DNA of 64,000 nucleotides, taken from the NCBI GenBank assembly GCA_028289445.1, contig JANQPO010000014.1, positions 18,620 through 82,619 on the forward strand, in the 5' to 3' direction. This DNA is from Tepidamorphaceae bacterium. GTDB taxonomy: Bacteria > Pseudomonadota > Alphaproteobacteria > Rhizobiales > JAKSCL01. How positions within the stretch are numbered: the first letter of the stretch is position 1; each line of letters opens with the position of its first letter. Both the position numbers and the translations under genes were made by a program. Of the stretch, positions 1 through 64,000 are shown in pieces. Under the pieces are notes generated by a model, which was given only the letters and a program-made list of their open reading frames with translations, ran no database searches and was not told the DNA's origin.

Positions 1-2
1 GC

Positions 3-875
3 TTCCCGACCCAAACCTGCGTCACGGAGACCAAGACCCAGCCTGTGATCGGTGAGGATGGCAAGATCATTACCGAGACGAAATATGTCGGCCTTGAAAG
101 CTACCGTAATCTGCTTGAGCCCGACCGCGCGCTGACGGCGCTGGGCAACTGGGATTGGGGATCGCTTCTTACGATCGATTTTTGGAAGGCGCTTCGCTTT
201 ACGCTGACCTTCACCCTGGTGACTCTGCCACTCGTGATTGGGCTTGGTCTTGCCATCGCCGTCGTCGTCAACAACACGGCGCGTCTCATTCGCGGACCGG
301 TGATCTTCGTTTCGCTCTTACCCTTCATCATCACGCCGGTGATCGGCGCGCTGTCGATCCGCTGGCTGTTCATTGGCGACGGCATCATGACGGCGTTTCT
401 CGAGTGGTGGCTGCAGCGCGACATCGCCATGTTCGCGCAGGGCTGGACCATCGAGTTGCTGATGATGTTCTACCGCGTTTGGCACGTCGCGCCGTTCGCA
501 TTCGTGGTGTTTTACGCCGGCCTGCAAACGGTCAATCAGGATACGCTCGAATCCGCCGTCATCGACGGCGCTTCGCGCTGGGAGCGGCTGCGCTATGTCG
601 TCATCCCACATCTCATGCCGCTGATCATTTTCATCGCGCTTATCCATCTCATGGACACGTACCGCGCTTTCGAGGAGATTGTCGGCTTCTCCAGCCAGGC
701 GTACCGCATCTCGCTGCAATGGCTGACCTATGACCTCCTTGTGCCCGACGACAGCGGCAACCGCGCGATCTCGCGGGCGTCGGCATCAGCCATGCTGACG
801 ATGATCGGGATCGTGATCCTGCTCGTTCCCTTGCTTCGCCGCACATGGCGGGACCATCGGGGAGGGTCGCACTGA
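3..875 (+). CDS. carbohydrate ABC transporter permease (MalF-like), 5'-truncated by window edge
   Basis: Frame open from position 3. Multiple TM segments and an EAA-like loop (ESAVIDGASRWERLRYVVIP). Confidence 0.9.
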   Translation, partial: FPTQTCVTETKTQPVIGEDGKIITETKYVGLESYRNLLEPDRALTALGNWDWGSLLTIDFWKALRFTLTFTLVTLPLVIGLGLAIAVVVNNTARLIRGPVIFVSLLPFIITPVIGALSIRWLFIGDGIMTAFLEWWLQRDIAMFAQGWTIELLMMFYRVWHVAPFAFVVFYAGLQTVNQDTLESAVIDGASRWERLRYVVIPHLMPLIIFIALIHLMDTYRAFEEIVGFSSQAYRISLQWLTYDLLVPDDSGNRAISRASASAMLTMIGIVILLVPLLRRTWRDHRGGSH

Positions 876-2032
876 TGAGCGCTGCCAAGACCATGCGCCA
901 GCCGTTCGGCTTGCAGCTTTCCGCCAACGCATTCCTCGCGATCTGGTGCCTGATCGCCGCGTTCCCGCTGTTCTGGATCATGGTGATGAGTTTCAAGGTG
1001 CCGGTGGACGCCTTTGCATCGAATCCGCTCGAGGTTGTCTTCGGTCCCGAAACGCGGGCTGCCGGCAAGGGGTTGTCGATCCTTGATATCGTCGTCGGCA
1101 TTGCCGCCCTCTTCTATATCGCTCGGTTGGCGGTCAACTGGCTGCCGGGCATGGTCGCGCGTTTCTCGCCGGGCGGACAGATTTGGGCCGGCTGGATCAT
1201 CGGGGCGCTGGCATTCGGGATCGCAGTCGTCGTTTTCTTGTTCGGTCTTCTGCCGCCCGTTCTGGGCGCCGTTAATGGCGTGCTTGGGCCGCTCGGCCAG
1301 CCGATCATTGGCCTGACGACTGAGCATTACAGCGCGGTGTGGGTGGAAAACGCCTTCTATCGCAACTTCCTCAACTCGATGCTTGTGACGACCGGCGTTG
1401 TGGTGATCTCGCTCACCGTCGGCACGCTCGCAGGCTACGGGCTCGCCCGGTCCGGTTCCGATCTTGCCTTCTGGCTCTTGATCATCGCGCTCATCTTTCG
1501 GGCGCTGCCGCATTCGGTGCTGGTCGCCGGTTACCTTCCGGTGTTCATCAATTCGGCCGAGTTTCTGCGGCCGATCCTGGGCGACGCGGCGCCGACGCTT
1601 TACGGTCAGCCCTATGCGGTGATCGCGGTTCTGGTCTCCATCAACCAACCGTTCACGATCTGGATGCTGCGCTCGTTCTTCCAGAATATCCCGACGGAAC
1701 TGGACGAGGCGGCGCGGGTCGATGGCTGCACCCACTTCCAGGCGTTCCGCTGGGTTATCATGCCGGTCATGTGGCCAGGGGTGATCACCACGGGTCTCTT
1801 CAGCTTCCTCTTGGCCTACAACGACCTCTTGGTGACTTCGCTGTTGCTCGACGCGCAGAACCAGACGATGGTTCCAGCGATCGCCGGCTATTTCAACCGC
1901 GAGACGACCACCACCGACCAAGTGGAAGCGGTGGCGGCGGCCGTGTCGATTATCGCGCCGCTTTTCCTCCTGGTTATGGTGTTCCAGCGCCAGATCGTCT
2001 CGGGCTTGACGGCCGGCGCGGTGAAGGGATGA
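875..2032 (+). CDS. carbohydrate ABC transporter permease (MalG-like) with extra TM insert
   Basis: TGATG overlap with the upstream gene, EAARVDGC motif and C-terminal GLTAGAVKG. Confidence 0.9.
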   Translation: MSAAKTMRQPFGLQLSANAFLAIWCLIAAFPLFWIMVMSFKVPVDAFASNPLEVVFGPETRAAGKGLSILDIVVGIAALFYIARLAVNWLPGMVARFSPGGQIWAGWIIGALAFGIAVVVFLFGLLPPVLGAVNGVLGPLGQPIIGLTTEHYSAVWVENAFYRNFLNSMLVTTGVVVISLTVGTLAGYGLARSGSDLAFWLLIIALIFRALPHSVLVAGYLPVFINSAEFLRPILGDAAPTLYGQPYAVIAVLVSINQPFTIWMLRSFFQNIPTELDEAARVDGCTHFQAFRWVIMPVMWPGVITTGLFSFLLAYNDLLVTSLLLDAQNQTMVPAIAGYFNRETTTTDQVEAVAAAVSIIAPLFLLVMVFQRQIVSGLTAGAVKG

Positions 2033-2565
2033 GCGGCGCGCGGCCCGAACAGGCGGTGCTCAGCCGCCATACGGACCTGTCCAAAACGGAGGAGACGCGT
2101 CGGGTCATCGAGACGATGGTCGACGGGCTCAATGACCATCGCATCGATGATATTGGCGAGTTCTTTGCCGAGACCTTTCGTTGGATGGGCAATTTCGGCT
2201 GCGGCTCCAAGAACGGCGTTCGCGAGTTTCAAGAGAACTGGCAGCGCCCCTTCCAGGCGGCGTTTTCCGACAAGGTCTGTGTCGACGAGGCGCGACTGTT
2301 CATGGGTGAGTGGGCGGCTGCCTTCGGTCGCCAGGAAGCGACGCACTCCGGCCCATTCATGGGCGTGTCGGCGACCGGAAAGCGGGTCGAGATTCGTTAC
2401 ATGGACTTCTGGAAAGTGGTTGACGGCAAAATCGTCGACAACTGGGTGATGGTGGATTTCCCCCACGTGCTTTCGCAACTCGGCGTGGATGTTTTCAACG
2501 GCGAGGGTTGGGAAAAGTTCGACCGACAGGAAACCGTGTCGCCGCGATCCGATCGGGTGGCGTGA
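2029..2565 (+). CDS. SnoaL-like ester cyclase / NTF2-fold protein (single domain)
   Basis: ATGA overlap. Motif H.G.FMGV.ATGKRVEIRYMDFW...DGKIVDNW. Confidence 0.8.
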   Translation: MSGARPEQAVLSRHTDLSKTEETRRVIETMVDGLNDHRIDDIGEFFAETFRWMGNFGCGSKNGVREFQENWQRPFQAAFSDKVCVDEARLFMGEWAAAFGRQEATHSGPFMGVSATGKRVEIRYMDFWKVVDGKIVDNWVMVDFPHVLSQLGVDVFNGEGWEKFDRQETVSPRSDRVA

Positions 2566-2605
2566 GCGCCTGTGAGAGGTGAATAAGGGAGTGGATCGTA
2601 TCTTA

Positions 2606-2621
2606 TTGCATACGCATGCAA
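2606..2621. promoter_or_regulatory. palindromic operator candidate TTGCAT-acgc-ATGCAA (GntR/FadR-like)
   Basis: 6-bp inverted repeat in an AT-rich gap about 60 bp upstream of the HisD-like gene. Confidence 0.5.
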
Positions 2622-2681
2622 ATTTGATAGGAGTTGAGTTGGTGTGATGGGTACGCGTTGGTCAGGGATAGGCGAAGCGAG

Positions 2682-4007
2682 ATGGCGGATTTTTTGAAGA
2701 CGGCGAAACCGGCAACCGAACGCGCCGAAGACGACGCGAAGGTGAAAGCGGTCGTCGAAGATACGCTGAAGGACATCGAGCGCCGTGGCGACCAAGCGGT
2801 GCGCGAACTATCGGAGAAGTTCGACAGCTATTCGCCTGCCTCGTTCAAGCTGTCACCGTCGGAGATCGAGGCAATCATCCAAAAAGTCTCGCCGCGCGAC
2901 ATGGCGGACATCCGATTTGCACAAACGCAAGTGCGCAATTTCGCCGAGGCGCAAAGGGCGTCGATGCTCGACATCGAGGTCGAGACCCTGCCGGGCGTCG
3001 TTCTTGGCCATAAGAACATCCCGGTCCAGTCGGTCGGTTGCTATGTGCCGGCCGGCAAGTTCCCGATGGTTGCCTCCGCCCACATGTCTGTGGCGACCGC
3101 CGACGTTGCCGGCGTGCCGCGTATCGTCGCGGCGACGCCGCCCTTCAAAGGCGAACCGAACCCGGCGGTGATCGCTGCCATGCATCTGGGCGGCGCGCAT
3201 GAGATCTACGTCATGGGCGGCATCCAGGCCGTTGGCGCCATGGCGCTTGGCACGGAGACGATTGAGCCGGTCCATATGCTGGTCGGTCCGGGTAACGCCT
3301 TCGTCGCGGAGGCGAAGCGCCAGCTGTATGGCAAGGTAGGAATCGATCTGTTCGCTGGGCCAACGGAAACCATGGTGATTGCCGACGAGACGGTCGACGC
3401 GGAGATGTGCGCCACCGATCTGTTGGGCCAGGCTGAGCATGGCTTCAACTCGCCGGCCGTTCTGGTCACCAATTCTCGCAGGCTTGCGGAGGACACACTT
3501 GCTGAAATCGAGCGTCTCCTTGCGATCCTTCCGACATCGGACACCGCGATGGCGAGCTGGCGCGACTACGGTGAAGTAATCGTCTGCGAGAGTTATGACG
3601 AGATGCTCGATGTCGCGAATGACATCGCCTCGGAGCACGTCCAGGTGATGACCGATCGCGACGAGTGGTTCTTGGAGAACATGCACTCGTATGGCGCGCT
3701 GTTCCTGGGTCCGCGCACCAATGTCGCGAATGGCGACAAGGTGATCGGCACCAATCATACGCTGCCGACGAAAAAGGCTGGGCGTTATACCGGCGGCCTA
3801 TGGGTCGGTAAATTCCTGAAGACCCACAGCTACCAAAAGGTTCTGACCGACGAGGCCGCAGCCGATATCGGCGCATACTGTTCCAGGCTTTGCATGTTGG
3901 AGGGCTTTGTCGGTCACGCCGAGCAGGCCAATATCCGCGTGCGCCGTTACGGGCGGCGCAATGTTCCCTATGGTGCTCCAGCCGAACCGCAGGAAGCGGC
4001 GGAGTAA
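2682..4007 (+). CDS. histidinol dehydrogenase-family protein (HpsN-like clade, not biosynthetic HisD)
   Basis: Motifs [28 protein letters not shown] and GDK..GTNH. No his genes nearby. Confidence 0.85.
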
Positions 4008-4045
4008 GGGCTGGTCCGCGTCGTTTCAGTGAGTCACATTGGTTC

Positions 4046-5092
4046 ATGGCCACCGACGTTCATACGCAAAACAAGGCGCTTCTCGAACCGTTGCGTCAGG
4101 CGCTTTACGACTACGAGCTGGCCTCTGTCCGTTCGGCGCTGAACGCATGCTTCGATCGCGACGCTTCGGTGCGCTTGGCCTATCCGTTCGAGGATCTTGA
4201 TGGACCGGACGGACTATTCGACTGCGCATATGCGCCGCTCGCGGCAGCGCTTCCCGACTTGGAACGGCGCGACACCATCGTCATGGCCGGTCCGACGCCT
4301 GAGGGCGACAACTGGATCGGGTGTGGCGGCTGCTATACGGGCACCTTTGCCGCGCCCTGGCTCGACATCCCGCCGACTGGCCATCAGATCGCACTGCGCT
4401 TCCACGAGTTCTTTCGGATCGAAGAGGGCCGGGTCGTGGAAATGCAGGCGCTGTGGGATATCCCCGAGGTGATGATGCAAGCGGACGCTTGGCCGATGGC
4501 GCCGAGCCTTGGCCGCGAGTGGCATGTGCCGGGACCTGCGACGCAAGACGGCCTCGTTCCAGGCCCTCACGACGAAGCGGCGGGCCGGGCGACCTGCCAG
4601 CACATCATCGATATGTTGACCTACATGAAAATGCACCCATCACTTGGTGGACCGGAGATGATGGAGATGGAGCGGTTCTGGCATCCGCGCATGAACTGGT
4701 ATGGCCCGTCCGGCATCGGCACCGGGCGCGGTATCCTCGGCTTTCGCCACTGGCATCAAATCCCGTTCCTGAACGCCATGCCGGACCGGGGACAATACGT
4801 CGACGAAGTCACCTATCACTTTTTCGGCGATCGCAATTATGCCGGAGTGACAGGCTGGCCGAACATGATCCAAACCATCACCGATGATGGCTGGCTGGGG
4901 ATCGCACCGTCAGGGCGCAAAATCACCATGCGCAGCCTCGATTTCTGGCGGCTCGAAAATGGCTTGATCCGCGAGAACTGGGTTCTGGTCGACCTTCTCG
5001 ATATGTATCGGCAGATCGGTGTCGACGTACTTGCGCGGATGCGTGAACTGGTCGCACCGCGCCGCAACCCGCAGATGACGGTGACGGCATGA
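4046..5092 (+). CDS. tandem SnoaL/ester cyclase-family protein
   Basis: Two NTF2-like repeats (WLDIPPTG...HEFFR and WLGIAPSG...LDFWRLENGLIRENW). Confidence 0.75.
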   Translation: MATDVHTQNKALLEPLRQALYDYELASVRSALNACFDRDASVRLAYPFEDLDGPDGLFDCAYAPLAAALPDLERRDTIVMAGPTPEGDNWIGCGGCYTGTFAAPWLDIPPTGHQIALRFHEFFRIEEGRVVEMQALWDIPEVMMQADAWPMAPSLGREWHVPGPATQDGLVPGPHDEAAGRATCQHIIDMLTYMKMHPSLGGPEMMEMERFWHPRMNWYGPSGIGTGRGILGFRHWHQIPFLNAMPDRGQYVDEVTYHFFGDRNYAGVTGWPNMIQTITDDGWLGIAPSGRKITMRSLDFWRLENGLIRENWVLVDLLDMYRQIGVDVLARMRELVAPRRNPQMTVTA

Positions 5093-5856
5093 CCGAACTG
5101 CCGCGTACGCCCTCGTTCCGACTTGACGGCAAAACGGCGCTGGTCGCCGGCGCCTCGCGCGGCATCGGGCTTGGCTGCGCCGTCGCGCTCGCCGAAGCCG
5201 GCGCCCATGTTGTCTGCGCGGCGCGTGGCGCGGATGCGCTGAACGAGGCCGTCGACGCGATGCGCGCGAACGGTCTCGCGGCCGATTCCCTCGTGCTCGA
5301 CATTGCCGACATCGATGCCGTTTCCGCGGCGATCGCAGGACTTTCCCGCCTCGACGTCTTCGTCAACAGCGCCGGGATTGCCCGTCATGGACCGGCGCTG
5401 GAGACCACACCGGAAGACTTCGATACCGTCATCGATGTCAACTTGCGCGGTGCCTATTTCGCCGCACGAGAGGCCGCGCAAAAGATGATCGCGGCTGGCC
5501 AAGGCGGCGCGATCATCACGCTGTCGTCTCAGATGGGCCATGTCGGCGGGATCGACCGTGCGGTCTATTCGGCATCGAAACACGCGGTCGAAGGCATGAC
5601 CAAGGCGATGGCGATCGAGTGGGGCGCCGCCGGCATCCGCGTCAACACGATCTGCCCCACCTTCATCCGCACGCCGCTCACCGAGACAACCTTTCAGAAC
5701 CCGGAACGTGTCGCGTGGATCGAATCGAAGATCAAGCTCGGTCGGGTTGGCCAGGTGGAAGATATCATGGGAGCCGTCGTGTTCTTGGCAAGCGATGCGG
5801 CCGCGCTGATCACGGGCACGGCGCTGCTGGTCGACGGCGGTTGGACAGCCGGGTAG
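5089..5856 (+). CDS. SDR family NAD(P)-dependent oxidoreductase
   Basis: Motifs GASRGIG, NSAG, YSASK and LLVDGG. ATGA overlap. Confidence 0.9.
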   Translation: MTELPRTPSFRLDGKTALVAGASRGIGLGCAVALAEAGAHVVCAARGADALNEAVDAMRANGLAADSLVLDIADIDAVSAAIAGLSRLDVFVNSAGIARHGPALETTPEDFDTVIDVNLRGAYFAAREAAQKMIAAGQGGAIITLSSQMGHVGGIDRAVYSASKHAVEGMTKAMAIEWGAAGIRVNTICPTFIRTPLTETTFQNPERVAWIESKIKLGRVGQVEDIMGAVVFLASDAAALITGTALLVDGGWTAG

Positions 5857-5862
5857 GGGGCA

Positions 5863-6840
5863 ATGGCGTTGGACGGCTTCAATCCGAAATGGAAGGACTT
5901 TCCGGACTACATCTTGGGGATCACCAAGGAAATCTGGGAAGACCGGCAGATTGGCACGCTCAATCGGTATTACGCCGACGATATCGTTGTGCGATCGCCC
6001 GCGTCTGTCGTCGTTGGTAATCAGGGCGTGATCGCGGCGACGATGGCGACGCTTGCGGAATTTCCGGATCGGCAGCTGCTCGGTGAGGATGTGATTTGGT
6101 CGCGGGATCCAAGCGGCCACTATCTGTCGTCCCATCGGATCGTTTCGACAGCGACCCATGCAAAAGACGGCGTTTACGGTAAGGCGACCGGAAAGACCCT
6201 GAAGTATCGCATCATTGCCGACTGCGCGGCACGCGCCAATGTCATCGACGACGAATGGCTGATCCGGGACCAGGGCGCGATCGTTCGCCAGCTCGGCTGG
6301 GAACCGAAGGACTATGCCGCCGATCTGATCGAACGCGAAGGCGGGCCGGAGAACTGCGTCCGTCCGTTGACGCCTTACACCGACAAGCCGGGTCCGTATG
6401 CCGGCGCCGGCAACGACGACGCCTGGGGCGTGCGCTACGCCGACATCCTGTCGCGGATCATGGCGGCGAACATGGCGACGATCCCACAGAGTTTCGATCG
6501 CGCCTGCCAGCTCGAACATCCTGGTGGCCTCACGGGTCACGGCTATGGCGACGCCGACGAGTTCTGGATGGGGTTGCGGGCGTCGTTTCCGAACGCAGAA
6601 TTCGCCATTCACCACCAGGTTGGCCGCGACGATCCGGACATGCCGCCGCGCGCGGCGCTGCGCTGGTCGCTTCATGGTCGCCACGAAGGCTGGGGGTCGT
6701 TCGGCACGCCGACCGGAACCGAAGTCTATGTTTTGGGCATCAGCCACGCCGAGTTCGGGCCCTGGGGGCTCAGACGCGAATACGTGGTTTTCGATGAGAC
6801 GGCGGTCTGGAAGCAAATCCATCTGCAAGCAGGACACTGA
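5863..6840 (+). CDS. tandem NTF2/SnoaL-like protein
   Basis: Two repeats (LAEFPD..H..DGVYGKATG and LRASFPN..H.GWGSFGTPTG). Confidence 0.7.
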   Translation: MALDGFNPKWKDFPDYILGITKEIWEDRQIGTLNRYYADDIVVRSPASVVVGNQGVIAATMATLAEFPDRQLLGEDVIWSRDPSGHYLSSHRIVSTATHAKDGVYGKATGKTLKYRIIADCAARANVIDDEWLIRDQGAIVRQLGWEPKDYAADLIEREGGPENCVRPLTPYTDKPGPYAGAGNDDAWGVRYADILSRIMAANMATIPQSFDRACQLEHPGGLTGHGYGDADEFWMGLRASFPNAEFAIHHQVGRDDPDMPPRAALRWSLHGRHEGWGSFGTPTGTEVYVLGISHAEFGPWGLRREYVVFDETAVWKQIHLQAGH

Positions 6841-6842
6841 CA

Positions 6843-7811
6843 ATGACACCGCAAGACATGGAATCCCGCATCGTTCGCTATGGCGATCTGAAGCCCTGCC
6901 GGACCGCCTTTATCGATGCCCATACACCCGGCTCTGATCAGAAGGAGAACTTCACCGTTATTGGTGGCGGTGTGTCGGAAAGTCCTGATCAGCACGTCCA
7001 CATCAAGGAGACGCCGGGTTTTAACATCGGCGCGGCCGGTCAGCCGCCGAAATGCCGCAACTCGCTCCATTCACATCGCACGGCCGAAGTGTTCTTCGTG
7101 CTCAAAGGTCGCTGGCGCTTCTTTTGGGGCCGCTGGGGGACCGCCGGCGAGGTGGTGCTGGAAGAGGGGGACATCTTCAACATCCCCACCGGAATCTTCC
7201 GCGGCTTTGAGAACATCGGGACCGACTACGGAATGATCATGGCGATCCTCGGCGGCGACGACGCCGGTGGTGGCGTGATCTGGGCACCGCAGGTGATCAC
7301 TGACGCGACGGACCACGGCCTGGTGCTTGGCGAGAACGGTGTTCTTTACGACACCAAGAAAGGTCAGGGGCTTCCGGACGGTATCAAGCCGATGCCGCTC
7401 TTGACCGACGAAGAATTGAAGACGTTTCCCGAGCCGACGACAGCCGATGTGATCCCGCACTACGTGGCGCGCTATTGGGACCTGATGGCGCTCGCAGACC
7501 GCCAACCGGCGAAGGTGATCGGTCCGGATGCGATGCTGGTGGATCGGCCGGGCTTCGAGGTGGACTTCATCACGCGAGGTTCCATACCGGAGGCACCGTA
7601 CGCGAGCGATCGCCACGAGGTTGTGATGGTTGTGCGTGGGCATTGGGCACTCGGAGTCGACGGTGAGGAGACGATCCTTGCGCCTGGCGACACCTGTGCC
7701 GTACCACCGGGCCTCTCACGCACGCTTGCCCCGTCGATGACCGGCGAGGCGAGCCTGTACCGCGTGCGCAACACCGACGATCCGGCGGGTTCGACCCGCG
7801 CGTTGATGTAA
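6843..7811 (+). CDS. bicupin protein
   Basis: HSHRTAEVFFVLKG...LEEGD...IPTG cupin motif, plus a second degenerate cupin (EVVMVVRG...LAPGD..AVPPG). Confidence 0.75.
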   Translation: MTPQDMESRIVRYGDLKPCRTAFIDAHTPGSDQKENFTVIGGGVSESPDQHVHIKETPGFNIGAAGQPPKCRNSLHSHRTAEVFFVLKGRWRFFWGRWGTAGEVVLEEGDIFNIPTGIFRGFENIGTDYGMIMAILGGDDAGGGVIWAPQVITDATDHGLVLGENGVLYDTKKGQGLPDGIKPMPLLTDEELKTFPEPTTADVIPHYVARYWDLMALADRQPAKVIGPDAMLVDRPGFEVDFITRGSIPEAPYASDRHEVVMVVRGHWALGVDGEETILAPGDTCAVPPGLSRTLAPSMTGEASLYRVRNTDDPAGSTRALM

Positions 7812-7824
7812 GGCGCCCACCACC

Positions 7825-8958
7825 GTGCCCCAAATCCTGACCACCCATGTCGGGTCGCTGCCGCGCACGCAAAAGGTCGTCGATTTCATCTTCGCCCGCG
7901 AGCGCGGCGAGCCCTATGACGAGGGTGTCTTCGACGCGACGATGACTGAAGCTGTCGATGAGACCGTTCGTCGGCAGAGGGAAGCCGGTATCGATATCGT
8001 GTCGGACGGTGAGGCCTCGAAGATCTCTTACGCGACCTATGTGAAGGACCGCTATACCGGTTTCTCCGGCGATAGCCCACGCAGCGCGCCGGCCGATCTA
8101 AGACTGTTCCCGACATTCTTGAAGAGGCTGGCGGAGTCAGGCGGCACGCCGCAATACGCGCGGCCGCTGTGCACCGGAGAGGTCAAGTCGAAAGGGCAGG
8201 GTGAGCTCCAAAAAGACATCGATAATCTCAAGGCGGCGATGCGCACGCATGGTGCGGCGCGCGGCTTCATGAACGCTGCATCGCCCGGTGTCATCTCGCT
8301 GTTCTTGCACAACGAGTACTATCCAAACCGTGAGACCTATCTAGAAGCGCTGGCCGACGTCATGCGCGAGGAATACGCGACCATCGCAGCGGCGGGTCTC
8401 GATCTTCAACTCGACTGTCCCGATCTGGCCCTGTCGCGCCACATGCTATTCGCCGATCTGTCCGACGCGGAGTTCGTCAAAATCGCCAACGCCCATGTTG
8501 AAGCACTCAATCATGCACTAGCCGATGTCCCGGAAGATCAAATTCGGGTTCACATCTGTTGGGGCAACTACGAGGGCCCGCATGTCTGCGATATCGGCAT
8601 GGACAAGGTGTTCTCCACCCTGATGAAGGCAAAGGCGCGCTACGTGTTGTTTGAGACGTCCAATCCGCGCCACGCCCATGAATGGACGGTGTTTCGCGAC
8701 CGCAAGGCGGATATCCCGGACGACAAGGTCCTCATTCCCGGCGTTGTCGACACGACCACGAATTTTGTCGAGCATCCCGAACTGGTTGCTGAGCGGATCG
8801 GTCGCTTTGTCGATATCGTTGGTGTGGACAGGGTGATTGCCGGCTCCGATTGCGGCTTCGGCACATTTGCCGGATTCGGCGCGGTCGATCCAGAGATCGC
8901 CTTTCACAAGCTCAAGGCTTTAGCCGAGGGTGCGGCGCTGGCTTCAAATCGCCTTTAG
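7825..8958 (+). CDS. cobalamin-independent methionine synthase II-like (MetE C-domain / epoxyalkane:CoM transferase-like) Zn enzyme
   Basis: Motifs TTHVGSLPR, SDGE, LQLDCP, HICWGN and GSDCGF. Single-domain length. Confidence 0.85.
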   Translation: MPQILTTHVGSLPRTQKVVDFIFARERGEPYDEGVFDATMTEAVDETVRRQREAGIDIVSDGEASKISYATYVKDRYTGFSGDSPRSAPADLRLFPTFLKRLAESGGTPQYARPLCTGEVKSKGQGELQKDIDNLKAAMRTHGAARGFMNAASPGVISLFLHNEYYPNRETYLEALADVMREEYATIAAAGLDLQLDCPDLALSRHMLFADLSDAEFVKIANAHVEALNHALADVPEDQIRVHICWGNYEGPHVCDIGMDKVFSTLMKAKARYVLFETSNPRHAHEWTVFRDRKADIPDDKVLIPGVVDTTTNFVEHPELVAERIGRFVDIVGVDRVIAGSDCGFGTFAGFGAVDPEIAFHKLKALAEGAALASNRL

Positions 8959-8969
8959 CGCACTGCATC

Positions 8970-9704
8970 ATGTCGCGCGAAACGCTTGTTCTGTTGCCGG
9001 GCATGATGTGCGATCGGCGACTTTTCGCGCCGCAGATCGCGCACTTTGAAGGCACCTTCGCCATCCATGTCGGTGAGCTGATCGGCGAGGACAGCGTGAC
9101 CGGATTGGCCGAGAAACTGCTGCGCGAGATCGAATCATCGCGCTTTTCCCTGGCTGGGCTGTCGATGGGCGGCATCATTGCGATGGCCATGGCAGGGTTA
9201 GCGCCGGAGCGGGTCAGCCGTTTAGCGATGTTGGATACCAATCATCGCGCGGACCCGCCTGAGCGCCGGCCGATCCGCGAAGCGCAGATCGCCGCCGTCG
9301 GCGAGGGGCGACTTGATGCGGTCATTGTTGAGGAAATGAAGCCAAACTATCTGGCGGCCGAGAATCGAGACGATTCCGCACTGCTAAATCTCTTAGTCGA
9401 CATGGCGATGGAGCTCGGGCCGGTCGCCTTCGTCAGTCAATCGGTGGCTTTGCGCGACCGCGCCGACCAATCGGCGGCACTTGCGAGCTTTCACGGTCCG
9501 TCACTCGTTCTTTGCGGTGAGGAAGATACATTGTGCCCGCCGGCGCGCCATCGCGAGATCGCGGCGCTTCTAGCGAATAGCGAACTCAAGATCATTCCCG
9601 GCGCCGGGCATATCGTAACACTTGAGCAGCCAGAGGCGGTCAACGCTGCGCTTGCGGCTTGGCTCGCGCGGCCGGCAGACCAACATCCCAGCCATGCGAC
9701 TTGA
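8970..9704 (+). CDS. alpha/beta hydrolase
   Basis: GLSMGG nucleophile elbow, CGEED and AGH. Confidence 0.85.
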   Translation: MSRETLVLLPGMMCDRRLFAPQIAHFEGTFAIHVGELIGEDSVTGLAEKLLREIESSRFSLAGLSMGGIIAMAMAGLAPERVSRLAMLDTNHRADPPERRPIREAQIAAVGEGRLDAVIVEEMKPNYLAAENRDDSALLNLLVDMAMELGPVAFVSQSVALRDRADQSAALASFHGPSLVLCGEEDTLCPPARHREIAALLANSELKIIPGAGHIVTLEQPEAVNAALAAWLARPADQHPSHAT

Positions 9705-9776
9705 CGGGGCGGCCAAACGACGAAATGATTTAAGCCTAAAATATCCATGTGGTTTGGCAGGGGGAGACGGACGATC

Positions 9777-10160
9777 ATGACGGATGCGTCCGACGATTCA
9801 TTCTGGCTGTGGGACCTAAAAGTCGAGACGGTCGCCGGCGACCGGCCCATGGTCTGCGATCATCCCGTCGGGTCAGGCTTTACCGTCGAGGGCGAGAACA
9901 TCGTGATGGGCGAAAAGGGCACGTTTCCGATGTATCCGCTCGCCACGCTGCTGCCATTCCTGCCGGCCAAGCAGCGTCCGACCGATGATAATGACTGGAT
10001 GACGACGGACGCTGAAATTGCATGCCCCGATCCCCATTGCGGCGGTCGTTTCCGCATCACGCGGACCAAGAAGCGTCAGTTTCGTCATTCGGAGACCACC
10101 GGTCTGCCGGAACATCGGGGTTCGCCCTATTGGGACAAGGACAAAAGCGATGCCGGCTGA
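9777..10160 (+). CDS. TIGR04076-family protein (function unknown)
   Basis: C.H..G, LLPFLPAKQR, DWM and CPDP.CG motifs. Confidence 0.7.
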   Translation: MTDASDDSFWLWDLKVETVAGDRPMVCDHPVGSGFTVEGENIVMGEKGTFPMYPLATLLPFLPAKQRPTDDNDWMTTDAEIACPDPHCGGRFRITRTKKRQFRHSETTGLPEHRGSPYWDKDKSDAG

Positions 10161-11205
10161 TGGGATCGAGCTGCGGCCTGGCTATTCGGTTTCCCGGATC
10201 ATCAAGGGTGGTTGGCAGCTCGCCGGCGGTCACGGCTCCTTTGATCGGGCCGAGGCGGTGCGGGACATGGCGCGGTTCGTCGACGCTGGCATCACGACGT
10301 TCGACTGCGCGGACATCTACACCGGCGTTGAGGAGATGATCGGCGACTTCATTGCCATGCTGCGGTCCGATCGCGGTGCCGAGGCGGCCGACGCGGTGCG
10401 CGTTCACACCAAGCTGGTGCCGGATTTCGATCGCCTCGACTCCTTCATGGCAAGCGATGTCGAAGCCATCGTCGACCGATCGCTCAAGCGGCTGAACCTC
10501 GACCGGCTGCATTTGGTTCAGTTCTATTGGTGGGATGTGGAGCGCGGCCATCCGGTGGAGGTGCTGTCGTCGCTGACGCGGCTGCAAGAGAAGGGCAAGA
10601 TCGCCTATCTCGGCACGACGAATTGGGACACCGACATGATGGCTCGCTTCGTCGACGCCGACCTCGATCTGGTTTCTGCGCAGGTGCAGTACTCGCTGCT
10701 AGACGCGCGGCCGGAGGGCCGGTTCTCGCACTGGTGCCAGGACCACGCGATCCATCTGCTTTGTTACGGCACGATTGCCGGCGGTTTCCTGACCGAGGCA
10801 TGGCGCGGCAAGTCCGATCCCGGCTACGCGTTCGAGAACCGGTCGCTCATCAAATACCGGCTCATCATCGACGAATTCGGGGGTTGGGATCTGTTCCAAG
10901 ACCTCCTGGATGTGTTGCATGGGATTGCCGAACGACATGGCGTGACTATCGCCGCGGTCGCAAGCCGTGCCGTCCTCGACAAGCCGAACGTTGCATCGGT
11001 CATCGTCGGCGCGCGGACGGCAAGACATCTGGACCGGACAGTGCCGATCTTCGATTTGCCGCTGGATGACCAGGACAGGGCGACGCTGGCAACCGTGCTC
11101 GACCGACGCGCCGGGCCCGCCGGTCCAGTCTACGGCTTGGAGCGCGACAAGACCGGCCCGCACGGCCGTATCATGAAATACAATCTCAACACGGATGCCG
11201 CATGA
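10150..11205 (+). CDS. aldo/keto reductase
   Basis: Motifs GGWQLAGG, FDCADIY, HTK, SLKRL and QVQYSLLD. Confidence 0.85.
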   Translation: MPADGIELRPGYSVSRIIKGGWQLAGGHGSFDRAEAVRDMARFVDAGITTFDCADIYTGVEEMIGDFIAMLRSDRGAEAADAVRVHTKLVPDFDRLDSFMASDVEAIVDRSLKRLNLDRLHLVQFYWWDVERGHPVEVLSSLTRLQEKGKIAYLGTTNWDTDMMARFVDADLDLVSAQVQYSLLDARPEGRFSHWCQDHAIHLLCYGTIAGGFLTEAWRGKSDPGYAFENRSLIKYRLIIDEFGGWDLFQDLLDVLHGIAERHGVTIAAVASRAVLDKPNVASVIVGARTARHLDRTVPIFDLPLDDQDRATLATVLDRRAGPAGPVYGLERDKTGPHGRIMKYNLNTDAA

Positions 11206-11975
11206 CGGCGCCCATCCTCGCGATCGAAGACGCGAGCGTCGACTACGGAGCGTTTCGCGCGGTCGACGGGGCGACCCTTCGTGTGAGACCGGGTACGATC
11301 ACCGGGCTCATCGGTCCCAACGGTGCCGGGAAATCGACGCTGTTCAATGCGATCGCCGGCGAGAAAGAGCTGACCGCAGGCGCGATCCGCTTTCAGGGGA
11401 AACGGATCGACGATCGGTCGCCAGACCAAGTGTTCGCTAGCGGTCTGGCACGCACGTTTCAGATTCCGCGGCCGTTTGCCGAAATGACGGTGCTGGAAAA
11501 CCTGATGCTGGCGGCACCCAGTCAAACGGGAGAGACGTTTTGGGCGCCGATCTTGAAACCGGCTGCCGTGCGCAGCGAGGATGCGGCAGTTCTAGGGAAG
11601 GCGCACGAGGCCCTGGCATTCACGACGCTTGATCGGGTCGCGCACGAGGCGGCGGGGCGTATCTCGGGCGGCCAGCAAAAGCTCCTCGAACTGGCGCGCG
11701 TATTGATGAGCGATCCGGCGATGATCTTGCTCGACGAGCCCGCGGCCGGCGTCAACCCGGCTTTGACCGAGGTGCTCATCGACAAGATCGAGGCACTGAA
11801 CGCACGCGGCATGACGTTCCTCATCATCGAGCATGACATGGACCTGGTCATGCGCCATTGCGATCCGATCATCGCGATGGCCGCCGGCCAGGTGATCTTC
11901 GAGGGCAACAGCGAAGCGGCCCTGTCCGATCCGCGCCTGCTCGATGCGTATCTCGGAGATGTCGCCCATGCCTGA
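11202..11975 (+). CDS. branched-chain amino acid-type ABC ATPase (LivG-like)
   Basis: Motifs GPNGAGKST, LARTFQ, LLDEPAAG and IEHDM. Confidence 0.9.
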   Translation: MTAPILAIEDASVDYGAFRAVDGATLRVRPGTITGLIGPNGAGKSTLFNAIAGEKELTAGAIRFQGKRIDDRSPDQVFASGLARTFQIPRPFAEMTVLENLMLAAPSQTGETFWAPILKPAAVRSEDAAVLGKAHEALAFTTLDRVAHEAAGRISGGQQKLLELARVLMSDPAMILLDEPAAGVNPALTEVLIDKIEALNARGMTFLIIEHDMDLVMRHCDPIIAMAAGQVIFEGNSEAALSDPRLLDAYLGDVAHA

Positions 11976-12699
11976 GCCATGGCTCGTCATTGACGGCCTC
12001 GTCGCCGGCTATAAGCCCGGCCTGCCGATTATCCACGGGGTGTCGGCAACGGTCGGCAGCGGCGAGATTGTCACGCTGATCGGCCCGAATGGCGCGGGGA
12101 AGTCGACGCTGATCAAGGCCATTGCCGGGCTGGTGCATGTCGAGAGCGGGAGCGTTGCCCTGGGCGGTCAGGCGATCACCGGCATTCAGCCGGATCGCAT
12201 GGCCGATCACGGTATCGCCTATGTGCCGCAAACGGCGAACATCTTTCAAAGCTTGACCGTTGAGCAGAACCTTGTGTTGGCGGCGCAGAGGATAAAGGGC
12301 GAACGCCGCCGTGCCATTGCCGCCATGTTCGATCTGTTCGCGCCGCTGGCGGAGCGCCGCTCGATCAAGGCGGGCGGGCTGTCCGGCGGTCAGCGGCAAA
12401 TGCTAGCCATCGCCATGGCGCTGATTGCGACGCCGGGACTGGTCCTGATGGACGAACCGACCGCTGGGCTTGCGCCCAAGGCGGCTAGCGAGGTTCTAGA
12501 ACTGGTCCGCAAGATCGCCGCCGACGGTGTCTCGATCCTCCTGGTGGAGCAAAACGCAAAGGCGGCGCTTGCCATCTCCGATCGCGGCATCGTGCTGGCG
12601 GAGGGGCGTGTGCAGCACGAAGGGGCGGGCCAAGATCTCCTGAATGACCCCGTTGTCGGCGAAATCTATCTGGGCGCACGGCGAAAGGCCGTCGCATGA
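11968..12699 (+). CDS. branched-chain amino acid-type ABC ATPase (LivF-like)
   Basis: Motifs GPNGAGKST, LSGGQRQM, DEPTAGLAP and VEQN. Confidence 0.9.
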   Translation: MPEPWLVIDGLVAGYKPGLPIIHGVSATVGSGEIVTLIGPNGAGKSTLIKAIAGLVHVESGSVALGGQAITGIQPDRMADHGIAYVPQTANIFQSLTVEQNLVLAAQRIKGERRRAIAAMFDLFAPLAERRSIKAGGLSGGQRQMLAIAMALIATPGLVLMDEPTAGLAPKAASEVLELVRKIAADGVSILLVEQNAKAALAISDRGIVLAEGRVQHEGAGQDLLNDPVVGEIYLGARRKAVA

Positions 12700-13607
12700 T
12701 CCAGAGCCTGTTCGACGGCATTCTGGTGGGCGCCATTCTGTCACTCGGCGCCATCGGTCTCACGCTGATGATGCACATCCTGCGGTTCGCCAATTTCAGC
12801 CATGCGGAGCTGTTGTCCGTCGGCGCTTATGTTGCGCTGGTCTTCGATGGTGCGTTCGCCACGCTAGCGCCGTTCCTGACGAACAAGTGGGGAGCGTTGA
12901 GCGCGACCACGGCTCTTGCGCTCGCAACGCTGCTGGCGATCGCAATCGCTGGCGTCACGGCGGTTATCGCCGACCGTTTGGTGTTCAAACGGCTGCGTGA
13001 GGCGGCCGGGCCGCTCACCATGGTCTTCGCGTCCTTCGGTGTGGCGCTGATCATGCGCAATGTGATTGGCCTGATCTTCGGTCTTCAGTCGATTCACTAT
13101 TCGAACGAGATCGCCTTTGCCGTCGTGGTCTCTACGGATCCGTTTCTGCTTGTGAAGCCCGATCAGCTCTTCGTGCTCGCTCTGGCTCTTGTGGCCATGG
13201 CTGCTTTGCATGTCGTTATGGCGCGAACGCCGCTCGGCTTCGCGCTACGCGCCATCTCGGAGAACCCGAGCCTCGCGCAGGTCAACGGGATCAATCTCTC
13301 GCGCATGGTCACCATCACCTGGCTGATCGGCGGCGGCATGGCCGCGCTGGCAGGCGTGTCTTATGCAGTGACCAATCACTTGAGCCCGGTGATGGGCCGC
13401 GATCTGGTCTTGTCGCTTTTCGCCGCCGCGATCCTGGGCGGGCTTGGCTCGGTGCCGGGCGCCGTGATCGGCGGGTTCGTCGTTGGCCTGGCATCGAGCC
13501 TGGCACTGTTGATCGTACCGGCCGGCTACAAGCCGGCGATCCCATTCCTGCTCATCATCATCGCGCTCTACGTGCGGCCCAATGGTCTGTTCGGCGAGGC
13601 GCGATGA
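12696..13607 (+). CDS. LivH-like ABC permease
   Basis: NFSHAE, AAILGGLGS and RPNGLFG motifs. Hydrophobic. Confidence 0.9.
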   Translation: MIQSLFDGILVGAILSLGAIGLTLMMHILRFANFSHAELLSVGAYVALVFDGAFATLAPFLTNKWGALSATTALALATLLAIAIAGVTAVIADRLVFKRLREAAGPLTMVFASFGVALIMRNVIGLIFGLQSIHYSNEIAFAVVVSTDPFLLVKPDQLFVLALALVAMAALHVVMARTPLGFALRAISENPSLAQVNGINLSRMVTITWLIGGGMAALAGVSYAVTNHLSPVMGRDLVLSLFAAAILGGLGSVPGAVIGGFVVGLASSLALLIVPAGYKPAIPFLLIIIALYVRPNGLFGEAR

Positions 13608-14599
13608 TCGGGTTGATCTCTTATCTCACCTTTTTTCTGACCATCGCCTTGATCCTCGCAATCGCGGTTCTGGGTCTCAATCTGCACTGGGGCTATACGG
13701 GTATATTCAACGGCGGCGTTGCGGCGTTCTTCGGTGCGGGCGCCTATGGTCTGATCATTCTGGGCGGACCGGACCGGGCCGGCGAATTCGGCGGTTTTGG
13801 CTGGCCTTTTCCCCTGGCGATGGCCGGCGGCGTGGTGCTCGCCGGCCTTCTTGCGCTCATCGTCGGGCTGGCGACCACGAAACTGCGGCACGATTATCTG
13901 GCGATCGCGACATTCGGGGTCGCTGTCGCGGTGGAGAGCGTCGCGCGGAACGCCGAGTTTCTCACCGGCGGCGCTAAGGGCGTGCGAGGCTTTGAACGGC
14001 CGCTAGAAGCGGCCGTCGGCAACCCGTTTGTGTACAGCCTCTTGTTCCTGGCGTTGGTGGTAGCGTGTCTGGCAGCGGTCTATTGGGCATTGGAGCGCAC
14101 GGTGCGCTCACCCTTTGGACGCCTTCTGCGCGCCATTCGCGAAGACGAGGTTGCGGCGCGGGCGCTTGGAAAATCCCCTGCGCGCATCCGGCTCCAGTCA
14201 TTCATCCTCGGTGCCATGATCATGGGTCTTGCCGGTGGGCTTTACGCGACGTTCTACGCGTTTGTTAGCCCGCAGGACATTTTGCCGATCCTCACCTTTC
14301 AGATCTGGGCGATGCTGATCGTTGGCGGCGCGGGCAACAACAAGGGTGCGATCCTGGGTACGCTCATCGTCTGGGGTGGCTGGGTTGCGAGCGGCTGGGC
14401 ACTGACCCGCTACGCCCCGGTTGACTGGCAGCTTTATACCGGCACGATCCAGTACATCTTGATCGGCCTGGTGATCGTGCTCACGCTCTTGGCACGACCG
14501 AAGGGACTTTTGCCGGAGGAGTTGACGGTATCGACGGCTGTGGCACCTAATGAGGCCCAGTCGAACCTTTCAGAGACAAAACACCAAACCCAACAGTGA
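13604..14599 (+). CDS. LivM-like ABC permease
   Basis: GLNLHWGYTG, DYLAIAT and RAIREDE motifs. Confidence 0.9.
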   Translation: MIGLISYLTFFLTIALILAIAVLGLNLHWGYTGIFNGGVAAFFGAGAYGLIILGGPDRAGEFGGFGWPFPLAMAGGVVLAGLLALIVGLATTKLRHDYLAIATFGVAVAVESVARNAEFLTGGAKGVRGFERPLEAAVGNPFVYSLLFLALVVACLAAVYWALERTVRSPFGRLLRAIREDEVAARALGKSPARIRLQSFILGAMIMGLAGGLYATFYAFVSPQDILPILTFQIWAMLIVGGAGNNKGAILGTLIVWGGWVASGWALTRYAPVDWQLYTGTIQYILIGLVIVLTLLARPKGLLPEELTVSTAVAPNEAQSNLSETKHQTQQ

Positions 14600-14612
14600 A
14601 AAGGGGAACGTC

Positions 14613-15875
14613 ATGAAGAACTTCAAACTGCTCGCCCTGCCGGCTTTTGCCGCAGCGGGGCTGCTGCTGGCCGGCGAGCCGGCGCAGGCGCAGGACTGCA
14701 CGCAAAAGGTCGGCGCCGTGCTGCCGACGTCCGTCGACTGGGGGCGTCCGATCGCCGAGACCGCGCAGTTCGCCGTCGATATCTTCAATGAGGCGGGCGG
14801 CGTGAAGGGCTGCAAGGTCGATATGATCCTGCGCGACACGCAGGTCGATCCCAAGGTCGGCGTCGACGCGGCCAAGGCGCTGGTCGACCTGGAGAAAGTG
14901 CCGCTTCTCTTGGGCGCCGTCTCCTCCGGTGTCTCCATGCCGATCCTGACCTCGGTCACCGTGCCGTCGAACGTGATGCAGATGTCCTGCTGCTCATCTT
15001 CGACCGCATTCACCGCCGTCGCGGAGGAAGGCAAGACGAATGGGCTGTGGTTCCGCACCTTCGCGACCACCCGCAACCAGGCGGCCGTCGCGGCCATGCT
15101 GATCCGCGACAAGGGCTATAAGAGCGTCGCGATCTTCTACAAGAACGACGACTGGGGCCAGGATATTGGTAAGCTGGTCGCCGCCGATATCGAGAAGCTC
15201 GGCGTGACGGTGACGGCGAATGTCGCGATCAACGACGGTCAGCCATCGTACCGGGCCGAAGTCACCGAGGCGCTGAAATCGCAGCCCGAGGCGCTCTATG
15301 TCGCGCTTTATCCGACTGAAGGTTCGGCGGTGTTGCGGGAATGGGTGTCGCTCGGCGGGACGCAAAAAATGGTCGTTGCCAACTCGCTGAAGTCGGATGA
15401 GTTCCGCGATGCTGTTGGCCTGCAATATCTGGGCGAGGCGGTCGGTCATGATTCCGCTCCGCCGCGCACGGACTCCGCCGCTTCCTTCGTCGACCTCTAC
15501 AAGGCGAAGTTCAACGCAGAGCCGAACGGTCCGGGCCTGCCGAACGTCTTCGATGCGGTCATGATCTCGCTGCTTGCGATGGAAGCAGCCCCCGAGCTGA
15601 CAGGCGATCAGATCGCCGCGCAGGTCGGAAAGATCACCGATCCGAGTGGCATGACCTTCTTCCCGAATGCGGATGGGCTGAAGGCCGCAAAGGACGCATT
15701 GGCTGAAGGCAAGGCGCTTTCCTATACGGGCGCGACGGGTGCGGTGAAATTCGATGCCAACGGCGACGTTTCCGCGCCGGCCGTCGCGTGGACGTTCACC
15801 GATGCCGGAACGGCCGAGTCCCAATACTTCACCATCGAGGATGTCGACGGCTTTATCGGCTCGCTCGGCAACTGA
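14613..15875 (+). CDS. Liv-family periplasmic substrate-binding protein
   Basis: Signal peptide ending AQA, GAVSSGV, FRT and NDDWG motifs. Strong SD (AAGGGG). Confidence 0.85.
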   Translation: MKNFKLLALPAFAAAGLLLAGEPAQAQDCTQKVGAVLPTSVDWGRPIAETAQFAVDIFNEAGGVKGCKVDMILRDTQVDPKVGVDAAKALVDLEKVPLLLGAVSSGVSMPILTSVTVPSNVMQMSCCSSSTAFTAVAEEGKTNGLWFRTFATTRNQAAVAAMLIRDKGYKSVAIFYKNDDWGQDIGKLVAADIEKLGVTVTANVAINDGQPSYRAEVTEALKSQPEALYVALYPTEGSAVLREWVSLGGTQKMVVANSLKSDEFRDAVGLQYLGEAVGHDSAPPRTDSAASFVDLYKAKFNAEPNGPGLPNVFDAVMISLLAMEAAPELTGDQIAAQVGKITDPSGMTFFPNADGLKAAKDALAEGKALSYTGATGAVKFDANGDVSAPAVAWTFTDAGTAESQYFTIEDVDGFIGSLGN

Positions 15876-15882
15876 CGCCATC

Positions 15883-15909
15883 GGCCGGCCCGGCGCAACC
15901 GGGCCGGCC
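15883..15909 (+). other. perfect 11-bp GC hairpin after SBP gene (mRNA stabiliser or attenuator)
   Basis: GGCCGGCCCGG-CGCAA-CCGGGCCGGCC followed by TCTTTCC. Confidence 0.6.
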
Positions 15910-15916
15910 TCTTTCC

Positions 15917-17386
15917 ATGGCCAAACACCCCGATCGTATCGAACTCGCGCCCGGCCTTACCGTGCCACGGGTCCTCACCGGCCTCTGGCAGGTGGCCGAT
16001 CTTGAACGAGGCGGCGCGCCGCTCGACGTCGACGCGGCATCAGATGCACTGATCGCCTATGCCGAAGCCGGCTTCGATGGATTCGACATGGCCGATCATT
16101 ATGGCTCGGCCGAGCTGATTGCCGGCCGCGCGCGCCAGAAGCTGATCGAACGGGATCGCGAAACGCCTGCGCGGTTTTTCACCAAGTGGTGTCCGGAGCC
16201 GGACCAATCGACACCGCAGGCCGTGCGTGCCGGTGTCCAGGAGCGGCTCGACCGGCTGGCGATGGACCGGATCGATCTGTTGCAGCTCCATTGGTGGACA
16301 TTCCATCATCCGGGCTGGATCGACGTCATGGACGCCTTCATGGCGCTGAAGGCGGAGGGCCTGATTGGCGCCATCGGTGTTACCAATTTCGACACTGACC
16401 ACCTGCACCTTTTGCTCAACGAGGGCTACGAGATTGCGACCAACCAAGTGTCTTTCTCAGTGGTCGATCGGCGGGCAGCGGGCGAGATGGCGGCGCTGTG
16501 CCGTGAAAGCGGTGTGAAGCTGCTCGCCTATGGAACGCTCTGCGGTGGCTTCTTGTCGGAGCGATGGCTGGGGCAGGGCGACCCTGACGCCGTCGCCGAT
16601 TGGTCGAAGATGAAATACCGGCGCTTCATCGACTCAGCGGGAGGCTGGGAACCCTTCCAGGGCCTCTTGTCCGCGCTCGATACCACAGCAAAGCGACATG
16701 ATGTCTCGATTGCCAATGTGGCAACCCGCTGGGTGATTGAGACGGAGGGTGTCGCGTGCGCCATTGTCGGCGCGCGGATCACCGAGCGTCAGCACCGGGA
16801 CGATACGCTGGCGCTGTTTGACTTTGCGCTGACTGAAGCGGATCGGGCGGAGCTTGACGCCGCATTCGCAAAGATGACGCCAATCCCTGGCGATTGTGGC
16901 GATGAGTATCGCAAGCCACCCTATCTGACGGCATCCGGCGATCTCAGCCATCACCTCGACACGCTCCCTAAGGTCTATGATCCGGCGGAGATGAAGCCAG
17001 GCCGTTGGCGGATCTCGTCCGGTAGTGTCTGGGAGGGGATTTGCGGGTTCTCCCGCGCGACGCGGGTCGGCGACCGCATCCTGGTCTCGGGCACTACGGC
17101 GACCCACGGATCGGGGCGTGCTATCGGTGCCGGGGATGTACGCAGCCAGACCGTCTATATCCTCGACAAGATCGCCGCGGCGATTGAGGCGCTTGGCGGC
17201 GCGCTAGATGATGTGGTTCGCACGCGCATTTACATGTGCGATGCGTCTGACTGGGAGGCGGCATCGCGGGTGCATGGCCGCGTCTTTGACGGTATCTTGC
17301 CAGCGAACACGCTGATCGAGATTGCCGATCTTGTTGGCGACTACGACATCGAAATCGAGGCCGAGGCGGTCGTGCCGTCAACCTAG
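15917..17386 (+). CDS. aldo/keto reductase fused to C-terminal Rid (YjgF/YER057c/UK114) domain
   Basis: AKR motifs FDMADHY, FTK and LQLHWW. C-terminal WE...GFSRA.RVG..I.VSGTT...RTRIY...EIEAEA. Confidence 0.85.
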   Translation: MAKHPDRIELAPGLTVPRVLTGLWQVADLERGGAPLDVDAASDALIAYAEAGFDGFDMADHYGSAELIAGRARQKLIERDRETPARFFTKWCPEPDQSTPQAVRAGVQERLDRLAMDRIDLLQLHWWTFHHPGWIDVMDAFMALKAEGLIGAIGVTNFDTDHLHLLLNEGYEIATNQVSFSVVDRRAAGEMAALCRESGVKLLAYGTLCGGFLSERWLGQGDPDAVADWSKMKYRRFIDSAGGWEPFQGLLSALDTTAKRHDVSIANVATRWVIETEGVACAIVGARITERQHRDDTLALFDFALTEADRAELDAAFAKMTPIPGDCGDEYRKPPYLTASGDLSHHLDTLPKVYDPAEMKPGRWRISSGSVWEGICGFSRATRVGDRILVSGTTATHGSGRAIGAGDVRSQTVYILDKIAAAIEALGGALDDVVRTRIYMCDASDWEAASRVHGRVFDGILPANTLIEIADLVGDYDIEIEAEAVVPST

Positions 17387-17392
17387 AGCGTC

Positions 17393-18430
17393 ATGCCCGA
17401 ACCAACCAAACCCAGCTATATGTGCCGCGAGATCGATGAGATCGCAGCCGGCGCCGAACGGCTTCTAAACAGCGGACGGGGGGTGATCATGGCGGCCGCC
17501 GATACGCTGCGCGCGGCCGAACCGCGTTTTCTCGTGACCGCTGCGCGCGGCTCCTCCGATCATGCGGCGACCTACCTGAAATATGCGTGTGAACTCACCC
17601 TTGGCCTTCCCGTTGCCTCGATCGGTCCGTCGGTCTGTTCCGTCTATGGCGCACCGCTCAATCTGAAGGCTGGTGCCGCCATTGGCATCTCCCAATCCGG
17701 CAAGAGCCCCGACATAGTGAGTGTGGCAGTGGCGGCTACTAGCCAGGGTGTGCCGGCAATCGCCATCACCAACGCACCGCAATCGCCTCTGGCCGACGCC
17801 TCCACGACGGTTATCGATATCCTGGCTGGACCGGAGCAAAGCGTCGCGGCGACGAAATCGTTCGTTCTGTCGGCCGTTGCCGGCCTGGCGGTGCTTGCGC
17901 ACTGGAAGCGTGATCAAGATCTCATCAATGCCATCGACGCCCTGCCGGCACGCCTCGACGCGGCCGTGCAGATCGATTGGCCCGAACTTCGTGCGGTGCT
18001 TGCGGGTGCGGACTCGCTGTTCGTGCTCGGCCGCGGTCCGGTTTTCGCCATGGCCAACGAGGCGGCGCTGAAGTTCAAGGAAACCTGCCGTATCCACGCT
18101 GAGTCCTATTCATCGGCAGAGGTGCTTCATGGCCCGGTCTCAATCGTCGGCGAGGCATATCCGGTTCTCGCGTTTTCCGCCGATGACGCGGCTGCTGCCC
18201 ATGTGAGCGCTGTCGTTGACAGGCTGGTCGACAAAGGAGCAGTGGTTTTTGCCGCCGCCCATGCGGACACACAGGCGCGGGCGCTTGAGGTCGTTGCAAC
18301 CAACCACCCCTTGACGGACCCGCTCGCGCTCATCGTTTCCTTCTACGCTTTCATTGAGCGCCTGGCGCGAGATCGCGGTCTCGATCCCGACCGGCCGCGC
18401 AATCTGAACAAGGTGACGGAAACCGTATGA
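17393..18430 (+). CDS. SIS-domain glucosamine-6-phosphate deaminase (NagB-II / GlmS-like)
   Basis: ARGSSDHAA, SQSGKSPD, VAATKS, EAALKFKE, AEVLHGP and LNKVT motifs. Adjacent to nagA. Confidence 0.8.
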   Translation: MPEPTKPSYMCREIDEIAAGAERLLNSGRGVIMAAADTLRAAEPRFLVTAARGSSDHAATYLKYACELTLGLPVASIGPSVCSVYGAPLNLKAGAAIGISQSGKSPDIVSVAVAATSQGVPAIAITNAPQSPLADASTTVIDILAGPEQSVAATKSFVLSAVAGLAVLAHWKRDQDLINAIDALPARLDAAVQIDWPELRAVLAGADSLFVLGRGPVFAMANEAALKFKETCRIHAESYSSAEVLHGPVSIVGEAYPVLAFSADDAAAAHVSAVVDRLVDKGAVVFAAAHADTQARALEVVATNHPLTDPLALIVSFYAFIERLARDRGLDPDRPRNLNKVTETV

Positions 18431-19581
18431 TGGCGGGGCAGGCTTTTCTCGGCTGCACGATCTTCGATGGTTACCGCCGGCACGCGGGGTGCGCCCTCGT
18501 GGTGCGCGAAGGGCGTGTGTCCGAGATCGTCGACGAAAGATCCGTTCCATCCGATTGTGACGGAGTACGTCTCGACGGTGCATTGATCGCGCCGGGTTTC
18601 GTCGATCTCCAAGTCAACGGTGGCGGCGGTGTGCTCTTGAATGATGACCCGAGCGTCGACGCCATCCGCACAATTGCCGCCGCGCACCTTCCTTTCGGAA
18701 CCACTGCGCTTCTACCGACACTGATCACGGATACGCGGGAAAAGACCGCAGCGGCGATCGCGGCGGCGGGCGATGCAATCGATGCCGGCGTCAAGAGCTG
18801 CATCGGCTTGCACCTGGAGGGGCCGCATTTGGCAGCCGTGCGCAAGGGCGCACACGATCCCGCCTTGATCCGCGCGATGGACGACGACGATGAAGCGATT
18901 CTGGTCGCAGCGGCCAGGCGGCTGCCGAGCCTGCTGACGACAATCGCGCCGGAATCTGTGACCTCCACTCAGATCAAGACGCTCGCCGACGCGGGCGCAA
19001 CGGTCTCCCTCGGCCATACCGACGCGTCTCTCACGCAGGTGCGCGAGGCGTCCGAGGCCGGTGCAACATGCGTGACGCATCTCTTCAACGCCATGAGTCC
19101 GCTTGGGCATCGCGAGCCGGGCGTCGTCGGCGGTGCCCTGTCGGATGGGCGACTCCATGCCGGACTGATTGCCGACGGGTTTCACGTCGCGCCGGAGGCG
19201 GTTGGAATCGCACTGCGCGCAAAGCAGGAGCCTGGCACGATTTTCCTCGTGACCGATGCGATGGCGACAATCGGAACTGAACTGAAACGCTTTACCCTCG
19301 GCAGCCGGGACATCGAGCGGCGGGATGGCCGCCTGACCCTTTCCGACGGAACCCTTGCGGGCGCCGACCTCGACATGATTTCGGCCATCCGTTTCATGGT
19401 GGATGTCATCGGCGTTTCAGTCGACGAGGCCTTGCGCATGGCCGCGCTCTATCCCGCAACGGTGCTTGGCCGTGACGCGGAGTTCGGGCAACTGGCGCCA
19501 GGTGCGCGTGGGGACTTTGTGGTGTTGAGCGATGCGCTCACCATCGCGAGCGTCTGGCAGCAGGGTGCGAAGGTCGCGTAG
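18427..19581 (+). CDS. nagA: N-acetylglucosamine-6-phosphate deacetylase
   Basis: PGFVDLQVNG, HLEGP, SLGH, THLFNAM, DGFH and VTDAM motifs. Confidence 0.92.
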   Translation: MMAGQAFLGCTIFDGYRRHAGCALVVREGRVSEIVDERSVPSDCDGVRLDGALIAPGFVDLQVNGGGGVLLNDDPSVDAIRTIAAAHLPFGTTALLPTLITDTREKTAAAIAAAGDAIDAGVKSCIGLHLEGPHLAAVRKGAHDPALIRAMDDDDEAILVAAARRLPSLLTTIAPESVTSTQIKTLADAGATVSLGHTDASLTQVREASEAGATCVTHLFNAMSPLGHREPGVVGGALSDGRLHAGLIADGFHVAPEAVGIALRAKQEPGTIFLVTDAMATIGTELKRFTLGSRDIERRDGRLTLSDGTLAGADLDMISAIRFMVDVIGVSVDEALRMAALYPATVLGRDAEFGQLAPGARGDFVVLSDALTIASVWQQGAKVA

Positions 19582-19655
19582 GCTCCGAGCTAACGCAACG
19601 TTAACGTGTGTGAGCTGGAGCACATTTCCGCGCTCTGATCGGCTCTAGAGTCACG

Positions 19656-19757
19656 TTGGCGACACAGCCTCGCCACGACCAAATTGAGTGAACTTCTGAT
19701 TTCTCTCTTGGTCATTGCCAAGCAACTTTCCGGGGGGCTTTGCCTCCCGGCTTTTTA
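19656..19757 (+). ncRNA. candidate orphan sRNA (two hairpins plus intrinsic terminator)
   Basis: Stems TGGCGA/TCGCCA, GACCAA/TTGGTC and CCGGGGGGC/GCCTCCCGG followed by CTTTTT, in a 340-bp intergenic gap. Confidence 0.4.
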
Positions 19758-19870
19758 TGTTGGCGTAGGTGCCTGCGGTCGAAATCTCGCGTCTAAGAGC
19801 CGGCCCAATCCAGAAACACAGTTGTGTGATCATGATCACAGCAGCGGCGAGGGCCATCTCCCATCTTCGG

Positions 19871-19886
19871 TTCACCAAGCGTTAAC
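19871..19886 (+). promoter_or_regulatory. CtrA-like box TTCA-N7-TTAAC
   Basis: One mismatch to TTAA-N7-TTAAC, 35 bp upstream of the BA14K start. Confidence 0.4.
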
Positions 19887-19921
19887 CAAGTGACCAGACA
19901 CCGCAGAGAGAGGACGAGACA

Positions 19922-20278
19922 ATGACCACGACGACCACGAAAGCCACCTCCACGATAACCGCCGCCGCAGCCGCCGCACTCTTGATCGGTGCGGCCATGG
20001 CCACCACGACGACTTCGGCCAACGCGAGTGATGAACTCGTCGCCGGCGCCGCTGGCTTTGCCCTTGGAACCGTTTTTGGTGCCGTCGCCACGCAGCCGCG
20101 CGTTGTGCAGCCGCGCCGCCGCGTCATCGTCGTTCAAGACCCTGCTCCTTCGCACGCCCTGACGCCCGCTGGCGTTACCGTCGCCCACGCGCAGTGGTGT
20201 GCAAGCCGTTATCGGTCCTACATCTGGAATACGAACACATGGACCGACCTCAAAGGCCGGACCCGCTGGTGCGGCTAA
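19922..20278 (+). CDS. BA14K-family exported protein
   Basis: Signal peptide, AGAAGFALG hydrophobic stretch and AH..WC..RYRSY...C motif. Confidence 0.8.
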   Translation: MTTTTTKATSTITAAAAAALLIGAAMATTTTSANASDELVAGAAGFALGTVFGAVATQPRVVQPRRRVIVVQDPAPSHALTPAGVTVAHAQWCASRYRSYIWNTNTWTDLKGRTRWCG

Positions 20279-20322
20279 CCTGAGCGATCCACTCAGGCTT
20301 CCAATAACTTCTGACACAACCT

Positions 20323-20347
20323 GCGGGGCTTCGGCCCCGCTTTTTTT
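20323..20347 (+). terminator. rho-independent terminator of BA14K gene
   Basis: GCGGGGC-TTCG-GCCCCGC followed by T7. Confidence 0.9.
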
Positions 20348-20354
20348 GTGTGGA

Positions 20355-21353
20355 TCAGGCAGCCGCGGCGACGGGCTCAATGGCTTCGAGCGCGCGGTCG
20401 ACGACGTCGAGCCCGGCGCCCGGTTTCACCGACTCTGTCGTCAAGATGCGACGCCAATGGCGTGCGCCGCGCATTCCCGAAAAGAGCCCAAGCAGATGCC
20501 GGGTCATGGCGTTGAGCCGTGTGCCGCTGGCCAGTTGTTGCGCCATGTAGGGCCGGTAGGCTGCTAGCACATCGAGCCGTGTGCCGCCTGGCGATGCCGT
20601 GTGAAGGGCCACCTCCAGTTTGCGCAGCATCCAAGGCGTGTGATAGGCCGCGCGGCCGATCATCACCGAATCCATGATCGTGAGATGACGAAGGGCATCG
20701 TCGACCGTTTCAATGCCACCGTTGACGGTAACCGGCAGCGCTGGATGGGCCGCTTTCAGGCGATAGACAAGGTCGTAGTCGAGCGGAGGAACCGTTCGGT
20801 TCTCCTTCGGGCTGAGACCCTTCAGCCATGCCTTGCGGGCGTGGACGGCGAGGCCATCCGCGCCTGCGGAGACGACGTGTTCGGCGAACGCGAAGAGCGC
20901 GTCTTCCGGGTCCTGGTCGTCGACACCGATCCGGCATTTGACTGTTACGGGAATCCCGACCTTTGCCTTCATGGCCGCGACGCAGTCGGCGACGAGGGCG
21001 GGTTCGGCCATCAGGCAGGCGCCGAAACGGCCTGTCTGTACCCGGTCGGAGGGGCAACCGACATTCATGTTGATCTCGTCATAGCCCCATTCGGCGCCGA
21101 TGTGGGCGGCCTCGGCCATTTTCGCTGGATCGCTGCCGCCAAGCTGAAGCGCGACGGGGTGTTCCGTGTCCCCAAACCCGATCAGCCGTTCGCGATCGCC
21201 ATGGATGACGGCATCCGCCGCGACCATTTCCGTGTAGAGTAGGGCGGACGGCGCAACAATCCGGTGGAAGGCCCGACAATGCCGATCCGTCCACTCCATC
21301 ATCGGGGCGACGGAGACTGCTCTACCGGTGGTGTTTCGTTGCTCGTCGCGCAT
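20355..21353 (-). CDS. dusA: tRNA dihydrouridine(20/20a) synthase
   Basis: SVAPMMEWTDRHCR, NVGCPSDRVQ, HARKAWLKGLSPKENR and GRAAY motifs. Start is uncertain. Confidence 0.92.
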   Translation of the reverse strand: MRDEQRNTTGRAVSVAPMMEWTDRHCRAFHRIVAPSALLYTEMVAADAVIHGDRERLIGFGDTEHPVALQLGGSDPAKMAEAAHIGAEWGYDEINMNVGCPSDRVQTGRFGACLMAEPALVADCVAAMKAKVGIPVTVKCRIGVDDQDPEDALFAFAEHVVSAGADGLAVHARKAWLKGLSPKENRTVPPLDYDLVYRLKAAHPALPVTVNGGIETVDDALRHLTIMDSVMIGRAAYHTPWMLRKLEVALHTASPGGTRLDVLAAYRPYMAQQLASGTRLNAMTRHLLGLFSGMRGARHWRRILTTESVKPGAGLDVVDRALEAIEPVAAAA

Positions 21354-21440
21354 GGTGCTCACATCGATTTTGGCGCCTCATAGCGCATTTCGGCGCCGCA
21401 TGCACTGTGGTCCCCGTCCGAAAGCTGACGGATTCGTAAC

Positions 21441-22271
21441 CTAAAGGTCGCGAAGCTGCCTGATGACGTGGGTTGCTGCCGCGCGCATCTCGGGAATGAC
21501 CGGTTTGAGCAGTTCGATGCGGTCGAACCCGTCGGCATTGTCCGCAATTGATGTTCTGAGCGCGCTGCCGAACGCCATGCGCAGTTCGGTGCCGATGTTC
21601 ACCTTACAGATGCGGGTCGTGCGTGCGAGCACGCGACGCATCTCGTCCGGCACGCCGCTGCCGCCATGCAGCACGAGCGGTTTTGAGGTCACCGCCTCAA
21701 TCGCACGCAGCGCGTCGAGATCGACGCCGTCGCTTTGCTCGGTTTGAAGGTGGACATTGCCGACCGAGACAGCGATGGCATCGGCTCCGCTTTCAGCGTC
21801 GAAGCGGGCGGCATCTGCGGGCGACGTCATTGCCGATGCGGCACCTTCGGCATAGCCAACGAAGCCGATTTCGCCTTCCACCGAGATACCGAACTCGTGG
21901 GCGTCTGAAACGATCCGCGCCGTGATATCGATGTTCTCAGACACCGGACGCTTGGAGCCGTCGAACATGACGGACGTGAAGCCGGCGTCAATGCCCGCGA
22001 AACACTCCTCCGGTGAATGTGCATGGTCGACATGGCACACGACCGGCACGGATGCTTGATCGGCCAGATGGCGAAGCATTTTTCCCAGAACCGGGATCGG
22101 TGTGTGGCGCCGACAGGCAGGACCGGCCTGTAGGATGATTGCCGCGCCGGTCTCCTCGGCCGCCTCGACAAAGGCCACCGCATCCTCCCAGCCAAGCACA
22201 ACAAGGCCGGCGACGGCATAGCCGTCCCGCATGGCCGGTTCCAGCACATCGGTGAGTGTGGCAGCGGTCAT
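21441..22271 (-). CDS. class II fructose-bisphosphate aldolase-family protein (IolJ-like)
   Basis: HVDH, SVMFDGS, VEGEIG, GNVH, LHGGSG and KVNIGTE motifs. Lies within the iol operon. Confidence 0.8.
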   Translation of the reverse strand: MTAATLTDVLEPAMRDGYAVAGLVVLGWEDAVAFVEAAEETGAAIILQAGPACRRHTPIPVLGKMLRHLADQASVPVVCHVDHAHSPEECFAGIDAGFTSVMFDGSKRPVSENIDITARIVSDAHEFGISVEGEIGFVGYAEGAASAMTSPADAARFDAESGADAIAVSVGNVHLQTEQSDGVDLDALRAIEAVTSKPLVLHGGSGVPDEMRRVLARTTRICKVNIGTELRMAFGSALRTSIADNADGFDRIELLKPVIPEMRAAATHVIRQLRDL

Positions 22272-23110
22272 TTGAACTTGGCGATCATGTCCTTGATGCC
22301 GGGGATCGTTTCGATCTGCCAGGCATGGTCGGGCTGGAAATATTGGACAAGCGAGCGTTGGGACAGGCCGCCGAGAATGGTGAAGTAGTACATCTCATAG
22401 CCCGGCGCGACGACGCAGGGATGGTAGCCCTTCTCAAGGATCACGGTCGAGCCGTCGACAATGTGGTAGGCCTCACCGACCTTGCCGTCCTCCCGCTGCA
22501 CCAATTGGAGGCCGAAACCCTTGTTGGGCCGAAAGCGGAAATTATAGGTCTCGTCATGGCGGGACTCGTCGGGTAGGCGGTCGGTATCATGCTTGTGCGG
22601 CGGAAAACCCGACCAGCCGCCCTGGCCGACCGTGAATAGTTCGGACACCAGTAGCCGTCCGACCTGATCGTGATACTTCGTCCCCAGAATGTGTTTGATC
22701 TTACGGTGCGTCTTGGTGTCGTCGGAGCCATATTGGACCAGATCGATCTCATCGGCACGCACGGCGAACGGCGTGAGTGGACGCGAATAGCGCGCGCCGG
22801 CGACAAACACCTCCGCGGCGCCCGATTTGCAGGTGATGCGGGTCTTGGCGCCGCACGGCACGTAGACTCCTTCGGGCTCGCCGTCCCAGACGTCCTCGCG
22901 GCGCTCGCCGATGTCGTTGAAAGCCTCGCCTTCGACATCGACGTCGATGGTGCCGGTCGCCGGAACAACGCAGGTCTCATAGCCTGGCACGAAATAGTCG
23001 AAGGCCTCGTTGCCGGTCAGCTTGACGATGTTGAAGTAGTTGAGCGGCACGCGGTGGTCGTCGATGTCGATCAGCGCGTGGTTGCGGTTTTCAAAGGGTG
23101 GAATGTGCAT
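22268..23110 (-). CDS. iolB: 5-deoxy-glucuronate isomerase
   Basis: WSGFPPHKHD, ETYNF and GYHPCV..PGYEMYY motifs. Confidence 0.88.
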   Translation of the reverse strand: MHIPPFENRNHALIDIDDHRVPLNYFNIVKLTGNEAFDYFVPGYETCVVPATGTIDVDVEGEAFNDIGERREDVWDGEPEGVYVPCGAKTRITCKSGAAEVFVAGARYSRPLTPFAVRADEIDLVQYGSDDTKTHRKIKHILGTKYHDQVGRLLVSELFTVGQGGWSGFPPHKHDTDRLPDESRHDETYNFRFRPNKGFGLQLVQREDGKVGEAYHIVDGSTVILEKGYHPCVVAPGYEMYYFTILGGLSQRSLVQYFQPDHAWQIETIPGIKDMIAKFK

Positions 23111-23124
23111 GGCCAGGGTCCCTG

Positions 23125-24102
23125 TCAGGTGCGTGTCGGTCCCGGATGAGTCTCGATGAAGGCGTCAAGTTCGTCGGCTGTCGGCATGGCGGGTGCGCAG
23201 CCGACCCGTGTGACGACGATTGCGGCCGCGGCCGAGCCGCGCATGACGGCAGACTCGAGACCGTGACCGGCGGCGAGTGAGGCGATAAAGGCACCTAGAA
23301 AGGAGTCGCCCGCGCCGGTCGGTTTCAGTGCGGTAACCGGGAAGATGCCGGTTTCAAACATCCGATCGGCGGCGTAAGTGCGCGAGCCGCGTTCACCCAT
23401 TTTGTAGATGGCGATTGAGACGGCACCGTTGAAACGGGTTTCGGCGAGCGTTTCGCCGTGTGCGCCTTCACCGGCCATGACGGCGAATTCATCGTCATTG
23501 CCGACGACGATATCGCATTGCCGCGCGGCATCGGTGCATACCTTGGAGGCTTCCTCCGGCGATGGCCAGGAGTAGGGCCGATAATCGACATCGATGATGG
23601 CTGGCACGTTGGCGGCGTGGGCCTTGGCGAGCGCTTGGAACGTCGCCGACCGGGAGGGTTCGGCGGCAAGTGCCGTTCCGGTGACGATGACACCGCCATA
23701 GGCCTCAAAATCGATCGCCCGAATGTCGTCGCGGGTTATCTCGAAATCGGCGGCGCCGTTGCGATAGATGACGGACTGATGATCTTCAATCGTCGTCTCG
23801 ACGACTGCCAGCGTATTGCGGACTTCGCCTCCGACGCTTCGGATATGGCGCGTGTCGATATCATAGCTTTCAAGCGCGTTGAGCGTGTAGCGGCCGACGG
23901 CATCATCCGACACCGTCGTCACCAGCGTCGCCTCGCCGCCAAGCCGGTTAATGGCGGCGGCGGTGTTGGCGGCAGATCCGCCCAACGCCGCCGTGAACTG
24001 CGCCGCGTGCTCCGTCTTCGTGCCGGGTGGATCGGCGTAGAGGTCGAGCCCGGCGCGCCCGACCAGCAGAAACCGGTTCCTTCGGAGCCGTTCAAGGTCC
24101 AT
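23125..24102 (-). CDS. iolC: 5-dehydro-2-deoxygluconokinase (PfkB family, no C-terminal DUF2090)
   Basis: GRAGLDLY, GGSAAN, DVDYRPYSW and PTGAGDSF motifs. Confidence 0.85.
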   Translation of the reverse strand: MDLERLRRNRFLLVGRAGLDLYADPPGTKTEHAAQFTAALGGSAANTAAAINRLGGEATLVTTVSDDAVGRYTLNALESYDIDTRHIRSVGGEVRNTLAVVETTIEDHQSVIYRNGAADFEITRDDIRAIDFEAYGGVIVTGTALAAEPSRSATFQALAKAHAANVPAIIDVDYRPYSWPSPEEASKVCTDAARQCDIVVGNDDEFAVMAGEGAHGETLAETRFNGAVSIAIYKMGERGSRTYAADRMFETGIFPVTALKPTGAGDSFLGAFIASLAAGHGLESAVMRGSAAAAIVVTRVGCAPAMPTADELDAFIETHPGPTRT

Positions 24103-25988
24103 CAAACGCCGGCCCGCTGCCGCTTTCGGCCGTCTTCCCAATCGGCGTGGGCCTTGCGGACCGCTTCACTGTTGGAGACTTCCGGTGTGCCGCACTCCCA
24201 CCAGGTGTGACCCTCATCGGTCCAGCCCTCGTAGGCATCGACCTGAAGCGCGATCACATAGGTCTTGTCGGCGGCCTTGGCGCGCGCGAACGCTTCTTCC
24301 AATTCGGCGATTGAGCCAACGGCTTCGCTCTCGGCACCCATCGCCCTGGCGTGGGCGGCGAAGTCGACCGGGAACGGCTCGGTGGCGATGTTACAGTCCT
24401 CGAACAGGTTGTTGTACGAGACATTGCCCGTGTTGTTCTGCAACTTGTTGATGACCGCGAAGCCGCCATTGTCGCAAACGACGATGATCAGCTTATGGCC
24501 GCTCAAGACCGACGAATAGATGTCGGAGTTCATGATCAGATACGAGCCATCGCCGACGAGGATGATGGTGTCCTTGTTGGGCGCGGTTTCAGCCTGGCCC
24601 ATGCGGGCGCCCCAGCCGCCAGCGATCTCGTAACCCATGCAAGAGAAACCGAATTCGACGTCCACGGACGCGAGCGACCGGGTGCGCCAGTTGGCGGCGA
24701 TCTCGGCGGGCAGACCGCCGGCCGCCGACACGACACGATCCTCGGCATCGCACAGACGGTTCACCGCGCCGACGACCTGGGCGTAGGACATCGGGCGGTT
24801 GCTGCCCTCCTTGGTGACGGGGCTGATATTGCCGTCGACATAGGTGTTCCAGGCGGCGCGGCGCTCGCCGGCGAGGCTGGCCCAGTCGTCGGGCGCCTTA
24901 TAGCCGCTCATTGCAACCGTCAGGCTTTCAATCGCCAGCTTGGCGTCGCCGACGACCGGTTGCGCCAGATGCTTCGACGCATCGACCCGGCCGACATTGA
25001 TCGCGACGAACCGGGCGGCCTTGTCGAACGCCGTCCACGATCCCGTCGTGAAGTCTTGCAAGCGAGTGCCGACTGCCAGAATGACGTCGGCATCTTCGCA
25101 AATCGCATTCGCCGAATTCGTACCGGTCACGCCGACAGCGCCACAGTTGAGGGGGTGCTCGGCCAGGAAATTGGCGCGGCCGGCAATCGTCTCGACGACC
25201 GGAATGCGGTGGGCCTCGGCGAAGGCCGTCAATTCTGCGGTGGCGCCTGAATACTGGACGCCACCACCGGCAATGATCACCGGTCGTTTGGCCGATTTCA
25301 CGATCTCGGCAGCCGCCGCGATCTCGTGTGCGTCCGGCATTTGCCGACGGATGCGGTGGATACGTTCCTCGAAGAACACGGCTGGAAAATCGTAGGCATA
25401 GCCCTGCACGTCTTGCGGCAGGCTCAAGAAGGCCGGACCGCAGTCGGCCGGGTCCATCAGCGTGTTGATCGCGGCCGGCAGCGACTGGATGAGCTGTGCC
25501 GGATGGCTGATGCGGTCCCAATAGCGCGTGACGGGCCGGAAGGCGTCATTCACGGTGATCGTCGGGTCGCCGAAATGCTCGACTTGCTGGAGGACGGGGT
25601 CGGGGAGGCGCGTGACATAGGTGTCGCCGGACATCAGCAATACGGGCAGGCGGTTGGAGTGAGCCACGCCCGCCGCCGTCACCATGTTGGCCGCGCCGGG
25701 ACCGATCGAGGAGGTGGCGAACATGAACCGGCGGCGCAACTTCTGCTTCGCGTAGCCGATTGCCGCCAGCGCCATCGACTGCTCGTTTTGGCCGCGCCAC
25801 AGGGGCAGGGCGTCGCGATGCTCGTAAAGCGCCTCGCCAAGGCAGGTGACATTGCCATGGCCAAAAATCGCGAAACCGCCGGCGCAAAGGCGCACGCGTT
25901 CGCCGTCGAATTCAATGAACTGAGCCGCGAGATGGCGGACCAAGGCTTGCGCTGTGGTCAGGCGGATGGTTGCCGAAGTGTCGCTCAT
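24102..25988 (-). CDS. iolD: 3D-(3,5/4)-trihydroxycyclohexane-1,2-dione acylhydrolase
   Basis: IFGHGNV, GQNEQSM, PDPVLQQ, GFSCMGYE and TPP motif GDGSY. Confidence 0.93.
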   Translation of the reverse strand: MSDTSATIRLTTAQALVRHLAAQFIEFDGERVRLCAGGFAIFGHGNVTCLGEALYEHRDALPLWRGQNEQSMALAAIGYAKQKLRRRFMFATSSIGPGAANMVTAAGVAHSNRLPVLLMSGDTYVTRLPDPVLQQVEHFGDPTITVNDAFRPVTRYWDRISHPAQLIQSLPAAINTLMDPADCGPAFLSLPQDVQGYAYDFPAVFFEERIHRIRRQMPDAHEIAAAAEIVKSAKRPVIIAGGGVQYSGATAELTAFAEAHRIPVVETIAGRANFLAEHPLNCGAVGVTGTNSANAICEDADVILAVGTRLQDFTTGSWTAFDKAARFVAINVGRVDASKHLAQPVVGDAKLAIESLTVAMSGYKAPDDWASLAGERRAAWNTYVDGNISPVTKEGSNRPMSYAQVVGAVNRLCDAEDRVVSAAGGLPAEIAANWRTRSLASVDVEFGFSCMGYEIAGGWGARMGQAETAPNKDTIILVGDGSYLIMNSDIYSSVLSGHKLIIVVCDNGGFAVINKLQNNTGNVSYNNLFEDCNIATEPFPVDFAAHARAMGAESEAVGSIAELEEAFARAKAADKTYVIALQVDAYEGWTDEGHTWWECGTPEVSNSEAVRKAHADWEDGRKRQRAGV

Positions 25989-26063
25989 GATGGGTGTCCT
26001 CCCGCACCGTCTTGGCGGCGCGCTTGCCTCGTGTTGAAATCACCGTAGAGCCGGCGAATTTGC

Positions 26064-26081
26064 TTTGCAACCGGTTGCAAA
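26064..26081. promoter_or_regulatory. LacI-type operator TTTGCAACCGGTTGCAAA
   Basis: Perfect 18-bp palindrome between divergent iolD and iolE. Core repeated at 29252-29265. Confidence 0.8.
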
Positions 26082-26143
26082 AATATGTAGTCACATGCGA
26101 CTTGGCCGGTGCGCGGCAACAACTATTGCGAAGGGGTGTCGTC

Positions 26144-27034
26144 GTGGCAATCCAGATTGGCAATGCGCCTTGTTCATGGGGTGTTGAATTCGCGGATGAC
26201 GCCCGAAATCCGCCATGGCAGACGGTACTGGACGAGTGTCGGGCCGCAGGCTATGGCGGCATCGAGCTGGGGCCGGTCGGCTTTATGCCGGAGGACCCGT
26301 CAGTGCTCGGCGACGCATTGGCACAGCGTGAGCTGAAGCTGATCGGTGGCGTTGTCTTTCGCGCCTTCCACGACCCCGGCCAGTGGGACGATGTGCTTGA
26401 CGGCGCCAAGCGCACCGCGGCCGCGCTTGCGGCCCATGGCGCCCGCCACTTCGTTCTGATCGACTCGATCTCGCCGCGTCGCGCGCCGACCGCCGGGCGT
26501 CCGATCGAGGCGGAGCAGATGGACGCGGCCGAGTGGGCCGGCTTCGTCGACCGCATTCGAACCGTTGCCAAGATCGGCGCCGACCACGGACTGATCGCCG
26601 AGATTCACCCCCATGCGGGCGGGTTTTGCGACTTCGAGGATGAAACCGAGCGGCTTTTGGATGAGATTCCCGCCGACACACTTTGCATCTGTCTGGACAC
26701 CGGTCATGCGCACTATGCCGGTTTCGATCCGGTTGTCTTCATGAAACGACACATGCAACGCATCACCTATGTCCACTTCAAGGATATCGATCCCGCGGTG
26801 AAAGCGCGGACGATTGCCGACCGCACCGATTTCTATGAGGCATGCGGGAACGGCATCTTCTGCAATCTCGGCGATGGCGAGGCCGATCTACCGGCCGTTC
26901 GCGACTTGCTGCTTCAAAGCGAGTATGACGGCTGGTGCACGGTCGAGCAGGACTGCGACCCGACCAGCGCCGTCTCGCCTGTCGACGATGCCCGCGCCAA
27001 CCGGGACTATCTCACGTCCATAGGCTTTAGCTAG
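26144..27034 (+). CDS. iolE: inosose dehydratase-like TIM-barrel protein (IolE-like)
   Basis: NAPCSWG, ELGP, HPHAG, LDTGH, HFKD and VEQD motifs. GTG start after AGGGG. Confidence 0.7.
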   Translation: MAIQIGNAPCSWGVEFADDARNPPWQTVLDECRAAGYGGIELGPVGFMPEDPSVLGDALAQRELKLIGGVVFRAFHDPGQWDDVLDGAKRTAAALAAHGARHFVLIDSISPRRAPTAGRPIEAEQMDAAEWAGFVDRIRTVAKIGADHGLIAEIHPHAGGFCDFEDETERLLDEIPADTLCICLDTGHAHYAGFDPVVFMKRHMQRITYVHFKDIDPAVKARTIADRTDFYEACGNGIFCNLGDGEADLPAVRDLLLQSEYDGWCTVEQDCDPTSAVSPVDDARANRDYLTSIGFS

Positions 27035-27042
27035 GATCGTCT

Positions 27043-28200
27043 ATGGCCAGACTGAAGTGGGGCATGATCGGCGGCGGTGCCGGCAGCCAGATCGGGCCGG
27101 CGCATCGCCTGGCCGCGGGTCTCGACAGCTTGTTTACGATGGCGGCCGGCGCGCTCGATATCGATCCGGATAAAGGACGCACTTTCGCGCAGTCGCTGGG
27201 GATCGCTGCCGACCGGGCCTATGGAAACTGGCAGGAGATGCTGGCCGGCGAGGCCGGGCGAGACGATCGGGTCGATCTCGTGACCGTTGCCACGCCGAAT
27301 GCCACCCATTTCGAGATCACCAAGGCGTTTCTCGAAGCCGGCTTCCATGTGCTGTGCGAAAAGCCCATGACAATGACGGTCGAGGAGGCGGAGGAGATCG
27401 TCGCTGTCGTTAAGCGCACCGGACGTATCTGCGCGGTCAATTTCGGCTATACCGGCTACGCGCTCGTCCGTCACATGCGGGCGATGGTGGCGCGCGGCGA
27501 TCTTGGAAAGGTCCGCCTGGTCAAGGCCGAATTCGCGCACGGCTTCCATGCCGATGCGGCGGATGCCGACAATCCGCGCATTCGCTGGCGCTACGATCCG
27601 ACGCAGATCGGGATCTCGGCACAGTTCGCCGATTGCGGCAGTCATGCGCTCCACATGGCGAGCTATGTGTGTGGACAGGAGGTCGAACGGCTTTCGGCGG
27701 ACTTTATCTCCACAATCGAGAGCCGGACGCTTGAAGACGACGCCATGGTCAATCTGCGCATGGACAGCGGGGCGGTCGTGCGGCTTTGGACGAGCGCCGT
27801 TGCGGTCGGTCGGATGCACGGGCTGACGCTTCAGGTGTTCGGCGAGAAGGGTGGTCTGCGCTGGGCGCAGGAATGGCCGAACCAGCTCTATTGGACGCCG
27901 ACGGGCGGCCGAACCGAAGTTATTGAACGCGGCGCGCCGGGCCTCTCGCCGGAAGCCGACCGAGCGTCACGCGTCACGATCGGCCATGCCGAGGGCATGC
28001 CACTGGCGTTCGCCAACATCTATGCCGACTTGGCCGAAGTGATTGCGGCCGCGCGCGACGGCCGCGACCCCGATCCGGTCGCAACGCAGTTCCCAACGGC
28101 GGTCGATGGTCTTCGGTCGATGGCGGCGATCAAGGCCGCCGTCGAGTCCGCCGGCAAGGACGGTGCTTGGGTCGACGCGCGGCCGCCTTCACGCGTTTGA
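27043..28200 (+). CDS. Gfo/Idh/MocA oxidoreductase (inositol dehydrogenase-like)
   Basis: GMIGGG.GSQIG, ATPN, CEKP and D.G.H motifs. Confidence 0.85.
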   Translation: MARLKWGMIGGGAGSQIGPAHRLAAGLDSLFTMAAGALDIDPDKGRTFAQSLGIAADRAYGNWQEMLAGEAGRDDRVDLVTVATPNATHFEITKAFLEAGFHVLCEKPMTMTVEEAEEIVAVVKRTGRICAVNFGYTGYALVRHMRAMVARGDLGKVRLVKAEFAHGFHADAADADNPRIRWRYDPTQIGISAQFADCGSHALHMASYVCGQEVERLSADFISTIESRTLEDDAMVNLRMDSGAVVRLWTSAVAVGRMHGLTLQVFGEKGGLRWAQEWPNQLYWTPTGGRTEVIERGAPGLSPEADRASRVTIGHAEGMPLAFANIYADLAEVIAAARDGRDPDPVATQFPTAVDGLRSMAAIKAAVESAGKDGAWVDARPPSRV

Positions 28201-28203
28201 GCC

Positions 28204-29199
28204 TCAAGCGGGCAGGGGACGCAGCGTCCCGCGCTCGACAACACTGCACGGGAAGAGTTGAATCTTCGCGGTCTGATCCGGCGTCTCGATCATGGAGACG
28301 ACCAAATCGACGGCGCTTAGAATGATGTCGCCGATCGGTTGGCGAATGGTCGTCAGATCGAGCGCCGACCAGCCGGCCATGCTCATGTCGTTGAAGCCGA
28401 GAATGCCGATGTCGTCGGGGATTGCGAGACCCTGCGCGCGAGCTGTGTCCATGCCTCCGATCGCAATGAGATCGTCGCCGCAGAAAACGGCATCGGGCCG
28501 GGCCATCTGCAGAAGCTCAGCCATCGCGTCGCGGCCGGCGGAATAGGCGTAGCGCGAGGCGTAATGGGTCGCGACGATGGCGCGGCCGGCCGCGTTCATG
28601 CGCCGCTCGAACCCGGTCGCGCGATCTTGCGCAGATGTCGCTGTCTTCGGTCCGGCAAGGAGCGCGATCGCCTCATAACCACGGTCGATCAGCGTCTGTG
28701 CGGCCATTTCGCCGCAGCGCTCGTTGTCGATACCGACAACGTGTGCAGGCGTATCGTGCCGGCCGAAGGCGTGGATGACCGGAATGCCGGTATCGCGAAA
28801 CGCGGCGGCAAAATCCGTCGGCAGTGTCGAGGAGGCGAGAATGACCCCGTCGACATTGTACTGACGCAAGAGGCCGGCCGATGATTCCGGGTCCGTTTCC
28901 GATTTCAGATTGACCAGAAGCGGACGCAGGCCGCGTTTTTGCAGTTCATCGGTGAACCGGTCGAAGACCTCCAAAAACACCGGATTGCCGAAATTGTCGG
29001 CGACCAGCCCGATCAGCTTGGTGCGATTGGTGGCTAGGCTGCGCGCGATCAGACTGGGGCTATACCCCAGCGCCTTGGCGGCGCGCTCGACCTTCTTTCG
29101 GGTCTTATCCGAAACACTGGCGCCGTCGGTGTAGGTTCGCGACACCGCGGATCGCGAGACGCCGGCCCGTTCGGCGACGTCCTTCAACGTGACGGCCAT
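28204..29199 (-). CDS. LacI-family regulator (probable iol repressor)
   Basis: TLKDVAERAGVSRSAVSR HTH. Operator copy directly upstream. Confidence 0.88.
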   Translation of the reverse strand: MAVTLKDVAERAGVSRSAVSRTYTDGASVSDKTRKKVERAAKALGYSPSLIARSLATNRTKLIGLVADNFGNPVFLEVFDRFTDELQKRGLRPLLVNLKSETDPESSAGLLRQYNVDGVILASSTLPTDFAAAFRDTGIPVIHAFGRHDTPAHVVGIDNERCGEMAAQTLIDRGYEAIALLAGPKTATSAQDRATGFERRMNAAGRAIVATHYASRYAYSAGRDAMAELLQMARPDAVFCGDDLIAIGGMDTARAQGLAIPDDIGILGFNDMSMAGWSALDLTTIRQPIGDIILSAVDLVVSMIETPDQTAKIQLFPCSVVERGTLRPLPA

Positions 29200-29251
29200 G
29201 ATTGCTCCGCTGATTCCAGCACACGTCAAGCTAGGCGAGGGGACACGCGCT

Positions 29252-29265
29252 TGCAACCGGTTGCA
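29252..29265. promoter_or_regulatory. second LacI operator TGCAACCGGTTGCA (autoregulation)
   Basis: Identical core to 26066-26079. Confidence 0.75.
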
Positions 29266-29287
29266 GCGCGCCGCCAATCGTCAAGAG

Positions 29288-30283
29288 CTAGGGATGAAGC
29301 ACGATCTTGGGCGCCGAGACCTGTCCCGCATGCAGGTCGCGAAAGGCACCGCCGCCGTCGCGTAGCGGCCGCGTCTCGATCCAGTCGAACGGACCGAAGA
29401 GGTCGTCGAACACCGCATCGGCGGTCGCGCGGAAGTCGTCGGGGGTATAGGTGTAGGTGCCGATGAACGTGACCTCTTGAAGCGTCATCCGACGGAGGTC
29501 GAGACCGCAGGTGGCCTCGCCAAGGCCGATATGAACGATCACGCCGCCGGGTGCCACGGATGCCGAAGCGGCTTCGCGCGTTTTCGCGATTCCGACGGCG
29601 TCGATGACAAGGTCGGCCCAGGCGGCGTCCGCGATGATGGCATGGGATGGATCATAGGCGCGAAAGCCTGCCGCCTCCTCCAAAACCGTACGCCGCGCAG
29701 CGCTTGGCTCGGCAATCAAGATATCGCGGACGCCGTTCGCCGTCAGGACAAGCGCTGCACCGACGCCGATGGCCCCACCGCCCAGGATCAGACAACGGGA
29801 TCGATCTAGGGGCGCCTTGAGCGCGTCCTTGCCCATTTGGACTGCGTGCCAACCGCAGGCGATCGGCTCGATCATGGCGGCTTCGTCGACGGGTGTGCCG
29901 TTGGGTATCTTGATGAGGTTCGTTTCCGGAACGGCGACGAACTCGGCAAAGGCGCCTGGACGCGGCGCCATGGAAATGATCTGGCGGTCAGCGCACAAAT
30001 TGGCCCGTCCCGTCCGGCAGGCTTTGCAGGTTCCACACGTCACCAGGGGATTGATCACGACGCGAGCGCCCTCATCGGAGCCGGAAACGACTGTGCCGGC
30101 AGCTTCGTGTCCCAGAATCAAGGGTGCCGGGCGGCGCGGATCGTGGCCGAGATAGGCGTGCATGTCGGATCCGCAGATTCCGGCGGCCTCGACACGCACG
30201 ATGGCGTGGCCCGGCTGAGGAGCGGGATCATCAACGTCGCGGAAATCGAGCGATTCCGGACCGGTATAGACAAGTGCCTTCAT
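29288..30283 (-). CDS. Zn-dependent MDR dehydrogenase, HpsP-like
   Basis: CGSD.H, GHE, C..C..C...C and GGGAIG motifs. Strongly resembles the Ruegeria HpsP sequence as I recall it (GHDxRRPAPLILGHE, RQIISM, LQE.T.IGTYTYT). Confidence 0.7.
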   Translation of the reverse strand: MKALVYTGPESLDFRDVDDPAPQPGHAIVRVEAAGICGSDMHAYLGHDPRRPAPLILGHEAAGTVVSGSDEGARVVINPLVTCGTCKACRTGRANLCADRQIISMAPRPGAFAEFVAVPETNLIKIPNGTPVDEAAMIEPIACGWHAVQMGKDALKAPLDRSRCLILGGGAIGVGAALVLTANGVRDILIAEPSAARRTVLEEAAGFRAYDPSHAIIADAAWADLVIDAVGIAKTREAASASVAPGGVIVHIGLGEATCGLDLRRMTLQEVTFIGTYTYTPDDFRATADAVFDDLFGPFDWIETRPLRDGGGAFRDLHAGQVSAPKIVLHP

Positions 30284-30532
30284 CGATTGAGGCGGTTCGC
30301 GCCATGTCCCGCTTTTCGTAAGATTACACCGATGCCGACGCAAGACTTCCGCGATGCGTGCCGAGGCTTGAGCCGGGAATCTGCATGGTTCGTCAGGACT
30401 GACCCTACAAACGATCCATGTCCAATTGCTGAGTGAGACGCACCTTAGGTGCAAGAACGCTTTCATGCAAGCGCTTACACACGCAATCGGCGATGCAATC
30501 GCGAGTCGCTATCTACACCATCTTATTGCGCA

Positions 30533-31384
30533 CTATGCGTCGTTAGCGGGCGGCATAGGCGAAACGCTCGTCGGCGATTTTCCTCCAATCGCCCGGGTCA
30601 CGTCGGCTGCCGCTTGGCGAACAAGCGCGCCATTCCGTGCGTCATGATCGGCGGACAGGCGGACGGACGGTCCGGAGACCGAAATACCGGCGATCGCTTC
30701 GCCGAACGCATTGAAGATCGGCGCCGCGATGCACCGCATGCCGTCGGTGCGCTCTTCGTCGTCCACAGCCCATCCGCGCCGCCGGATGGTGTTCAACTCG
30801 GCAACGAGTTCGTCATGGCCGGTGATTGTCTTGTCGGTGAAGCGCGTCAAAGGGGCATTGCCTGCGATGGCGTCGATTGTCGCCGCCGGAAGATAGGCGA
30901 GGAGGGCCTTGCCGATGCCCGATGCGTGGATCGGGCCGCGCGTACCCGGCCGAAAGAAGGCCCGAATGGGCTCCTGGCTCTCGACCTGGCTGACGAAGAC
31001 CACTTCGTTGCGGTCGGCAATGGCCAGGTTCGCGGTTTCGCCCGTGGCAGACATGATCGATTGCATGGCCGTGCGGCTTTGCTCGACGATGCTGGTCCGG
31101 CCGAGGAAGGCGCTGCCGATCCGAAAGGCGCCAAGCCCAACATGCCAGGTCTGATCGGCTTCGTCGAATGCGACGATGGCGTGTTTTTGCAACGTAATGA
31201 GGATCCGATAGACGGTTGAGGCGGGCTGATCCGAAGCCTCCGCAACCTCGGTTAGCGACATGCCGTCACCGGCGGCGACTGTACGCAATACCGTCATTGC
31301 GCGATCCAGAGACTGGATGACCGCGCGTTCGCCTTGGTCGTTGAACGCGCGGGGCCTGCCGCGCGAGCGTCCGGTTTGGGGCAT
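30533..31384 (-). CDS. bhcR: IclR-family regulator BhcR
   Basis: RGRP N-terminus, QSLDRA, GETANL, HASGIGKALLA and DDEE motifs. Divergent from bhcA. Confidence 0.88.
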   Translation of the reverse strand: MPQTGRSRGRPRAFNDQGERAVIQSLDRAMTVLRTVAAGDGMSLTEVAEASDQPASTVYRILITLQKHAIVAFDEADQTWHVGLGAFRIGSAFLGRTSIVEQSRTAMQSIMSATGETANLAIADRNEVVFVSQVESQEPIRAFFRPGTRGPIHASGIGKALLAYLPAATIDAIAGNAPLTRFTDKTITGHDELVAELNTIRRRGWAVDDEERTDGMRCIAAPIFNAFGEAIAGISVSGPSVRLSADHDARNGALVRQAAADVTRAIGGKSPTSVSPMPPANDA

Positions 31385-31516
31385 CTCAAGCCTCCCTTTG
31401 GTGAGAGTCATCCTAAGGCAGATCAGGTGCTTGTCAAATTCGTGAAAAACTATTCCGATATATGAAAAAATAGAAAATTATTACATTTCAGTATATTAAG
31501 CGTTGTTGCTAGAAAA

Positions 31517-31531
31517 TGAAAAAATTTTTCA
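31517..31531. promoter_or_regulatory. candidate BhcR site TGAAAAA-A-TTTTTCA in AT-rich divergent promoter
   Basis: 15-bp palindrome between bhcR and bhcA. Confidence 0.5.
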
Positions 31532-31610
31532 GAAAAATTGCTTTCGGGTTCGCCGCACCTTAAATTGCCGGCAATTGAACAAACCGAGCGAGAAAGCGGG
31601 AGACGAGGGC

Positions 31611-32819
31611 ATGTCGACGCAGAACCCAATTTTCATTCCTGGACCGACCAATATCCCGGAGGAACTGCGCCGGGCCATCAGCAATCCGTCGATTGACCAT
31701 CGATCCGAAACCTTCGTGGAGATGTTCAAGCCGGCGCTCGCTGCTGTGAAACGTGTCTTGAAGACGACAACGGCCGAAGCGCTGATCTTTCCGTCGACGG
31801 GAACCGGCGGCTGGGAGGCCGCAATCACGAACACCCTGTCGCCGGGCGACAAGGTCCTAGCCGCACGGCATGGCATGTTCTCCCATCGCTGGATCGATCT
31901 CTGCCAGCGCCACAAGCTCGATGTCGAGATACTTGAGTGCGAGTGGGGGACGGGCGCCCCGGCCGATCTGTTTGCCGAGAGGCTTGCCGCCGACAAGGAT
32001 CGCGCCATCAAGGCGGTGCTTGTCACGCACAATGAGACCGCCACCGGCGTGAAAAGTGACGTGGCGGCCGTTCGCAGGGCGATCGACTCGGCCGACCATC
32101 CAGCCATGTTGTTCGTCGACGGTGTCTCATCGATAGCGTCGATGGACTTCCGCATGGACGAGTGGGGCATCGACATCGCCATTACCGGATCGCAAAAGGG
32201 GTTCATGCTGCCGCCGGGGCTGGCAATCCTCGGCATTAGCCAAAAGGCCATTGCGGCGATGGACACCGCCCAATGTCCGCGCTGTTTCTTCGACTTCCAA
32301 GACATGCTCAAGACCAACGCCACTGGCGGCTTTCCCTACACGCCGCCGGCGAACCTCATTCGCGGTCTGACGGTCGCCATCGGCATGTTGGAAGACGAGG
32401 GGCTGGAGGACGTCTTTGCGCGTCATCACCGAATCGCTGAAGGCGTGCGTAAGGCCGTTGCTGCGTGGGGGCTGAGCTTGTGTGCCATAACGCCGGATCT
32501 TTACTCCGATACGGTCAGCACGGTTGTCGTGCCCGCCGGCTTCGATGGCACAGAGGTTGTCACCATGGCGGCGACGAAATACGGCGTGCCGTTCGGCGTC
32601 GGCCTCGGCGAAGTCGCCGGCAAAGTGTTCCGCATCGGGCACCTGGGTTCGATGACCGACGTCATGGCGCTTTCCGGTATCGCGACGGCCGAAATGGTTA
32701 TGGCCGATCTGGGCTTCCCGATTATGCTCGGTTCGGGCGTCGCGGCGGCGCAAGACCACTATCGCACGACGGCGGGTTCGCTTAATACGACCGCATCGAA
32801 CACAAAGAACGCCGCCTAA
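31611..32819 (+). CDS. bhcA: L-aspartate-glyoxylate aminotransferase
   Basis: QNPIFIPGPTNIPE, HNETATG, GSQKG and FRIGHLG motifs. Operon context. Confidence 0.9.
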   Translation: MSTQNPIFIPGPTNIPEELRRAISNPSIDHRSETFVEMFKPALAAVKRVLKTTTAEALIFPSTGTGGWEAAITNTLSPGDKVLAARHGMFSHRWIDLCQRHKLDVEILECEWGTGAPADLFAERLAADKDRAIKAVLVTHNETATGVKSDVAAVRRAIDSADHPAMLFVDGVSSIASMDFRMDEWGIDIAITGSQKGFMLPPGLAILGISQKAIAAMDTAQCPRCFFDFQDMLKTNATGGFPYTPPANLIRGLTVAIGMLEDEGLEDVFARHHRIAEGVRKAVAAWGLSLCAITPDLYSDTVSTVVVPAGFDGTEVVTMAATKYGVPFGVGLGEVAGKVFRIGHLGSMTDVMALSGIATAEMVMADLGFPIMLGSGVAAAQDHYRTTAGSLNTTASNTKNAA

Positions 32820-32834
32820 GCGACAGGACCGACA

Positions 32835-33788
32835 ATGATCATTCCGACCTATGAGGACGCCGTTGCGGCACACGAGCGCATCCGGCCGTATATTCACCGG
32901 ACGCCGGTGCTGACCAGCACCTACATGAACGCGATCACCGGCGCTCAACTGTTCTTCAAGTGCGAGAACTTCCAGAAGGCCGGCGCATTCAAGGCGAGGG
33001 GGGCATCGAACGCCGTTTTCGGCCTTGACGATGAAAAGGCCAAGCTTGGCGTTGCGACCCACTCGTCGGGCAACCACGCGCTGTCGCTCAGCTATGCGGC
33101 GGGACGGCGCGGCATCCCCTGTCACGTCGTCATGCCGCGAACGGCACCTCAGGCCAAGAAAGACGCGGTGGCTGGCTATGGCGGCAAGATCACCGAGTGC
33201 GAGCCGTCGACCTCGTCGCGTGAGGCGGTGTTCGCAGAAGTGCAGGCGGCGACCGGCGCGGATTTCGTCCATCCCTACAATGATCCACGGGTGATCGCGG
33301 GGCAGGCGACGTGCTCCAGGGAATTGGTCGAGGACATCGGCGATCTTGATGCCGTGGTGGCGCCGATCGGCGGCGGCGGCATGATCTCGGGATCGTGTTT
33401 GACGCTGTCCAATATCGCGCCAAGTACCAAGATTTACGCCGCCGAGCCGAAAAATGCCGACGACGCCTATCGCTCATTCAAGGCGGGCCATATCATCGCC
33501 GATGACGCGCCGCAGACCGTTGCCGATGGCCTGAAAGTGCCGCTGAAGGACCTCACGTGGCACTTTGTGAGCAATCATGTCAGCGATATCTTCACGGCCA
33601 CGGAGCAGGAGATCATCGATGCCATGTATCTGACATGGCAACGCATGAAGATCGTGGTGGAGCCCTCCTGTGCGGTGCCGCTTGCGGTCATTTTGAAGAA
33701 CCGCGAGGTGTTTGAAGGAAAACGCGTCGGTGTCATCATCACCGGCGGCAATGTCGATTTGAACAAACTGCCCTGGATGACGGGCTAA
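32835..33788 (+). CDS. bhcB: beta-hydroxyaspartate dehydratase
   Basis: KCENFQKAGAFKARGA, HSSGNH and GGGGM motifs (fold-type II PLP). Operon context. Confidence 0.9.
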   Translation: MIIPTYEDAVAAHERIRPYIHRTPVLTSTYMNAITGAQLFFKCENFQKAGAFKARGASNAVFGLDDEKAKLGVATHSSGNHALSLSYAAGRRGIPCHVVMPRTAPQAKKDAVAGYGGKITECEPSTSSREAVFAEVQAATGADFVHPYNDPRVIAGQATCSRELVEDIGDLDAVVAPIGGGGMISGSCLTLSNIAPSTKIYAAEPKNADDAYRSFKAGHIIADDAPQTVADGLKVPLKDLTWHFVSNHVSDIFTATEQEIIDAMYLTWQRMKIVVEPSCAVPLAVILKNREVFEGKRVGVIITGGNVDLNKLPWMTG

Positions 33789-33802
33789 TCGGGAGAAAGA
33801 GC

Positions 33803-34966
33803 ATGAACGTGCACGCGAAACCGGAAAGCCTTGAAGTCGGCTACGACGTTCCGGCCGCCGTCGGAATGAACGAGAGCGACATTCAGACCCCTTGCCTGAT
33901 CCTCGACCTCGACGCGCTGGAGCGCAACATCAAGAAGATGGGCGACTATGCCAAGGCCCACGGTATGCGACACAGAGTCCACGGAAAGATGCACAAGTCC
34001 GTGGACGTCGCAAAGCTCCAGGAACGGATCGGCGGCTCGGTCGGCGTTTGCTGTCAGAAGGTCTCGGAAGCCGAGGTCTTCGCGCGCGGCGGCATCAAGG
34101 ATGTCCTGGTCTCCAACCAGGTGCGCGACCCGGCCAAGATCGACCGCTTGGCGCAGCTTCCAAAGCTCGGTGCGCGGATTATCGTGTGTGTGGACGACAT
34201 CGACAATGTCTCTGAACTGTCCACCGCCGCGCAGAAGTACGGAACGACGCTGGAATGCTTCGTCGAGATCGACTGCGGTGCGGGCCGCTGCGGCGTGACG
34301 ACGACTGAGGATGTCGTGGCGATTGCCAAGGCCATCGACGCCGCGCCAGGGCTGAAATTCACCGGCATCCAGGCCTATCAGGGCGCCATGCAGCACATGG
34401 ACAGCTATGAGGACCGCGAGGCCAAGCTCGACGTGGCGATCGCCATGGTCAAGGACGCCGTCGAGGGGCTGAAGGCAGAAGGTCTTGAGCCTGAACTGGT
34501 GTCCGGCGGCGGCACTGGATCATACTATTTCGAAAGCAATTCAGGCGTTTACAACGAGCTTCAGTGCGGCTCCTACGCCTTCATGGACGCCGATTATGGC
34601 CGTATCCTCGACAAGGACGGCAATCGTATCGATCAGGGCGAATGGGAAAACGCGCTGTTCCTCCTTACCTCCGTCATGAGCCACGCCAAGGCCGACAAGG
34701 CGATTTGCGACGCCGGCCTGAAAGCCCAGTCCGTTGACAGCGGTCTGCCGTTCGTCTTCGGCCGCGATGATGTGGAGTACATCAAGTGTTCCGACGAGCA
34801 CGGCGTGATTTCCGATCCGAACGGCGCGCTCAAGGTCAACGACAAGCTGCGGCTCGTCCCCGGCCACTGCGATCCGACCTGCAATGTCCACGACTGGTAT
34901 GTCGGCGTGCGCAACGGCAAGGTCGAGGCGGTATGGCCGGTCTCGGCGCGCGGCAAAGCCTACTGA
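33803..34966 (+). CDS. bhcC: 3-hydroxy-D-aspartate aldolase
   Basis: HGKMHKS, GGGTG, QCGSY, SDEHG and PGHCDPTCN motifs. Confidence 0.92.
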   Translation: MNVHAKPESLEVGYDVPAAVGMNESDIQTPCLILDLDALERNIKKMGDYAKAHGMRHRVHGKMHKSVDVAKLQERIGGSVGVCCQKVSEAEVFARGGIKDVLVSNQVRDPAKIDRLAQLPKLGARIIVCVDDIDNVSELSTAAQKYGTTLECFVEIDCGAGRCGVTTTEDVVAIAKAIDAAPGLKFTGIQAYQGAMQHMDSYEDREAKLDVAIAMVKDAVEGLKAEGLEPELVSGGGTGSYYFESNSGVYNELQCGSYAFMDADYGRILDKDGNRIDQGEWENALFLLTSVMSHAKADKAICDAGLKAQSVDSGLPFVFGRDDVEYIKCSDEHGVISDPNGALKVNDKLRLVPGHCDPTCNVHDWYVGVRNGKVEAVWPVSARGKAY

Positions 34967-34979
34967 GTGCGGTCGGATC

Positions 34980-35945
34980 ATGCTGATCGTCACGGAGGAA
35001 ACGTGCCAAGAGGTTGTCGACCGGGCCGCCGCCTTTGACGCCGTTGAAAAGGTGTTCGGGGCGATGGCCCGGGGCGACGCCTACAATTTTCCGGTCATCC
35101 GCGAGGCCATCGGCCACGCCGACGCGCTTTACGGCTTCAAGTCTGGCTTTGATCGGGCGGGGCTCGTTCTGGGCCTGAAATCGGGCGGCTACTGGCCAGG
35201 GAATGCGGACAAGGGCCTGACCAATCACCAGTCGACGGTCGTACTGTTCGATCCAGACACGGGGCGACCGAAGGCGCTGGTTGGCGGTAATTATCTCACG
35301 GCCGTGCGCACCGCAGCGTCGTCGGCGATCTCGATCAAACACCTGTCACGCCCGGACTCAAAGGTGCTCGGGATGATCGGTGCCGGCCATCAGTCGACCT
35401 TCCAGATGCGAGCGGCGGCCGACCAGCGCGATTTCGAGCGCGTGATCGGCTGGAACCTGCATCCCGAGCAGCTGCCGCGCTTGGAGGCGACCGCCAAGGA
35501 GATCGGATTGCCATTCGAAGCCGTCGACCGAGACCGGCTGGGGGAAGAGGCCGACGTGATCATCACCATCACATCAAGCTTTGACGCGATCCTGATGAAA
35601 GATCAGATCAAGCCCGGCACTCATTTGGCCTGTATGGGGACCGACACGAAGGGCAAGAAAGAGGTCGATCCGACGCTGGTCGCCGCGGCGCGGGCGTTCA
35701 CAGACGAAATCGCCCAGTCGATCACGATCGGCGAGTGCCAGCATGCGGTTGCCGACGGGCTGATCTCCGAAGGCGACATCACCGAGATCGGCGCCGTGGT
35801 GAACGGCACCAAACCGGGCCGCACATCGGACGACGAAATCACGCTCTTCGATGGCACTGGGGTGGGGCTGCAAGACTTGGCGGCGGCCGCGGTCGCGGTC
35901 GAGCTTGCCGTCGAGCGCGGGGTCGCGGTGACCGTCGACGTCTGA
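34980..35945 (+). CDS. bhcD: iminosuccinate reductase
   Basis: Ornithine cyclodeaminase/mu-crystallin family: NFPVIRE, YGFKSG, LTAVRTAA and FDGTG. Confidence 0.9.
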   Translation: MLIVTEETCQEVVDRAAAFDAVEKVFGAMARGDAYNFPVIREAIGHADALYGFKSGFDRAGLVLGLKSGGYWPGNADKGLTNHQSTVVLFDPDTGRPKALVGGNYLTAVRTAASSAISIKHLSRPDSKVLGMIGAGHQSTFQMRAAADQRDFERVIGWNLHPEQLPRLEATAKEIGLPFEAVDRDRLGEEADVIITITSSFDAILMKDQIKPGTHLACMGTDTKGKKEVDPTLVAAARAFTDEIAQSITIGECQHAVADGLISEGDITEIGAVVNGTKPGRTSDDEITLFDGTGVGLQDLAAAAVAVELAVERGVAVTVDV

Positions 35946-36038
35946 GTTTCACGCTTGCTGACTAAAGACCTGCTCCGATCGCTTGCCACGGGCTAAGCGC
36001 GGCGCCATTGTGACCGTTGCGCAGGCAGCGGGGCAGCA

Positions 36039-37067
36039 ATGACAATTGGTGTCGGACTAGCGGGTTTCGGTCTTTCGGGACGGTTCCTGCATGCCCCGCT
36101 TATAAAGGCGGCAGGGATGGAGATTCGCGCCGTCGCCTCATCGCGCGTCGCCGATATCAGGGCGGATTTTCCAAACGCTGAACCGGTCGCCGATCTGGGC
36201 GGGCTTATCCTACGCGACGATGTCGATCTGGCGGTGCTCACGACGCCAAACGACCTTCATTACGCGCAAGCGAATGCGGCGTTAAAGGCGGGAAAGCACG
36301 TTGTTGTCGAAAAACCCTTTGTTCCAGCGGCAGATGAAGCCGACACGCTTATAGCGTTGGCGGAAAAGGAGAAACGCAAGCTCTCCGTCTACCACAATCG
36401 CCGATGGGACTCCGACTTCCTGACGATCCAGAAGCTCTTGGCGGAGCCCCGGCTTGGAACGGTTTATCGGTTTGCCATGCGCTGGGATCGGTTTCGGCCA
36501 GAGGTCCAAGACCGGTGGCGTGAGAAAGACGGTCCGGGCGCCGGGCTTCTCTATGACCTGGGCAGTCATATGATCGATCAGGCGCTACAACTGTTCGGCA
36601 TGCCGGACTGGCTGCAAGCGAATGTTGCCGCGCAGCGACCGGGCGCCGTCGTCGATGACGCTTTCGATATCCTGATGGGTAAGGGCGCTCTGCGCATCAG
36701 CCTGGGTGTCAGCTCAATCGCCGCCGACAATGCGCTCCGATATCGCGTGGATGGCGATGCGGGTTCGTTCGTGAAGTCCGGTCTCGACGTTCAGGAAGCG
36801 CAATTGCGGGCCGGTGAGGCGCCGGACACCGCCGACTTTGGAGTCGAGCCGGAAGCGCAATGGGGCACGTTCACAGATGACAATGGCGATCAACAAATCG
36901 TTCGTGCCGAGCGCGGATCATGGCTAACCTTCTATCGTCAGATGCGGAACGCGATCGAGAGCGACGAACCGGTCCCGGTCGACCCACGCTCTGCACGCGA
37001 TGTTATCGCTGTGATCGAGGCCGCGCGACAAAGCTCCGACGCCGGCAAGCGCGTGCCATTTCAATGA
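36039..37067 (+). CDS. Gfo/Idh/MocA oxidoreductase (YdgJ/IolW-like)
   Basis: GFGLSG..H.P, VEKP, YHNRRWDSDF and DLGSH motifs. Confidence 0.85.
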   Translation: MTIGVGLAGFGLSGRFLHAPLIKAAGMEIRAVASSRVADIRADFPNAEPVADLGGLILRDDVDLAVLTTPNDLHYAQANAALKAGKHVVVEKPFVPAADEADTLIALAEKEKRKLSVYHNRRWDSDFLTIQKLLAEPRLGTVYRFAMRWDRFRPEVQDRWREKDGPGAGLLYDLGSHMIDQALQLFGMPDWLQANVAAQRPGAVVDDAFDILMGKGALRISLGVSSIAADNALRYRVDGDAGSFVKSGLDVQEAQLRAGEAPDTADFGVEPEAQWGTFTDDNGDQQIVRAERGSWLTFYRQMRNAIESDEPVPVDPRSARDVIAVIEAARQSSDAGKRVPFQ

Positions 37068-37081
37068 CATGGTAACTCATC

Positions 37082-38722
37082 TTGCCTGATTACATCATCA
37101 TCGGTGGCGGCTCGGCTGGCTGCGTGCTCGCGAACCGGCTGTCGGAGGATCCAGACGTAACGGTCCTGCTTCTGGAGGCCGGTGGGCGCGATTGGCACCC
37201 GCTTGTCCATATCCCGGCCGGTTTCGCCAAGATGACGAAGGGCATCAATTCCTGGGGCTGGTCGACCGTGCCGCAGCGGCATGTGGGCGACCGTGTCTTC
37301 TGGTACACCCAGGCGAAGGTGCTGGGCGGCGGTTCGTCGATCAACGCGCAGATCTACACGCGCGGCAATGCAGCCGACTATGACGCTTGGGCGCGCGACC
37401 ACGACTGCGCCGGCTGGGGCTATCGTGAAGTCCTCCCATACTTCACGCGCGCTGAGGATAATCAGCGCTTCGCCAACGATTATCATGGAAGCGGCGGGCC
37501 GCTCGGCGTGTCGAACCCGATTGCGCCACTGCCGATCTGCGAAGCGTTTTTCCGTGCCGCGCAACAGGCCGGGTTGCCCTTCAACCCGGACTTCAACGGC
37601 CGCACCCAGGAAGGCGTCGGCTACTACCAACTCACCCAGCGTGGTGCCCGGCGGTCTTCGGCATCGGTGGCCTATCTGAAACCGGTTGAAAGGCAACGAC
37701 CCAATTTGACCATCCGCACGGGTGTCAGCACCACGCGCATTCTTGTCGAGAACCAGCGGGCCACCGGCGTAGAGATCTTCGGGTGCGACGGCGGAGATGC
37801 GAAGAGAATTGTCGCTGAACGCGCGGTGATTTCCGCTTGCGGGGCAATCGGTTCGCCGAAGCTCTTGATGCAGTCCGGTATCGGTCCGGCCGATCATCTG
37901 CGCGACGTTGGTGTTGACGTCGTGCATGACCTACCTGGGGTCGGCGGCAACCTGCAGGATCACGTCAATTTGTTCACGATCAGCGAATGCACCGGTGATC
38001 ATTCCTATGACGCCTATGCCAAGCTTCACCGCACGCTGTCGGCCGGCATACAATACCTTTTGCTTGGCACCGGACCCGCCGCGTCCAGTCTCTTTGAGAC
38101 GGGCGGGTTCTGGTATGCCGATCCGGCGGCACGCTCGCCGGACGTCCAATTCCATTTGGGTCTGGGATCCGGCATCGAGGCTGGTGTCATCAAGCTCGAC
38201 AATCCGGGTGTGACGCTCAATTCGGCCTATCTGCGGCCGAAATCGCGCGGTTCCGTGCGTTTGTCCAGCGCAGATCCATCGGTTGCTCCGCTGATCGATC
38301 CGAACTATTGGGCGGAGCCGGATGATCGGGCCTTGGCTTTCGAGGGGTTGAAGCTCGCACGCACCATTATGCGCCAGCCGGCGCTTGAAGCCTTCATCAA
38401 ACGCGAGATTTTGCCTGGCCCGGATGCGTTCAGCGACAATGACCTGTTCGCCTATGCCTGTAAGACCGCAAAGACGGATCATCATCCCGTCGGCACCTGC
38501 AAGATGGGCGTCGATGACTTGGCCGTCGTCGATCTGGATCTGAAAGTGCGCGGTCTGGAGGGGCTCTATGTTTGCGATGCCTCGGCGATGCCTCAGATCC
38601 CGTCATCCAACACCAATGCGCCGACCATCATGATCGGTGAGAAGGGTGCCGATCTGATCCGTGGCCGTTCGCCGTTGCCGCCGGCCGTGTTTGAAGGCAA
38701 CCTATCGCGCGAAGGCGAGTGA
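37082..38722 (+). CDS. GMC-family FAD oxidoreductase (sorbose dehydrogenase-like)
   Basis: GGGSAG, LGGGSSINA, HHPVGTC and NTNAP motifs. TTG start. Confidence 0.85.
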   Translation: MPDYIIIGGGSAGCVLANRLSEDPDVTVLLLEAGGRDWHPLVHIPAGFAKMTKGINSWGWSTVPQRHVGDRVFWYTQAKVLGGGSSINAQIYTRGNAADYDAWARDHDCAGWGYREVLPYFTRAEDNQRFANDYHGSGGPLGVSNPIAPLPICEAFFRAAQQAGLPFNPDFNGRTQEGVGYYQLTQRGARRSSASVAYLKPVERQRPNLTIRTGVSTTRILVENQRATGVEIFGCDGGDAKRIVAERAVISACGAIGSPKLLMQSGIGPADHLRDVGVDVVHDLPGVGGNLQDHVNLFTISECTGDHSYDAYAKLHRTLSAGIQYLLLGTGPAASSLFETGGFWYADPAARSPDVQFHLGLGSGIEAGVIKLDNPGVTLNSAYLRPKSRGSVRLSSADPSVAPLIDPNYWAEPDDRALAFEGLKLARTIMRQPALEAFIKREILPGPDAFSDNDLFAYACKTAKTDHHPVGTCKMGVDDLAVVDLDLKVRGLEGLYVCDASAMPQIPSSNTNAPTIMIGEKGADLIRGRSPLPPAVFEGNLSREGE

Positions 38723-38802
38723 TGCGGTTCGCGCAAAGAGATCAAGGCGCAGTGGACGTGCTCGCGATCGGGCCGGTGGGATCAGGTTATCAACCGTGCT
38801 GC

Positions 38803-38830
38803 TTGAAATAACCAATTAGTTACTTATAAT
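38803..38830 (+). promoter_or_regulatory. sigma70 promoter TTGAAA-N16-TATAAT with palindromic operator TAACCAATTAGTTAC filling the spacer
   Basis: Near-consensus hexamers. The operator recurs at 48654-48670. Confidence 0.75.
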
Positions 38831-38870
38831 CCAGCGCAACCAAAATTTGAGACCAGGGAGGCCCGCGCCA

Positions 38871-40370
38871 ATGGACGAGAAAGCGCCGATTCTATCTCTA
38901 CCGTCCGAGCCGCGCTCGTTCGGTTTCTTTGTCGAAGGCGCGTGGCTCGATGCCGGTGATCGTAAGATCATGGAGCGTGAAAGTCCCGCCCACGAGGTGC
39001 CGGTAACACGCATTCCGCTGTGCACTGCGGCCGATCTGGACCGCGCTGTCACGGCCGCGCGGGCGGCGTTCGAAGACCGGCGCTGGTCGGGTCTTTCAGG
39101 TGCTGAACGCGCCGCTGTATTGTCGAAGGCGGCCGCAGGCATTCGCGCCAGGGTCGATGAGTTGGCCTATTGGGAGACGCTTGAGAACGGCAAGCCGATT
39201 GCGCAGTCGCGCGGCGAGGTCGAGGGCGCCGCCGGCATCTACGACTACGCGGCCGGCGCGGCGCGGATGCTCCACGGCGATACGTTCAACAATCTCGGCG
39301 ATAAGATGTTGGGTCTGGTCACCCGCGAACCGATCGGGGTCGTTGGGCTCATCACGCCGTGGAATTTCCCGTTCTTTATCTTGTCGGAACGGGTGCCGTT
39401 CGTTCTGGCGGCCGGTTGCACGATTGTTGCGAAGCCGAGCGAGTTCACGTCGGCCACGTCCCTGATCATGGCGGATATCCTGGCCGACGCCGGTCTGCCG
39501 GCCGGTGTCTACAATGTCGTGCCCGGCCTGGGCGCAGAAGTTGGCCAAGCAATGACCGAGCATGCGGACATCGACATGGTGTCGTTCACCGGGTCGAGCC
39601 GCGTGGGGCGGAGCGCGATCCAGGCGGCGTCCGGCAACTTCAAGAAGCTCGGTCTGGAACTCGGCGGCAAGAATCCGCAGATCGTGTTCGCAGACGCCGA
39701 CCTAGACGATGCCGCCGACGGCGTCGCGTTCGGCCTGGCTTTCAACACCGGCCAATGCTGCGTGTCCGGCAGCCGACTCGTCGTCGAGGCGTCGATTGCC
39801 GACGATTTCACCGCACGATTGTCCGAGAAGCTGGCCAAGGTCAGGGTCGGCGATCCGCTCGACCCTGCGACGCAAGTCGGCGCCATCACCACGGACGCGC
39901 AGAACGCCACCATTCTCGACTACATCGCCGCCGGTCAGGCGGCCGGCGCGACGCTCGTGACCGGCGGCGCGTCCATCGATCGAGGAAAGGGCCGGTTCAT
40001 CGCGCCGACGCTCTTTGCCGGCGTCACCCGTGACATGACGATCGCCCGAGAAGAGATTTTCGGTCCGGTGCTCAGTGTCTTCCCATTCGCGACGCCGGAC
40101 GAGGCAATCGCAATCGCCAATGACACAAACTATGGCCTGGCAGCCAGCATTTGGACAAAGGACATTGACAAGGCGATCCAGACGTCCAGGCGCGTTCAGG
40201 CCGGTCGGGTGTGGGTCAACTGCACGATTACCGGCGGACCGGAATTGCCTATCGGCGGCTTCAAACAATCCGGCTGGGGCCGCGAGACCGGGATCTACGG
40301 GGTCGAGGAATACACCCAAATCAAGTCCGTCCACATCGAACTCGGCAAGCGCGATCCTTGGATCGCTTAG
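38871..40370 (+). CDS. NAD(P)-dependent aldehyde dehydrogenase (L-sorbosone dehydrogenase-like)
   Basis: PWNFP, FTGS, LELGGK, GQCC and EEIFGP motifs. Resembles Gluconobacter SNDH as I recall it. Confidence 0.85.
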   Translation: MDEKAPILSLPSEPRSFGFFVEGAWLDAGDRKIMERESPAHEVPVTRIPLCTAADLDRAVTAARAAFEDRRWSGLSGAERAAVLSKAAAGIRARVDELAYWETLENGKPIAQSRGEVEGAAGIYDYAAGAARMLHGDTFNNLGDKMLGLVTREPIGVVGLITPWNFPFFILSERVPFVLAAGCTIVAKPSEFTSATSLIMADILADAGLPAGVYNVVPGLGAEVGQAMTEHADIDMVSFTGSSRVGRSAIQAASGNFKKLGLELGGKNPQIVFADADLDDAADGVAFGLAFNTGQCCVSGSRLVVEASIADDFTARLSEKLAKVRVGDPLDPATQVGAITTDAQNATILDYIAAGQAAGATLVTGGASIDRGKGRFIAPTLFAGVTRDMTIAREEIFGPVLSVFPFATPDEAIAIANDTNYGLAASIWTKDIDKAIQTSRRVQAGRVWVNCTITGGPELPIGGFKQSGWGRETGIYGVEEYTQIKSVHIELGKRDPWIA

Positions 40371-40413
40371 GAGTGGACAACGGCCTTAGTGCCTGAAGGG
40401 AGTGAGACGCACC

Positions 40414-41997
40414 ATGGCAAAGCGCATGACGGCGGCGGAAGCGGCGAGGTTGATCGGCAACGGCGAGGTCGTTGCGGTCAACTCGTCGAGCGGTCTTTGC
40501 TGCCCCGACGCCGTGCTTGAGGCGATCGGCCAGCGTTTCCGTGAAACAGGTGCGCCTCGTGGCCTGACAACTGTCCATCCGATTGCAGCCGGCGACATGT
40601 TCGGAACCAAGGGCGTCGATCATATGGCGCAGGAGGGCCTCATCTCGACGATCATCGGCGGGTCCTATCCCTCCGGTCCGTCGTCGTCCGAACCGCCGCT
40701 GATCTGGCAAATGCTTCTCGACAATCGGGTTGCCGCCTACAATGTCCCGAGCGGTATCGTTTTCGATGCCCTGCGCGAAGCGGCTGGCCTTCGTCCCGGT
40801 GTGATGACCAAGGTGGGTCTCGATACGTTCGTCGATCCTGACCAGGACGGCTGTGCGATGAACGATGCGGCACGCCAAAAGCCCATCGTCAAGAAGATCG
40901 ACTTTGAGGGTGAGGAATGGCTCTACTTTCCTGCGATTAAGCCTGATGTCGCAATCATCCGTGCCACGACAGCCGATGAGCGCGGCAATCTCACCTTCGA
41001 GCAAGAGGGCGCCTATTTGGGAGCCATGGAGCTGGCGCTTGCGGCTCACAATTGCGGCGGGCGGGTGATCGCGCAGGTGCGCCGTGTCGCCGAGGCCGGC
41101 ACGCTCAAGCCTCACGATGTGCGCGTGCCCGGCATCCTTGTCGATGCTATTGTTGAAGCGCCTGAAATGCTTCAAACGACGGCAACCGCGTACGATCCGG
41201 CCATCTCGGGCGAACTCTTCAGGCCCTTGAACAGCTTCAAGATGCCCGAATTCGATGCCGCTAAGGTCATCGCCAGGCGCGTTGCGGTGGAGCTTGAAAA
41301 AGGCTGGGCGGTCAACATCGGGTTCGGCATCTCGGCCAATGTGCCGCGCATCTTTCTGGAAGAGGGGCGGCACGGTGATGTCACCTGGGTGATCGAGCAG
41401 GGCGCGGTAGGCGGTATCCCGCTGCTTGATTTCAAGTTCGGCTGCGCATCGAACGCCGAAGCCTTCGTCGCATCGCCCCACCAGTTCAGCTACTTTCAAG
41501 CGGCGGGCTTCGATGCCTCGCTGCTTTCGTTCCTTCAGATCGACCGGAATGGGTCGGTGAACGTTTCAAAGCTCTCGGCACGGCCGCACGTCACCGCCGG
41601 CGCGGGCGGCTTTGTCGACATTACCGCACGGGCAAAGAAGATCGTCTTTTCTGGCTATTTCAACGCCGCCGCCAAGCTGGCGGTCGAAGACGGCCAACTC
41701 AAGATCAACAAGGAAGGCAAGGTTGCCAAGCTTGTCGATGAAGTCGAGCATGTGTCGTTTTCCGGCCGGCGGGCGGTCGCACAGGGCCAGGACGTCACCT
41801 ACGTCACGGAGCGATGCGTCATGCGGTTGACGCTCGAGGGGCCGACGGTGATCGAGGTCGCGCCCGGTGTCGACATTGATCGCGACATTCAGGGCCAGTC
41901 GGAAATTCCGCTCAAGATCGCGTCGGATGTCCGGCCGATGAACGCGGCGTTGTTTCAGCCCGCGTGTTTCGGGCTGGGTGCGGGCAGTGTGCAATGA
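40414..41997 (+). CDS. acyl-CoA:acetate/3-ketoacid CoA transferase (YdiF/Pct-like, fused alpha-beta)
   Basis: TKVGLDTFVDP, TTADERGN, EQG (catalytic Glu), GGFVDI and VTERCV motifs. Confidence 0.88.
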   Translation: MAKRMTAAEAARLIGNGEVVAVNSSSGLCCPDAVLEAIGQRFRETGAPRGLTTVHPIAAGDMFGTKGVDHMAQEGLISTIIGGSYPSGPSSSEPPLIWQMLLDNRVAAYNVPSGIVFDALREAAGLRPGVMTKVGLDTFVDPDQDGCAMNDAARQKPIVKKIDFEGEEWLYFPAIKPDVAIIRATTADERGNLTFEQEGAYLGAMELALAAHNCGGRVIAQVRRVAEAGTLKPHDVRVPGILVDAIVEAPEMLQTTATAYDPAISGELFRPLNSFKMPEFDAAKVIARRVAVELEKGWAVNIGFGISANVPRIFLEEGRHGDVTWVIEQGAVGGIPLLDFKFGCASNAEAFVASPHQFSYFQAAGFDASLLSFLQIDRNGSVNVSKLSARPHVTAGAGGFVDITARAKKIVFSGYFNAAAKLAVEDGQLKINKEGKVAKLVDEVEHVSFSGRRAVAQGQDVTYVTERCVMRLTLEGPTVIEVAPGVDIDRDIQGQSEIPLKIASDVRPMNAALFQPACFGLGAGSVQ

Positions 41998-42782
41998 GCG
42001 GATCGCCGGACCCGCGCCTGTCTCTGAAGATCGATGGCCCCATCGCTCTTTTGACCATCGACCGGGCAGACAAGCTGAATGCGCTCGACGATCAAATGGT
42101 GGAGGCACTTGGTGCGCACTGCCGCGCGATCGAGAGAAATGATGTTGTGCGGGTGGCGATTATCACCGGCGCTGGGGACAAGGCGTTTTCGGCCGGTGGT
42201 GACATCGATGCTTGGAGCGCGAATGCGCCGGAAGACTTTAGCCGCTTCTGGGTCCGCGAAGGACATGAGGCCTTCTCGGCGTTGGCCCGATTGCGCCAGC
42301 CGGTCATCGCGGTTTTGAACGGCCACGCACTGGGTGGCGGCTTTGAGTTGGCTGCCGCCGCCGATCTGCGGATCGCGGAGGATCATGTCAAGATCGGTCA
42401 GCCCGAGGCAGGGCTCGGCATCATACCGGGCTGGTCCGGAACGCAGCGGGCCGTTCGCCGGTTTGGATCGCAGATCGTTCGTCGCATGGCGTTGTTCGGC
42501 GACGTGTTCGACGCCAATGAGGCGCTGACGCACGGATTGGTCGACAGCGTGGTGGAAAAGGGAAGGGGCCTTGAGCGTGCGCGCGAGATCGCGGCGGTTG
42601 TCGCCAAGCGAGGACCCCGAGCAACCGAACTGACAAAGATGCTGATCAATGCCGCGGAGGGGGAAGAGCGCGAGCGCATCTTGGAATCCCTCGCCGGTGG
42701 ACTGGCAGCCTCATCTCAGGAGCTTAAAGAAGGGATCGTGGCGTTTCGCGCCAAGCGGCCGCCGGACTTCGGTGAAACGTGA
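41994..42782 (+). CDS. enoyl-CoA hydratase/isomerase
   Basis: FSAGGD, GGGFE and PEAGLG motifs. ATGA overlap. Confidence 0.88.
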   Translation: MSGSPDPRLSLKIDGPIALLTIDRADKLNALDDQMVEALGAHCRAIERNDVVRVAIITGAGDKAFSAGGDIDAWSANAPEDFSRFWVREGHEAFSALARLRQPVIAVLNGHALGGGFELAAAADLRIAEDHVKIGQPEAGLGIIPGWSGTQRAVRRFGSQIVRRMALFGDVFDANEALTHGLVDSVVEKGRGLERAREIAAVVAKRGPRATELTKMLINAAEGEERERILESLAGGLAASSQELKEGIVAFRAKRPPDFGET

Positions 42783-42787
42783 ACGGA

Positions 42788-43822
42788 TCAGTCGTCGCGG
42801 AACATTGGAACAGGCTGGTCGATCCATTGCAGTTCGGCCATGTCGGCGCCGTCGATGCGCTTGAGGATCACATCTCCCAGCTTGCGCGCCGCCGCGACCA
42901 AGTCTTCTTCAATCATATCAATCGCCGGCCGCATCTGGTCGAAAATCGGCGTGGTCCGCTTTGCGACAACGTCCACGTCTTCGCCGATCGCGAGGCCGCC
43001 GTCGACAATCGCAGCCATCACCGCCATCGCCGAGACCTCGCCACCGCACACCAAGCCATCCGCGTTGCCTGCGGAAAATCGGGAGAGGGCGAACCGACGC
43101 ACCTCTTCGGGCGGGCTCTCGATCGTCAGGTCGGGCGCCACCTCAAAGGCGACGCCGCTCTCTCGGATCGCTGACATGAAGCCGTGGCGCATGTGTTGGG
43201 AGAACGTGTAGGCCGGCGGCGCGTTGATCAGGACCAGCTTGCGCCGGCCTTTCTCGATCAGTCTCTTTGTTGCCAGATAGGCGAACTGGTAGTTATCGTA
43301 ATCGACGAAGGGATGCGAAGTGGCGAGTTCGGTGCGCCCGTGACTGACGAACGGGAAGTCGTGTTCGAGCAGCAGTTTGACACGCGGGTCCAGCGGCTCG
43401 GTGCGGGCGAAAATTATTGCGTCAGCGAGACGGTTTCTCAGGATATGACGGACCGGGTTCACCGGGTCCTCACCCTCGAAGTTTGGCATGACGACCAAGT
43501 GATATGGCGTGTTGCGCAGCACGGCCGCCAAACCGGCGATCATCGACGTGCCGAACCCGATGATCTCCTCGTGGGGCGCCAGAACGAAGCTTATGACGTT
43601 GGTTCGTCCGGTCCTGAGCCGCTGCGCGGCGCGATCCGGCACGTAACCGATCTGATTGGCGACGGCGCGGACGCGGGCGCGGGTCTCCTCGGCGATCTCC
43701 GGCGCATCTTTCAGTGCCCGCGACACCGTCGTGACGGCCAGGCCGGTCGCCGTCGCGATCGTCTTCAGCGTCGGCTTCTCGACCAGTCCCGTTGTCGGCG
43801 AGGCGGATTTTTGTCCAGGCAT
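42788..43822 (-). CDS. LacI-family regulator
   Basis: TLKTIA..TGLAVTTVSRAL HTH. Divergent from the ABC operon. Confidence 0.88.
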   Translation of the reverse strand: MPGQKSASPTTGLVEKPTLKTIATATGLAVTTVSRALKDAPEIAEETRARVRAVANQIGYVPDRAAQRLRTGRTNVISFVLAPHEEIIGFGTSMIAGLAAVLRNTPYHLVVMPNFEGEDPVNPVRHILRNRLADAIIFARTEPLDPRVKLLLEHDFPFVSHGRTELATSHPFVDYDNYQFAYLATKRLIEKGRRKLVLINAPPAYTFSQHMRHGFMSAIRESGVAFEVAPDLTIESPPEEVRRFALSRFSAGNADGLVCGGEVSAMAVMAAIVDGGLAIGEDVDVVAKRTTPIFDQMRPAIDMIEEDLVAAARKLGDVILKRIDGADMAELQWIDQPVPMFRDD

Positions 43823-43859
43823 GTTCAACTCGGGTCGCCAGTGTCACTGAACAGAAGAT

Positions 43860-43877
43860 ATTTGCAACGTTACAAAT
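43860..43877. promoter_or_regulatory. LacI operator ATTTGCAACGTTACAAAT
   Basis: Near-perfect palindrome with central CG. Paired with 43990-44005. Confidence 0.7.
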
Positions 43878-43989
43878 GTGCAAGGGGATGGATAAAATTC
43901 GTTGTGAGTTGATAATCTCATAAAAAATCGATAAAAAACAATACGATACAAGGTTATAGAATTATGAATGCTCTCTTGACGAATAGTAG

Positions 43990-44005
43990 TTTGTAACGTT
44001 ATAAA
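43990..44005. promoter_or_regulatory. LacI operator TTTGTAACGTTATAAA overlapping a putative -10 (with -35 TTGACG at 43976)
   Basis: Near-perfect palindrome similar to the site at 43860. Confidence 0.7.
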
Positions 44006-44067
44006 TCACGATTAGATTCCCGATCACGACATATGTGCTCGCGGAATGGTTCAAAAGGGAGGAACAC

Positions 44068-45321
44068 ATGACAACGTTTCGTGCAGCGAAATATCTGGCT
44101 GGGGTGGCAGTCGTCGCCTTGTCGGCGGTTAGCGCGCAGGCTGAGGAAAGCGTCGAAGTCCTGCACTGGTGGACGTCAGGTGGCGAGGCCGCCGCGTTGG
44201 ACGTTCTCAAGAAGGATTTGGAATCCAAGGGTGTGAGCTGGGCCGATATGCCGGTTGCCGGCGGTGGGGGTGAGCAGGCCATGACCGCCTTGCGCGCCCG
44301 CGTCACGGCCGGCAATGCGCCGACCGCCGTCCAGATGCTCGGCTTCGATATTCTCGACTGGGCCAAGGAAGGCGCGCTCGGCAATCTGAATGAGGTTGCC
44401 GCCGCCGAGGGCTGGGACAGTGTCGTACCGACGGCGTTGCAGGGCTTCGGCAAGTATGACGGCAACTGGATTTCGGCCCCGGTCAATGTCCACTCGACCA
44501 ACTGGGTGTGGATCAGCAAATCCGCGCTCGACGCGGCTGGTGGCAAGGCGCCGGAGTCTTGGGACGAACTCGTCGCCGTGCTCGACAAGATGCAGGAGAA
44601 CGGGCTGACCGCGCTCGCCCATGGCGGTCAGGCCTGGCAGGACGCGACCATCTTCGATGCCGTCGTGCTGTCGCTCGGCACCGACTTCTACAAGGCGTCG
44701 ATGATCGATCTCGATCCGGCGGCGCTCGGGGGCGACCAGATGGTCGAAGCCTTCGACCGGATGTCGAAGCTGCGCTCCTATGTCGACGATAACTTCTCCG
44801 GTCGCGACTGGAACCTGGCGTCCGCGATGGTGATCGAGGGCAAGGCCGGTATGCAGATGATGGGCGACTGGGCCAAGGGCGAGTTCCTTAAAGCCGGGCA
44901 GGTGCCGGGCCAGGACTTCGTCTGCATCCGGTTCCCGGGCACGCAGGGTGCCGTGACCTTCAACTCCGACCAGTTCGCCATGTTCAAGGTCGGCGACGAT
45001 CGCACCGGACCGCAAAAGCTGATGGCGTCGGCGATCATGAGCCCGACCTTCCAGTCGGCGTTCAACGTCGTGAAAGGCTCCGTTCCGGCGCGCACGGATG
45101 TCCCGAACGATGCCTTCGACGATTGCGGCAAGAAGGGCATGGTCGACCTGGCCGATGCTAATTCAAGCGGCACGCTCTATGGCTCCATGGCCCACGGCCA
45201 TGCGGCGCCGGCTGCGGTCAAGAACGCCGTTTATGACGTCGTGACCCGGCACTTCAACGGCGAGCTTTCGAGCCAGGAAGCCGTCGAAGAACTCGCCGCC
45301 GCCATCGACGCGGTCAAGTAG
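44068..45321 (+). CDS. sugar ABC substrate-binding protein (glucose/mannose GtsA-like)
   Basis: Signal peptide, [19 protein letters not shown] and SMAHG motifs. Confidence 0.88.
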
Positions 45322-45333
45322 GACTTCCTCCTA

Positions 45334-45390
45334 GCGCATCGGGCAATTGGCCCGGTGCGCCAAGAACCGGGGCGGGGATCAACCTCGCCC
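45334..45390 (+). other. two GC hairpins between SBP and permease genes
   Basis: GCGCATCGGGC/GCCCGGTGCGC and GGGGCGGGG/CCTCGCCCC. Confidence 0.55.
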
Positions 45391-45417
45391 CAACAACGAT
45401 CGGCCAGGGGGCGCGCC

Positions 45418-46293
45418 ATGAAGGAGCGGTTGCAGGAACTCACGCCGAAGCTGGTGCTTTCGCCGAGCTTCTTCCTGATCCTGTTCTTCGTCTACGGCTT
45501 CATCGTCTACACCGGCTACCTGTCGATGACCGACTCGAAGATGCTGCCGTCCTATGGCTGGGTTGGGCTCGACAATTACGAGCGCCTTTGGAAGCTGCCG
45601 CACTGGAAGCGATCGCTGAACAACCTGGCGGTCTTCGGGATTCTCTACATTGTCGTCTGTACGGTGCTCGGCTTGCTCGCTGCGATCCTGCTCGATCAGA
45701 AGATCCGCGCGGAAGGCCTGCTGCGGCCGATTTATCTGTACCCGATGGCGCTGTCGTTCATCGTGACGGGAACCGCCTGGAAGTGGTTCCTGGACCCCGG
45801 CATCGGCCTCGAAAACACCATCCATCAATGGGGCTGGGAGACCTTCTCCTTCGATTGGATCAAGAACCGCAATTACGCGATTTATACGGTTGTGATCGCC
45901 GCCGTGTGGCAATCCTCGGGCTTCGTCATGGCTATGTTCCTGGCGGGGCTGCGCGGTGTTGACAACGAGATCATCAAAGCGGCTCAGATCGACGGGGCGT
46001 CGACCGTGCGCATCTACCGCCGCATCATCATTCCGCTCATGCGGCCGGTGTTTCTTTCCGCTTTCGTCGTTCTCGCGCACTTGGCGATCAAGGCCTACGA
46101 CTTGGTCATTGCGCTGACCGGCGGTGGGCCTGGTCAGGCGACGGAACTGCCGGCGACCTTCATGTATTCCTACACGTTCACGAGGAACCTGATGGGGATC
46201 GGTGCGTCGTCGGCGATCATCATGCTCATCATGATCTTTTCCATCATCATTCCCTACCTTTATTCGGAACTGAGAGGAGGGAAGACGCAATGA
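45418..46293 (+). CDS. sugar ABC permease
   Basis: TM segments and KAAQIDGAS motif. Confidence 0.9.
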   Translation: MKERLQELTPKLVLSPSFFLILFFVYGFIVYTGYLSMTDSKMLPSYGWVGLDNYERLWKLPHWKRSLNNLAVFGILYIVVCTVLGLLAAILLDQKIRAEGLLRPIYLYPMALSFIVTGTAWKWFLDPGIGLENTIHQWGWETFSFDWIKNRNYAIYTVVIAAVWQSSGFVMAMFLAGLRGVDNEIIKAAQIDGASTVRIYRRIIIPLMRPVFLSAFVVLAHLAIKAYDLVIALTGGGPGQATELPATFMYSYTFTRNLMGIGASSAIIMLIMIFSIIIPYLYSELRGGKTQ

Positions 46294-47171
46294 GCCAGCC
46301 CTCCGCCGACGTGGCCGTCCAAACCAACCGGCTCGTGCGCATCGCGATCTATACGGCACTGATTGTTCTCGCGGTCTACTACCTGCTGCCGTTTTACGTG
46401 ATGGTGGTGAACTCGCTGAAGCCGCTCGACGAAATCCGCGAGGGCGACATGCTGGCCCTGCCGCGCCAATGGACCATCGCGCCCTGGCTCTCGGCGTGGT
46501 CGACGGCCCAGATCGGCGTCGAGCCCACGGGCCTGCGCCCTTACTTCATGAACTCGATATTCATGGTGGTTCCAGCGGTCGCATTGTCGACCATTCTTGG
46601 CGCCCTCAACGGCTATGTGCTGACTAAGTGGCGCTTCCCGGGCCACAACCTGGTGTTCGGCATGATGCTTTTGGCCTGCTTCATTCCCTTCCAGATCGTC
46701 CTCATCCCGATGGCGCGCGTGCTCGGTATTCTAGGGCTTGCCGGCACGACCTGGGGCTTGGTGCTCGTCCACACGGTTTACGGTCTGGGCTTCACGACAC
46801 TGTTCTTCCGCAACTACTACGAGGCCTTCCCGACTGAGCTTGTGCGCGCCGCGCAGATCGACGGTGCTTCCTTCTTCCAGATCTTCCGGCGCATCCTGTT
46901 GCCGTCTTCGGGACCGATCATCGTCGTCACCGTGATCTGGCAGTTCACCAATGTGTGGAACGACTTCCTGTTCGGCGCGTCGTTCGCCGACGTCGACTCC
47001 GTGCCGATGACGGTCGCCCTCAACAATCTCGTCTCCTCGTCGACGGGCGTGAAAGAATACAACGTCCACTTTGCCGGCGCGATCCTCGCAGCGTTGCCGA
47101 CCCTCATCGTCTACGTCGTCTCCGGACGCTATTTCGTGCGCGGCCTGATGGCTGGCGCCGTGAAGGGATAG
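46290..47171 (+). CDS. sugar ABC permease
   Basis: RAAQIDGAS and GLMAGAVKG motifs. Confidence 0.9.
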   Translation: MSQPSADVAVQTNRLVRIAIYTALIVLAVYYLLPFYVMVVNSLKPLDEIREGDMLALPRQWTIAPWLSAWSTAQIGVEPTGLRPYFMNSIFMVVPAVALSTILGALNGYVLTKWRFPGHNLVFGMMLLACFIPFQIVLIPMARVLGILGLAGTTWGLVLVHTVYGLGFTTLFFRNYYEAFPTELVRAAQIDGASFFQIFRRILLPSSGPIIVVTVIWQFTNVWNDFLFGASFADVDSVPMTVALNNLVSSSTGVKEYNVHFAGAILAALPTLIVYVVSGRYFVRGLMAGAVKG

Positions 47172-47176
47172 TCACC

Positions 47177-48292
47177 ATGGCCTTTCTCGAAATCCGCAAC
47201 TTGATGAAGTCCTTCGGCAATGTGGATGTGCTGAAAGGCATCAATATCGAAATCGAGGAGGGCGGCTTCTTGGTTCTCGTTGGGCCGTCGGGCTGCGGCA
47301 AGTCGACGCTTCTGAACACCATTGCGGGCCTTGAGGCGATCACCAGCGGCGACATCAGCATTGGCGGCCGCTCCGTGGCGGGGTTGCACCCGTCGAAGCG
47401 CGATATCGCCATGGTGTTCCAAAGCTATGCGCTTTATCCGAACATGACGGTCGCGCAGAACATCGGCTTCGGCATGGAAATCCGCGGCATTGGCCAGACC
47501 GATCGCGACAAGGCAATTGCTGACGTCTCCGAGCTTTTACAGATCGGCCATTTGCTCGACCGCAAGCCGTCGCAGCTTTCCGGCGGTCAGCGCCAGCGTG
47601 TTGCCATGGGCCGTGCACTTGTTCGCGAACCGCAGGTGTTTCTGTTCGACGAGCCGCTGTCGAACCTCGATGCCAAGCTGCGGGTTGACATGCGCACTGA
47701 GATCAAACGGCTACATCAGCGCATGGGCACGACGATCGTTTACGTCACGCACGACCAGATCGAGGCGATGACGCTTGCGACCAAGATCGCGGTCCTCAAA
47801 GACGGCATTCTTCAACAGTTCGGCTCGCCGGCCGAAATCTACAACGACCCGGCCAATATGTTCGTCGCCGACTTCATGGGGTCGCCCTCCATGAACCTCA
47901 TCCCGGCGCGGATCGAGACCGAAGGGAACGGTGTGGCCGTAGTCATCTCCAAGCGCGGCGGTGGCGAAGCGGTGCGCCTTCCTGTCGAGAATGCCAATGG
48001 TCTGACCGCCCATGCCGGTGCTGATGTTATCTTCGGGATCCGGCCGGAAGCGCTGACCGATCCTGACGGCGCCGACCGCACCGGCGGCGGACTGGTCAAT
48101 GCTGTTTGTCCGATCGAGGTCGTTGAGCCGGCCGGCTCCGATACGTTCGCCGTCACGCATCTGGGCGACATCGAGGTGACGGCCAGGCTTCGCGCGGATG
48201 CCGCGATCGAACCCGGCCGCGAGGAGACGCTAACCTTCAATATGACCAAGGCCGTGTTCTTCGATCCGAAAACCGAGAGCCGCATCGCATGA
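47177..48292 (+). CDS. sugar ABC ATPase (MalK/UgpC-like)
   Basis: GPSGCGKST, VFQSYALYP, LSGGQRQR and DEPLSNLD motifs. Confidence 0.92.
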   Translation: MAFLEIRNLMKSFGNVDVLKGINIEIEEGGFLVLVGPSGCGKSTLLNTIAGLEAITSGDISIGGRSVAGLHPSKRDIAMVFQSYALYPNMTVAQNIGFGMEIRGIGQTDRDKAIADVSELLQIGHLLDRKPSQLSGGQRQRVAMGRALVREPQVFLFDEPLSNLDAKLRVDMRTEIKRLHQRMGTTIVYVTHDQIEAMTLATKIAVLKDGILQQFGSPAEIYNDPANMFVADFMGSPSMNLIPARIETEGNGVAVVISKRGGGEAVRLPVENANGLTAHAGADVIFGIRPEALTDPDGADRTGGGLVNAVCPIEVVEPAGSDTFAVTHLGDIEVTARLRADAAIEPGREETLTFNMTKAVFFDPKTESRIA

Positions 48293-48600
48293 TCCGGCAC
48301 GTTGTCCTCTTGCGCTTTGCCGACGGCGTTTCAGCCTCGGACAAACAGGCGCTTTACGACGCGCTTGCGGCGCTGCGCGAGCACATCGCGGGGATCGTCG
48401 ACTTTCGGGCTGGCCCGAATGTCAGCGTCGAAGGGCCCCTCACACAGGGCTTCGACGATGGGTTCTGGTTCGATTTCGAGAACGCTGGCGTGCGCGACGC
48501 CTATCTGGTTCACCCGGAACACCAGGCCGTCGGCGCCCGTATTGTCGAGGCGACCAAGGACGGTCTCGACGGCGTTTTGGTCTTCGATTTCGAGCTATAA
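48289..48600 (+). CDS. Dabb (stress-responsive A/B barrel) protein
   Basis: IRHVVLLRF, GPNVS.E and YLVHPEH motifs. Confidence 0.85.
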   Translation: MIRHVVLLRFADGVSASDKQALYDALAALREHIAGIVDFRAGPNVSVEGPLTQGFDDGFWFDFENAGVRDAYLVHPEHQAVGARIVEATKDGLDGVLVFDFEL

Positions 48601-48653
48601 ACCAATCACGTGAGCGGGACGTTTGCTTGACCTTGAGGGCAGTGTTTGTTAAA

Positions 48654-48671
48654 AAGTAACTAATTGGTTAC
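48654..48671. promoter_or_regulatory. operator AAGTAACTAATTGGTTAC (TetR-like palindrome)
   Basis: 48654-48670 is the exact reverse complement of 38809-38825. It follows a putative TTGACC-N17-TAAAAA promoter. Confidence 0.75.
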
Positions 48672-48699
48672 AAACTGAAATTCGATAAGGGAGACCCAG

Positions 48700-49479
48700 G
48701 TGACGGATACGAATCCTCACGCCGCCTTTGTCACCGGCGCCAGTCGCGGTATCGGTCTCGGTGTCGCCTTGGCCCTTGCCGACAAGGGGTTTGCCGTCGC
48801 GCTGAATGCGCGCGAAGGGAGCGAAGAACTCAAGGAGGCATGCCGCGCCGTTGAAGAGCGCGGGGTCAAGGCTGTCGCGGTTGCTGGCCATGTCGATGAT
48901 ATCGGCAATCACACGGCCATGCTGGACCGTGCGGAGGCGAAAATCGGTCCGCTGTCGACGCTGGTTAACAATGCCGGCGTCTCGGTGCTGAGCCGTGGCG
49001 ATCTTCTCGATGCGTCGGAGGACAGCTACGACCGCTGCATGGCGGTGAACGCCAAGGCCCTGTTCTTTCTCTCGCAGGCTTTCGCCAAACGGCTTGTTTC
49101 GCGCGACCGCGACGACGGTCGAGCCTACAGCATCGTCAATGTGACGTCCGCGAACGCGGCGGCTGCCGCCATAAATCGCGGCGAATACTGTGCGTCCAAA
49201 GCGGCGGCCGCGATGATCTCGAAAGTCTTCGCGGCACGGCTCGGCGGGGAGGGGATCGCTGTCTACGATGTGCAACCGGGCCTGATTGAAACAGCGATGA
49301 CGGCGGGCGTCAGCGACGATTATCGCCGTCGCGCCGAAGCCGGACTGACGCTTATCCCGCGCCTGGGCCAACCGGACGATATCGGTCAGGTCGTCGCCAC
49401 GCTTGCCGCCGGCGGGCTTCCCTACACGACCGGGCAGGTCGTTTCCGCCGATGGCGGGATGCTCCTCTCGCGCTTTTAG
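48700..49479 (+). CDS. SDR oxidoreductase (3-ketoacyl-ACP reductase-like)
   Basis: TGASRGIG, NNAG and YCASK motifs. GTG start after AAGGGAG. Confidence 0.85.
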   Translation: MTDTNPHAAFVTGASRGIGLGVALALADKGFAVALNAREGSEELKEACRAVEERGVKAVAVAGHVDDIGNHTAMLDRAEAKIGPLSTLVNNAGVSVLSRGDLLDASEDSYDRCMAVNAKALFFLSQAFAKRLVSRDRDDGRAYSIVNVTSANAAAAAINRGEYCASKAAAAMISKVFAARLGGEGIAVYDVQPGLIETAMTAGVSDDYRRRAEAGLTLIPRLGQPDDIGQVVATLAAGGLPYTTGQVVSADGGMLLSRF

Positions 49480-49489
49480 GTCGCCGCCG

Positions 49490-50638
49490 ATGCACATCCG
49501 CCTACCCGACGAAACTGGCGCTTTTAGCGACTACGCCCTCATCGGAACGCCGATTAACGCCGCACCGCTTAGTGCAGATCCCGTTCGCACCGTGTTTTCC
49601 GCCGCGCATGTCGTCGCCGACCCGTTCACCGGCAACGATCCCTCCGGTCCGGCGACTGTCGATTGGGAGGCGACGATGGCGTTTCGGCGTCATTTGGCAG
49701 GTCTCGGTCTGGGTATCGCCGAAGCGATGGACACGGCACAGCGCGGCATGGGACTGGACTGGCCAGGCGCGCTGAAGTTGATCCGCCGCACCAGGGCTGA
49801 GCTACCGGACGCCCTGGTCTTCAACGGCGCCGGGACGGATCACCTCGATCCGGCAGACGCGCAGTCGCTGGATGATGTGCGCCGTGCCTATGATGAGCAG
49901 CTTTCGGCGATCCAGAGCATCGGCGGTCGCATCATCCTAATGGCCAGCCGCGCCTTGGCGCGGGTTGCGTCCGGACCGGACGACTATATCTCCGTCTACC
50001 GTGATGTTCTGGCGAACGCTGATGAACCCGTCGTTCTGCATTGGCTGGGTGATATGTTCGATCCGGCGCTTGCGGGATATTGGGGCGCGGACGATTTCGA
50101 ATCGACTCTAGAGACTTGCCTCCAAGTCATTGAGGAAAATGCAGAAAAAGTTGATGGCATCAAGATCTCGTTGCTCGATAAGGACAAAGAGATCGTCATG
50201 CGTCGACGCCTGCCGAACGGCGTGAAGATGTATACGGGAGACGACTTCAACTATCCCGAACTGATTGCCGGCGACGATCAACGCTATTCTCACGCATTGC
50301 TCGGCATTTTCGATCCGCTGGCGCCGGCCGCCGCCCATGCCATCGCGCAGTTGGGTGCAGGCGACGTGACCGGTTTCCGCGCGACTCTCGATCCGACGGT
50401 GCCACTGGCGCGTCTGATCTTCCGCGCTCCGACGCAATACTATAAGACCGGTGTCGTTTTCCTCGCGTGGTTGAACGGCTTCCAGGATCACTTTGTCATG
50501 CTGGGTGGAGCACAGGCGATGCGGCCACTCCCATATTTCGTCGAAACGTTCAAATTGGCTGACGCGTGCGGGCTGCTGCGCGATCCGGATCTGGCCGTCG
50601 AACGGATGAAAAAGCTACTCGCGATCTACGGCGTTTGA
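49490..50638 (+). CDS. DUF993 / dihydrodipicolinate synthase-like protein
   Basis: AAHVVADP, AEAMDTAQRGMGLDW, HWLGDMFDP, GIKISLLD and YTGDDFNY motifs. Confidence 0.8.
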   Translation: MHIRLPDETGAFSDYALIGTPINAAPLSADPVRTVFSAAHVVADPFTGNDPSGPATVDWEATMAFRRHLAGLGLGIAEAMDTAQRGMGLDWPGALKLIRRTRAELPDALVFNGAGTDHLDPADAQSLDDVRRAYDEQLSAIQSIGGRIILMASRALARVASGPDDYISVYRDVLANADEPVVLHWLGDMFDPALAGYWGADDFESTLETCLQVIEENAEKVDGIKISLLDKDKEIVMRRRLPNGVKMYTGDDFNYPELIAGDDQRYSHALLGIFDPLAPAAAHAIAQLGAGDVTGFRATLDPTVPLARLIFRAPTQYYKTGVVFLAWLNGFQDHFVMLGGAQAMRPLPYFVETFKLADACGLLRDPDLAVERMKKLLAIYGV

Positions 50639-50642
50639 GCCG

Positions 50643-51503
50643 ATGCGCGACTTCTCAAACGATCATTCCGCCCTGGCGCTCAATACGGCGACGCTGGGTC
50701 ACAACGTCGATGGCCATGGCGCGGGCTGGTCGCCTGAGCGAGTGATCGATGCCTGCGCGGCGCGTGGGTTTGGCGCCATCACCTATTGGCGGCGGGAGAT
50801 CGGCGATCGCGCGGTTGACATCGGCGAGCGAACGCGCGCGGCCGGCCTGTCCGTGTCGGGGTTATGTCGGACGCCGTTCCTTGTGGGACCATTGGCCCCG
50901 CCAACGCGTGCGGCGGTGATCGACGATTTCAAGGCTTCGATCGACATGACGGCGGACCTGGAAGCGACCTGCCTCACGATCGTCGTCGGCGGCGTGATCG
51001 AAGGGTCTCACAGCCTGACGGAAAGTTTGAAAGCGGTCGCCGATATCGTGGCGGAGATGGCATCGCGCGCTCAGCAGGGCAATGTCAAATTGGCGCTCGA
51101 ACCCTTGAATCCCGTCTATGGTGGCAATCGCTCCTGTTTGGTTACCGTGCGAGACGCGGTCGATCTGTGCGACGCCATCGACAACCCCGCTGTCACCATC
51201 GCCGTCGATGTTTATCACGTGTGGTGGGACCTCTCGCTGGCGACGGAACTGAAGCGCGCCGGCAGTGCGCGGATCGCCGGATATCACCTGTGCGATTGGC
51301 TTGCCGACACGACCGATGTGTTGCTCGATCGCGGCATGATGGGCGACGGTGTCGCCGATTTGAAGGCGATCCGTGAAGCTGTTGAAGGAGCAGGCTATTC
51401 CGGGTTCTGCGAGGTCGAGATTTTTTCGGCGAACGATTGGTGGAAACGCGATCCGGGCGAAGTTCTGGATACCTGCGTGGAGCGCTTCCGCACCGTTTGC
51501 TAG
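50643..51503 (+). CDS. sugar phosphate isomerase/epimerase (xylose-isomerase-like TIM barrel)
   Basis: LEPLNP, DVYHVWWD, HLCDW, DRGMMGDG and EVEIFS motifs. Confidence 0.8.
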   Translation: MRDFSNDHSALALNTATLGHNVDGHGAGWSPERVIDACAARGFGAITYWRREIGDRAVDIGERTRAAGLSVSGLCRTPFLVGPLAPPTRAAVIDDFKASIDMTADLEATCLTIVVGGVIEGSHSLTESLKAVADIVAEMASRAQQGNVKLALEPLNPVYGGNRSCLVTVRDAVDLCDAIDNPAVTIAVDVYHVWWDLSLATELKRAGSARIAGYHLCDWLADTTDVLLDRGMMGDGVADLKAIREAVEGAGYSGFCEVEIFSANDWWKRDPGEVLDTCVERFRTVC

Positions 51504-51628
51504 AGCACTCTCGGTAAAGCCCGAGTCATTGAAAGTGCTCTATCTCTTTGATCTAGAGCATGTTCTTGTCCGAAAACCGCTCCCATCCCCGCCTTCGCGG
51601 GGACAGGCTTTTTGGGGAACATGTTCTA
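51501..51628. repeat. bipartite palindromic intergenic element (RIME/CIR/BRU-RS-like) with nested REP-like hairpin
   Basis: Arms TAGAGCACT..AGTGCTCTA and TAGAGCATGTTC..GAACATGTTCTA, with inner TCCCCGC-CTTC-GCGGGGA. Confidence 0.7.
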
Positions 51629-52657
51629 ATTCATCGTCACGGCCATAGACCGCATCCGGCTGACGGTCTCGCGTTCTGCCCGCTTGCAGGAACGCGGCGG
51701 CAGGCTCTGATCCATCAGTGCCATGTCCTCCAGCACCATCTCTCCCATCCGCGTGAAGACACTATCGAGCGCGCCGGCCCGATGCGCTGAGAGGATCGCG
51801 TGCGGCAGCGTGCGGACCGGATGATCGGCCGGCAGAGGCTCTTTTGGGAAGACATCGGTCGCAATCCGGATGTGACCGGACCGTGCCGCGGCCATCATGG
51901 CGTCGAAATCGACGACGCCCGCACGGCTTAAGAGAATAAAGGACGCACCCGGGCGCATGCGGGCGAACTCTCTCGCGCCAAGAAATCCCTTATTCGTATC
52001 GGTCACGGACGCGACCACGAAGATGACGTCGCTTTCCGACAGCACAGTGTCCAAGTCTGCCGGCTCGGCTCCGGCGGCGGCGATGTGGGAGGCGGGAAGC
52101 CAGGGGTCGTGGATGCGGGCAGGCGCATTGAACGGGCGGATCAGGCGCATGAGCGCGTGGCCTAAATCACCGAAGCCGATGAAGCCGATCTCGCACTCCG
52201 ACAAAAGCCTGCAGTCCAGGTTGCCGTCCAGTCCATAGATCTCTGTTCCCTCGCGAAACGACCGGTCGGCGGCCGGAATGTCGCGCAGGAGGCTCAGCGC
52301 GAAACCGAGACCGATTTCAGCGACCGGCTGAGCGAAGACGCTGCTTGTGGTGAGCACGTGAATGCCGCGCTCGAAGCAGCGGTCGTAGTCGACATTCGGC
52401 ACGAAGTTGCCTTCAACATTGAAGATGGCGCGTAATCCACTGGCCTGGGCGATCCGATCTGCCCCGAAATCGGGCTGGCCGATAATGTAGCGCGCATGCG
52501 GCAGGACTTCCCGATAGATCGCGTCGGCGTTGTGCGCTTCGACCTCGACAACATCGTAGGTTGTCTTGAGACGATCCAAATCGCTGGGCGTGAAGATCAG
52601 GTCGAGTGTCCGAGGCGTGGGATCGCTGATCACCGTCGGTTTCGTGTCGCTCGCCAT
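51626..52657 (-). CDS. D-isomer-specific 2-hydroxyacid dehydrogenase
   Basis: GFGDLG, HDPW, SRAG, DVFPKEP and HRAG motifs. Confidence 0.85.
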   Translation of the reverse strand: MASDTKPTVISDPTPRTLDLIFTPSDLDRLKTTYDVVEVEAHNADAIYREVLPHARYIIGQPDFGADRIAQASGLRAIFNVEGNFVPNVDYDRCFERGIHVLTTSSVFAQPVAEIGLGFALSLLRDIPAADRSFREGTEIYGLDGNLDCRLLSECEIGFIGFGDLGHALMRLIRPFNAPARIHDPWLPASHIAAAGAEPADLDTVLSESDVIFVVASVTDTNKGFLGAREFARMRPGASFILLSRAGVVDFDAMMAAARSGHIRIATDVFPKEPLPADHPVRTLPHAILSAHRAGALDSVFTRMGEMVLEDMALMDQSLPPRSCKRAERETVSRMRSMAVTMN

Positions 52658-52701
52658 TCCGTTTCCTCCCTTGTGCGATTTTAGCCGGTGTGGTTAGCTG
52701 C

Positions 52702-52715
52702 GTAAAACGATTTAC
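52702..52715. promoter_or_regulatory. LacI operator GTAAAACGATTTAC
   Basis: Near-palindrome in the 76-bp divergent gap upstream of LacI. Confidence 0.6.
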
Positions 52716-52733
52716 AAAACTGTTTCCGGGGAG

Positions 52734-53786
52734 ATGCTTAAAAAGCGGCCGACCATTCGCGACGTGGCTCTGGAGGCCGGTGTCTCGGCCGCCACGGTAT
52801 CGAATGTGCTCAATCGGCGCCGCAACGTCGACGCTGCGATCGCCAAACGCGTACACGCGGCAGTCGATTCCCTTGGCTACCGGGTCGATGCGGTGGCGGC
52901 CAACTTGCGCCGCACAAGGGCACGTCTTGTTGGCCTTGTCGTGCCGGATTTTCAGAATCCCTTTTTTGGCGAACTCATCGGGCACATGGAACGCTTGGCG
53001 GAAGCGGACGGCTATCGCCTGGCTGTCATGTCCAGCCACGAAGACAGCGCCGTCGAAACGGCGCGGATCGAGGCGCTGACAGACTGGCGTGCAGCGGGTC
53101 TGATCCTTGTTCCGGTCCTGGGTGAGTTCGCGTCGCGAGGTGCCATAGAGGAGGCCGGTTTCCCGACCGTATTTCTCGATCGTATTGACCCAGGCATTAC
53201 TTGCGATTCCGTCCTCGTGAACAATGCCGCGATCGCCGGCATGGCACTTGAGCACTTGGCCAAAGCTGGGCATCGACACGTCCTCATTGCCGCCTCTGAT
53301 CGCAACGTGCCCAATATGGCGGAACGGGTTGGTGGGGCATTGGACGCCGCTGAAGTTCACGCGATCGCTGATGCAGTTGAGGTCTTGGACTGTGGTGCAA
53401 CAAGCGATGCCATCGGGGAGGCCATCGCGGCTCGCCTGGCAATGACACCGCGCCCGACGGCGGTGCTGACTCTCTTCAATATAGCGACGCTGGAGACGCT
53501 GCGGGCCGTCCATCGCCTCGGCCTGACTATTCCGAACGATATGTCTGTGGTGGGGTTCGACGATTACGCCTGGATGGAGGTGACCAACCCTCCGCTGACG
53601 GCGGTATCGCAACCTATTGAAGAAATGGCACGGGTGGCGTGGGCGCGCCTCGCGACCCGGCTGGATGGCACAGATGTGCCGCCCGAGACCTTGCGCGTGC
53701 CATGCGTGCTGATCGAGCGCCAATCGGTGGCGCCGCCGACCTTAAACACTGTCGAGATGTCGAGCGCGGGGACGCTCGAAACATGA
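52734..53786 (+). CDS. LacI-family regulator
   Basis: TIRDVALEAGVSAATVSNVLN, NPFF and GFDD motifs. Confidence 0.9.
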   Translation: MLKKRPTIRDVALEAGVSAATVSNVLNRRRNVDAAIAKRVHAAVDSLGYRVDAVAANLRRTRARLVGLVVPDFQNPFFGELIGHMERLAEADGYRLAVMSSHEDSAVETARIEALTDWRAAGLILVPVLGEFASRGAIEEAGFPTVFLDRIDPGITCDSVLVNNAAIAGMALEHLAKAGHRHVLIAASDRNVPNMAERVGGALDAAEVHAIADAVEVLDCGATSDAIGEAIAARLAMTPRPTAVLTLFNIATLETLRAVHRLGLTIPNDMSVVGFDDYAWMEVTNPPLTAVSQPIEEMARVAWARLATRLDGTDVPPETLRVPCVLIERQSVAPPTLNTVEMSSAGTLET

Positions 53787-53845
53787 TCGCTGCACCCGGA
53801 TGTCAGGGTCAGGCGATCAAATGTTCAAGAAGGGAGGATAGTGGA

Positions 53846-54811
53846 ATGAAACTGAAACTCACGGCCGCCATCGTCGCGGCGTTTGCACTCACGTCGGCCG
53901 CTCAGGCGCAAGACCGCACCTATGGTGTGTTGATGAAGACGCTTGCCAATCCGTTCTGGGGCGCCATGGAACTCGGTGTGCGCGACGGCGCATCCAATGC
54001 CGGCGTTGAGTATTATCTCCAGGCGGTTGAGAGCGACCAAGCGGCTGAGCCACAGCTCAACGTCTGCAACACCATGCTGGAACGCACGCCGACGGTCATG
54101 ATCACTGCGGCGATCAACTCGACCATTTTGCTGCCGTGCTTGAAACGCGCCAACGAGCAAGGCATTCCGGTCGTCGATCTCGATGCCAATCTCGATCACG
54201 ACATCGCCGCCGAAGCGGGTGTCGAGATCACCTTCACGATCGGGTCTGACAACGAGGCGGCGGGTGCGCAGGGCGCCGACTATGTCGTCTCGCAGCTTGG
54301 CGCCGATGCGACGGGTCCGGTTCTTGTGATCGAAGGCCTGTCCGGCAATATCACCGGCCAAAAGCGTGCGCGCGGATTCGCGAATCGTTTGAAGGAATTG
54401 GCGCCGGGGCTTGAAGTGGTTGCCTCGCTTCCAGGCGACTGGGATCGCGGCAAGGCGGCTAACATCACCAACGATATCTTGACCCGCCATCCGGACCTGA
54501 AGGCTATTTTCGCCGCCAATGACGGCATGGCACTCGGCGCAGTGGAAGCCGCTTACGCTGCCGGCAAGGGCGACGCCATCATCATGGTTGGCGTCGACGG
54601 CAATGTCGACGCTGTGAAGTCCATCAAAGCGGGTCGTTTGGACGCCTCGGTCGCTCAGCTACCTTATCTGGTCGGCAAGCAGGCCGTTGAGGAGGTGACG
54701 AAAGTGCTGGACGGCGCGACGGCCGAGAAGTTCATCTTTGTGCCGACCCTGGTTCTGACCAAAGAGGTGCTGGACGCGGGCAGCGAACCGATGCTCGAAT
54801 ACGTCAAGTAA
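53846..54811 (+). CDS. monosaccharide ABC binding protein (RbsB/AlsB-like)
   Basis: Signal peptide, KTLANPFW, GSDN, ANDGMALG and GVDG motifs. Confidence 0.85.
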   Translation: MKLKLTAAIVAAFALTSAAQAQDRTYGVLMKTLANPFWGAMELGVRDGASNAGVEYYLQAVESDQAAEPQLNVCNTMLERTPTVMITAAINSTILLPCLKRANEQGIPVVDLDANLDHDIAAEAGVEITFTIGSDNEAAGAQGADYVVSQLGADATGPVLVIEGLSGNITGQKRARGFANRLKELAPGLEVVASLPGDWDRGKAANITNDILTRHPDLKAIFAANDGMALGAVEAAYAAGKGDAIIMVGVDGNVDAVKSIKAGRLDASVAQLPYLVGKQAVEEVTKVLDGATAEKFIFVPTLVLTKEVLDAGSEPMLEYVK

Positions 54812-54870
54812 GTAGCGTGGGCGGTGGCCGCCGGTCGCCGCCCCGACCACAATAAGGGCAAGGGGTCTCA

Positions 54871-55860
54871 GTGTCGGAAAACGCCTCTGCCGCGCGCCGG
54901 TCCCGATCGTGGACGCTTGGCGCGCGCTCGACCTACGTACGCATCGAGTCGCTTTTCGTGCTGTTTGGCCTGTCCGCCATCATGGCGGTACTGTCCCCGT
55001 ACTTTCTTCAAACCAGCAATCTCCTCAATATCTTGTTGGCGTCAGCGACCATCGGCGTTCTGGCGATCGGCGCCACTTATGTGATCTCTTCTGCCGGTCT
55101 CGATCTGTCGCTGGGCTCGGTGCTCGGGTTGTCATCGGTGGTTGGAGCCGTGACAGCCGAACGTCTGGGCATGCCCTGGCCGCTGGCGGTCGCCGCGTGT
55201 CTGGCGGCAGGAGCGGCGGCCGGCTGGGTGAATGGCCAACTTGTCACCCGCGCGGGCATACCGGCCTTCATTGTCACCCTCGGCATGTTGGGGATCGCGC
55301 GCGGCCTGGCTTTGGTGATCTCCGACGGGCGGGCGATCTACGGTCTGCCCGAAGGCCTTGTCTATTTGGGACAGGGGCGGCCGTTCGGCGTGCCGATGCC
55401 GGTGTTCATCTTCATCGGTGTGGCGATCCTCACCCACTATATCCTCTCGCACACTCGCTTCGGCGCCCATACGCTGGCAATCGGCGACAATGAAGCGGCG
55501 GCCAGGGCGACCGGCATCAGGGTCGGGCGGCATCGGCGGCGGCTCTATACGTTTTCCGGCTTGATGGCGGGGATTGCCGGGCTGATCTTCATGGCGCGGG
55601 TCAACGCCGGCGATCCGACAGCCGGTCTCAACTACGAGCTGACCGCGATCACCGCTGCGATCATCGGCGGCACCAATCTGTTCGGCGGTCGCGGGTCGAT
55701 CTTGGGCACGATGATCGGCGCGCTCATCATGGGTGTTCTGCAAAACGGCCTCAATCTTCTAGCCGTCCAGTCCTACTACCAGCAGATGGCGATTGGCGCC
55801 GTCTTGATCTTGGCCGTCTTTCTCGACCAGTGGCAGGCACGAAGGGCGCAGGCGCGATGA
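54871..55860 (+). CDS. monosaccharide ABC permease (RbsC-like)
   Basis: DLSLG, IPAFIVTLG and YELTAITAAIIGG motifs. Confidence 0.9.
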   Translation: MSENASAARRSRSWTLGARSTYVRIESLFVLFGLSAIMAVLSPYFLQTSNLLNILLASATIGVLAIGATYVISSAGLDLSLGSVLGLSSVVGAVTAERLGMPWPLAVAACLAAGAAAGWVNGQLVTRAGIPAFIVTLGMLGIARGLALVISDGRAIYGLPEGLVYLGQGRPFGVPMPVFIFIGVAILTHYILSHTRFGAHTLAIGDNEAAARATGIRVGRHRRRLYTFSGLMAGIAGLIFMARVNAGDPTAGLNYELTAITAAIIGGTNLFGGRGSILGTMIGALIMGVLQNGLNLLAVQSYYQQMAIGAVLILAVFLDQWQARRAQAR

Positions 55861-56597
55861 CCCTGCTTGAGATCGAAGGCGTCTCGAAGTCCTTCGGGTC
55901 CGTGGATGTTTTGCGCGGCATCGATCTGACGATCGAGGCCGGCTCCGTCACCGGTCTCGTCGGGGATAATGGCGCCGGCAAGTCGACCTTGATGAAGACG
56001 ATCACCGGCATCTATTCCGTCGACGACGGCACGGTAACGTTCAACGGCGAGCCGATCACCGATCTGCCGCCCGGCGAGCGGCGGTCGCGCGGTATCGAGA
56101 TGATTTACCAGGACCTGGCGCTCGCCAAGCAGCAGGATGTCGCCAACAACATCTTTCTCGGTCGCGAGCCAGTGAAGCGCTTGTGGGGGCTGATCCCCGG
56201 CTATGTCGACAAGGCGCGGATCGATACCGAAGCGCAACAGATGATCGACCGGCTTGGCGCCAAGATCCCGTCAATCAACCGACCGGTGGGCTATCTCTCG
56301 GGTGGCCAGCAGCAATCCGTGGCAATCGCCAGGGCGCTGACGTTTGAGCCGAAACTGGTGATTATGGACGAGCCGACGGCAGCGCTTGCCGTGCGCGAGG
56401 TCGAACATGTTCTGGATCTCATTCGGCAGCTTCAAAAGGACGGGATCGCCGTCATCCTCATTAGCCATCGTCTGAACGACATATTCGAGGTTTGCGATCG
56501 CATCGTGGTGCTGCGGCAGGGGCGCCTGATTGCCGATGACCCGCGCGGCGAGACGTCGATGAACGACGTTGTATCCCACATCGTCGGCGCGGCGTAG
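55857..56597 (+). CDS. single-domain sugar ABC ATPase (FrcA-like)
   Basis: GDNGAGKST, YQDLAL, LSGGQ and DEPTAAL motifs. Confidence 0.9.
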   Translation: MTLLEIEGVSKSFGSVDVLRGIDLTIEAGSVTGLVGDNGAGKSTLMKTITGIYSVDDGTVTFNGEPITDLPPGERRSRGIEMIYQDLALAKQQDVANNIFLGREPVKRLWGLIPGYVDKARIDTEAQQMIDRLGAKIPSINRPVGYLSGGQQQSVAIARALTFEPKLVIMDEPTAALAVREVEHVLDLIRQLQKDGIAVILISHRLNDIFEVCDRIVVLRQGRLIADDPRGETSMNDVVSHIVGAA

Positions 56598-56616
56598 GGT
56601 TGGGGCGGGGAGGCTG

Positions 56617-57468
56617 ATGGCGCAGTTCGGTATTCACACCTTCGCGTTTGCTCAGGAATGGCAACCGGAGACGGTTCGGGCGGCGCTGCCAAGGCTGAAG
56701 GAGTTTGGCGTCGGCCTTGTCGAGATTCCGCTGCTGAGGCCGCAAGAAATCGACATTGCCGCCGCGCTCGCGGTTGCCAAGGAGTTCGAAATCGCGTTGA
56801 CCTGCTCGCTGGGTCTTCCGAAGCATTTCGATATCGTCGAGAACCCCGACGAGGTGATTGCTTTCCTGGAGATCGCGCTCGATGTGACGGCGGCGCTCGG
56901 TGCCGAATGCCTATCCGGCGTGACTTACGGCACGATCGGCAAGGTCTCGGGCCAGCCGCCGACGGCACGCGAGCTAGACGCCGTCGTCACCATCATCGCC
57001 AGGGGCGGCGATGCGGCAAAGGCGAGGGGGCTAAGGCTGGGCGTGGAGCCCTGCAACCGCTACGAGACTCATTTGATGAACACGGCCGCCGACGCGGTTG
57101 GTCTGATCGAACGGTCCGGTGCCGACAACGTCGTCGTCCATCTTGACACCTATCACATGAATATCGAGGAGGCCGGCATGGCGGAAGGTTTCAGGGCCGC
57201 CGGCCGGTATCTCGGCTATGTCCACCTCTCGGAGAGCAATCGCGGTGTTCCAGGCAGCGGTACGATTGATTGGGACGGTGCCTTCGCCGGGCTGGCGGGG
57301 ATTGGCTTTGACGGTCCCGTGGTGCTTGAAAGTTTCAATCATATGCACCCGGACATCGCGTCCGGTCTTGCCGTTTGGAAGCCCGTCGCCCAGCGCCCCG
57401 AAGACGTGACCAACATCGGTCTTCCCTTCTTGCAACAATCGGCAGCGCGCCAGGGCTACGTGTTGTAA
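56617..57468 (+). CDS. ketose 3-epimerase (D-psicose/D-tagatose/L-ribulose 3-epimerase family)
   Basis: EPCNRYE, DTYHMNIEE, HLSESNRG and LESF metal/catalytic motifs. Confidence 0.8.
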   Translation: MAQFGIHTFAFAQEWQPETVRAALPRLKEFGVGLVEIPLLRPQEIDIAAALAVAKEFEIALTCSLGLPKHFDIVENPDEVIAFLEIALDVTAALGAECLSGVTYGTIGKVSGQPPTARELDAVVTIIARGGDAAKARGLRLGVEPCNRYETHLMNTAADAVGLIERSGADNVVVHLDTYHMNIEEAGMAEGFRAAGRYLGYVHLSESNRGVPGSGTIDWDGAFAGLAGIGFDGPVVLESFNHMHPDIASGLAVWKPVAQRPEDVTNIGLPFLQQSAARQGYVL

Positions 57469-57478
57469 AACCGGTTCC

Positions 57479-58159
57479 ATGAAAACGCTGACGTCATTGG
57501 ATGCGCTTGTTGATGCGCTGAGCGTCGCGCCGCCGGCAAGGGGGCGCACCATAGTCGCAGTGGCCGGTCCACCCGGCGCCGGTAAGTCAACGCTGGCGGA
57601 CGCCCTTGTCGAGGCGATGTCGGCGCGTTTGCAGGAAGGGCAGGCAGCCCTCTTGCCGATGGATGGCTATCATTTCGACAACGCGGTGATCGAGCCGCGC
57701 GGTCTCCTGCCGCGAAAGGGCACGCCGGAGACGTTTGATTTCGAGGGATATCGGGCGATGTTGACGCGCCTGCGCAACGAGCCGGATACGGAGATCGCTG
57801 TTCCGATCTTTGACCGCTCCCTTGATCTTGCGCGGGCCGGCGCGCGGATCATCGGGGCAGACGATCGCATCGTGGTCACCGAAGGAAACTATCTTTTGCT
57901 GGACGAGGCGCCATGGCCCACGCTGGTGCCGCTATTCGACATCACGATCTTCCTAACCGCGCCAGAAGCGCTTTTGCGCGACCGGCTTATCGATCGCTGG
58001 CTGGCTCACAAGCTGGCTCGCGAGGCCGCTGAACGGCGTGCGGAGGAAAACGACATGCCGAACGCACGCCTCGTGCTCCATCACAGCCGATCTCCCGACA
58101 TCCTTTTTTCGCCGTTCACGGGCGGTGGTGCGCCAAGCCAAGACCGCACGCAATCGTGA
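57479..58159 (+). CDS. P-loop kinase (FrcK/YggC-like putative fructose kinase)
   Basis: GPPGAGKST, MDGYH and EGNYLLL motifs. Confidence 0.78.
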   Translation: MKTLTSLDALVDALSVAPPARGRTIVAVAGPPGAGKSTLADALVEAMSARLQEGQAALLPMDGYHFDNAVIEPRGLLPRKGTPETFDFEGYRAMLTRLRNEPDTEIAVPIFDRSLDLARAGARIIGADDRIVVTEGNYLLLDEAPWPTLVPLFDITIFLTAPEALLRDRLIDRWLAHKLAREAAERRAEENDMPNARLVLHHSRSPDILFSPFTGGGAPSQDRTQS

Positions 58160-58218
58160 TCCTGACATTTGCCGTTTCGATCTAACGTCTTTGGCGAGGA
58201 TTCGAGCGGGATTTGAAC

Positions 58219-59067
58219 ATGATGCGACGACTTGTCGGTGGTGCGGCGATCGCAGTGACGATCGCAGCAGCCCTGACAGTTTCTGCGTCCGCCTGTGGCA
58301 CCGATTCCGATTGTGTGACCGCCAACGGCGCCTATCGCATAGCCTTACCGGAAAGCGGCAATCTGGCCGGTGCCATAATGTTCTTTCATGGCTGGCAGGG
58401 ATCGGCGGCCGGTGTGATGCGCAACAAGGCCTTGCGCAATCGCATGACGGAGCGCGGTGTGGCCGTCATCGCGCCAAATGGCCTGGGCAAATCTTGGTCC
58501 TATCCAGGCTCGCCCAGTCAGCGGCGCGATGAGTTTGCGTTCATCGAGGAAGTACTTGCCGACATCGAAGACCGTTTTCAGATTCCGGGTCGCCGTATCA
58601 TGGCATCCGGCTTTTCGATCGGCGGATCGATGACCTGGTATCTCGCTTGCAGAATGGGTGACGAGTTTGGCAGCTTCGCGCCCATCGCCGGTGCCTTCTG
58701 GATGCCACTACCAGAGAGCTGTCCCTCGCCGATACCCGACCTCATTCATGTTCATGGCACGGCCGACCGCATGGTGCCGATAGCTGGACGGCCGATCCGT
58801 GACCGCTGGCATCAGGGCGACGTTTACAAGAGTTTCGGCATTTTGATCGATGAGCCGGCCTGCGTTGTCGGCTCGGAACAGGATCTTGGTCGGCTGACCT
58901 GCCAAGAGTGGGCGTCGTGTGATGGCCGCCTGATCCAGCTGTGTCTGCACGAGGGCGGCCATTCGCTGCGGACCGAGTGGGTTTCGCGGGCGTGGGACAT
59001 GTTCGCAGAGAAGAACGATTGGAAGACCGACATCGCGCTTCGAGCAGACAAAAGCACGACAAAGTGA
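58219..59067 (+). CDS. exported LpqC / PHB-depolymerase-like esterase
   Basis: Signal peptide and FHG motif. GFSIGG, HGTAD and GGH supply a catalytic triad. Confidence 0.75.
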   Translation: MMRRLVGGAAIAVTIAAALTVSASACGTDSDCVTANGAYRIALPESGNLAGAIMFFHGWQGSAAGVMRNKALRNRMTERGVAVIAPNGLGKSWSYPGSPSQRRDEFAFIEEVLADIEDRFQIPGRRIMASGFSIGGSMTWYLACRMGDEFGSFAPIAGAFWMPLPESCPSPIPDLIHVHGTADRMVPIAGRPIRDRWHQGDVYKSFGILIDEPACVVGSEQDLGRLTCQEWASCDGRLIQLCLHEGGHSLRTEWVSRAWDMFAEKNDWKTDIALRADKSTTK

Positions 59068-59255
59068 CCGAGGTTCACCAATTGCCGCAATCTCGCTGTC
59101 GTTTGGTCTAATTCGCGGGCTAGTTCGGGAAGAAATTCAGAAGGGTGTAACACGAGTGTTAGTTGAATTGATTGGACGAATTGGTGTCGATCGTCATCTC
59201 GTTGACGCGGGTCAAAGCACGCCCTTGACCCGTTTTCGATCAGGAGTTTTCGCCC

Positions 59256-60638
59256 ATGGATGACGCCTTCGGTTATGCGATAACCGTCGACGACGCAGAT
59301 GCGCTGAATGCGTTCGACCGAACGCGTCACGGCGTCTTGTCCCACGGCGCGGACACCCTCGACAATTTGAATGCGGCGCTGGCCGCGGATCCGGAGTTCA
59401 CACAGGCGCACGCGCTCAAGGGTCTGTTGATGATGACGCTGGCCCGGCGCGAGCTGGTGACACAGGCCCGGACGTCGCTGGAAACCGCGAAAGTGTGTCT
59501 TACCGAGCGTGGCGGTACGCCGCGCGAGACCGCCTACATCCAGGCGCTAGAGCACTGGCTCTCCGGCGATGCCCATGTCGCCTCAACCCTGCTTGACGGT
59601 GTATTGAAGACCTACCCTCGTGACACGTTAACGATGAAGCTTGTCCAGGCCATCCGCTTCATGAGCGGTGACCAGAGGGGGATGCGCGCCTCTGTTGAGG
59701 ATGTTCTAAAGGCGATCGGCCCCGACCATCCCGAACTGGGTTACGTGATGGGCTGCCATGCGTTCTCGTTGGAGGAAACCGGCGATTATGCGCGCGCCGA
59801 GGCCGTCGGTCGGCGGGGCGTGGCATTGGCACCTGACGACGCCTGGGGCATGCACGCCGTTGCCCACGTTCATGAGATGAATTGCCGGCCTGAAGACGGG
59901 ATCGCCTGGATCAATAGCCACCGGGACAATTTCGCCCACTGCAACAACTTCCGCTTCCACATCTACTGGCACCTGGCGCTTTTCCATCTGGAGCGCAAGG
60001 AATACGACAAGGTGCTTGATCTGTATGACGAAAATGTCAATGCCGAGGGCAGCGACGATTACCGCGATATCTCCAACAGTGCATCGCTGCTCGCGCGTTT
60101 GAACCTAGAAGGGGTCAACTGCGAAAAGCGGTGGCAGGCGCTCGCCGAACAGGCAGCTCATCGTCTGGATGACGGGTGTCTCGGCTTTGCCGATCTTCAT
60201 TACCTGATCGCGATGGCGGGCGCCGGTCGGTTGTCCGATGCCGATAAGCTTGGCGATCGGATTGCGGCCCACGGCGCAAGCACGCCGTGCGAGACAGCCC
60301 GTACTGCGGCTAAGGTCGCCTGCGGCCTCAAGGCCTTCGCCCATGGCGACTACGCTGAAGCATTCGAAGGACTGGCGGGTGGCGTGCCCGCACTGGTGTC
60401 GATTGGCGGCAGCCATGCCCAGCGCGATGTCTTCGTGCGCTTGGCTGTCGAATCCGGCATTCGCGCCGGTGCCTTTGACGGCACGACCGCGATCCTTGAG
60501 GGACGCCGCCAGAAGCGCCATGCCGTCGATGCGTTTGAAAATGAACGGCTTGCCGTCATTCATTCCCAGTTGAAGCGGGATCGCGGTCACGCGACCGCCG
60601 TGCAAATCGGCAACGCCGCCCTAGCGACGACGGACTAA
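59256..60638 (+). CDS. TTC38-like tetratricopeptide repeat protein
   Basis: AFSLEETG, DAWGMHAVAHV.EM, HIYWH.AL and GGSHAQRDVF motifs. Confidence 0.8.
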   Translation: MDDAFGYAITVDDADALNAFDRTRHGVLSHGADTLDNLNAALAADPEFTQAHALKGLLMMTLARRELVTQARTSLETAKVCLTERGGTPRETAYIQALEHWLSGDAHVASTLLDGVLKTYPRDTLTMKLVQAIRFMSGDQRGMRASVEDVLKAIGPDHPELGYVMGCHAFSLEETGDYARAEAVGRRGVALAPDDAWGMHAVAHVHEMNCRPEDGIAWINSHRDNFAHCNNFRFHIYWHLALFHLERKEYDKVLDLYDENVNAEGSDDYRDISNSASLLARLNLEGVNCEKRWQALAEQAAHRLDDGCLGFADLHYLIAMAGAGRLSDADKLGDRIAAHGASTPCETARTAAKVACGLKAFAHGDYAEAFEGLAGGVPALVSIGGSHAQRDVFVRLAVESGIRAGAFDGTTAILEGRRQKRHAVDAFENERLAVIHSQLKRDRGHATAVQIGNAALATTD

Positions 60639-60707
60639 AACGGCGTAGAAGGGGTGTCGGCGCTCGGATCTTTCGAGCCGATGTAAGACGTGTCATTCGA
60701 GGCGGTC

Positions 60708-61955
60708 ATGACAGAGCAAGGCGGACAGGCGAAGCGCACGCCCCGCGATCCGCGCCTCGATTTCTTCCGCGGCTTGGGCATGTACATCATCTATATTGCC
60801 CACACGCCGGGAAACTTCCTGAAACAGTGGATTCCTGCACGTTTCGGCTTCTCCGATGCGACCGAGATCTTCGTCTTTTGCTCCGGCATGGCGTCGGCGT
60901 TGGCGTTCGCCACGGTCTTCACGCGGCGCGGTTGGTGGATGGGGGCTGCGCGCGTTCTGTTTCGCGTCTGGCAGGTCTACTGGGCGCATATTGCGGTCTT
61001 CTTCGTCATTGCCGCCTTGGTTGTTGTAGCGACTGCAGGACTTCCAATCGACAAGAACTATGTGACCGGCTTGAACCTCCAACATTTCTTCAACGATCCG
61101 ACGACCAATTTGATCGGTCTTTTAACGCTGACCTATGTGCCGAACTACTTCGACATCCTGCCGATGTATCTGGTTATCCTGGCACTGATGCCGATCGTGA
61201 TGCTGCTCGGTCGGTTCACGCCTTGGGCCGCCATTGCCTTCGTCATCACCCTTTGGATCATGGCGTCGCTACGGATGCTGGATCTGCCGGCTGAACCGTG
61301 GTCGGAGCGCACCTGGTTTTTCAACCCTTTCGCCTGGCAGCTTGTTTTCTTTACCGGATTTGGATTCGGCGTTGGATGGCTCAAGGCGCCGCCGATCAAT
61401 CGGAACCTCATCATTGCCGCGCTCATCATCGTGCTGGTGACCATCCCGTTCGCCTACTTTCGCATCCTGCGTGAATTCCCTGAGCTGATGGCGATCCGCC
61501 GCAGTCTGAGGGATGTCGCAATTCCCTTCACCGACTTCAGCATCAACCTCACGACAAAGACCCGGTTCGGGATCTTCCGTTACATCCACTTCCTGGCGCT
61601 CGCATACCTGGCTTACGCCGCAGCTGGCGATGGCGGGCATCGTCTGATGGGTTCGGCGGCGTGGAATCGTGCGGTTGCCGTTGTCCGCAAAGTGGGACAG
61701 CAATCGCTTGCCGTCTTCTTGGCCGGCCTGGTGTTGGCGCGGATATCGGGCATGGTGCTGGATATGATCGATGGCGGCAAAGTGGCGGCAGTGGTCATCA
61801 CGCTAATTGCCTGCGTCATCCTCACGGGCATTGCGTATCTCGTTGCTTGGTTCAAAGGTCAGCCTTGGCGCCGCGATCCGGGGCCTGAGAAAGTGGCGGC
61901 ACCGCAGCGCGTGGAGACCTACCGCGCAGCGCAAGCGCCGGCTCCGGGCGAATGA
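60708..61955 (+). CDS. opgC: OpgC osmoregulated periplasmic glucan succinyltransferase
   Basis: RD.RLDFFRG, FSDATEIFVFCSG, DILPMY and FNPFAWQ motifs. Confidence 0.85.
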   Translation: MTEQGGQAKRTPRDPRLDFFRGLGMYIIYIAHTPGNFLKQWIPARFGFSDATEIFVFCSGMASALAFATVFTRRGWWMGAARVLFRVWQVYWAHIAVFFVIAALVVVATAGLPIDKNYVTGLNLQHFFNDPTTNLIGLLTLTYVPNYFDILPMYLVILALMPIVMLLGRFTPWAAIAFVITLWIMASLRMLDLPAEPWSERTWFFNPFAWQLVFFTGFGFGVGWLKAPPINRNLIIAALIIVLVTIPFAYFRILREFPELMAIRRSLRDVAIPFTDFSINLTTKTRFGIFRYIHFLALAYLAYAAAGDGGHRLMGSAAWNRAVAVVRKVGQQSLAVFLAGLVLARISGMVLDMIDGGKVAAVVITLIACVILTGIAYLVAWFKGQPWRRDPGPEKVAAPQRVETYRAAQAPAPGE

Positions 61956-63505
61956 CGGGACGGCGAGGCATCACACGCCGCAGCGCGCTCGGCGTCGTGG
62001 CATCAGCAGTCACGGCCCTTGGGGTCGGCGGACGGTTCGACCCGGTGTTCGCCGGCGCAACTTTCGGCGACGCGAAGCCCTTTGCATCGGGCGATGTCGA
62101 AGCGATCGCGCGCGCCATGGCGTCCAAAGCCTTCATGACGCCGAAATCCGTTCCCAAGGAATGGCTTGAGCTGAACTACGACGAGTACCGGGACATTCGT
62201 TTCCTTCCGGACCGCGCCCTTTGGCGCGGTGAGGATCGTTCGTTCGAGCTGCAGCTCTTCGCGCCGGGCTTTTACTTTCAAACCGGCGTGATGATCGATG
62301 TCGTGGAGAACGGCGAGGCGCGTCCGCTTCTCTTCAATCCCGATCTCTTCTCGTTCGGTGAGGTCGTTCCCGATCTACCGATCGAGGCCCAGCTTGGCTT
62401 TTCCGGATTCCGCGTCCACGGCGCGATCAACCGCGCGGATTATAAGGACGAGTTCCTGGTGTTCCAGGGTGCCAGCTACTTCCGCGGGGTCGGGAAGGGG
62501 CAGGCCTACGGCCTGTCGGCGCGCGGACTGGCGCTCAAAACGGCCGATCCGCGTGGCGAGGAGTTTCCGCTGTTTCGCCGCTTCTGGATCGAGGCGCCGT
62601 CGGCCGGCGACGAGACGGTCACCGTCCATGCGCTACTCGATTCAGAAAGCGTGACGGGCGCGTATCATTTCAAAATCACCCCCGGCGATGAAACCGTGAT
62701 GGATTGCGCATCTGTGCTCTTTCCGCGCCTGCCGCTCGATCACGTCGGGATCGCGCCACTCACCTCGATGTTCTTGTTCGACCATAAGCTGGCCAAACGC
62801 TTCGACGATTTTCGTGGGGCGGTTCACGATTCAAACGGGTTGGCCGTCGTCAACGGCAACAATGAGCGCTTGTGGCGACCGCTTGCCAATCCGGACCGGC
62901 TCCAGGTCAGCAATTTCCTCGATACCGACCCGAAGGGCTTCGGTCTCGCACAGCGCAACCGCCGGTTCGGCGCCTTCAACGACCTGGAGGCGGCCTACGA
63001 GCGCCGCCCGAACTTGTGGATCGAGCCGGGCGAGGGGTGGGGCGAGGGCGCCGTCAGCTTGGTCGAGATCCCTACTGACGAGGAAATCAACGATAACATC
63101 GTCGCGTTCTGGCGCCCGAAGACCGTCTTGGAACCGGGTCGTGAGTATCGCTACACCTATCGTGCCTCATGGGGGAACGCGCCTGAACCCTCCGACACGA
63201 TGGCGTCGGTGTCTACTTCGGCCTTTGGGCTTCATTCTAACGGCAGCCGGCTTGCGGTCATCGATTTCACGGCGCCGGCGGTTGGCCGTGTCCCGGCCGC
63301 GGAACTCAGCCATGACATCCATGTGATTAGAGGGGAGTTTTTAAACGCGGTATTGCAAGACAACGACCAGACGGGTGGGACGCGGCTTGCCTTCTCGTTC
63401 GATCCGGGCGTGTCCGAAACCGTCGAACTTCGGGCGCAATTGCGCCGAGATTGGCGGCCAGTGTCAGAAGTATGGCTTTACCGATGGACGACGGCACAAC
63501 AGTAG
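61952..63505 (+). CDS. opgG: glucan biosynthesis protein OpgG/OpgD family with Tat-like signal
   Basis: YDEYRDIRF, FQGASYFR, YGLSARGLA, HDSNGL and NDNIVAFW motifs. N-terminal TRRSAL. Confidence 0.85.
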   Translation: MTGRRGITRRSALGVVASAVTALGVGGRFDPVFAGATFGDAKPFASGDVEAIARAMASKAFMTPKSVPKEWLELNYDEYRDIRFLPDRALWRGEDRSFELQLFAPGFYFQTGVMIDVVENGEARPLLFNPDLFSFGEVVPDLPIEAQLGFSGFRVHGAINRADYKDEFLVFQGASYFRGVGKGQAYGLSARGLALKTADPRGEEFPLFRRFWIEAPSAGDETVTVHALLDSESVTGAYHFKITPGDETVMDCASVLFPRLPLDHVGIAPLTSMFLFDHKLAKRFDDFRGAVHDSNGLAVVNGNNERLWRPLANPDRLQVSNFLDTDPKGFGLAQRNRRFGAFNDLEAAYERRPNLWIEPGEGWGEGAVSLVEIPTDEEINDNIVAFWRPKTVLEPGREYRYTYRASWGNAPEPSDTMASVSTSAFGLHSNGSRLAVIDFTAPAVGRVPAAELSHDIHVIRGEFLNAVLQDNDQTGGTRLAFSFDPGVSETVELRAQLRRDWRPVSEVWLYRWTTAQQ

Positions 63506-64000
63506 GCGAATTGTCGCTCGTACTCCCCGCGGAAGCGCCGCTTTCCATGCCGCCGCAGTGTTTTCGCACGCCCTATCGCGATCCCATCGCGCCAGCACTG
63601 CGGGCTGGCTTTGCGGTTATGCCCGTCGCCGTCTTGATCGGGGTGCTGGTACTGACCGGTCTGGCTGCGCGCGAGATGGTGGCGATCCTGCGCCCTGGCG
63701 GCCTCACGCTTCTGGAAATCGCGCTGGCCGTGCTCTTCACGCTGACCTTTGTTGGCATCGCAATCGGCTGCGTCACGGCAATGTTCGGGGCCGCCGCGAT
63801 GAGTGTCGAGGGGCGACGGCGTGCGCAGACGAGCGATGCCGCGCCGCCGATCTCCGTTGCGCTTCTGGTGCTCACCTATAACGAAGACCCCGAACCGGTT
63901 TTCGCCAACGTTGGCGCCATGGCACGCGATCTGGCGCGTTATCAGGGACGACATTGGTATTCGATCTATGTCTTGAGCGACACGACCGACCGGACGATTG
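63484..64000 (+). CDS. opgH: glucans biosynthesis glucosyltransferase, 3'-truncated (absent from ORF track)
   Basis: Manual translation from ATG 63484: P.EAPLSMPPQ, two TMs, ALLVLTYNEDP and YVLSDT. Confidence 0.85.
   Translation, partial: MDDGTTVGELSLVLPAEAPLSMPPQCFRTPYRDPIAPALRAGFAVMPVAVLIGVLVLTGLAAREMVAILRPGGLTLLEIALAVLFTLTFVGIAIGCVTAMFGAAAMSVEGRRRAQTSDAAPPISVALLVLTYNEDPEPVFANVGAMARDLARYQGRHWYSIYVLSDTTDRTI

What the first reader, a model, noticed from the sequence alone, without database searches (positions are those of the whole stretch)
1..9704. Uncharacterised catabolic operon: HpsN-like dehydrogenase, three SnoaL/NTF2 proteins, bicupin and MetE-like Zn enzyme
Seen: ten co-oriented, mostly overlapping or closely spaced genes behind sugar-type ABC permeases. 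Known: HisD/HpsN enzymes carry out 4-electron alcohol-to-acid oxidation, NTF2/SnoaL folds act as cofactor-free cyclases, epoxide hydrolases or dehydratases, and single-domain MetE relatives use Zn to activate thiols (e.g. epoxyalkane:CoM transferase). I know no described pathway that combines these. Inference: uptake and breakdown of an unidentified cyclic, glycosidic or sulfonated metabolite. This is a strong candidate for a new pathway.
Basis: partly seen in the sequence, partly recalled or inferred. Interest (0 to 1): 0.8.

Follow-up and report, generated by a model that had tools for sequence, protein, structure and literature searches.

The report
Conserved orphan catabolic operon, substrate unknown
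This is a real, repressor-controlled set of uptake and breakdown genes shared by many marine and soil bacteria, built from an unusual mix of enzymes that matches no described pathway, so the nutrient it consumes is still unknown.

Summary
Window 1-9704 holds ten co-oriented, tightly packed genes: two CUT1 ABC permeases, a single SnoaL, a HisD/HpsN-family dehydrogenase, a tandem SnoaL, an SDR, a second tandem SnoaL, a bicupin, a single-domain MetE-like Zn enzyme and an alpha/beta hydrolase. The unit extends about 5.7 kb upstream of the window (LacI, Amidohydro_2, a fourth SnoaL gene, ATPase, SBP) and ends at 9704. The same gene order recurs in 41 of 59 fully flanked related loci. A 16-bp palindrome, TTGCATACGTATGCAA, marks its promoters: 101 sites in 56 of 80 loci, 0.39 expected. 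The only two near-perfect copies in this 3.95-Mb genome lie in the cluster. The dehydrogenase is not HpsN: the sulfonate-binding motif G-R-Y-A/S-H reads G-K-F-P-M in 79 of 79 orthologues, and a true HpsN-type paralogue sits elsewhere. Two points I did not see in the brief earlier scan notes: dehydrogenase plus SDR is a free-standing cassette in 10 of 59 loci, and streamlined genomes keep only ABC, dehydrogenase, SDR, one tandem SnoaL, bicupin and an RraA-like aldolase, so MetE-like plus hydrolase is optional. No paper found describes it. The scan met this cluster before in other genomes, also as an orphan. The substrate remains unidentified.

The parts
1..875 (+). CUT1 ABC permease 1 (its 5' end lies upstream of the window, start about G000:C3:18469)
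   Evidence: PF00528 BPD_transp_1, E 1.4e-08. Found in 57 of 80 related loci at >=40% identity.
875..2032 (+). CUT1 ABC permease 2
   Evidence: PF00528, E 6.6e-19. Start at ATG 875 behind GGGGAGGG. Found in 58 of 80 loci.
2029..2565 (+). Single-domain SnoaL/NTF2 protein (s1)
   Evidence: PF07366, E 1.4e-19. ATGA overlap with permease 2. Aligns over its full length to SnoaL 1sjw, but the SnoaL catalytic positions read Y124/D126/N138/V140. Found in 41 of 80 loci.
2606..2621 (.). LacI-type operator palindrome TTGCATACGCATGCAA upstream of the dehydrogenase gene
   Evidence: One of only two sites with <=1 mismatch to TTGCATACGTATGCAA in the 3.95-Mb genome. The other, G000:C3:16001, lies in the divergent promoter of the same cluster. 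Across related loci there are 101 sites in 56 of 80 loci against 0.39 expected.
2682..4007 (+). HisD/HpsN-family Zn/NAD+ four-electron alcohol dehydrogenase (HIS), a clade distinct from both HpsN and HisD
   Evidence: PF00815, E 9.8e-135. Best solved relative is CpHpsN 8v35, E 3.6e-115. The motif at the HpsN His126 position is G-K-F-P-M in 79 of 79 orthologues.
4046..5092 (+). Tandem SnoaL/NTF2 protein sB
   Evidence: Two PF07366/PF12680 stretches. Start. 40% identical to the upstream divergent sA. Found in 48 of 80 loci.
5089..5856 (+). Short-chain dehydrogenase of the KduD / gluconate-5-dehydrogenase type
   Evidence: PF13561, E 1.7e-61. Best NCBIfam hits are KduD and gluconate 5-dehydrogenase, all below their cut-offs. 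Found in 73 of 80 loci and 57 of 59 fully flanked loci.
5863..6840 (+). Tandem SnoaL/NTF2 protein sC, the SnoaL gene kept in all three streamlined loci examined
   Evidence: Pfam. Model pLDDT 95.5 with two NTF2 domains at 1-147 and 182-325; best match is SnoaL-like 3kkg, Z 16.3. No sequence match in the PDB. Found in 53 of 80 loci.
6843..7811 (+). Bicupin with one intact metal site (H76, H78, E82) in the N-terminal barrel
   Evidence: PF07883 x2. Invariant residues. Model pLDDT 78. VIA Z 18-19, tied among quercetin 2,3-dioxygenase, salicylate/gentisate 1,2-dioxygenase, oxalate decarboxylase and seed vicilins. Found in 57 of 80 loci.
7825..8958 (+). Single-domain MetE-like Zn enzyme (catalytic barrel only)
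   Evidence: PF01717, E 7.9e-14. H243-x-C245, E277 and C343 are >=95% conserved in 42 sequences. H243/C245 align to H618/C620 of T. maritima MetE 1xpg. Found in 44 of 80 loci.
8970..9704 (+). Alpha/beta-fold serine hydrolase, PcaD-like (esterase or lactonase)
   Evidence: Abhydrolase Pfam families. Best NCBIfam hit is 3-oxoadipate enol-lactonase, 104 bits against a cut-off of 255.85. GLSMGG nucleophile elbow conserved. Found in 38 of 80 loci.

Best explanation
A LacI-repressed catabolic regulon for a small, polar, sugar-like compound that has not been identified.

Shown:
- A dedicated palindromic operator sits in the two promoters of the cluster.
- The importer is a binding-protein-dependent CUT1 ABC system.
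- The enzyme set and its order are conserved.

Inferred mechanism:
1. The compound is imported.
2. The HisD/HpsN-family enzyme, with all Zn and catalytic residues of HpsN retained, oxidises a terminal -CH(OH or NH2)-CH2OH to the carboxylate with two NAD+.
3. The KduD-like SDR oxidises a neighbouring secondary alcohol to a ketone. These two steps form a self-sufficient cassette that other genomes use alone.
4. The SnoaL/NTF2 proteins, above all tandem sC, do cofactor-free enol(ate) chemistry on the keto-acid: isomerisation, dehydration or ring opening.
5. The mono-metal bicupin breaks a C-C bond, as a dioxygenase or a decarboxylase.
6. In most relatives an RraA-like class II aldolase/decarboxylase, encoded directly downstream, releases pyruvate or a related 2-oxo acid. 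That gene is missing from this genome's copy.
7. The MetE-like Zn enzyme and the PcaD-like hydrolase form an optional side branch. It probably removes a methyl group (to homocysteine, giving methionine) and opens an ester or lactone in decorated forms of the substrate.
For: - Unit and regulation: synteny K-E-F-G-s1-HIS-sB-SDR-(LacI)-sC-bicupin-MetE-hydrolase. 41 of 59 fully flanked loci are 'full'. The operator has 2 genome-wide sites, both in the cluster, and 101 sites in 56 of 80 loci against 0.39 expected, 76 of them upstream of the transporter's first gene.
- Import: PF00528 x2, a MalK-type ATPase and an SBP_bac_1 protein with a predicted signal peptide.
- Dehydrogenase: aligns end to end with CpHpsN. 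SEH (Glu318/His319), GDK (Asp352/Lys353), NH.LPT (His359) and the C-terminal His are kept (read with PMC11382572 sections 2.3-2.6).
- Cassette: HIS at >=78% identity plus SDR occurs without bicupin, SnoaL, MetE or CUT1 in 10 of 59 loci, beside CUT2 ABC, TAXI-TRAP or MFS transporters or with no related neighbours. The bicupin was not found in 4 of 5 such genomes. These HIS rows are interspersed among cluster rows in a quick ML tree: 11 changes for 14 rows.
- Core: three streamlined genomes (2.0-2.5 Mb, GC 0.42-0.44) all keep ABC, HIS, SDR, sC and bicupin. Two of them add the RraA-like gene and lack the MetE-like gene.
- RraA-like gene: present in 36 of 50 loci with a bicupin and >=4 kb downstream, always within 300 nt after the hydrolase (29), the MetE-like gene (6) or the bicupin (5). 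The G-x-x-R-D segment is invariant.
- MetE-like: Zn ligands conserved. The TTxxGSxP(R/Q)T, DGE/HGE and QxDxP segments align with T. maritima MetE.
- Hydrolases: the Amidohydro_2 protein is nearest to L-fucono-1,5-lactonase 4dlf. The alpha/beta hydrolase is nearest to PcaD.
Against: - No substrate, product or expression datum exists; no RNA data were available.
- Every catalytic role is inferred from family membership, and no enzyme reaches a curated equivalog cut-off for a named function.
- The order of steps is not shown.
- The bicupin's fold matches are tied between dioxygenases, a decarboxylase and non-enzymatic seed proteins, so C-C cleavage is a guess.
- The single SnoaL lacks the SnoaL catalytic residues.
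- This genome's copy lacks the terminal RraA-like gene. Its only paralogue (43% identity) sits in an unrelated Tct-transporter context.
- A methyl-transfer role for the MetE-like enzyme is not tested. It is absent from 20 of 59 fully flanked loci.
Confidence: 0.55

Rival explanations
1. Catabolism of mycosporine-like amino acids, mycosporines or gadusol. The ring structures and reaction types below are recalled, from no call.
1. SnoaL proteins hydrolyse the enaminone/imine C-N bonds, giving 4-deoxygadusol (3,5-dihydroxy-5-hydroxymethyl-2-methoxycyclohex-2-enone).
2. The MetE-like enzyme removes the 2-O-methyl. Alternatively, the alpha/beta hydrolase removes a methyl ester after cleavage.
3. 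The HisD-like enzyme turns the C5 hydroxymethyl into a carboxylate.
4. The bicupin cleaves the aci-reductone between C2 and C3, in the manner of acireductone dioxygenase, Dke1 or quercetinase.
5. By atom bookkeeping the product is exactly 4-carboxy-4-hydroxy-2-oxoadipate, which an RraA-like aldolase splits to pyruvate and oxaloacetate.
For: - It gives a role to the dehydrogenase, the MetE-like enzyme, the bicupin, the many SnoaL domains and the RraA-like gene placed directly after them.
- The Rhizobium-type variant adds an amidase and a second HisD paralogue under the same operator. That would suit fungal mycosporine-glutaminol; this structure is recalled, from no call.
- Carriers are marine, alga- or coral-associated and soil bacteria.
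- Earlier scan notes made the same guess. Those are not independent evidence.
Against: - The SDR, the most constant partner of the dehydrogenase (57 of 59), has no role.
- The same dehydrogenase works as a stand-alone cassette with other transporters, in genomes where the bicupin was not found.
- The dehydrogenase pocket differs from HpsN's small-substrate pocket only around His126. That argues for a C3-C4-sized substrate rather than a ring with a tertiary carbinol.
- Two of three streamlined loci lack the MetE-like gene, and one also lacks the hydrolase, although to my recollection (from no call) known mycosporines carry the methoxy group.
- The RraA-like protein resembles LigK-type aldolases only weakly: 23 bits against a cut-off of 304.5, and no PDB aldolase hit.
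- No paper on genes for mycosporine breakdown was found.
Confidence: 0.15
2. Catabolism of a sugar-acid lactone or reductone such as L-ascorbate/dehydroascorbate and its breakdown product L-threonate.
1. Lactonases open the ring.
2. The bicupin cleaves or decarboxylates the diketo or enediol acid.
3. The HisD-like enzyme oxidises the terminal diol of a C4 hydroxy acid (threonate to tartrate).
4. The SDR makes the 2-oxo acid.
5. The RraA-like enzyme decarboxylates or cleaves it.
For: - The dehydrogenase pocket is HpsN-like, with the anion-binding Lys kept and only the sulfonate-specific His lost. L-threonate is nearly isosteric with DHPS (chemical reasoning).
- The stand-alone cassettes sit beside TAXI-TRAP and MFS transporters and an HpcH aldolase. 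That these transporter types commonly carry anions is recalled, from no call.
- The SDR is of the sugar-acid type.
- There are two lactonase-like hydrolases, one nearest a sugar lactonase.
- The bicupin has four invariant Arg, and oxalate decarboxylase and quercetinase are among its fold neighbours.
Against: - It gives no role to the MetE-like enzyme or to seven SnoaL domains.
- No direct evidence of any kind supports it.
- The one paper search on ascorbate, threonate and cupins found nothing.
- The known bacterial L-threonate route uses other enzymes (recalled, from no call).
Confidence: 0.1
3. A variant DHPS or other organosulfonate pathway in which the HisD-like enzyme is a true HpsN.
For: - HpsN is the closest solved relative: 8v35 at E 3.6e-115 and 8wwe at E 5e-109.
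- JGI names many orthologues 'sulfopropanediol 3-dehydrogenase'.
- An SDR of the HpsO Pfam family (PF13561) lies beside it.
Against: - The HpsN-defining motif G-R-Y-A/S-H, whose His126 binds the sulfonate (PMC11382572 section 2.6), reads G-K-F-P-M in 79 of 79 orthologues.
- The same genome has a G-R-Y-S-H paralogue next to a LacI gene and a TRAP transporter.
- No sulfo-lyase family (SuyAB, Xsc or CuyA) was seen among the Pfam hits for the cluster or the recurrent accessory genes.
Confidence: 0.03
4. A biosynthetic cluster in which SnoaL-type cyclases build a polyketide-like product.
For: Pfam names the domains 'SnoaL-like polyketide cyclase'. Fold neighbours include AknH, IdmH and KstA15.
Against: - No polyketide synthase, NRPS or other scaffold-forming enzyme family appeared among the Pfam hits.
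- The cluster is headed by a binding-protein-dependent importer and a LacI-type repressor.
- It occurs in 2.0-2.5-Mb streamlined genomes.
- The SnoaL catalytic residues are not conserved in s1.
Confidence: 0.02

Closest known systems
HpsN/HpsO module of 2,3-dihydroxypropanesulfonate (DHPS) catabolism (Cupriavidus pinatubonensis, roseobacters; PDB 8v35, 8wwe; PMC11382572, sections read: 2.3, 2.4, 2.6, passages of 2.8)
   Same: - Same fold and a full-length alignment.
- Same Zn and catalytic residues.
- The same kind of four-electron oxidation of a primary alcohol next to a hydroxyl or amino group is expected.
- An adjacent PF13561 SDR, as with hpsO.
- LacI-type regulation and binding-protein-dependent import are seen in the genome's own HpsN-type locus.
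   Different: - The sulfonate-binding His126 motif is replaced: G-K-F-P-M instead of G-R-Y-A/S-H.
- There is no HpsP-type Zn-ADH in the window's cluster (Zn-ADH genes recur in 3 related loci) and no sulfo-lyase.
- The importer is CUT1 ABC instead of TRAP or MFS.
- The module is embedded among SnoaL, bicupin and MetE-like genes that DHPS pathways lack.
Gallate / protocatechuate 4,5-cleavage lower pathway (LigI, LigJ, LigK; pathway recalled, from no call)
   Same: A ring- or C-C-cleaving metal enzyme is followed by hydrolase or hydratase steps and an RraA-fold aldolase that yields pyruvate. An Amidohydro_2 member is present.
   Different: - The cleaving enzyme here is a bicupin, not a LigB-type dioxygenase.
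- The RraA-like protein scores 23 bits against the LigK model cut-off of 304.5.
- The Amidohydro_2 protein is nearest a sugar lactonase, not LigI or LigJ.
- No aromatic-acid transporter is present.
Non-phosphorylative sugar-acid routes (L-fucose / L-rhamnose type; recalled, from no call)
   Same: LacI-type control, an ABC sugar importer, an SDR of the sugar or sugar-acid type, an Amidohydro_2 lactonase (nearest 4dlf), and a terminal pyruvate-forming aldolase in relatives.
   Different: No enolase-superfamily or IlvD/Edd dehydratase. A HisD-family dehydrogenase, SnoaL proteins, a bicupin and a MetE-like enzyme appear instead.
Single-domain 'core' MetE methionine synthases and epoxyalkane:CoM transferase (family knowledge recalled; NCBIfam PRK04326 is the best model)
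   Same: The catalytic (beta/alpha)8 barrel with the His-x-Cys, Glu, Cys zinc site. The segments that align with the homocysteine-binding parts of T. maritima MetE are present.
   Different: - No N-terminal folate-binding domain.
- The score is 95 bits against a cut-off of 406.
- It is encoded inside a catabolic operon next to a hydrolase.
- The alkyl donor is unknown.
Tandem NTF2 enzymes such as Lsd19 and MonBI-MonBII polyether epoxide hydrolase/cyclases
   Same: Two NTF2/SnoaL barrels in one functional unit. Both barrels of sC align to 4rzm and 9kw6 (238 residues, Z 12-13, but rmsd 16.7, so the domain arrangement differs).
   Different: No sequence similarity in the PDB search. The context is catabolic. 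The catalytic residues were not compared.

Membership tests
HpsN (R-DHPS 3-dehydrogenase) | PF00815 fold with a full-length alignment to a solved HpsN | tested here: met
   8v35 at E 3.6e-115, residues 3-434 against 4-435.
HpsN (R-DHPS 3-dehydrogenase) | Catalytic and Zn residues Glu318, His319, Asp352, His359, His411* (PMC11382572) | tested here: met
   SEH, GDK, NH.LPT and the C-terminal GH are aligned and kept (paper sections read).
HpsN (R-DHPS 3-dehydrogenase) | HpsN-specific motif G-R-Y-A/S-H, whose final His126 binds the sulfonate | tested here: not met
   G-K-F-P-M in the window protein and in 79 of 79 orthologues. The genome's own C5 paralogue has G-R-Y-S-H.
HpsN (R-DHPS 3-dehydrogenase) | Neighbourhood with hpsO, hpsP and a sulfo-lyase (SuyAB, Xsc or CuyA) | tested here: not met
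   Only a PF13561 SDR is adjacent. No PF00107 Zn-ADH is in the window's cluster (Zn-ADH genes recur in 3 related loci), and no sulfo-lyase family appeared in the Pfam scans of the cluster or of the recurrent accessory genes.
HisD (histidinol dehydrogenase of histidine biosynthesis) | Family model TIGR00069 above its cut-off | tested here: met
   431 bits against a cut-off of 243.8. This is an 'equivalog_domain' model, so it shows domain-level membership only.
HisD (histidinol dehydrogenase of histidine biosynthesis) | HisD motif G-S-A-P-L, and being the genome's biosynthetic copy | tested here: not met
   The motif here is G-K-F-P-M. A separate HisD-like gene, 38% identical, lies on contig C9. 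PRK13770 scores 239 against a cut-off of 647.
SnoaL-type polyketide cyclases | SnoaL Pfam domain or NTF2 fold | tested here: met
   PF07366 is above its cut-off in s1, sB and sC, and in the upstream sA. The sC model has two NTF2 barrels, Z 14-16 to SnoaL-like structures.
SnoaL-type polyketide cyclases | Catalytic Gln105, His107, His119, Asp121 of SnoaL (residue roles recalled, from no call) | tested here: not met
   In the s1 alignment to 1sjw these positions are Y124, D126, N138 and V140. NF033407 scores 41.8 against a cut-off of 200. sB and sC were not tested.
Cobalamin-independent methionine synthase MetE | Catalytic barrel with the His-x-Cys, Glu, Cys zinc site | tested here: met
   H243, C245, E277 and C343 are >=95% conserved in 42 sequences. 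H243/C245 align to H618/C620 of 1xpg.
Cobalamin-independent methionine synthase MetE | N-terminal domain that binds methyltetrahydrofolate polyglutamate; full-length model cut-off | tested here: not met
   377 aa. It matches only profile positions 417-495 and the C-terminal half of the 750-aa models. The best model, PRK04326, scores 95 against a cut-off of 406.
Bicupin dioxygenases (quercetinase, gentisate/salicylate 1,2-dioxygenase) | Bicupin fold | tested here: met
   VIA Z 18.9 (rmsd 3.5, 231 aligned) to 1gqh and Z 18.7 (rmsd 3.3, 231 aligned) to 2phd. These tie with vicilins and oxalate decarboxylase.
Bicupin dioxygenases (quercetinase, gentisate/salicylate 1,2-dioxygenase) | Metal site with three His (+/- Glu) and O2-dependent cleavage | tested here: inconclusive
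   H76, H78 and E82 are invariant, but the motif-2 His is Arg120. The C-terminal barrel is degenerate. Activity is not testable here.
LigK-type 4-carboxy-4-hydroxy-2-oxoadipate aldolase | Equivalog model TIGR02798 and presence in this cluster | tested here: not met
   Absent from the window's cluster. In relatives the RraA-like protein scores 23 bits against a cut-off of 304.5, though the R-D segment is invariant.
LacI-controlled catabolic operon | LacI-family repressor plus a conserved palindromic operator in the promoters | tested here: met
   PF00356 and PF13377. Two genome-unique operator sites. 101 sites in 56 of 80 loci against 0.39 expected. Binding itself is not testable here.
3-oxoadipate enol-lactonase PcaD | Equivalog model TIGR02427 | tested here: not met
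   104 bits against a cut-off of 255.85. The alpha/beta fold and the G-x-S-x-G elbow are present.

The most novel reading that the evidence does not exclude
The operon is the unknown bacterial route for consuming mycosporine-like amino acids or gadusol, the UV 'sunscreens' of algae, corals and fish eggs. In it, a folate- and B12-independent MetE-like enzyme would make methionine directly from the substrate's methyl group. A bicupin would open the demethylated, carboxylated ring to 4-carboxy-4-hydroxy-2-oxoadipate. That would link sunscreen turnover to central metabolism in a handful of enzymatic steps.
Probability: 0.12. Interest if true: 0.85.

Novelty: new variant of a known kind. Interest (0 to 1): 0.62.

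Why it matters
The kind of system is ordinary: a repressor-controlled ABC-importer operon. The enzyme combination matches nothing described.

- It is widespread. The dehydrogenase has at least 579 related stretches in species-representative genomes.
- The bicupin occurs in 24 of 401 genomes sampled evenly across the class, in 23 of 308 genera.
- It is retained in 2.0-2.5-Mb streamlined marine-type genomes. That implies a common environmental substrate.

Identifying that substrate would add a flux to marine and soil carbon budgets. It would also assign functions to four large unannotated families: the G-K-F-P-M clade of HisD/HpsN enzymes, tandem SnoaL proteins, this bicupin family and a catabolic MetE-like family. 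Finally, it could reveal a new methyl donor for methionine synthesis.

The conserved operator and the SBP give direct experimental handles.

Tried and rejected
- **RNA evidence:** no RNA holder listed. The only holder was one DNA run of a coral metagenome that may be the source of this DNA.
- **Literature:** nine searches in all. Seven aimed at this gene set or candidate substrates found no description of it. One search found the HpsN papers. (PDB codes 8YSB/8KAA) led only to an anthracycline paper. Passages of the 2026 cyclitol review PMC12904256 and of the cysteinolate paper PMC12814064 mention no such pathway.
- **PDB by sequence:** nothing for sC. The SBP has only distant sugar-binding relatives, best 5iai at E 3.9e-14, with no informative ligand.
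- **ESM Atlas for the bicupin:** only 'cupin' clusters.
- **Fold searches:** the bicupin and sC match their superfamilies generically and do not discriminate function.
- **RraA-like against solved HMG/CHA aldolases:** no hit; only 3k4i, an uncharacterised protein.
- **S. medicae WSM419 pSMED01:** it carries the bicupin, but the stored record has no annotation, so no locus tags were available for a literature search.
- **Terminator and promoter scan:** no informative terminator. One weak promoter-like site at 9701-9729.
- **My first gene caller** mis-called high-GC ORFs. I replaced it by tblastn mapping plus Pfam.
- **Considered from memory and dropped for lack of any test:** vitamin B6, pterin, glyceryl-ether/betaine-lipid head groups, 2-C-methylerythritol, tetronate and tetritol substrates.
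- **The tree** is the quick tree, not the finished careful search.

Full report
**1. What is in the sequence.**

Window 1-9704 carries ten co-oriented + strand genes. Starts were refined.

| Gene | Coordinates | Note |
|---|---|---|
| permease 1 | ..875 | 5' end upstream of the window |
| permease 2 | 875-2032 | |
| single SnoaL (s1) | 2029-2565 | ATGA overlap with permease 2 |
| HisD/HpsN-family dehydrogenase (HIS) | 2682-4007 | |
| tandem SnoaL (sB) | 4046-5092 | |
| SDR | 5089-5856 | |
| tandem SnoaL (sC) | 5863-6840 | |
| bicupin | 6843-7811 | |
| single-domain MetE-like | 7825-8958 | |
| alpha/beta hydrolase | 8970-9704 | |

Using the genome I read the 12 kb upstream. A LacI-family gene lies at G000:C3:12929-13933 (+). 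Two divergent genes follow: an Amidohydro_2 gene (13939-14850, -) and a fourth, tandem SnoaL gene, sA (14847-15929, -). Then on the + strand come a MalK-type ATPase (16088-17140), an SBP_bac_1 binding protein with a predicted signal peptide (17194-18408) and permease 1.

Downstream of 9704 come a TIGR04076 gene, an aldo-keto reductase and a LIV-type ABC system.

**2. It is one conserved, regulated unit.**

A scan of species-representative genomes with HIS gave 599 matching stretches. Of these, 579 were confirmed relatives, and the best 80 loci were kept. tblastn of all cluster proteins against these 80 loci shows the recurring order ATPase-SBP-permeases-s1-HIS-sB-SDR-LacI-sC-bicupin-MetE-hydrolase.

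Among the 59 loci with at least 8 kb on both sides of HIS, at >=35% identity and >=40% coverage:

| Gene | Loci of 59 |
|---|---|
| SDR | 57 |
| LacI | 53 |
| ATPase | 50 |
| SBP | 49 |
| bicupin | 49 |
| sB, sC, sA | 44 each |
| MetE-like | 39 |
| s1 | 37 |
| hydrolase | 36 |
| Amidohydro_2 | 12 |

Of these 59 loci, 41 are 'full' clusters. The genes after 9704 are found in 0-2 of 80 loci, so the unit ends there.

A 16-bp palindrome lies between s1 and HIS (window 2606-2621). A near-copy lies in the divergent promoter between sA and the ATPase. In the whole 3.95-Mb genome these are the only two sites within one mismatch of TTGCATACGTATGCAA.

In the 80 related loci there are 101 sites within two mismatches, in 56 loci, against 0.39 expected under a uniform model. 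Their positions:
- 61 upstream of the ATPase gene
- 15 upstream of the SBP gene
- 9 upstream of HIS
- 4 upstream of the bicupin

No site within 400 nt upstream of HIS or the SDR occurs in the loci that have only HIS and SDR. L025 has one site 354 nt upstream of its HIS. This is the signature of a dedicated LacI regulon. Binding itself was not tested.

**3. The enzymes.**

*HIS.* Its closest solved relatives are the DHPS dehydrogenases: 8v35 at E 3.6e-115 and 8wwe at E 5e-109. Histidinol dehydrogenases follow at E 2e-75 or weaker.

The alignment keeps the catalytic Glu-His, the Asp-Lys pair, His359 and the inter-subunit His. The HpsN paper defines the family by the motif G-R-Y-A/S-H, whose His126 binds the sulfonate; HisD has G-S-A-P-L (PMC11382572 section 2.6). 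Here the motif is G-K-F-P-M, in 79 of 79 orthologues.

As an internal control, the genome's second paralogue (46% identical, contig C5) lies beside a LacI gene and a TRAP transporter and has G-R-Y-S-H. So HIS belongs to a third clade and is very unlikely to act on a sulfonate. Apart from this motif (R to K, Y to F, A to P, H to M) and a Ser226-to-Thr change, the ligand-contact residues are those of HpsN. I therefore infer a small diol or amino-alcohol substrate with a polar or anionic far end. HpsN-type enzymes accept both 2-hydroxy and 2-amino alcohols (PMC12814064, passages).

*SDR.* It resembles KduD, gluconate 5-dehydrogenase and L-rhamnose 1-dehydrogenase, always below their cut-offs.

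*s1.* It aligns over its whole length with SnoaL (1sjw). The four SnoaL catalytic positions (roles recalled, from no call) read Y/D/N/V.

*sC.* It has no sequence relative in the PDB. It folds with high confidence (pLDDT 95.5) into two NTF2 barrels. The nearest structures are uncharacterised SnoaL-like proteins, then IdmH, AknH, limonene epoxide hydrolase and ketosteroid isomerase, at Z 12-16.

*Bicupin.* H76, H78 and E82 in the first barrel are invariant, as are four Arg. Its second-motif His is Arg120, and its second barrel is degenerate. The model (pLDDT 78) matches quercetin 2,3-dioxygenase, salicylate/gentisate 1,2-dioxygenases, oxalate decarboxylase and seed vicilins alike, at Z 17-19.

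*MetE-like protein.* It keeps the His-x-Cys, Glu, Cys zinc site. Its TTxxGSxP(R/Q)T, DGE/HGE, QxDxP and HxC segments align with T. maritima MetE. It lacks the folate-binding N-terminal domain.

*Hydrolases.* The alpha/beta hydrolase is PcaD-like. The Amidohydro_2 protein is nearest L-fucono-1,5-lactonase.

**4. What the relatives add.**

An RraA-like gene ends the operon in 40 of 80 loci, and in 36 of 50 loci that have a bicupin and >=4 kb downstream. It always lies within 300 nt after the hydrolase (29), the MetE-like gene (6) or the bicupin (5). Its G-x-x-R-D segment is invariant. It resembles LigK-type aldolases only faintly.

The window's copy lacks this gene. The genome's only paralogue (43% identity) lies in an unrelated context.

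Rarer accessory genes, out of 80 loci:
- SAM methyltransferase: 9
- GMC oxidoreductase: 6
- PNPOx-like flavoprotein: 5
- amidase: 4
- Zn-ADH: 3

The Rhizobium-type variant reads SnoaL | SBP-permeases-ATPase-HIS-SDR-LacI-bicupin-RraA-amidase | second HisD paralogue (motif G-R-Y-P-L) | hydrolase-SnoaL, with operators before several of these units.

**5. Two observations I did not see in the brief earlier scan notes.**

First, HIS plus SDR is a modular cassette. In 10 of 59 fully flanked loci, HIS at >=78% identity and the SDR occur without the bicupin, SnoaL, MetE-like or CUT1 genes. They sit beside CUT2 ABC systems, TAXI-TRAP systems (one with an HpcH aldolase) or an MFS transporter. In low-GC genomes they sit among unrelated housekeeping genes.

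With this query the bicupin was not found in 4 of 5 such genomes. In a quick maximum-likelihood tree these HIS sequences are scattered among those of full clusters: 11 label changes for 14 rows, with 29 of 500 shuffles as low. The tree does not follow taxonomy (the careful search did not finish). The two enzymes must therefore turn something into a readily used metabolite on their own.

Second, I examined three streamlined genomes (2.0-2.5 Mb, GC 0.42-0.44) that carry the bicupin:
- One has sA | ABC-HIS-SDR-sC-bicupin-hydrolase-RraA.
- One has ABC-HIS-sB-SDR-sC-bicupin-RraA.
- One has the full marine set with the MetE-like gene and the hydrolase.

None has the LacI gene nearby. The core is thus ABC, HIS, SDR, sC, bicupin and RraA-like. 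The MetE-like and hydrolase genes are an optional branch.

**6. How it most likely works.**

Shown: the gene set, its conservation, its operator, and the intact metal and catalytic motifs.

Inferred:
1. A small polar, sugar-like compound is imported.
2. HIS makes a carboxylate from a terminal carbinol.
3. The SDR makes a ketone.
4. SnoaL proteins carry out enol(ate) chemistry.
5. The bicupin cleaves a C-C bond.
6. The RraA-like enzyme, where present, releases pyruvate or a related 2-oxo acid.
7. The MetE-like enzyme and the hydrolase strip a methyl group and an ester or lactone from decorated substrates.

I put 0.55 on this general scheme.

For the substrate I can only rank guesses. Earlier scan notes proposed mycosporine-like amino acids. 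I worked that chemistry through. Demethylation, oxidation of the hydroxymethyl group and acireductone-type cleavage of 4-deoxygadusol would give exactly 4-carboxy-4-hydroxy-2-oxoadipate, the substrate of RraA-fold aldolases. The structures and enzyme chemistries are recalled, from no call.

That scheme is attractive, and the Rhizobium-type amidase plus second HisD would suit fungal mycosporine-glutaminol. It leaves the SDR and the stand-alone cassette unexplained, and it clashes with the streamlined loci that lack the MetE-like gene. I give it about 0.15.

A sugar-acid lactone or reductone route (ascorbate to threonate to tartrate) fits the HIS pocket, the SDR, the lactonases and the cassette. 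It explains neither the MetE-like enzyme nor the SnoaL proteins. I give it about 0.1.

**7. Comparison and novelty.**

The nearest known system is the HpsN/HpsO module, but membership fails on the defining motif and on the neighbourhood. The gallate lower pathway, non-phosphorylative sugar-acid routes, core-MetE enzymes and tandem NTF2 epoxide hydrolases each share one feature only.

Seven full-text searches aimed at this gene set or candidate substrates found no description. The HpsN search found only the papers cited here, and searched two PDB codes.

The scan itself has met this cluster at least a dozen times in other genomes, always as an orphan. Those notes are unchecked AI notes, not independent support.

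The bicupin occurs in 24 of 401 genomes sampled evenly across the class, in 23 of 308 genera, and on 47 plasmid records.

I class this as a new variant of a known kind: an ordinary type of operon encoding an undescribed pathway. It has concrete experimental handles in the SBP, the operator and the dehydrogenase.

Noticed in passing
window 9705-9776 and 9777-19578: This genome's copy of the operon lacks the RraA-like gene that follows the hydrolase, MetE-like gene or bicupin in 36 of 50 relatives. In its place come genes found in 0-2 of 80 related loci:
- a TIGR04076-family gene (9777-10160)
- an aldo-keto reductase (10150-11205)
- a LIV-type ABC system (11202-15872)
- an AKR-RidA fusion (15788-17383)
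- a SIS-domain gene
- an Amidohydro_1 gene
   Followed up: partly
window 20358-29277: A myo-inositol-type catabolic cluster on the - and + strands: Dus, class II aldolase, IolB (KduI/IolB family), PfkB kinase, a ThDP enzyme (IolD-like), a xylose-isomerase-like TIM protein (IolE-like), a Gfo/Idh/MocA dehydrogenase and a LacI regulator. The whole window is a carbohydrate/cyclitol catabolic island.
   Followed up: no
G000:C5:250161-256011 (locus L083 4161-10011): A second HisD-family gene carries the true HpsN motif G-R-Y-S-H. It lies behind a LacI gene and a DctPQM TRAP transporter and is a likely DHPS or cysteinolate dehydrogenase locus.
   Followed up: partly
G000:C18:4197-6662 (locus L084): A second single-domain MetE-like gene, 41% identical to the cluster's. 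It lies next to a 403-aa ORF with no Pfam match and an AraC/cupin_6 regulator.
   Followed up: no
window 42791-51500: Another LacI-headed CUT1 ABC cluster, with a Dabb (stress-responsive A/B barrel) gene, an SDR, a DUF993 protein (E 2.4e-181) and a xylose-isomerase-like TIM protein. Its function is unknown to me.
   Followed up: no
window 36039-42779: A row of Gfo/Idh/MocA, GMC oxidoreductase, aldehyde dehydrogenase, CoA-transferase and enoyl-CoA hydratase genes, suggesting an alcohol-to-acyl-CoA route.
   Followed up: no
related loci L002-L081: Two classes of SBP and permease accompany otherwise similar enzyme sets. SBP identity to the window is about 67-75% in one class and about 40-46% in the other, while the ATPase stays at 71-86%. 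This may reflect different members of one substrate family.
   Followed up: no
loci L013, L022, L026 (Rhizobium-type): A second HisD-family paralogue (44-45% identical, motif G-R-Y-P-L, S-D-K instead of G-D-K) lies divergently inside the same regulon, next to an amidase.
   Followed up: partly

Follow-up and report, generated by a model that had tools for sequence, protein, structure and literature searches.

Gene content of the locus

The DNA analysed (the window) is a 64,000-nucleotide stretch from a Tepidamorphaceae bacterium, and 80 DUF993 loci, 51 of CoA type and 29 of non-CoA type, served as the sample for synteny. All of the gene families that the first-pass annotation had named for positions 37082–51503 were found on the + strand in Pfam searches, namely a GMC oxidoreductase, an aldehyde dehydrogenase (ALDH), a CoA-transferase, a crotonase, an SDR oxidoreductase, a DUF993 protein, and a TIM barrel. 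Its gene list had omitted a LacI gene on the − strand, a CUT1 ABC importer, and a Dabb gene.

37082–38722, +, GMC oxidoreductase, choline-dehydrogenase-like (PF00732 and PF05199)
38803–38830, +, ALDH operon promoter, sigma-70-like, TTGAAA-16 nt-TATAAT with an operator in the spacer (promoter scan)
38808–38823, operator ATAACCAATTAGTTAC in the ALDH promoter spacer
38871–40370, +, ALDH, NAD(P) aldehyde dehydrogenase, relative of L-sorbosone dehydrogenase (SNDH) (PF00171, 575 bits)
40414–41997, +, fused family-I CoA-transferase, YdiF/FadX type (PF01144)
41994–42782, +, crotonase (enoyl-CoA hydratase; PF00378, 169 bits)
42788–43828, −, LacI-family regulator (PF00356, PF13377, PF00532)
43861–43876, no strand, LacI-type palindrome TTTGCAACGTTACAAA, LacI/SBP intergenic region
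43990–44005, no strand, LacI-type palindrome TTTGTAACGTTATAAA, LacI/SBP intergenic region
44068–48292, +, CUT1 ABC importer (Pfam)
44068–45321, +, SBP of the importer, glucose-binding-protein-like (Pfam)
45355–46293 and 46290–47171, +, permeases of the importer (Pfam)
47177–48292, +, MalK-type ATPase of the importer (Pfam)
48289–48600, +, Dabb (α+β barrel) protein (PF07876, 72 bits)
48656–48671, no strand, operator GTAACTAATTGGTTAC, 29 bp ahead of the SDR gene start
48700–49479, +, SDR oxidoreductase (PF00106 and PF13561)
49490–50638, +, DUF993 protein (PF06187, 603 bits)
50643–51503, +, xylose-isomerase-like TIM barrel (PF01261, 123 bits)
51586–51613, +, terminator-like hairpin closing the SDR-DUF993-TIM unit (7-pair stem, 6 G-C, then TTTTT)

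The ALDH gene starts at an ATG at 38871 with GGGAGG upstream, and its promoter, matching at 11 of 12 positions, is the best of the promoter-like sites in the region scanned. Among PDB entries the ALDH is closest to 7W5L, L-sorbosone dehydrogenase (753 bits, residues 6–498), followed by an uncharacterised ALDH (553 bits) and then by matches of at most 406 bits. The CoA-transferase matches PDB 2AHU (YdiF) at 343 bits and NCBIfam FadX at 315 bits, below the cut-off. Its stop codon is overlapped by the crotonase ATG at 41994, and the crotonase motifs GGGFE (E128) and PEAGLG (E148) are presumably the site of the two catalytic glutamates.

The LacI gene is transcribed away from the importer, and two + strand ORFs (42779–43174 and 43184–43912) gave no match in Pfam. 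The LacI-type palindrome pattern has four strand-matches in the window against 0.05 expected, all at the two intergenic sites, and the LacI protein is predicted to govern the glucose-type importer; LacI homologues (45–50% identity) stand at the equivalent position in L025 and L045. The SBP matches PDB 4R2B at 682 bits and the Pseudomonas sugar-binding proteins 5DVF and 8HQQ at 390–397 bits. The start of the Dabb gene overlaps the ATPase stop codon; this gene follows the crotonase in other genomes and was found in 12 of 80 loci. A promoter-like pair, TTGACC-17 nt-TAAAAA, was read by eye just before the SDR operator and lies under the scan threshold. The TIM barrel matches PDB 3JU2 (SMc04130) at 236 bits, and its relatives are annotated as sugar phosphate isomerase/epimerase.

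The window GMC had been counted as a pathway member, a placement that the comparison disfavors. It begins 14 bp after a Gfo/Idh/MocA gene and upstream of the ALDH operator and promoter, and therefore lies outside the ALDH transcription unit. Its match to NCBIfam PRK02106 (572 bits) is below the cut-off, and it is 53% identical to a second GMC on contig C21 of the same genome. The GMCs of relatives' clusters are 65–83% identical to the C21 copy and ∼50% to the window copy, with window-type GMCs (60–67%) adjoining DUF993 or ABC genes in 3 of 80 loci (L012, L035, and L037). The window gene is a paralogue of the cluster orthologue on C21 and an uncertain member of the pathway. The neighboring Gfo/Idh/MocA gene is YvaA-like and not like 1,5-anhydro-D-fructose reductase (AFR; 2GLX, 48 bits), an enzyme whose biochemistry was reportedly described by Kühn, Yu and Giffhorn in 2006; none of this kind turned up among the loci that were annotated.

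A shared operator and a cluster split across the genome

With at most one mismatch allowed, the operator pattern GTAACnnnnnnGTTAC is matched three times in the window, where 0.26 matches would be expected. Across the sample, the 16-bp palindrome RTAACYnnnnRGTTAY occurs at 75 sites in 37 of the 51 CoA-type loci, compared with 0.05 in shuffled sequence, and at no site in the 29 non-CoA DUF993 loci. The sites are always at promoters: upstream of the acyl-CoA dehydrogenase (ACAD) gene (25), the CoA-transferase (20), AKR1 (12), AKR2 (8), and TetR (4). The earlier suggestion that an operator ties the ALDH and SDR blocks thus holds, both belonging to one conserved operator regulon. TetR homologues are present in 39 of 80 loci, and a TetR_C_29-type repressor is the predicted binder of the palindrome in most relatives. 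Fatty-acid regulators are among the weak NCBIfam matches of the TetR protein (FadR of Bacillus, 40 bits).

Genome-wide, the only further good operator copies are on C21, between an AKR gene (−) and the ACAD gene (+). The cluster is split in this genome, the rest of it lying on C21. Behind the same palindrome there stand the ACAD, MaoC hydratase, and two AKR genes, the GMC orthologue, and TetR (7 kb from the enzyme genes); a CUT2 ABC importer, a Zn-ADH, and a cupin gene complete the set. Each cluster gene is single-copy here. In relatives, the usual order is ALDH-GMC, AKR (−), CoA-transferase-crotonase, AKR (−), and ACAD-SDR-DUF993-TIM. The adjacencies ACAD-SDR-DUF993-TIM, SDR-DUF993-TIM, CoA-transferase-crotonase, and ALDH-GMC were found in 30, 42, 29, and 13 of 80 loci, respectively; the TIM gene is directly 3′ of DUF993 in 71, and CoA-transferase orthologues (65–78%) adjoin DUF993 in 35. 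The link between CoA genes and DUF993, on which the first-pass annotation had staked its reading, was borne out: CoA genes lie within 10 kb in 49 of the 54 loci with a DUF993 at least 62% identical. The cluster spans Alpha-, Beta-, and Gammaproteobacteria from soil, plants, and the sea, and its most conserved proteins are the ACAD (70–86% identity) and AKR1 (73–84%). In some loci (e.g. L055), CoA-transferase-crotonase-SDR-DUF993-TIM stand together and orthologues of the GMC and ALDH are absent from the vicinity. No thiolase, CoA-synthetase, or other conserved unlabelled gene was found in the 50 CoA-type loci examined.

Uptake genes recur in three kinds. Eight of the 80 loci have a window-type SBP (56–81%) within or next to the cluster, and the CUT1 importer is operonic with the CoA-transferase and crotonase in L037, L055, L069, and L082; in L082, CoA-transferase (70% identical), crotonase, and ALDH stand with a glucose-type importer under a LacI arrangement. 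Next to TetR, a different importer, of the CUT2 (allose/ribose) type, is found in this genome, L007, and L009. An OprB porin occurs in three Acetobacter loci, OprB plus MFS being one recurring type. It is very likely that the two enzyme operons, the LacI-controlled importer, and the C21 genes make up one co-regulated catabolic system.

DUF993 as a putative aldolase-like barrel

The DUF993 protein matches PDB 4DNH at 478 bits. Foldseek searches with its AF2 model (pLDDT 87.7) returned DHDPS/NAL enzymes (E ∼1e-9, TM 0.65–0.81 on target, 12–17% identity), and it is modelled as a divergent DHDPS/NAL-fold (β/α)8 barrel. K225 of the GIKIS motif sits on strand β6 of the model and is invariant in 20 DUF993 sequences that cover both the CoA-type and the MocA-type contexts described below, in keeping with the aldolase-like barrel and lysine noticed earlier. 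In hhalign, K225 is aligned with the Schiff-base lysine of DHDPS, in a weak match (probability 0.16%, E 0.36). The fold and the β6 lysine are common to DUF993 and the DHDPS/NAL class I aldolases (KDG aldolase, DapA, KdgD, and the hydratase-aldolases PhdJ and NahE), but DUF993 has no PF00701 match and ∼90 extra residues. DTAQRG stands in place of the carboxylate motif GxxGE, and H184-W185 in place of the catalytic Tyr, so a pyruvate-type aldolase reaction is not assured.

The MocA-type operons of Bradyrhizobium, Microvirga, and Pantoea encode TetR, a NitT/TauT-type ABC importer, a large unknown protein, Gfo/Idh/MocA, DUF993, and TIM; in the tree, these loci make up a well-supported clade of their own. 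Their DUF993 is 54–61% identical, has the same invariant residues, and is likewise followed by TIM, and their TetR_C_29 regulator is 46–51% identical. They differ in having no CoA genes, Gfo/Idh/MocA for the SDR, another transporter, and the operator in 0 of 29 loci. DUF993 as a family is therefore not tied to CoA chemistry, and the residues invariant across both contexts argue for a common, non-CoA substrate. No paper naming "DUF993" or "PF06187", nor one on the pathway, was found in a literature search, in agreement with the earlier remark that no function is assigned; DUF993 is an enzyme family without a described function.

Proposed pathway and comparison with known systems

The system probably breaks down a glucose-like sugar by way of CoA and DUF993. 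We infer every step of the following mechanism, which as a whole is a tentative proposal. A neutral glucose-like pyranose, with 1,5-anhydro-D-glucitol or L-sorbose as candidates, would be imported, and the CH2OH beside its ring oxygen would be oxidized to an aldehyde by the putatively SDH-like GMC and then to an acid by the SNDH-like ALDH. The CoA-transferase would form a thioester, acidifying the α-proton, and the crotonase would eliminate the β-hydroxyl to give a 2-keto-3-deoxy acid, with opening of the ring if the sugar is ring-locked; the CoA would then be handed to the next substrate molecule. DUF993 would split the keto-deoxy acid through Schiff-base formation at a lysine; the C3 fragment would be turned into glycerate by the TIM barrel and SDR and passed to glycolysis by a glycerate 2-kinase. 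The ACAD with ETF, and MaoC, would be accessory, allowing deoxy or epimeric substrates to arrive at the same enoyl-CoA.

The course from sugar to aldehyde to acid, already put forward in the first-pass annotation, is backed by the ALDH match to 7W5L. Judged from sequence, a sugar substrate is suggested by this likeness together with the 4R2B match of the SBP, the importers operonic with CoA-transferase and crotonase, and the Acetobacter OprB. Glycerate as the end product would fit the glycerate 2-kinase gene found in 14 of 80 loci and on S. meliloti pSymA, and the ACAD orthologue is absent genome-wide in four of the five genomes whose loci lack ACAD, which points to a CoA-transferase and crotonase that may work without it. 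Counting against the mechanism, the most conserved proteins, ACAD and AKR1, receive only accessory roles, loci such as L055 have no nearby GMC or ALDH, and no more than 8 of the 80 loci have the CUT1 importer beside the cluster. The SDR scores 331 bits against NCBIfam PRK12745 ("3-ketoacyl-ACP reductase"; cut-off 250), a name that fits a β-oxidation-like role equally well. Ordinary dehydratases can act on sugar acids without CoA, so only a ring-locked sugar would explain why CoA is needed.

In Gluconobacter, SDH and SNDH (7W5L) convert L-sorbose via L-sorbosone to 2-keto-L-gulonate, which is excreted, whereas the ALDH and GMC here are embedded in a catabolic CoA/DUF993 regulon. The ALDH-GMC order in 13 of 80 loci, the GMC being putatively SDH-like, is what we take to be the sndh-sdh gene order. 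The statement that CoA chemistry is unusual in sugar catabolism needs qualification, there being a published genetic precedent in the deoxyribonate cluster of Klebsiella michiganensis M5al, for which catabolism of a sugar acid as CoA thioesters was proposed on genetic, not biochemical, evidence (Price et al. 2019; PMC6365646). Besides a CoA-transferase and a glycerate kinase (glycerate to 2-phosphoglycerate), that cluster encodes a thiolase, a β-hydroxyacyl-CoA dehydrogenase, and a CoA-synthetase; relative to it, the present system lacks the synthetase and thiolase and adds a crotonase, ACAD/ETF, MaoC, GMC, ALDH, two AKRs, DUF993, and the TIM barrel.

Alternative explanations

It is possible, but unlikely, that the genes form an upper and a lower pathway, in which the SDR, TIM barrel, and DUF993 oxidize, isomerize, and split the free sugar and a small acid alone is CoA-bound. 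The split would give glycerate and a reduced C3 unit (3-hydroxypropanal/3-hydroxypropionate, or propanal); the transferase would be Pct/YdiF-like, the crotonase a 3-hydroxypropionyl-CoA dehydratase, the ACAD/ETF active on acryloyl/propionyl-CoA, and the GMC and ALDH 3-hydroxypropionate and semialdehyde dehydrogenases. The Halomonas AcuN-AcuK-DddA-DddC set, with the same four families, counts toward this, as do the YdiF likeness, the ETF genes 3′ of TIM in 10 of 80 loci, and the MocA-type loci, with DUF993, TIM, and a dehydrogenase without any CoA genes. The best NCBIfam model for the ACAD is Clostridium acryloyl-CoA reductase AcrC (385 bits, below the cut-off), its PDB neighbors are short-chain ACADs, and a sugar-like route that reportedly ends in a 3-oxopropionyl-CoA to propionyl-CoA chain is published for Anaerostipes inositol fermentation (PMC8355322). 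However, the genomes without an ACAD orthologue would be left with a dead-end 3-hydroxypropionyl/acryloyl-CoA pair, and the ALDH is far nearer to a sugar-aldehyde dehydrogenase than to other solved ALDHs and does not belong to the CoA-acylating malonate-semialdehyde class (TIGR01722, 275 bits; cut-off 448).

Rather unlikely is a route in which a deoxy-sugar acid is shortened in the manner of β-oxidation, as K. michiganensis is proposed to do with deoxyribonate. An AKR would oxidize an aldose to a 2-deoxy (or 2,3-dideoxy) aldonate for CoA activation, the ACAD would desaturate it or crotonase and MaoC epimerize it, and the SDR would oxidize C3; acetyl-CoA and glyceryl-CoA would result, the latter being turned into 2-phosphoglycerate by the transferase and glycerate kinase, with C–C cleavage or a side reaction left to DUF993 and TIM. 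Aldose 1-dehydrogenases are the solved proteins nearest to AKR1 (L-galactose dehydrogenase, 93 bits), glycerate kinase directly follows CoA-transferase-crotonase in S. meliloti and L045, and a β-oxidation set (ACAD, crotonase, MaoC, and a "3-ketoacyl reductase"-type SDR) is encoded, all of which agree with this course, as does its published genetic precedent, where a glycerate kinase and a CoA-transferase occur (PMC6365646). The set is complete bar the thiolase, yet a thiolase or β-keto-acid cleavage enzyme was found in 0 of 50 CoA-type loci examined, and there is no lactonase. The SDH/SNDH-like GMC-ALDH pair would be unexplained, the conserved DUF993 active site is common to loci without CoA genes, and several genomes do without the ACAD.

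A non-carbohydrate substrate is improbable. Alkanol oxidation follows the same logic of GMC, ALDH, and CoA activation, and a water-soluble alcohol, diol, or hydroxy acid could be oxidized in AlkJ/AlkH style and then enter β-oxidation, with the sugar importers as chance neighbors and DUF993/TIM acting on a side product. An importer adjoining the cluster in so few loci and the FadR match of TetR are compatible with this; set against it are the three recurring kinds of sugar uptake, operonic with CoA-transferase and crotonase in several genomes, the SNDH-like ALDH, the glycerate kinase, and relatives of TIM and DUF993 in sugar-acid contexts elsewhere. That the DUF993 block and the CoA genes are functionally unrelated neighbors with a coincidental palindrome is scarcely credible: the LacI gene and ABC operon do stand between the two in the window, but co-location holds in three proteobacterial classes, the operator recurs at promoters far beyond chance, and a third locus of this genome has both the operator and genes that are contiguous with these elsewhere.

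Gene content of the DUF993 region

All of the enzymes that the first-pass annotation had named between positions 37082 and 51503 could be found there on the forward strand. The features of the region are as follows.

Within 37082-51503, + strand, GMC oxidoreductase, ALDH, fused family-I CoA-transferase and crotonase (Pfam, NCBIfam)
38803-38830, sigma-70-like promoter TTGAAA-16-TATAAT, the best in the region
42788-43828, - strand, LacI-family gene lying in the gap
44068-48292, + strand, CUT1 ABC importer, followed by a Dabb-domain gene (Pfam)
Within 37082-51503, + strand, beyond the gap, SDR, DUF993 and xylose-isomerase-like TIM barrel (Pfam, NCBIfam)
51586-51613, terminator-like hairpin that closes the SDR-DUF993-TIM unit

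The CoA-transferase is of the fused YdiF type (PF01144), with a pcaI-like half at residues 10-253 and a pcaJ-like half at residues 288-493, and matches YdiF itself (2AHU) with 343 bits over residues 10-525. Its stop codon is overlapped by the ATG of the crotonase, which passes the PF00378 family test with 169 bits and contains GGGFE at residues 124-128 and PEAGLG at residues 147-152. These motifs presumably carry the two catalytic glutamates of hydratases, in agreement with the earlier statement that both residues are present.

The remainder of the system on a second contig

Operator copies were searched for across the whole assembly (3.95 Mb, 26 contigs), using the 16-bp palindrome RTAACYnnnnRGTTAY. 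The only other good copies in the genome are a pair on a second contig, C21, between a divergent aldo/keto reductase and an acyl-CoA dehydrogenase (ACAD). The C21 locus reads, in order:

TetR_C_29-type regulator (-)
CUT2 sugar-type SBP and ABC genes
Zn-ADH
Small cupin-like protein
Second GMC
DkgB-like AKR (-)
MaoC hydratase (-)
338-aa AKR (-)
Operators
ACAD (+)

Each of these genes, like each gene of the window cluster, is single-copy in the genome at the level of orthologues. The cluster is here a naturally split one that exposes the regulon. ACAD is followed by genes for a KatG-like catalase-peroxidase (11261-13441 of the extracted locus, L002) and a LysR regulator (13558-14475), and therefore forms a one-gene unit behind the operators. 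Two exact matches elsewhere were not counted as regulon members: G000:C14:180827 (L092, about 3028), in an AT-rich spacer 14 bp before a 122-aa ORF, and G000:C10:130200 (L091, about 3001), inside a 531-aa ORF.

Co-occurrence of CoA genes with DUF993 across species

To place DUF993 in context across species, one genome per species was scanned; at least 600 stretches matched, of which at least 591 encode relatives. The 80 best of these were taken together with their 10-kb flanks and labelled by tblastn using the proteins of the window and of C21. The recurrent layout is ALDH-GMC, AKR2(-), CoAT-ECH(-Dabb/glycerate kinase), (MaoC-)AKR1(-), ACAD-SDR-DUF993-TIM(-EtfBA), where CoAT is the CoA-transferase and ECH the crotonase.

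Genes and gene orders in the best 80 DUF993 loci
TIM, 75/80
SDR, 46/80
CoA-transferase, 43/80
ACAD orthologue, 36/80
Crotonase, 31/80
Cluster-type GMC, 31/80
AKR1, 22/80
AKR2, 22/80
Glycerate kinase, 14/80
ALDH, 13/80
MaoC, 13/80
Dabb, 12/80
ETF, 10/80
Glucose-type SBP, 8/80
Order ACAD-SDR-DUF993-TIM, 30/80
Order CoAT-ECH, 29/80

CoA genes do travel with DUF993 of the window's subfamily, contrary to the condition that would have refuted the first-pass proposal. Among the best 80 loci, at least one CoA gene was present in 49 of the 54 in which DUF993 shares 62% identity or more with that of the window, and in 2 of the 26 below 62%. Four of the five CoA-less loci in the first set are contigs of 2-13 kb, and only L048 is a real exception. 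The cluster occurs, among these 80 loci, in Rhizobiaceae, Paracoccaceae, Acetobacter, Pseudomonas, Caballeronia and Variovorax; it is whole in Pseudomonas, Acetobacter and Paracoccus strains, and tblastn places another whole copy at about 764-788 kb of the Sinorhizobium meliloti 1021 replicon pSymA. ACAD is of the ordinary short-chain type, and its orthologue is absent altogether from 4 of the 5 genomes whose loci do not contain it, which marks it as accessory.

The GMC oxidoreductase required a correction. The cluster GMC of relatives is 65-83% identical to the C21 copy, its orthologue, and about 50% identical to the window copy; sequences of the window type (60-67%) adjoin the cluster in L012, L035 and L037 among the best 80 loci. 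The window gene starts 14 bp after a Gfo/Idh/MocA gene, and it lies outside the ALDH transcription unit because the ALDH promoter sits downstream of it. The window copy, which the first-pass annotation had listed with the pathway genes, may belong to the IclR-side unit (30533-37067) rather than to the DUF993 regulon. In that interval an IclR gene (-) is divergent from genes for a class-V aminotransferase, a PALP enzyme, an alanine-racemase-N/D-serine-dehydratase-like protein and an ornithine cyclodeaminase, after which, behind a 93-bp gap, come the YvaA-like MocA oxidoreductase and the window GMC. An identity as 1,5-anhydro-D-fructose reductase (AFR) was rejected for this oxidoreductase, with 48-52 bits to the AFR structures 2GLX and 4KOA against 283 to YvaA; homologues were found in 1 of the 80 best loci, at 32%.

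What the window adds is the natural split of the cluster, the operator statistics, the dispensability of ACAD and this GMC correction. No paper naming DUF993 was found in a literature search (supplements aside), in keeping with the earlier remark that no assigned function was known for it, nor was any on this cluster.

Operator and regulators

The operator said to tie the ALDH and SDR blocks together is real, with copies ATAACCAATTAGTTAC at 38808-38823 and GTAACTAATTGGTTAC at 48656-48671. The first lies within the spacer of the TTGAAA-16-TATAAT promoter, which is, judged from sequence, the classical position for a repressor. The palindrome was counted 75 times in 37 of 51 CoA-type loci (0.94 Mb), compared with 0.05 times in dinucleotide shuffles, and the 29 non-CoA loci had none. 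Not one of the 75 sites falls inside coding stretches matched by tblastn, and 70 fall in the 250 bp that precede a cluster gene: 25 stand before ACAD, 20 before CoAT, 12 before AKR1, 8 before AKR2, 4 before TetR and 1 before GMC. The remaining 5 are elsewhere.

TetR_C_29 genes were found in 39 of the 80 best loci, and those within the clusters of Pseudomonas, Acetobacter and many MAGs are 56-72% identical to the C21 regulator. Since such relatives are encoded inside the clusters, the C21-type TetR protein is the predicted binder of the palindrome. As to autoregulation in this genome, the promoter region of the C21 TetR gene itself contains only a half-site-like GTAAC...GTTAT, the spacing of which differs from that of the operator. 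Two LacI-type palindromes (TTTGYAACGTTRYAAA boxes) occur in the window solely in the LacI/SBP intergenic region, and the importer (with Dabb) and enzyme operons accordingly appear to be under different regulators.

DUF993 as a candidate Schiff-base lyase

DUF993 passes the PF06187 test with 603 bits against a cut-off of 24 (model positions 1-382), and matches PDB entry 4DNH ('hypothetical protein SMc04132'), a DUF993 structure solved since 2012, with 478 bits. An AlphaFold model built from 20 sequences (pLDDT 87.7) retrieved 4DNH in Foldseek and then DHDPS, PhdJ, HOGA and YagE, with E values of 1e-9 to 1e-7; target TM scores to enzymes of the DHDPS/NAL family were 0.65-0.81 at 12-17% identity. 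As modelled, DUF993 is a (β/α)8 barrel of DHDPS/NAL type.

The lysine of the GIKIS motif, K225, is shared by all 20 DUF993 sequences compared and sits on the sixth barrel strand (221-227) of the AlphaFold model. It pairs with the invariant Schiff-base lysine, K160, of five DHDPS paralogues from the same genome, in a profile alignment that is non-significant alone (hhalign probability 0.16%). The DHDPS/NAL family is defined by the carboxylate-binding motif GxxGE and a catalytic tyrosine (YxxP). Neither GxxGE (GTTGE) nor this tyrosine is present in DUF993, which in the same weak alignment has DTAQRG and LHWLG at these places, with His-Trp at the tyrosine position, and PF00701 gave no match to DUF993 at E ≤0.001.

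In the non-CoA (MocA-type) context, DUF993 is found with TetR, a NitT/TauT-type ABC importer, a large Pfam-less protein, Gfo/Idh/MocA and TIM. In a quick tree these loci fall into a single clade with good support; it was built from 63 of 81 rows, the other 18 having been left out because their tblastn range crosses an upstream stop codon. A long list of invariant DUF993 residues is common to both contexts, which we take to mean that the protein acts on a common, non-CoA intermediate. At L058 from Bradyrhizobium japonicum, the one MocA-type locus looked at in this respect, a cytochrome P450 gene (12125-13345) directly follows TIM of the DUF993 operon.

Substrate clues and proposed pathway

The window SBP matches 4R2B with 682 bits and Pseudomonas 'ABC sugar transporter' binding proteins with about 390, structures that presumably hold glucose, and in L037, L055, L069 and L082 the glucose-type importer shares an operon with CoAT-ECH. 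The C21 SBP resembles allose/ribose-binding proteins. The ALDH matches the NAD(P) L-sorbosone dehydrogenase 7W5L with 753 bits (residues 6-498), other solved ALDHs scoring 553 and then at most 406, a closeness which suggests that its substrate is a sugar aldehyde adjacent to a ring oxygen. In Acetobacter, an OprB porin is present in three of three loci. Directly after the cluster TetR gene of Acetobacter tropicalis (L027, 15735-20220) lies a three-subunit membrane-bound FAD dehydrogenase, comprising a PF12318 'FAD-SLDH' small subunit, a GMC-type large subunit and a cytochrome c; dehydrogenase and porin together would fit a sorbitol/sorbose-type substrate. A MOFRL-type glycerate 2-kinase lies behind CoAT-ECH in S. 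meliloti and L045.

The best fit that we infer runs from sugar to glycerate and is essentially the scheme of the first-pass annotation. The primary alcohol of a glucose-like sugar would be oxidized, first to the aldehyde and next to the acid, and the sugar acid activated with CoA; the thioester would enable β-elimination by the crotonase to a 2-keto-3-deoxy acid, which DUF993 would split through a Schiff base, TIM and SDR converting the C3 fragment to glycerate. In parallel, the large Pfam-less protein beside MocA may perform the dehydration in MocA-type operons.

A more detailed version, offered tentatively and rather unlikely to hold in full, is that the CoA thioester acidifies the proton on the ring-oxygen carbon, so that the crotonase eliminates the adjacent hydroxyl and opens an ether ring that could not otherwise be broken; DUF993 would represent a new clade of lysine-Schiff-base lyases splitting 2-keto-3-deoxy-hexonate, and CoAT and crotonase would substitute for the putative enolase-type dehydratase of MocA-type operons. 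If true, this would let bacteria break down 1,5-anhydroglucitol, 1,5-anhydromannitol or related ring-locked sugars aerobically.

Against the proposed mechanism, the CoA requirement is explained only for a ring-locked sugar, and the highly conserved ACAD and AKR1 are left with accessory roles only. A lower pathway through a C3-acyl-CoA is one rival. β-Oxidation of a deoxy-sugar acid is a second rival, modelled on the proposal for deoxyribonate in Klebsiella, which brings together CoA-synthetase, β-hydroxyacyl-CoA dehydrogenase, thiolase, CoA-transferase and glycerate kinase (PMC6365646). The CoA-transferase (43/80) and glycerate kinase (14/80 best loci) are shared with that route, but a check of the ORFs left unlabelled in 50 CoA-type loci found no conserved thiolase or synthetase family, nor any other conserved gene. 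A substrate other than a sugar is the last rival, to be set against the SBP and ALDH matches.

Were the sugar-to-glycerate reading right, DUF993 would gain a testable reaction, and the cluster would be a second, mechanistically different case of CoA-dependent sugar-acid catabolism, one that could explain the use of ring-locked or unusual hexoses by aerobic soil, plant-associated and marine bacteria.

Neighboring genes in the window

Downstream of the cluster, at 51626-57468, a D-2-hydroxyacid dehydrogenase gene (-) comes first, and behind it lie the second LacI gene, genes for a CUT2 ABC importer and a further TIM barrel of the xylose-isomerase-like kind. In other genomes the dehydrogenase shows no conservation beside DUF993, having been found there in 1 of the 80 best loci, at 34%. 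A myo-inositol-type catabolic cluster occupies 20355-29277, with Dus, class-II aldolase, IolB/KduI, PfkB kinase and IolD-like ThDP enzyme genes on the reverse strand, IolE-like TIM barrel and IolG-like MocA genes on the forward strand and a LacI gene at 28204-29277 (-). Genes of the OpgC and OpgG/MdoG families, for periplasmic glucan synthesis, lie at 60690-63505.

Follow-up and report, generated by a model that had tools for sequence, protein, structure and literature searches.

A 17-bp inverted repeat as the probable operator of a remote TetR-family repressor at two catabolic operons of a Tepidamorphaceae bacterium

The described systems closest to the one analysed here are TetR with its operator tetO, and KstR and KstR2 of actinobacteria, in which one TetR repressor serves many dispersed catabolic operators. 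We analysed a 64,000-nucleotide stretch of contig JANQPO010000014.1 (positions 18,620 to 82,619 of the forward strand; this whole stretch is called the window) from a Tepidamorphaceae bacterium (assembly GCA_028289445.1), together with the rest of the genome and its relatives. Like TetR/tetO, the predicted system has a regulator with an N-terminal TetR_N helix-turn-helix, here encoded on another contig (C21), and palindromic operators, here of 16 bp with half-site centres 11 bp apart; the operators lie on promoter elements, and the regulator gene and a target operon point away from each other across an intergenic region that contains a site. Unlike TetR, the C21 protein has TetR_C_29 (PF17938) as its ligand domain, it would act on genes for catabolic enzymes and an importer rather than for an efflux pump, and at least five putative operators are found in two unlinked loci. 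The likeness to KstR and KstR2 lies in a single TetR repressor with one palindromic motif at separate catabolic units, including ones far from its own gene, whereas the ligand domain and the motif are unrelated, the regulon is much smaller, and the chemistry would be that of a sugar-like substrate and CoA derivatives instead of steroids.

NCBIfam and PDB searches with the C21 protein yielded weak RutR-like, ScbR-like or structural-genomics matches only, among them KstR2 in the PDB (E 4e-6). The best NCBIfam match by name was RutR, the TetR-family regulator of pyrimidine utilisation in E. coli, which was also a weak PDB match; the score for the RutR equivalog (TIGR03613) was 52 bits versus a cut-off of 368, so the protein is not RutR, and no rut genes are located nearby. 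In the excerpts of PMC11358695, BP1026B_II1561 of Burkholderia pseudomallei is a PF17938 TetR regulator with the same domain architecture as the C21 protein but a different gene set, and those excerpts give no operator for it. The TetR operator of PA3973 of P. aeruginosa, as it appears in the excerpts of PMC9736018, is a palindrome different from GTAAC-N6-GTTAC. A literature search on PF17938/TetR_C_29 returned nothing related in function.

The 17-mer TAACCAATTAGTTACTT (site 1) and its exact reverse complement (site 2) were found in front of two gene blocks in the window (Table 1), as the initial annotation had claimed. The exact sequence occurred twice in the 3,947,861-base assembly, both times in the window, and no match to it, even at up to three mismatches, was present in any of 100 dinucleotide-preserving shuffles of the window; the earlier view that chance recurrence is very unlikely was borne out. 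The palindromic core of the 17-mer is GTAAC-N6-GTTAC. Site 1 had been described as filling the spacer of a TTGAAA/TATAAT promoter. A promoter-like element with 11 of 12 consensus matches was indeed recovered there (0.2 expected from shuffles), but its spacer is only 16 nt, so the 17-mer spans the whole spacer and also takes the first T of the -10 box. Site 2 gave no promoter call in the consensus scan. It could be aligned with the operator upstream of the acyl-CoA dehydrogenase (ACAD) gene in seven genomes, with a TTGAC-like -35 element approximately 23 nt upstream of the operator in the alignment, and by analogy with the ACAD promoters site 2 probably lies over a -10/+1 region. Both sites have the character of a TetR-type palindromic operator (approximately 15-20 bp) on promoter elements, the promoter at site 2 being a predicted one.

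Table 1. Features of the two gene blocks, the intervening module and the candidate repressor gene (window positions unless a contig is given)
Feature	Position	Strand	Basis or remark
Sigma-70-like promoter TTGAAA-16 nt-TATAAT of the ALDH-CoA-transferase-hydratase operon	38803..38830	+	Consensus scan
Putative operator, site 1	38809-38825	.	17-mer, core TAAC-N6-GTTAC; sits in promoter spacer
Aldehyde dehydrogenase (ALDH)	38871..40370	+	Aldedh, E 9e-173; ORF opens 38847, likely ATG 38871 after AGGGAGG
Fused family-I CoA-transferase, 531 aa	40402..41997	+	CoA_trans
Enoyl-CoA hydratase (crotonase)	41964..42782	+	ECH_1, E 1.6e-49; start uncertain
LacI-family regulator	42788..43828	-	LacI HTH + Peripla_BP_3
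Two LacI-type boxes, LacI/SBP intergenic	43861-43876 and 43990-44005	.	Motif different from 17-mer
SBP_bac_1-type ABC importer (binding protein, two permeases, MalK-like ATPase)	44035..48292	+	Pfam; under LacI boxes
Dabb (stress-responsive A/B barrel) gene	48289..48600	+	Pfam match
Putative operator, site 2	48654-48670	.	17-mer inverted; full core GTAAC-N6-GTTAC at 48656-48671
Short-chain dehydrogenase/reductase (SDR)	48700..49479	+	PRK12745, above cut-off
DUF993 protein	49496..50638	+	E 2.4e-181; ORF opens 49403
Xylose-isomerase-like TIM-barrel protein	50643..51503	+	AP_endonuc_2
TetR-family protein, 211 aa	C21:122986-123618 (off-window contig)		TetR_N + TetR_C_29/PF17938

The gene order was confirmed: site 1 is followed by the ALDH, CoA-transferase and hydratase genes, and site 2 by the SDR, DUF993 and TIM-barrel genes. 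The ALDH is closely related to NAD(P) L-sorbosone dehydrogenase (PDB 7w5l, E 1e-225). The CoA-transferase gave a FadX-like NCBIfam match below the cut-off, and its orthologues in relatives carrying the cluster described below are 68-79% identical. DUF993 is represented by a single gene in this genome. The LacI regulator between the two blocks is part of an inserted transporter module and stands outside the TetR regulon; importers of its SBP_bac_1 type go, in relatives, with a LacI-controlled paralogous cluster, and the Dabb gene is located immediately downstream of the hydratase gene in relatives (loci L047 and L099).

In the eight related genomes that were mapped, the genes behind both window sites form one cluster, whose members are ALDH, GMC oxidase, AKR2, CoA-transferase, hydratase, Dabb, MaoC, AKR1, ACAD, SDR, DUF993 and TIM-barrel genes. 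A TetR gene (TetR_N + PF17938) and a sugar-type ABC importer also belong to this cluster, and its intergenic regions contain the motif. Exact GTAACYAATTRGTTA had no match outside this genome among the 40 nearest genomes because the central bases vary, and a looser core was needed. The motif was then found conserved upstream of orthologous genes in 8/8 mapped relatives, where its absence would, by the initial annotation, have spoken against a shared regulon, and when the upstream regions, which have diverged elsewhere, were aligned, the operator alone was invariant. Seven out of 20 fetched CoA-transferase loci were of this TetR type and the other 13 of a LacI type; GTAAC-N6-GTTAC, with up to one mismatch, had 18 matches in the former and one in the latter. 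A Pfam pass over ORFs within 9-kb flanks in seven relatives detected no shared regulator, just a MarR gene in one locus; the TetR gene was found when the flanks were widened.

A genome-wide scan had been recommended in the initial annotation. Besides the exact search reported above, a matrix was applied that was built from 31 sites of eight relatives and none from this genome (training sites were first found via a pattern from this genome's motif, so that their locations are independent and their core sequence is not); the top scores in this genome were 35.4 bits for site 1, 32.9 and 32.3 bits for two sites in the AKR1/ACAD intergenic region on C21, 31.2 bits for site 2, and 23.0 bits. The two window copies and the two C21 sites are thus the four best matches, and site 1 (24 nt, 38804-38827) is the best in the whole genome. 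The ACAD site on C21 overlaps a promoter-like hit, at its -10 box. The fifth site is asymmetric and lies in the TetR/importer intergenic region on C21, where the consensus scan called no promoter. After a 21.7-bit match on C14, no other score in this genome exceeded 17. Genome-wide matches to TAACYANNTRGTTA in five relatives fell inside the cluster in 15 of 15 cases; a reversed-pattern control gave 7 sites versus 15, so the evidence is in where the matches fall and not in how many there are.

No TetR gene had been noticed in the window, and a search beside orthologous clusters had been advised. All 12 TetR_N genes above the cut-off in this genome are located outside the window, which has just a sub-threshold 20-bit TetR_N hit at 29134-29196. 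A single gene in the genome, on C21, carries PF17938; its product joins a TetR_N helix-turn-helix (residues 18-62, 50.1 bits, cut-off 24) to an all-helical C-terminal ligand domain, TetR_C_29 (residues 86-204, 144.7 bits, cut-off 26.2). This gene is divergent from the cluster's importer and adjoins the rest of the split cluster, which has three further sites. A TetR_N + TetR_C_29 gene adjoins the orthologous cluster in seven of the eight mapped relatives and the transporter half in the eighth; the candidate regulator is linked to its presumed targets in all eight and has a putative operator of its own, here the 23-bit site. Among 301 genomes sampled across the order, 13 besides this one encoded a homologue of the C21 protein at 61-72% identity (next best, 53%), including all eight mapped cluster genomes and none of those with a LacI-type locus only. 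A site of at least 15 bits was detected within 450 bp upstream of 60 out of 78 named alphaproteobacterial TetR orthologues, and 18 had no such upstream site; cultured organisms with the cluster include Paracoccus versutus DSM 582, Ruegeria marina and Labrenzia sp. DG1229. The helix-turn-helix is invariant in the orthologues and in 50%-identical paralogues, and TetR paralogues of approximately 50% identity in other genomes adjoin the same motif; the motif is therefore family-wide and alone does not single out one protein.

The two 17-mers are, very probably, operators of one TetR-family repressor, the protein encoded at C21, as judged from sequence comparison. The earlier proposal, that a remote TetR-like repressor governs both blocks as one regulon, is supported by the motif at the orthologues in all mapped relatives and by the position of the sole TetR_C_29 gene beside the cluster remainder. 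A repressor dimer would bind GTAAC-N6-GTTAC, contacting half-sites centred 11 bp apart. Bound at site 1, between the -35 and -10 elements of the ALDH/CoA-transferase/hydratase promoter, it would block RNA polymerase, and it would do the same at site 2, over the -10/+1 region before SDR/DUF993/TIM; a pathway metabolite would release it from the operators. Three C21 units would be under the same repressor: an aldo-keto-reductase/MaoC/aldo-keto-reductase unit, the acyl-CoA dehydrogenase gene, and the divergent TetR/ABC-importer-ADH-cupin-GMC unit. The cluster is divided here between two contigs, so that its parts either belong to separate replicons or are at least ~180 kb from each other, and its break-up may have included insertion of the LacI-controlled importer between the hydratase and Dabb genes. 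Since every relocated unit has its own operator, the regulon appears to have survived the break-up of the cluster.

Another regulator as the owner of the sites, namely a LacI, the window IclR or the C14 ArsR-type protein, is improbable, although candidates are close at hand: the window contains a second LacI gene (52734-53786) and an IclR gene (30533-31411) in addition to the LacI gene of the transporter module, and the LacI boxes share GTAAC/GTTAC half-words with the 17-mer, albeit without the spacer. The 6-bp spacer of the 17-mer core does not suit these boxes. A LacI-family operator here should resemble the boxes of this locus, in which the half-sites abut around a central CG, and should go with a LacI gene; the 17-mer does neither. 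In agreement with the earlier statement that it differs from the intervening boxes, the LacI-box pattern was found in the window at 43861 and 43990 only. In relatives the motif accompanies the TetR gene, not LacI or IclR, and 14 LacI-type paralogous loci (266,139 bases) contained no site of 15 bits or more. The 21.7-bit look-alike on C14, which speaks for the ArsR-type protein, lies in the promoter of that unrelated regulator's gene, which is followed by an AHSA1-domain gene; it was treated as that regulator's own site.

Some TetR-family proteins are activators, and the consensus scan was negative for a promoter at site 2; both points would fit a C21 TetR that binds the sites as an activator or dual regulator. 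LuxR of Vibrio is such an activating protein in the excerpts of PMC9736018. This possibility is as slight as the preceding one, because a protein bound in the spacer of the 11/12 promoter at site 1, or on the -10 box at the ACAD site, would occlude RNA polymerase. Even less credible is that the identity of the two 17-mers is a remnant of local duplication or rearrangement with no regulatory role. The locus is clearly rearranged, and the sites agree even at non-consensus central bases, as expected if one had been copied from the other; against this, the similarity between them stops at 17 bases, orthologous promoters of several genera share the motif in spite of their diverged flanks, and the sites are placed precisely on promoter elements.

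With repression by the C21 TetR as the preferred reading, the operator might also mark out, in each genome that has it, all the genes of a catabolic pathway that is so far undescribed and common among Alphaproteobacteria from marine and soil habitats, a suggestion that we offer tentatively. A sugar-like compound would be taken up and oxidised by a polyol dehydrogenase, the GMC oxidase and the sorbosone-dehydrogenase-like ALDH, and the product would be processed as a CoA thioester via the CoA-transferase, acyl-CoA dehydrogenase, hydratases, SDR, DUF993 and TIM-barrel enzyme; here the TetR regulon would have gained a second importer, gated by LacI, through insertion, with two uptake systems feeding one enzyme set. 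If true, DUF993 would for the first time be placed in a pathway; a full-text literature search for DUF993/PF06187 found no paper. Because all the genome-wide matches in the five relatives fall in the cluster, the motif can pick out each pathway gene even where the cluster is fragmented, and it offers a simple, specific handle on the genes of an uncharacterised, putative sugar-to-CoA-ester pathway that includes DUF993. For annotation, a link can now be drawn between the PF17938 gene for the probable repressor on C21 and two window operons.

The kind of control is ordinary and would not surprise a specialist in bacterial regulation; the pathway to which it applies is unstudied. The locus would also illustrate cleanly how a regulon can persist after its gene cluster has come apart: operons that move retain the operator, or receive a copy of it, and the repressor stays with the transporter genes. 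An independent second case of a split cluster was observed in genome G040, where the repressor gene is located 528 kb from the enzyme genes.

The 17-bp sequence TAACCAATTAGTTACTT was found at site 1, and its exact reverse complement lay about 10 kb away at site 2, as the initial annotation had described. Its recurrence had been judged very unlikely by chance; no match to the 17-mer, even with up to 3 mismatches, was obtained in 100 dinucleotide-preserving shuffles of the window, and a genome-wide scan returned the exact sequence only at these two sites in the whole assembly (3,947,861 bases, 26 contigs, 61% G+C; window, C3:18620-82619). The core is a near-palindrome, TAAC-N6-GTTA, which extends to the full GTAAC-N6-GTTAC at site 2. 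The two sites were alike over the 17 bases only, with dissimilar flanks. The variable central bases were identical in both, which suggests that, as the locus was rearranged, either one site arose as a copy of the other or the two were copied from a shared source. Site 1 occupies the 16-nt spacer of a TTGAAA/TATAAT promoter-like match (38803-38830, 11 of 12 consensus matches), the placement originally proposed. At site 2, a consensus promoter scan called none, and a TTGACC is located approximately 23 nt upstream of the core.

Genes of the window in order, and predicted operator sites with their matrix scores
Feature	Position	Strand	Assignment	Matrix score (bits)
Gfo/Idh/MocA oxidoreductase	36039-37067	+	Pfam	
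GMC oxidoreductase	37082-38722	+	Pfam	
Operator site 1 (predicted)	38809-38825			35.4
Aldehyde dehydrogenase (ALDH)	38847-40370, likely ATG 38871	+	Pfam	
Fused CoA-transferase	40402-41997	+	Pfam	
Enoyl-CoA hydratase	41964-42782	+	Pfam	
LacI regulator	42788-43828	-	Pfam	
Two LacI-type boxes	43861-43876, 43990-44005			
SBP_bac_1-type ABC importer	44035-48292	+	Pfam	
Dabb	48289-48600	+	Pfam	
Operator site 2 (predicted)	48654-48670			31.2
Short-chain dehydrogenase/reductase (SDR)	48700-49479	+	Pfam	
DUF993	about 49496-50638	+	Pfam	
Xylose-isomerase-like TIM barrel (TIM)	50643-51503	+	Pfam	
AKR1/ACAD intergenic, two sites	contig C21			32.9 and 32.3
TetR/importer intergenic site	L066:8724-8747 (contig C21)			23.0
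Site before ArsR-type regulator gene	C14:180823-180846 (L002:4824-4847)			21.7
All remaining genome positions				<=16.9

With mismatches allowed, contig C21 gave the next-best matches, a pair spaced by 93 bp. Both are between a unit of two aldo-keto reductases and a dehydratase (AKR1-MaoC-AKR2) and the divergently oriented gene for an acyl-CoA dehydrogenase (ACAD). The site in front of ACAD overlaps the -10 box of a promoter-like TTGACG-18 nt-TAAAGT. The whole genome was scanned with a 24-position matrix made from 31 sites of eight relatives and none from this genome; the training sites were first located by a pattern from this genome, so that their positions are independent evidence and their core is not. 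In the window, no site other than sites 1 and 2 scored above 10 bits. The look-alike on contig C14 coincides with the promoter of a gene for an ArsR-type regulator (L002:4842-5210), with an AHSA1/SRPBCC gene next downstream. The site probably serves that regulator itself, and cross-talk with the TetR protein discussed below is conceivable.

Among 301 sampled genomes of the same order, 88 had a homologue of the CoA-transferase (E at most 1e-60). In 20 genomes, a region of about 19.5 kb spanning the best match was fetched, and the window and C21 proteins were mapped onto these loci. Seven loci were TetR-type, with ALDH, GMC oxidase, AKR2, CoA-transferase, hydratase, Dabb, MaoC, AKR1, ACAD, SDR, DUF993 and TIM together, whereas the other 13 were LacI-type, with a paralogous set (a CoA-transferase, a hydratase ~50-58% identical, an ALDH ~50% identical and a DUF993 ~56-63% identical) beside LacI genes and an SBP_bac_1 importer. 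GTAAC-N6-GTTAC (at most 1 mismatch) matched 18 times in the TetR-type loci, always intergenically (AKR1/ACAD, AKR2/CoA-transferase and upstream of ALDH), compared to once in the 13 LacI-type loci. No matrix site of at least 15 bits was present in 14 LacI-type loci (266,139 bases), in keeping with the earlier distinction between the 17-mer and the LacI boxes. A genome-wide search for TAACYANNTRGTTA in five relatives with complete or near-complete genomes gave 15 matches, every one within the cluster; with the pattern reversed as a control, 7 sites were obtained. The LacI-controlled version of the pathway is found in many relatives (loci L039, L042-L046, L048, L050-L055 and L102); this genome has only its LacI gene and importer (42788-48292), spliced into the TetR-type gene set, and a single DUF993 gene.

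No TetR gene was detected in the window by a profile search, as had been noted from the sequence, and the flanks of the relatives' clusters were examined for one. A gene with TetR_N and TetR_C_29 (PF17938) domains was located beside the cluster in three genera, and in two of them a motif site lies directly upstream of it. The orthologue in this genome, C21:122986-123618, is 66-72% identical, carries both domains and is the sole PF17938 gene here. As in the relatives, it is divergent from an importer-ADH-cupin-GMC operon; here this operon runs into the AKR/MaoC/ACAD genes ~10 kb away. In the 301-genome sample, homologues at 61-72% identity occurred in 13 genomes besides this one (the next were at most 53% identical), including all eight with a mapped TetR-type cluster and none with a LacI-type locus only. 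The conserved sites, their specificity and the TetR linkage support the proposal that the two blocks form one regulon of a remote TetR-like repressor, for which C21:122986-123618 is now a candidate gene.

In named genomes, the TetR protein had at least 559 relatives, the best 80 being 70-84% identical and from Rhodobacterales, Hyphomicrobiales and other Alphaproteobacteria. Among the 78 of these 80 with enough upstream sequence (L103-L182), 60 had a site of at least 15 bits no more than 450 bp upstream of the TetR start. The majority show the same asymmetry, in which a perfect GTTAC half is paired with a fixed, degenerate half, and this variant is conserved across Rhodobacterales and Hyphomicrobiales; the TetR/importer site of this genome is of this kind. 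The asymmetric operator may bind more weakly, or may accommodate two dimers. Because ~50%-identical TetR paralogues in other genomes also adjoin GTAAC-N6-GTTAC sites, and the helix-turn-helix GARVD.IA....NKRM.YHY is invariant in orthologues and these paralogues, the motif appears to belong to the PF17938 subfamily, which has a single member in this genome.

The full layout in relatives (e.g., L099) reads TetR, then binding protein-permease-ATPase-permease-Zn-ADH-cupin-ALDH-GMC, then AKR2, CoA-transferase-hydratase-Dabb, MaoC-AKR1 and ACAD-SDR-DUF993-TIM. In this genome, C21 retains the TetR gene, importer, ADH, cupin, GMC, AKR2, MaoC, AKR1 and ACAD, and the window carries ALDH-CoA-transferase-hydratase and SDR-DUF993-TIM. 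From the distances to the nearest contig ends (57 kb and 123 kb), at least about 180 kb separates the two loci, unless they are on different replicons. In two relatives (L047, L099), Dabb is the gene immediately after the hydratase; here the LacI gene and importer come between them, consistent with an insertion. SDR has no promoter of its own behind ACAD in relatives, whereas here it has its own predicted operator. The region upstream of SDR here could be aligned with ACAD promoters from seven genomes, with only AGTAAC...GTTAC invariant. Likewise, only the operator was kept when site 1 was aligned with ALDH/CoA-transferase upstream regions of nine relatives' loci. The relative G040 (L101, L049) has a second, independent split: on a single chromosome, a distance of 528 kb separates the TetR gene, importer and GMC from the enzyme genes, and sites are retained in both parts. 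The predicted regulon thus seems to have been kept through the break-up of its own cluster. The Gfo/Idh/MocA-GMC pair (36039-38722) directly upstream of site 1 is without an operator of its own; orthologues of its GMC in two relatives have a site in front (L058:1702-3303 in G102 and L056:13349-14950 in G045).

By these features the system resembles an ordinary TetR operator system. TetR-family repressors are known to bind, block and be released by metabolites, and by analogy a dimer would bind the palindrome on one helix face, the half-site centres being 11 bp apart, would block RNA polymerase, as the overlap of site 1 and the ACAD site with promoter elements would allow, and would be released on binding a pathway metabolite.

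The ALDH (38871-40370) is highly similar to NAD(P) L-sorbosone dehydrogenase (PDB 7w5l, E 1e-225), and similarity to choline and alcohol oxidases was seen for the GMC enzymes. The nearest models for ACAD were acryloyl-CoA reductase and cyclohexanecarboxyl-CoA dehydrogenase, at scores below their cut-offs, and no NCBIfam name matched DUF993 or the TIM-barrel protein. In one relative, G040, the cluster includes a DUF4147/MOFRL (glycerate-kinase-type) gene (L049:6779-8074), which hints at glycerate as an end product. Taken together, these annotations point to a pathway that would import a sugar-like compound, oxidise it to an acid and process the product further as a CoA ester. A full-text literature search returned nothing on DUF993 and, for PF17938, only unrelated work; the operator system marks a widespread, unstudied pathway. 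In one relative only (G047, L036:1985-3314), a MarR gene and UbiX-/UbiD-type decarboxylase genes abut the cluster. The window also holds a separate catabolic unit of amino-acid type (30533-35945), in which class-V aminotransferase, PLP-dependent enzyme, D-serine-dehydratase-like and ornithine cyclodeaminase-like genes are divergent from a gene for an IclR regulator.
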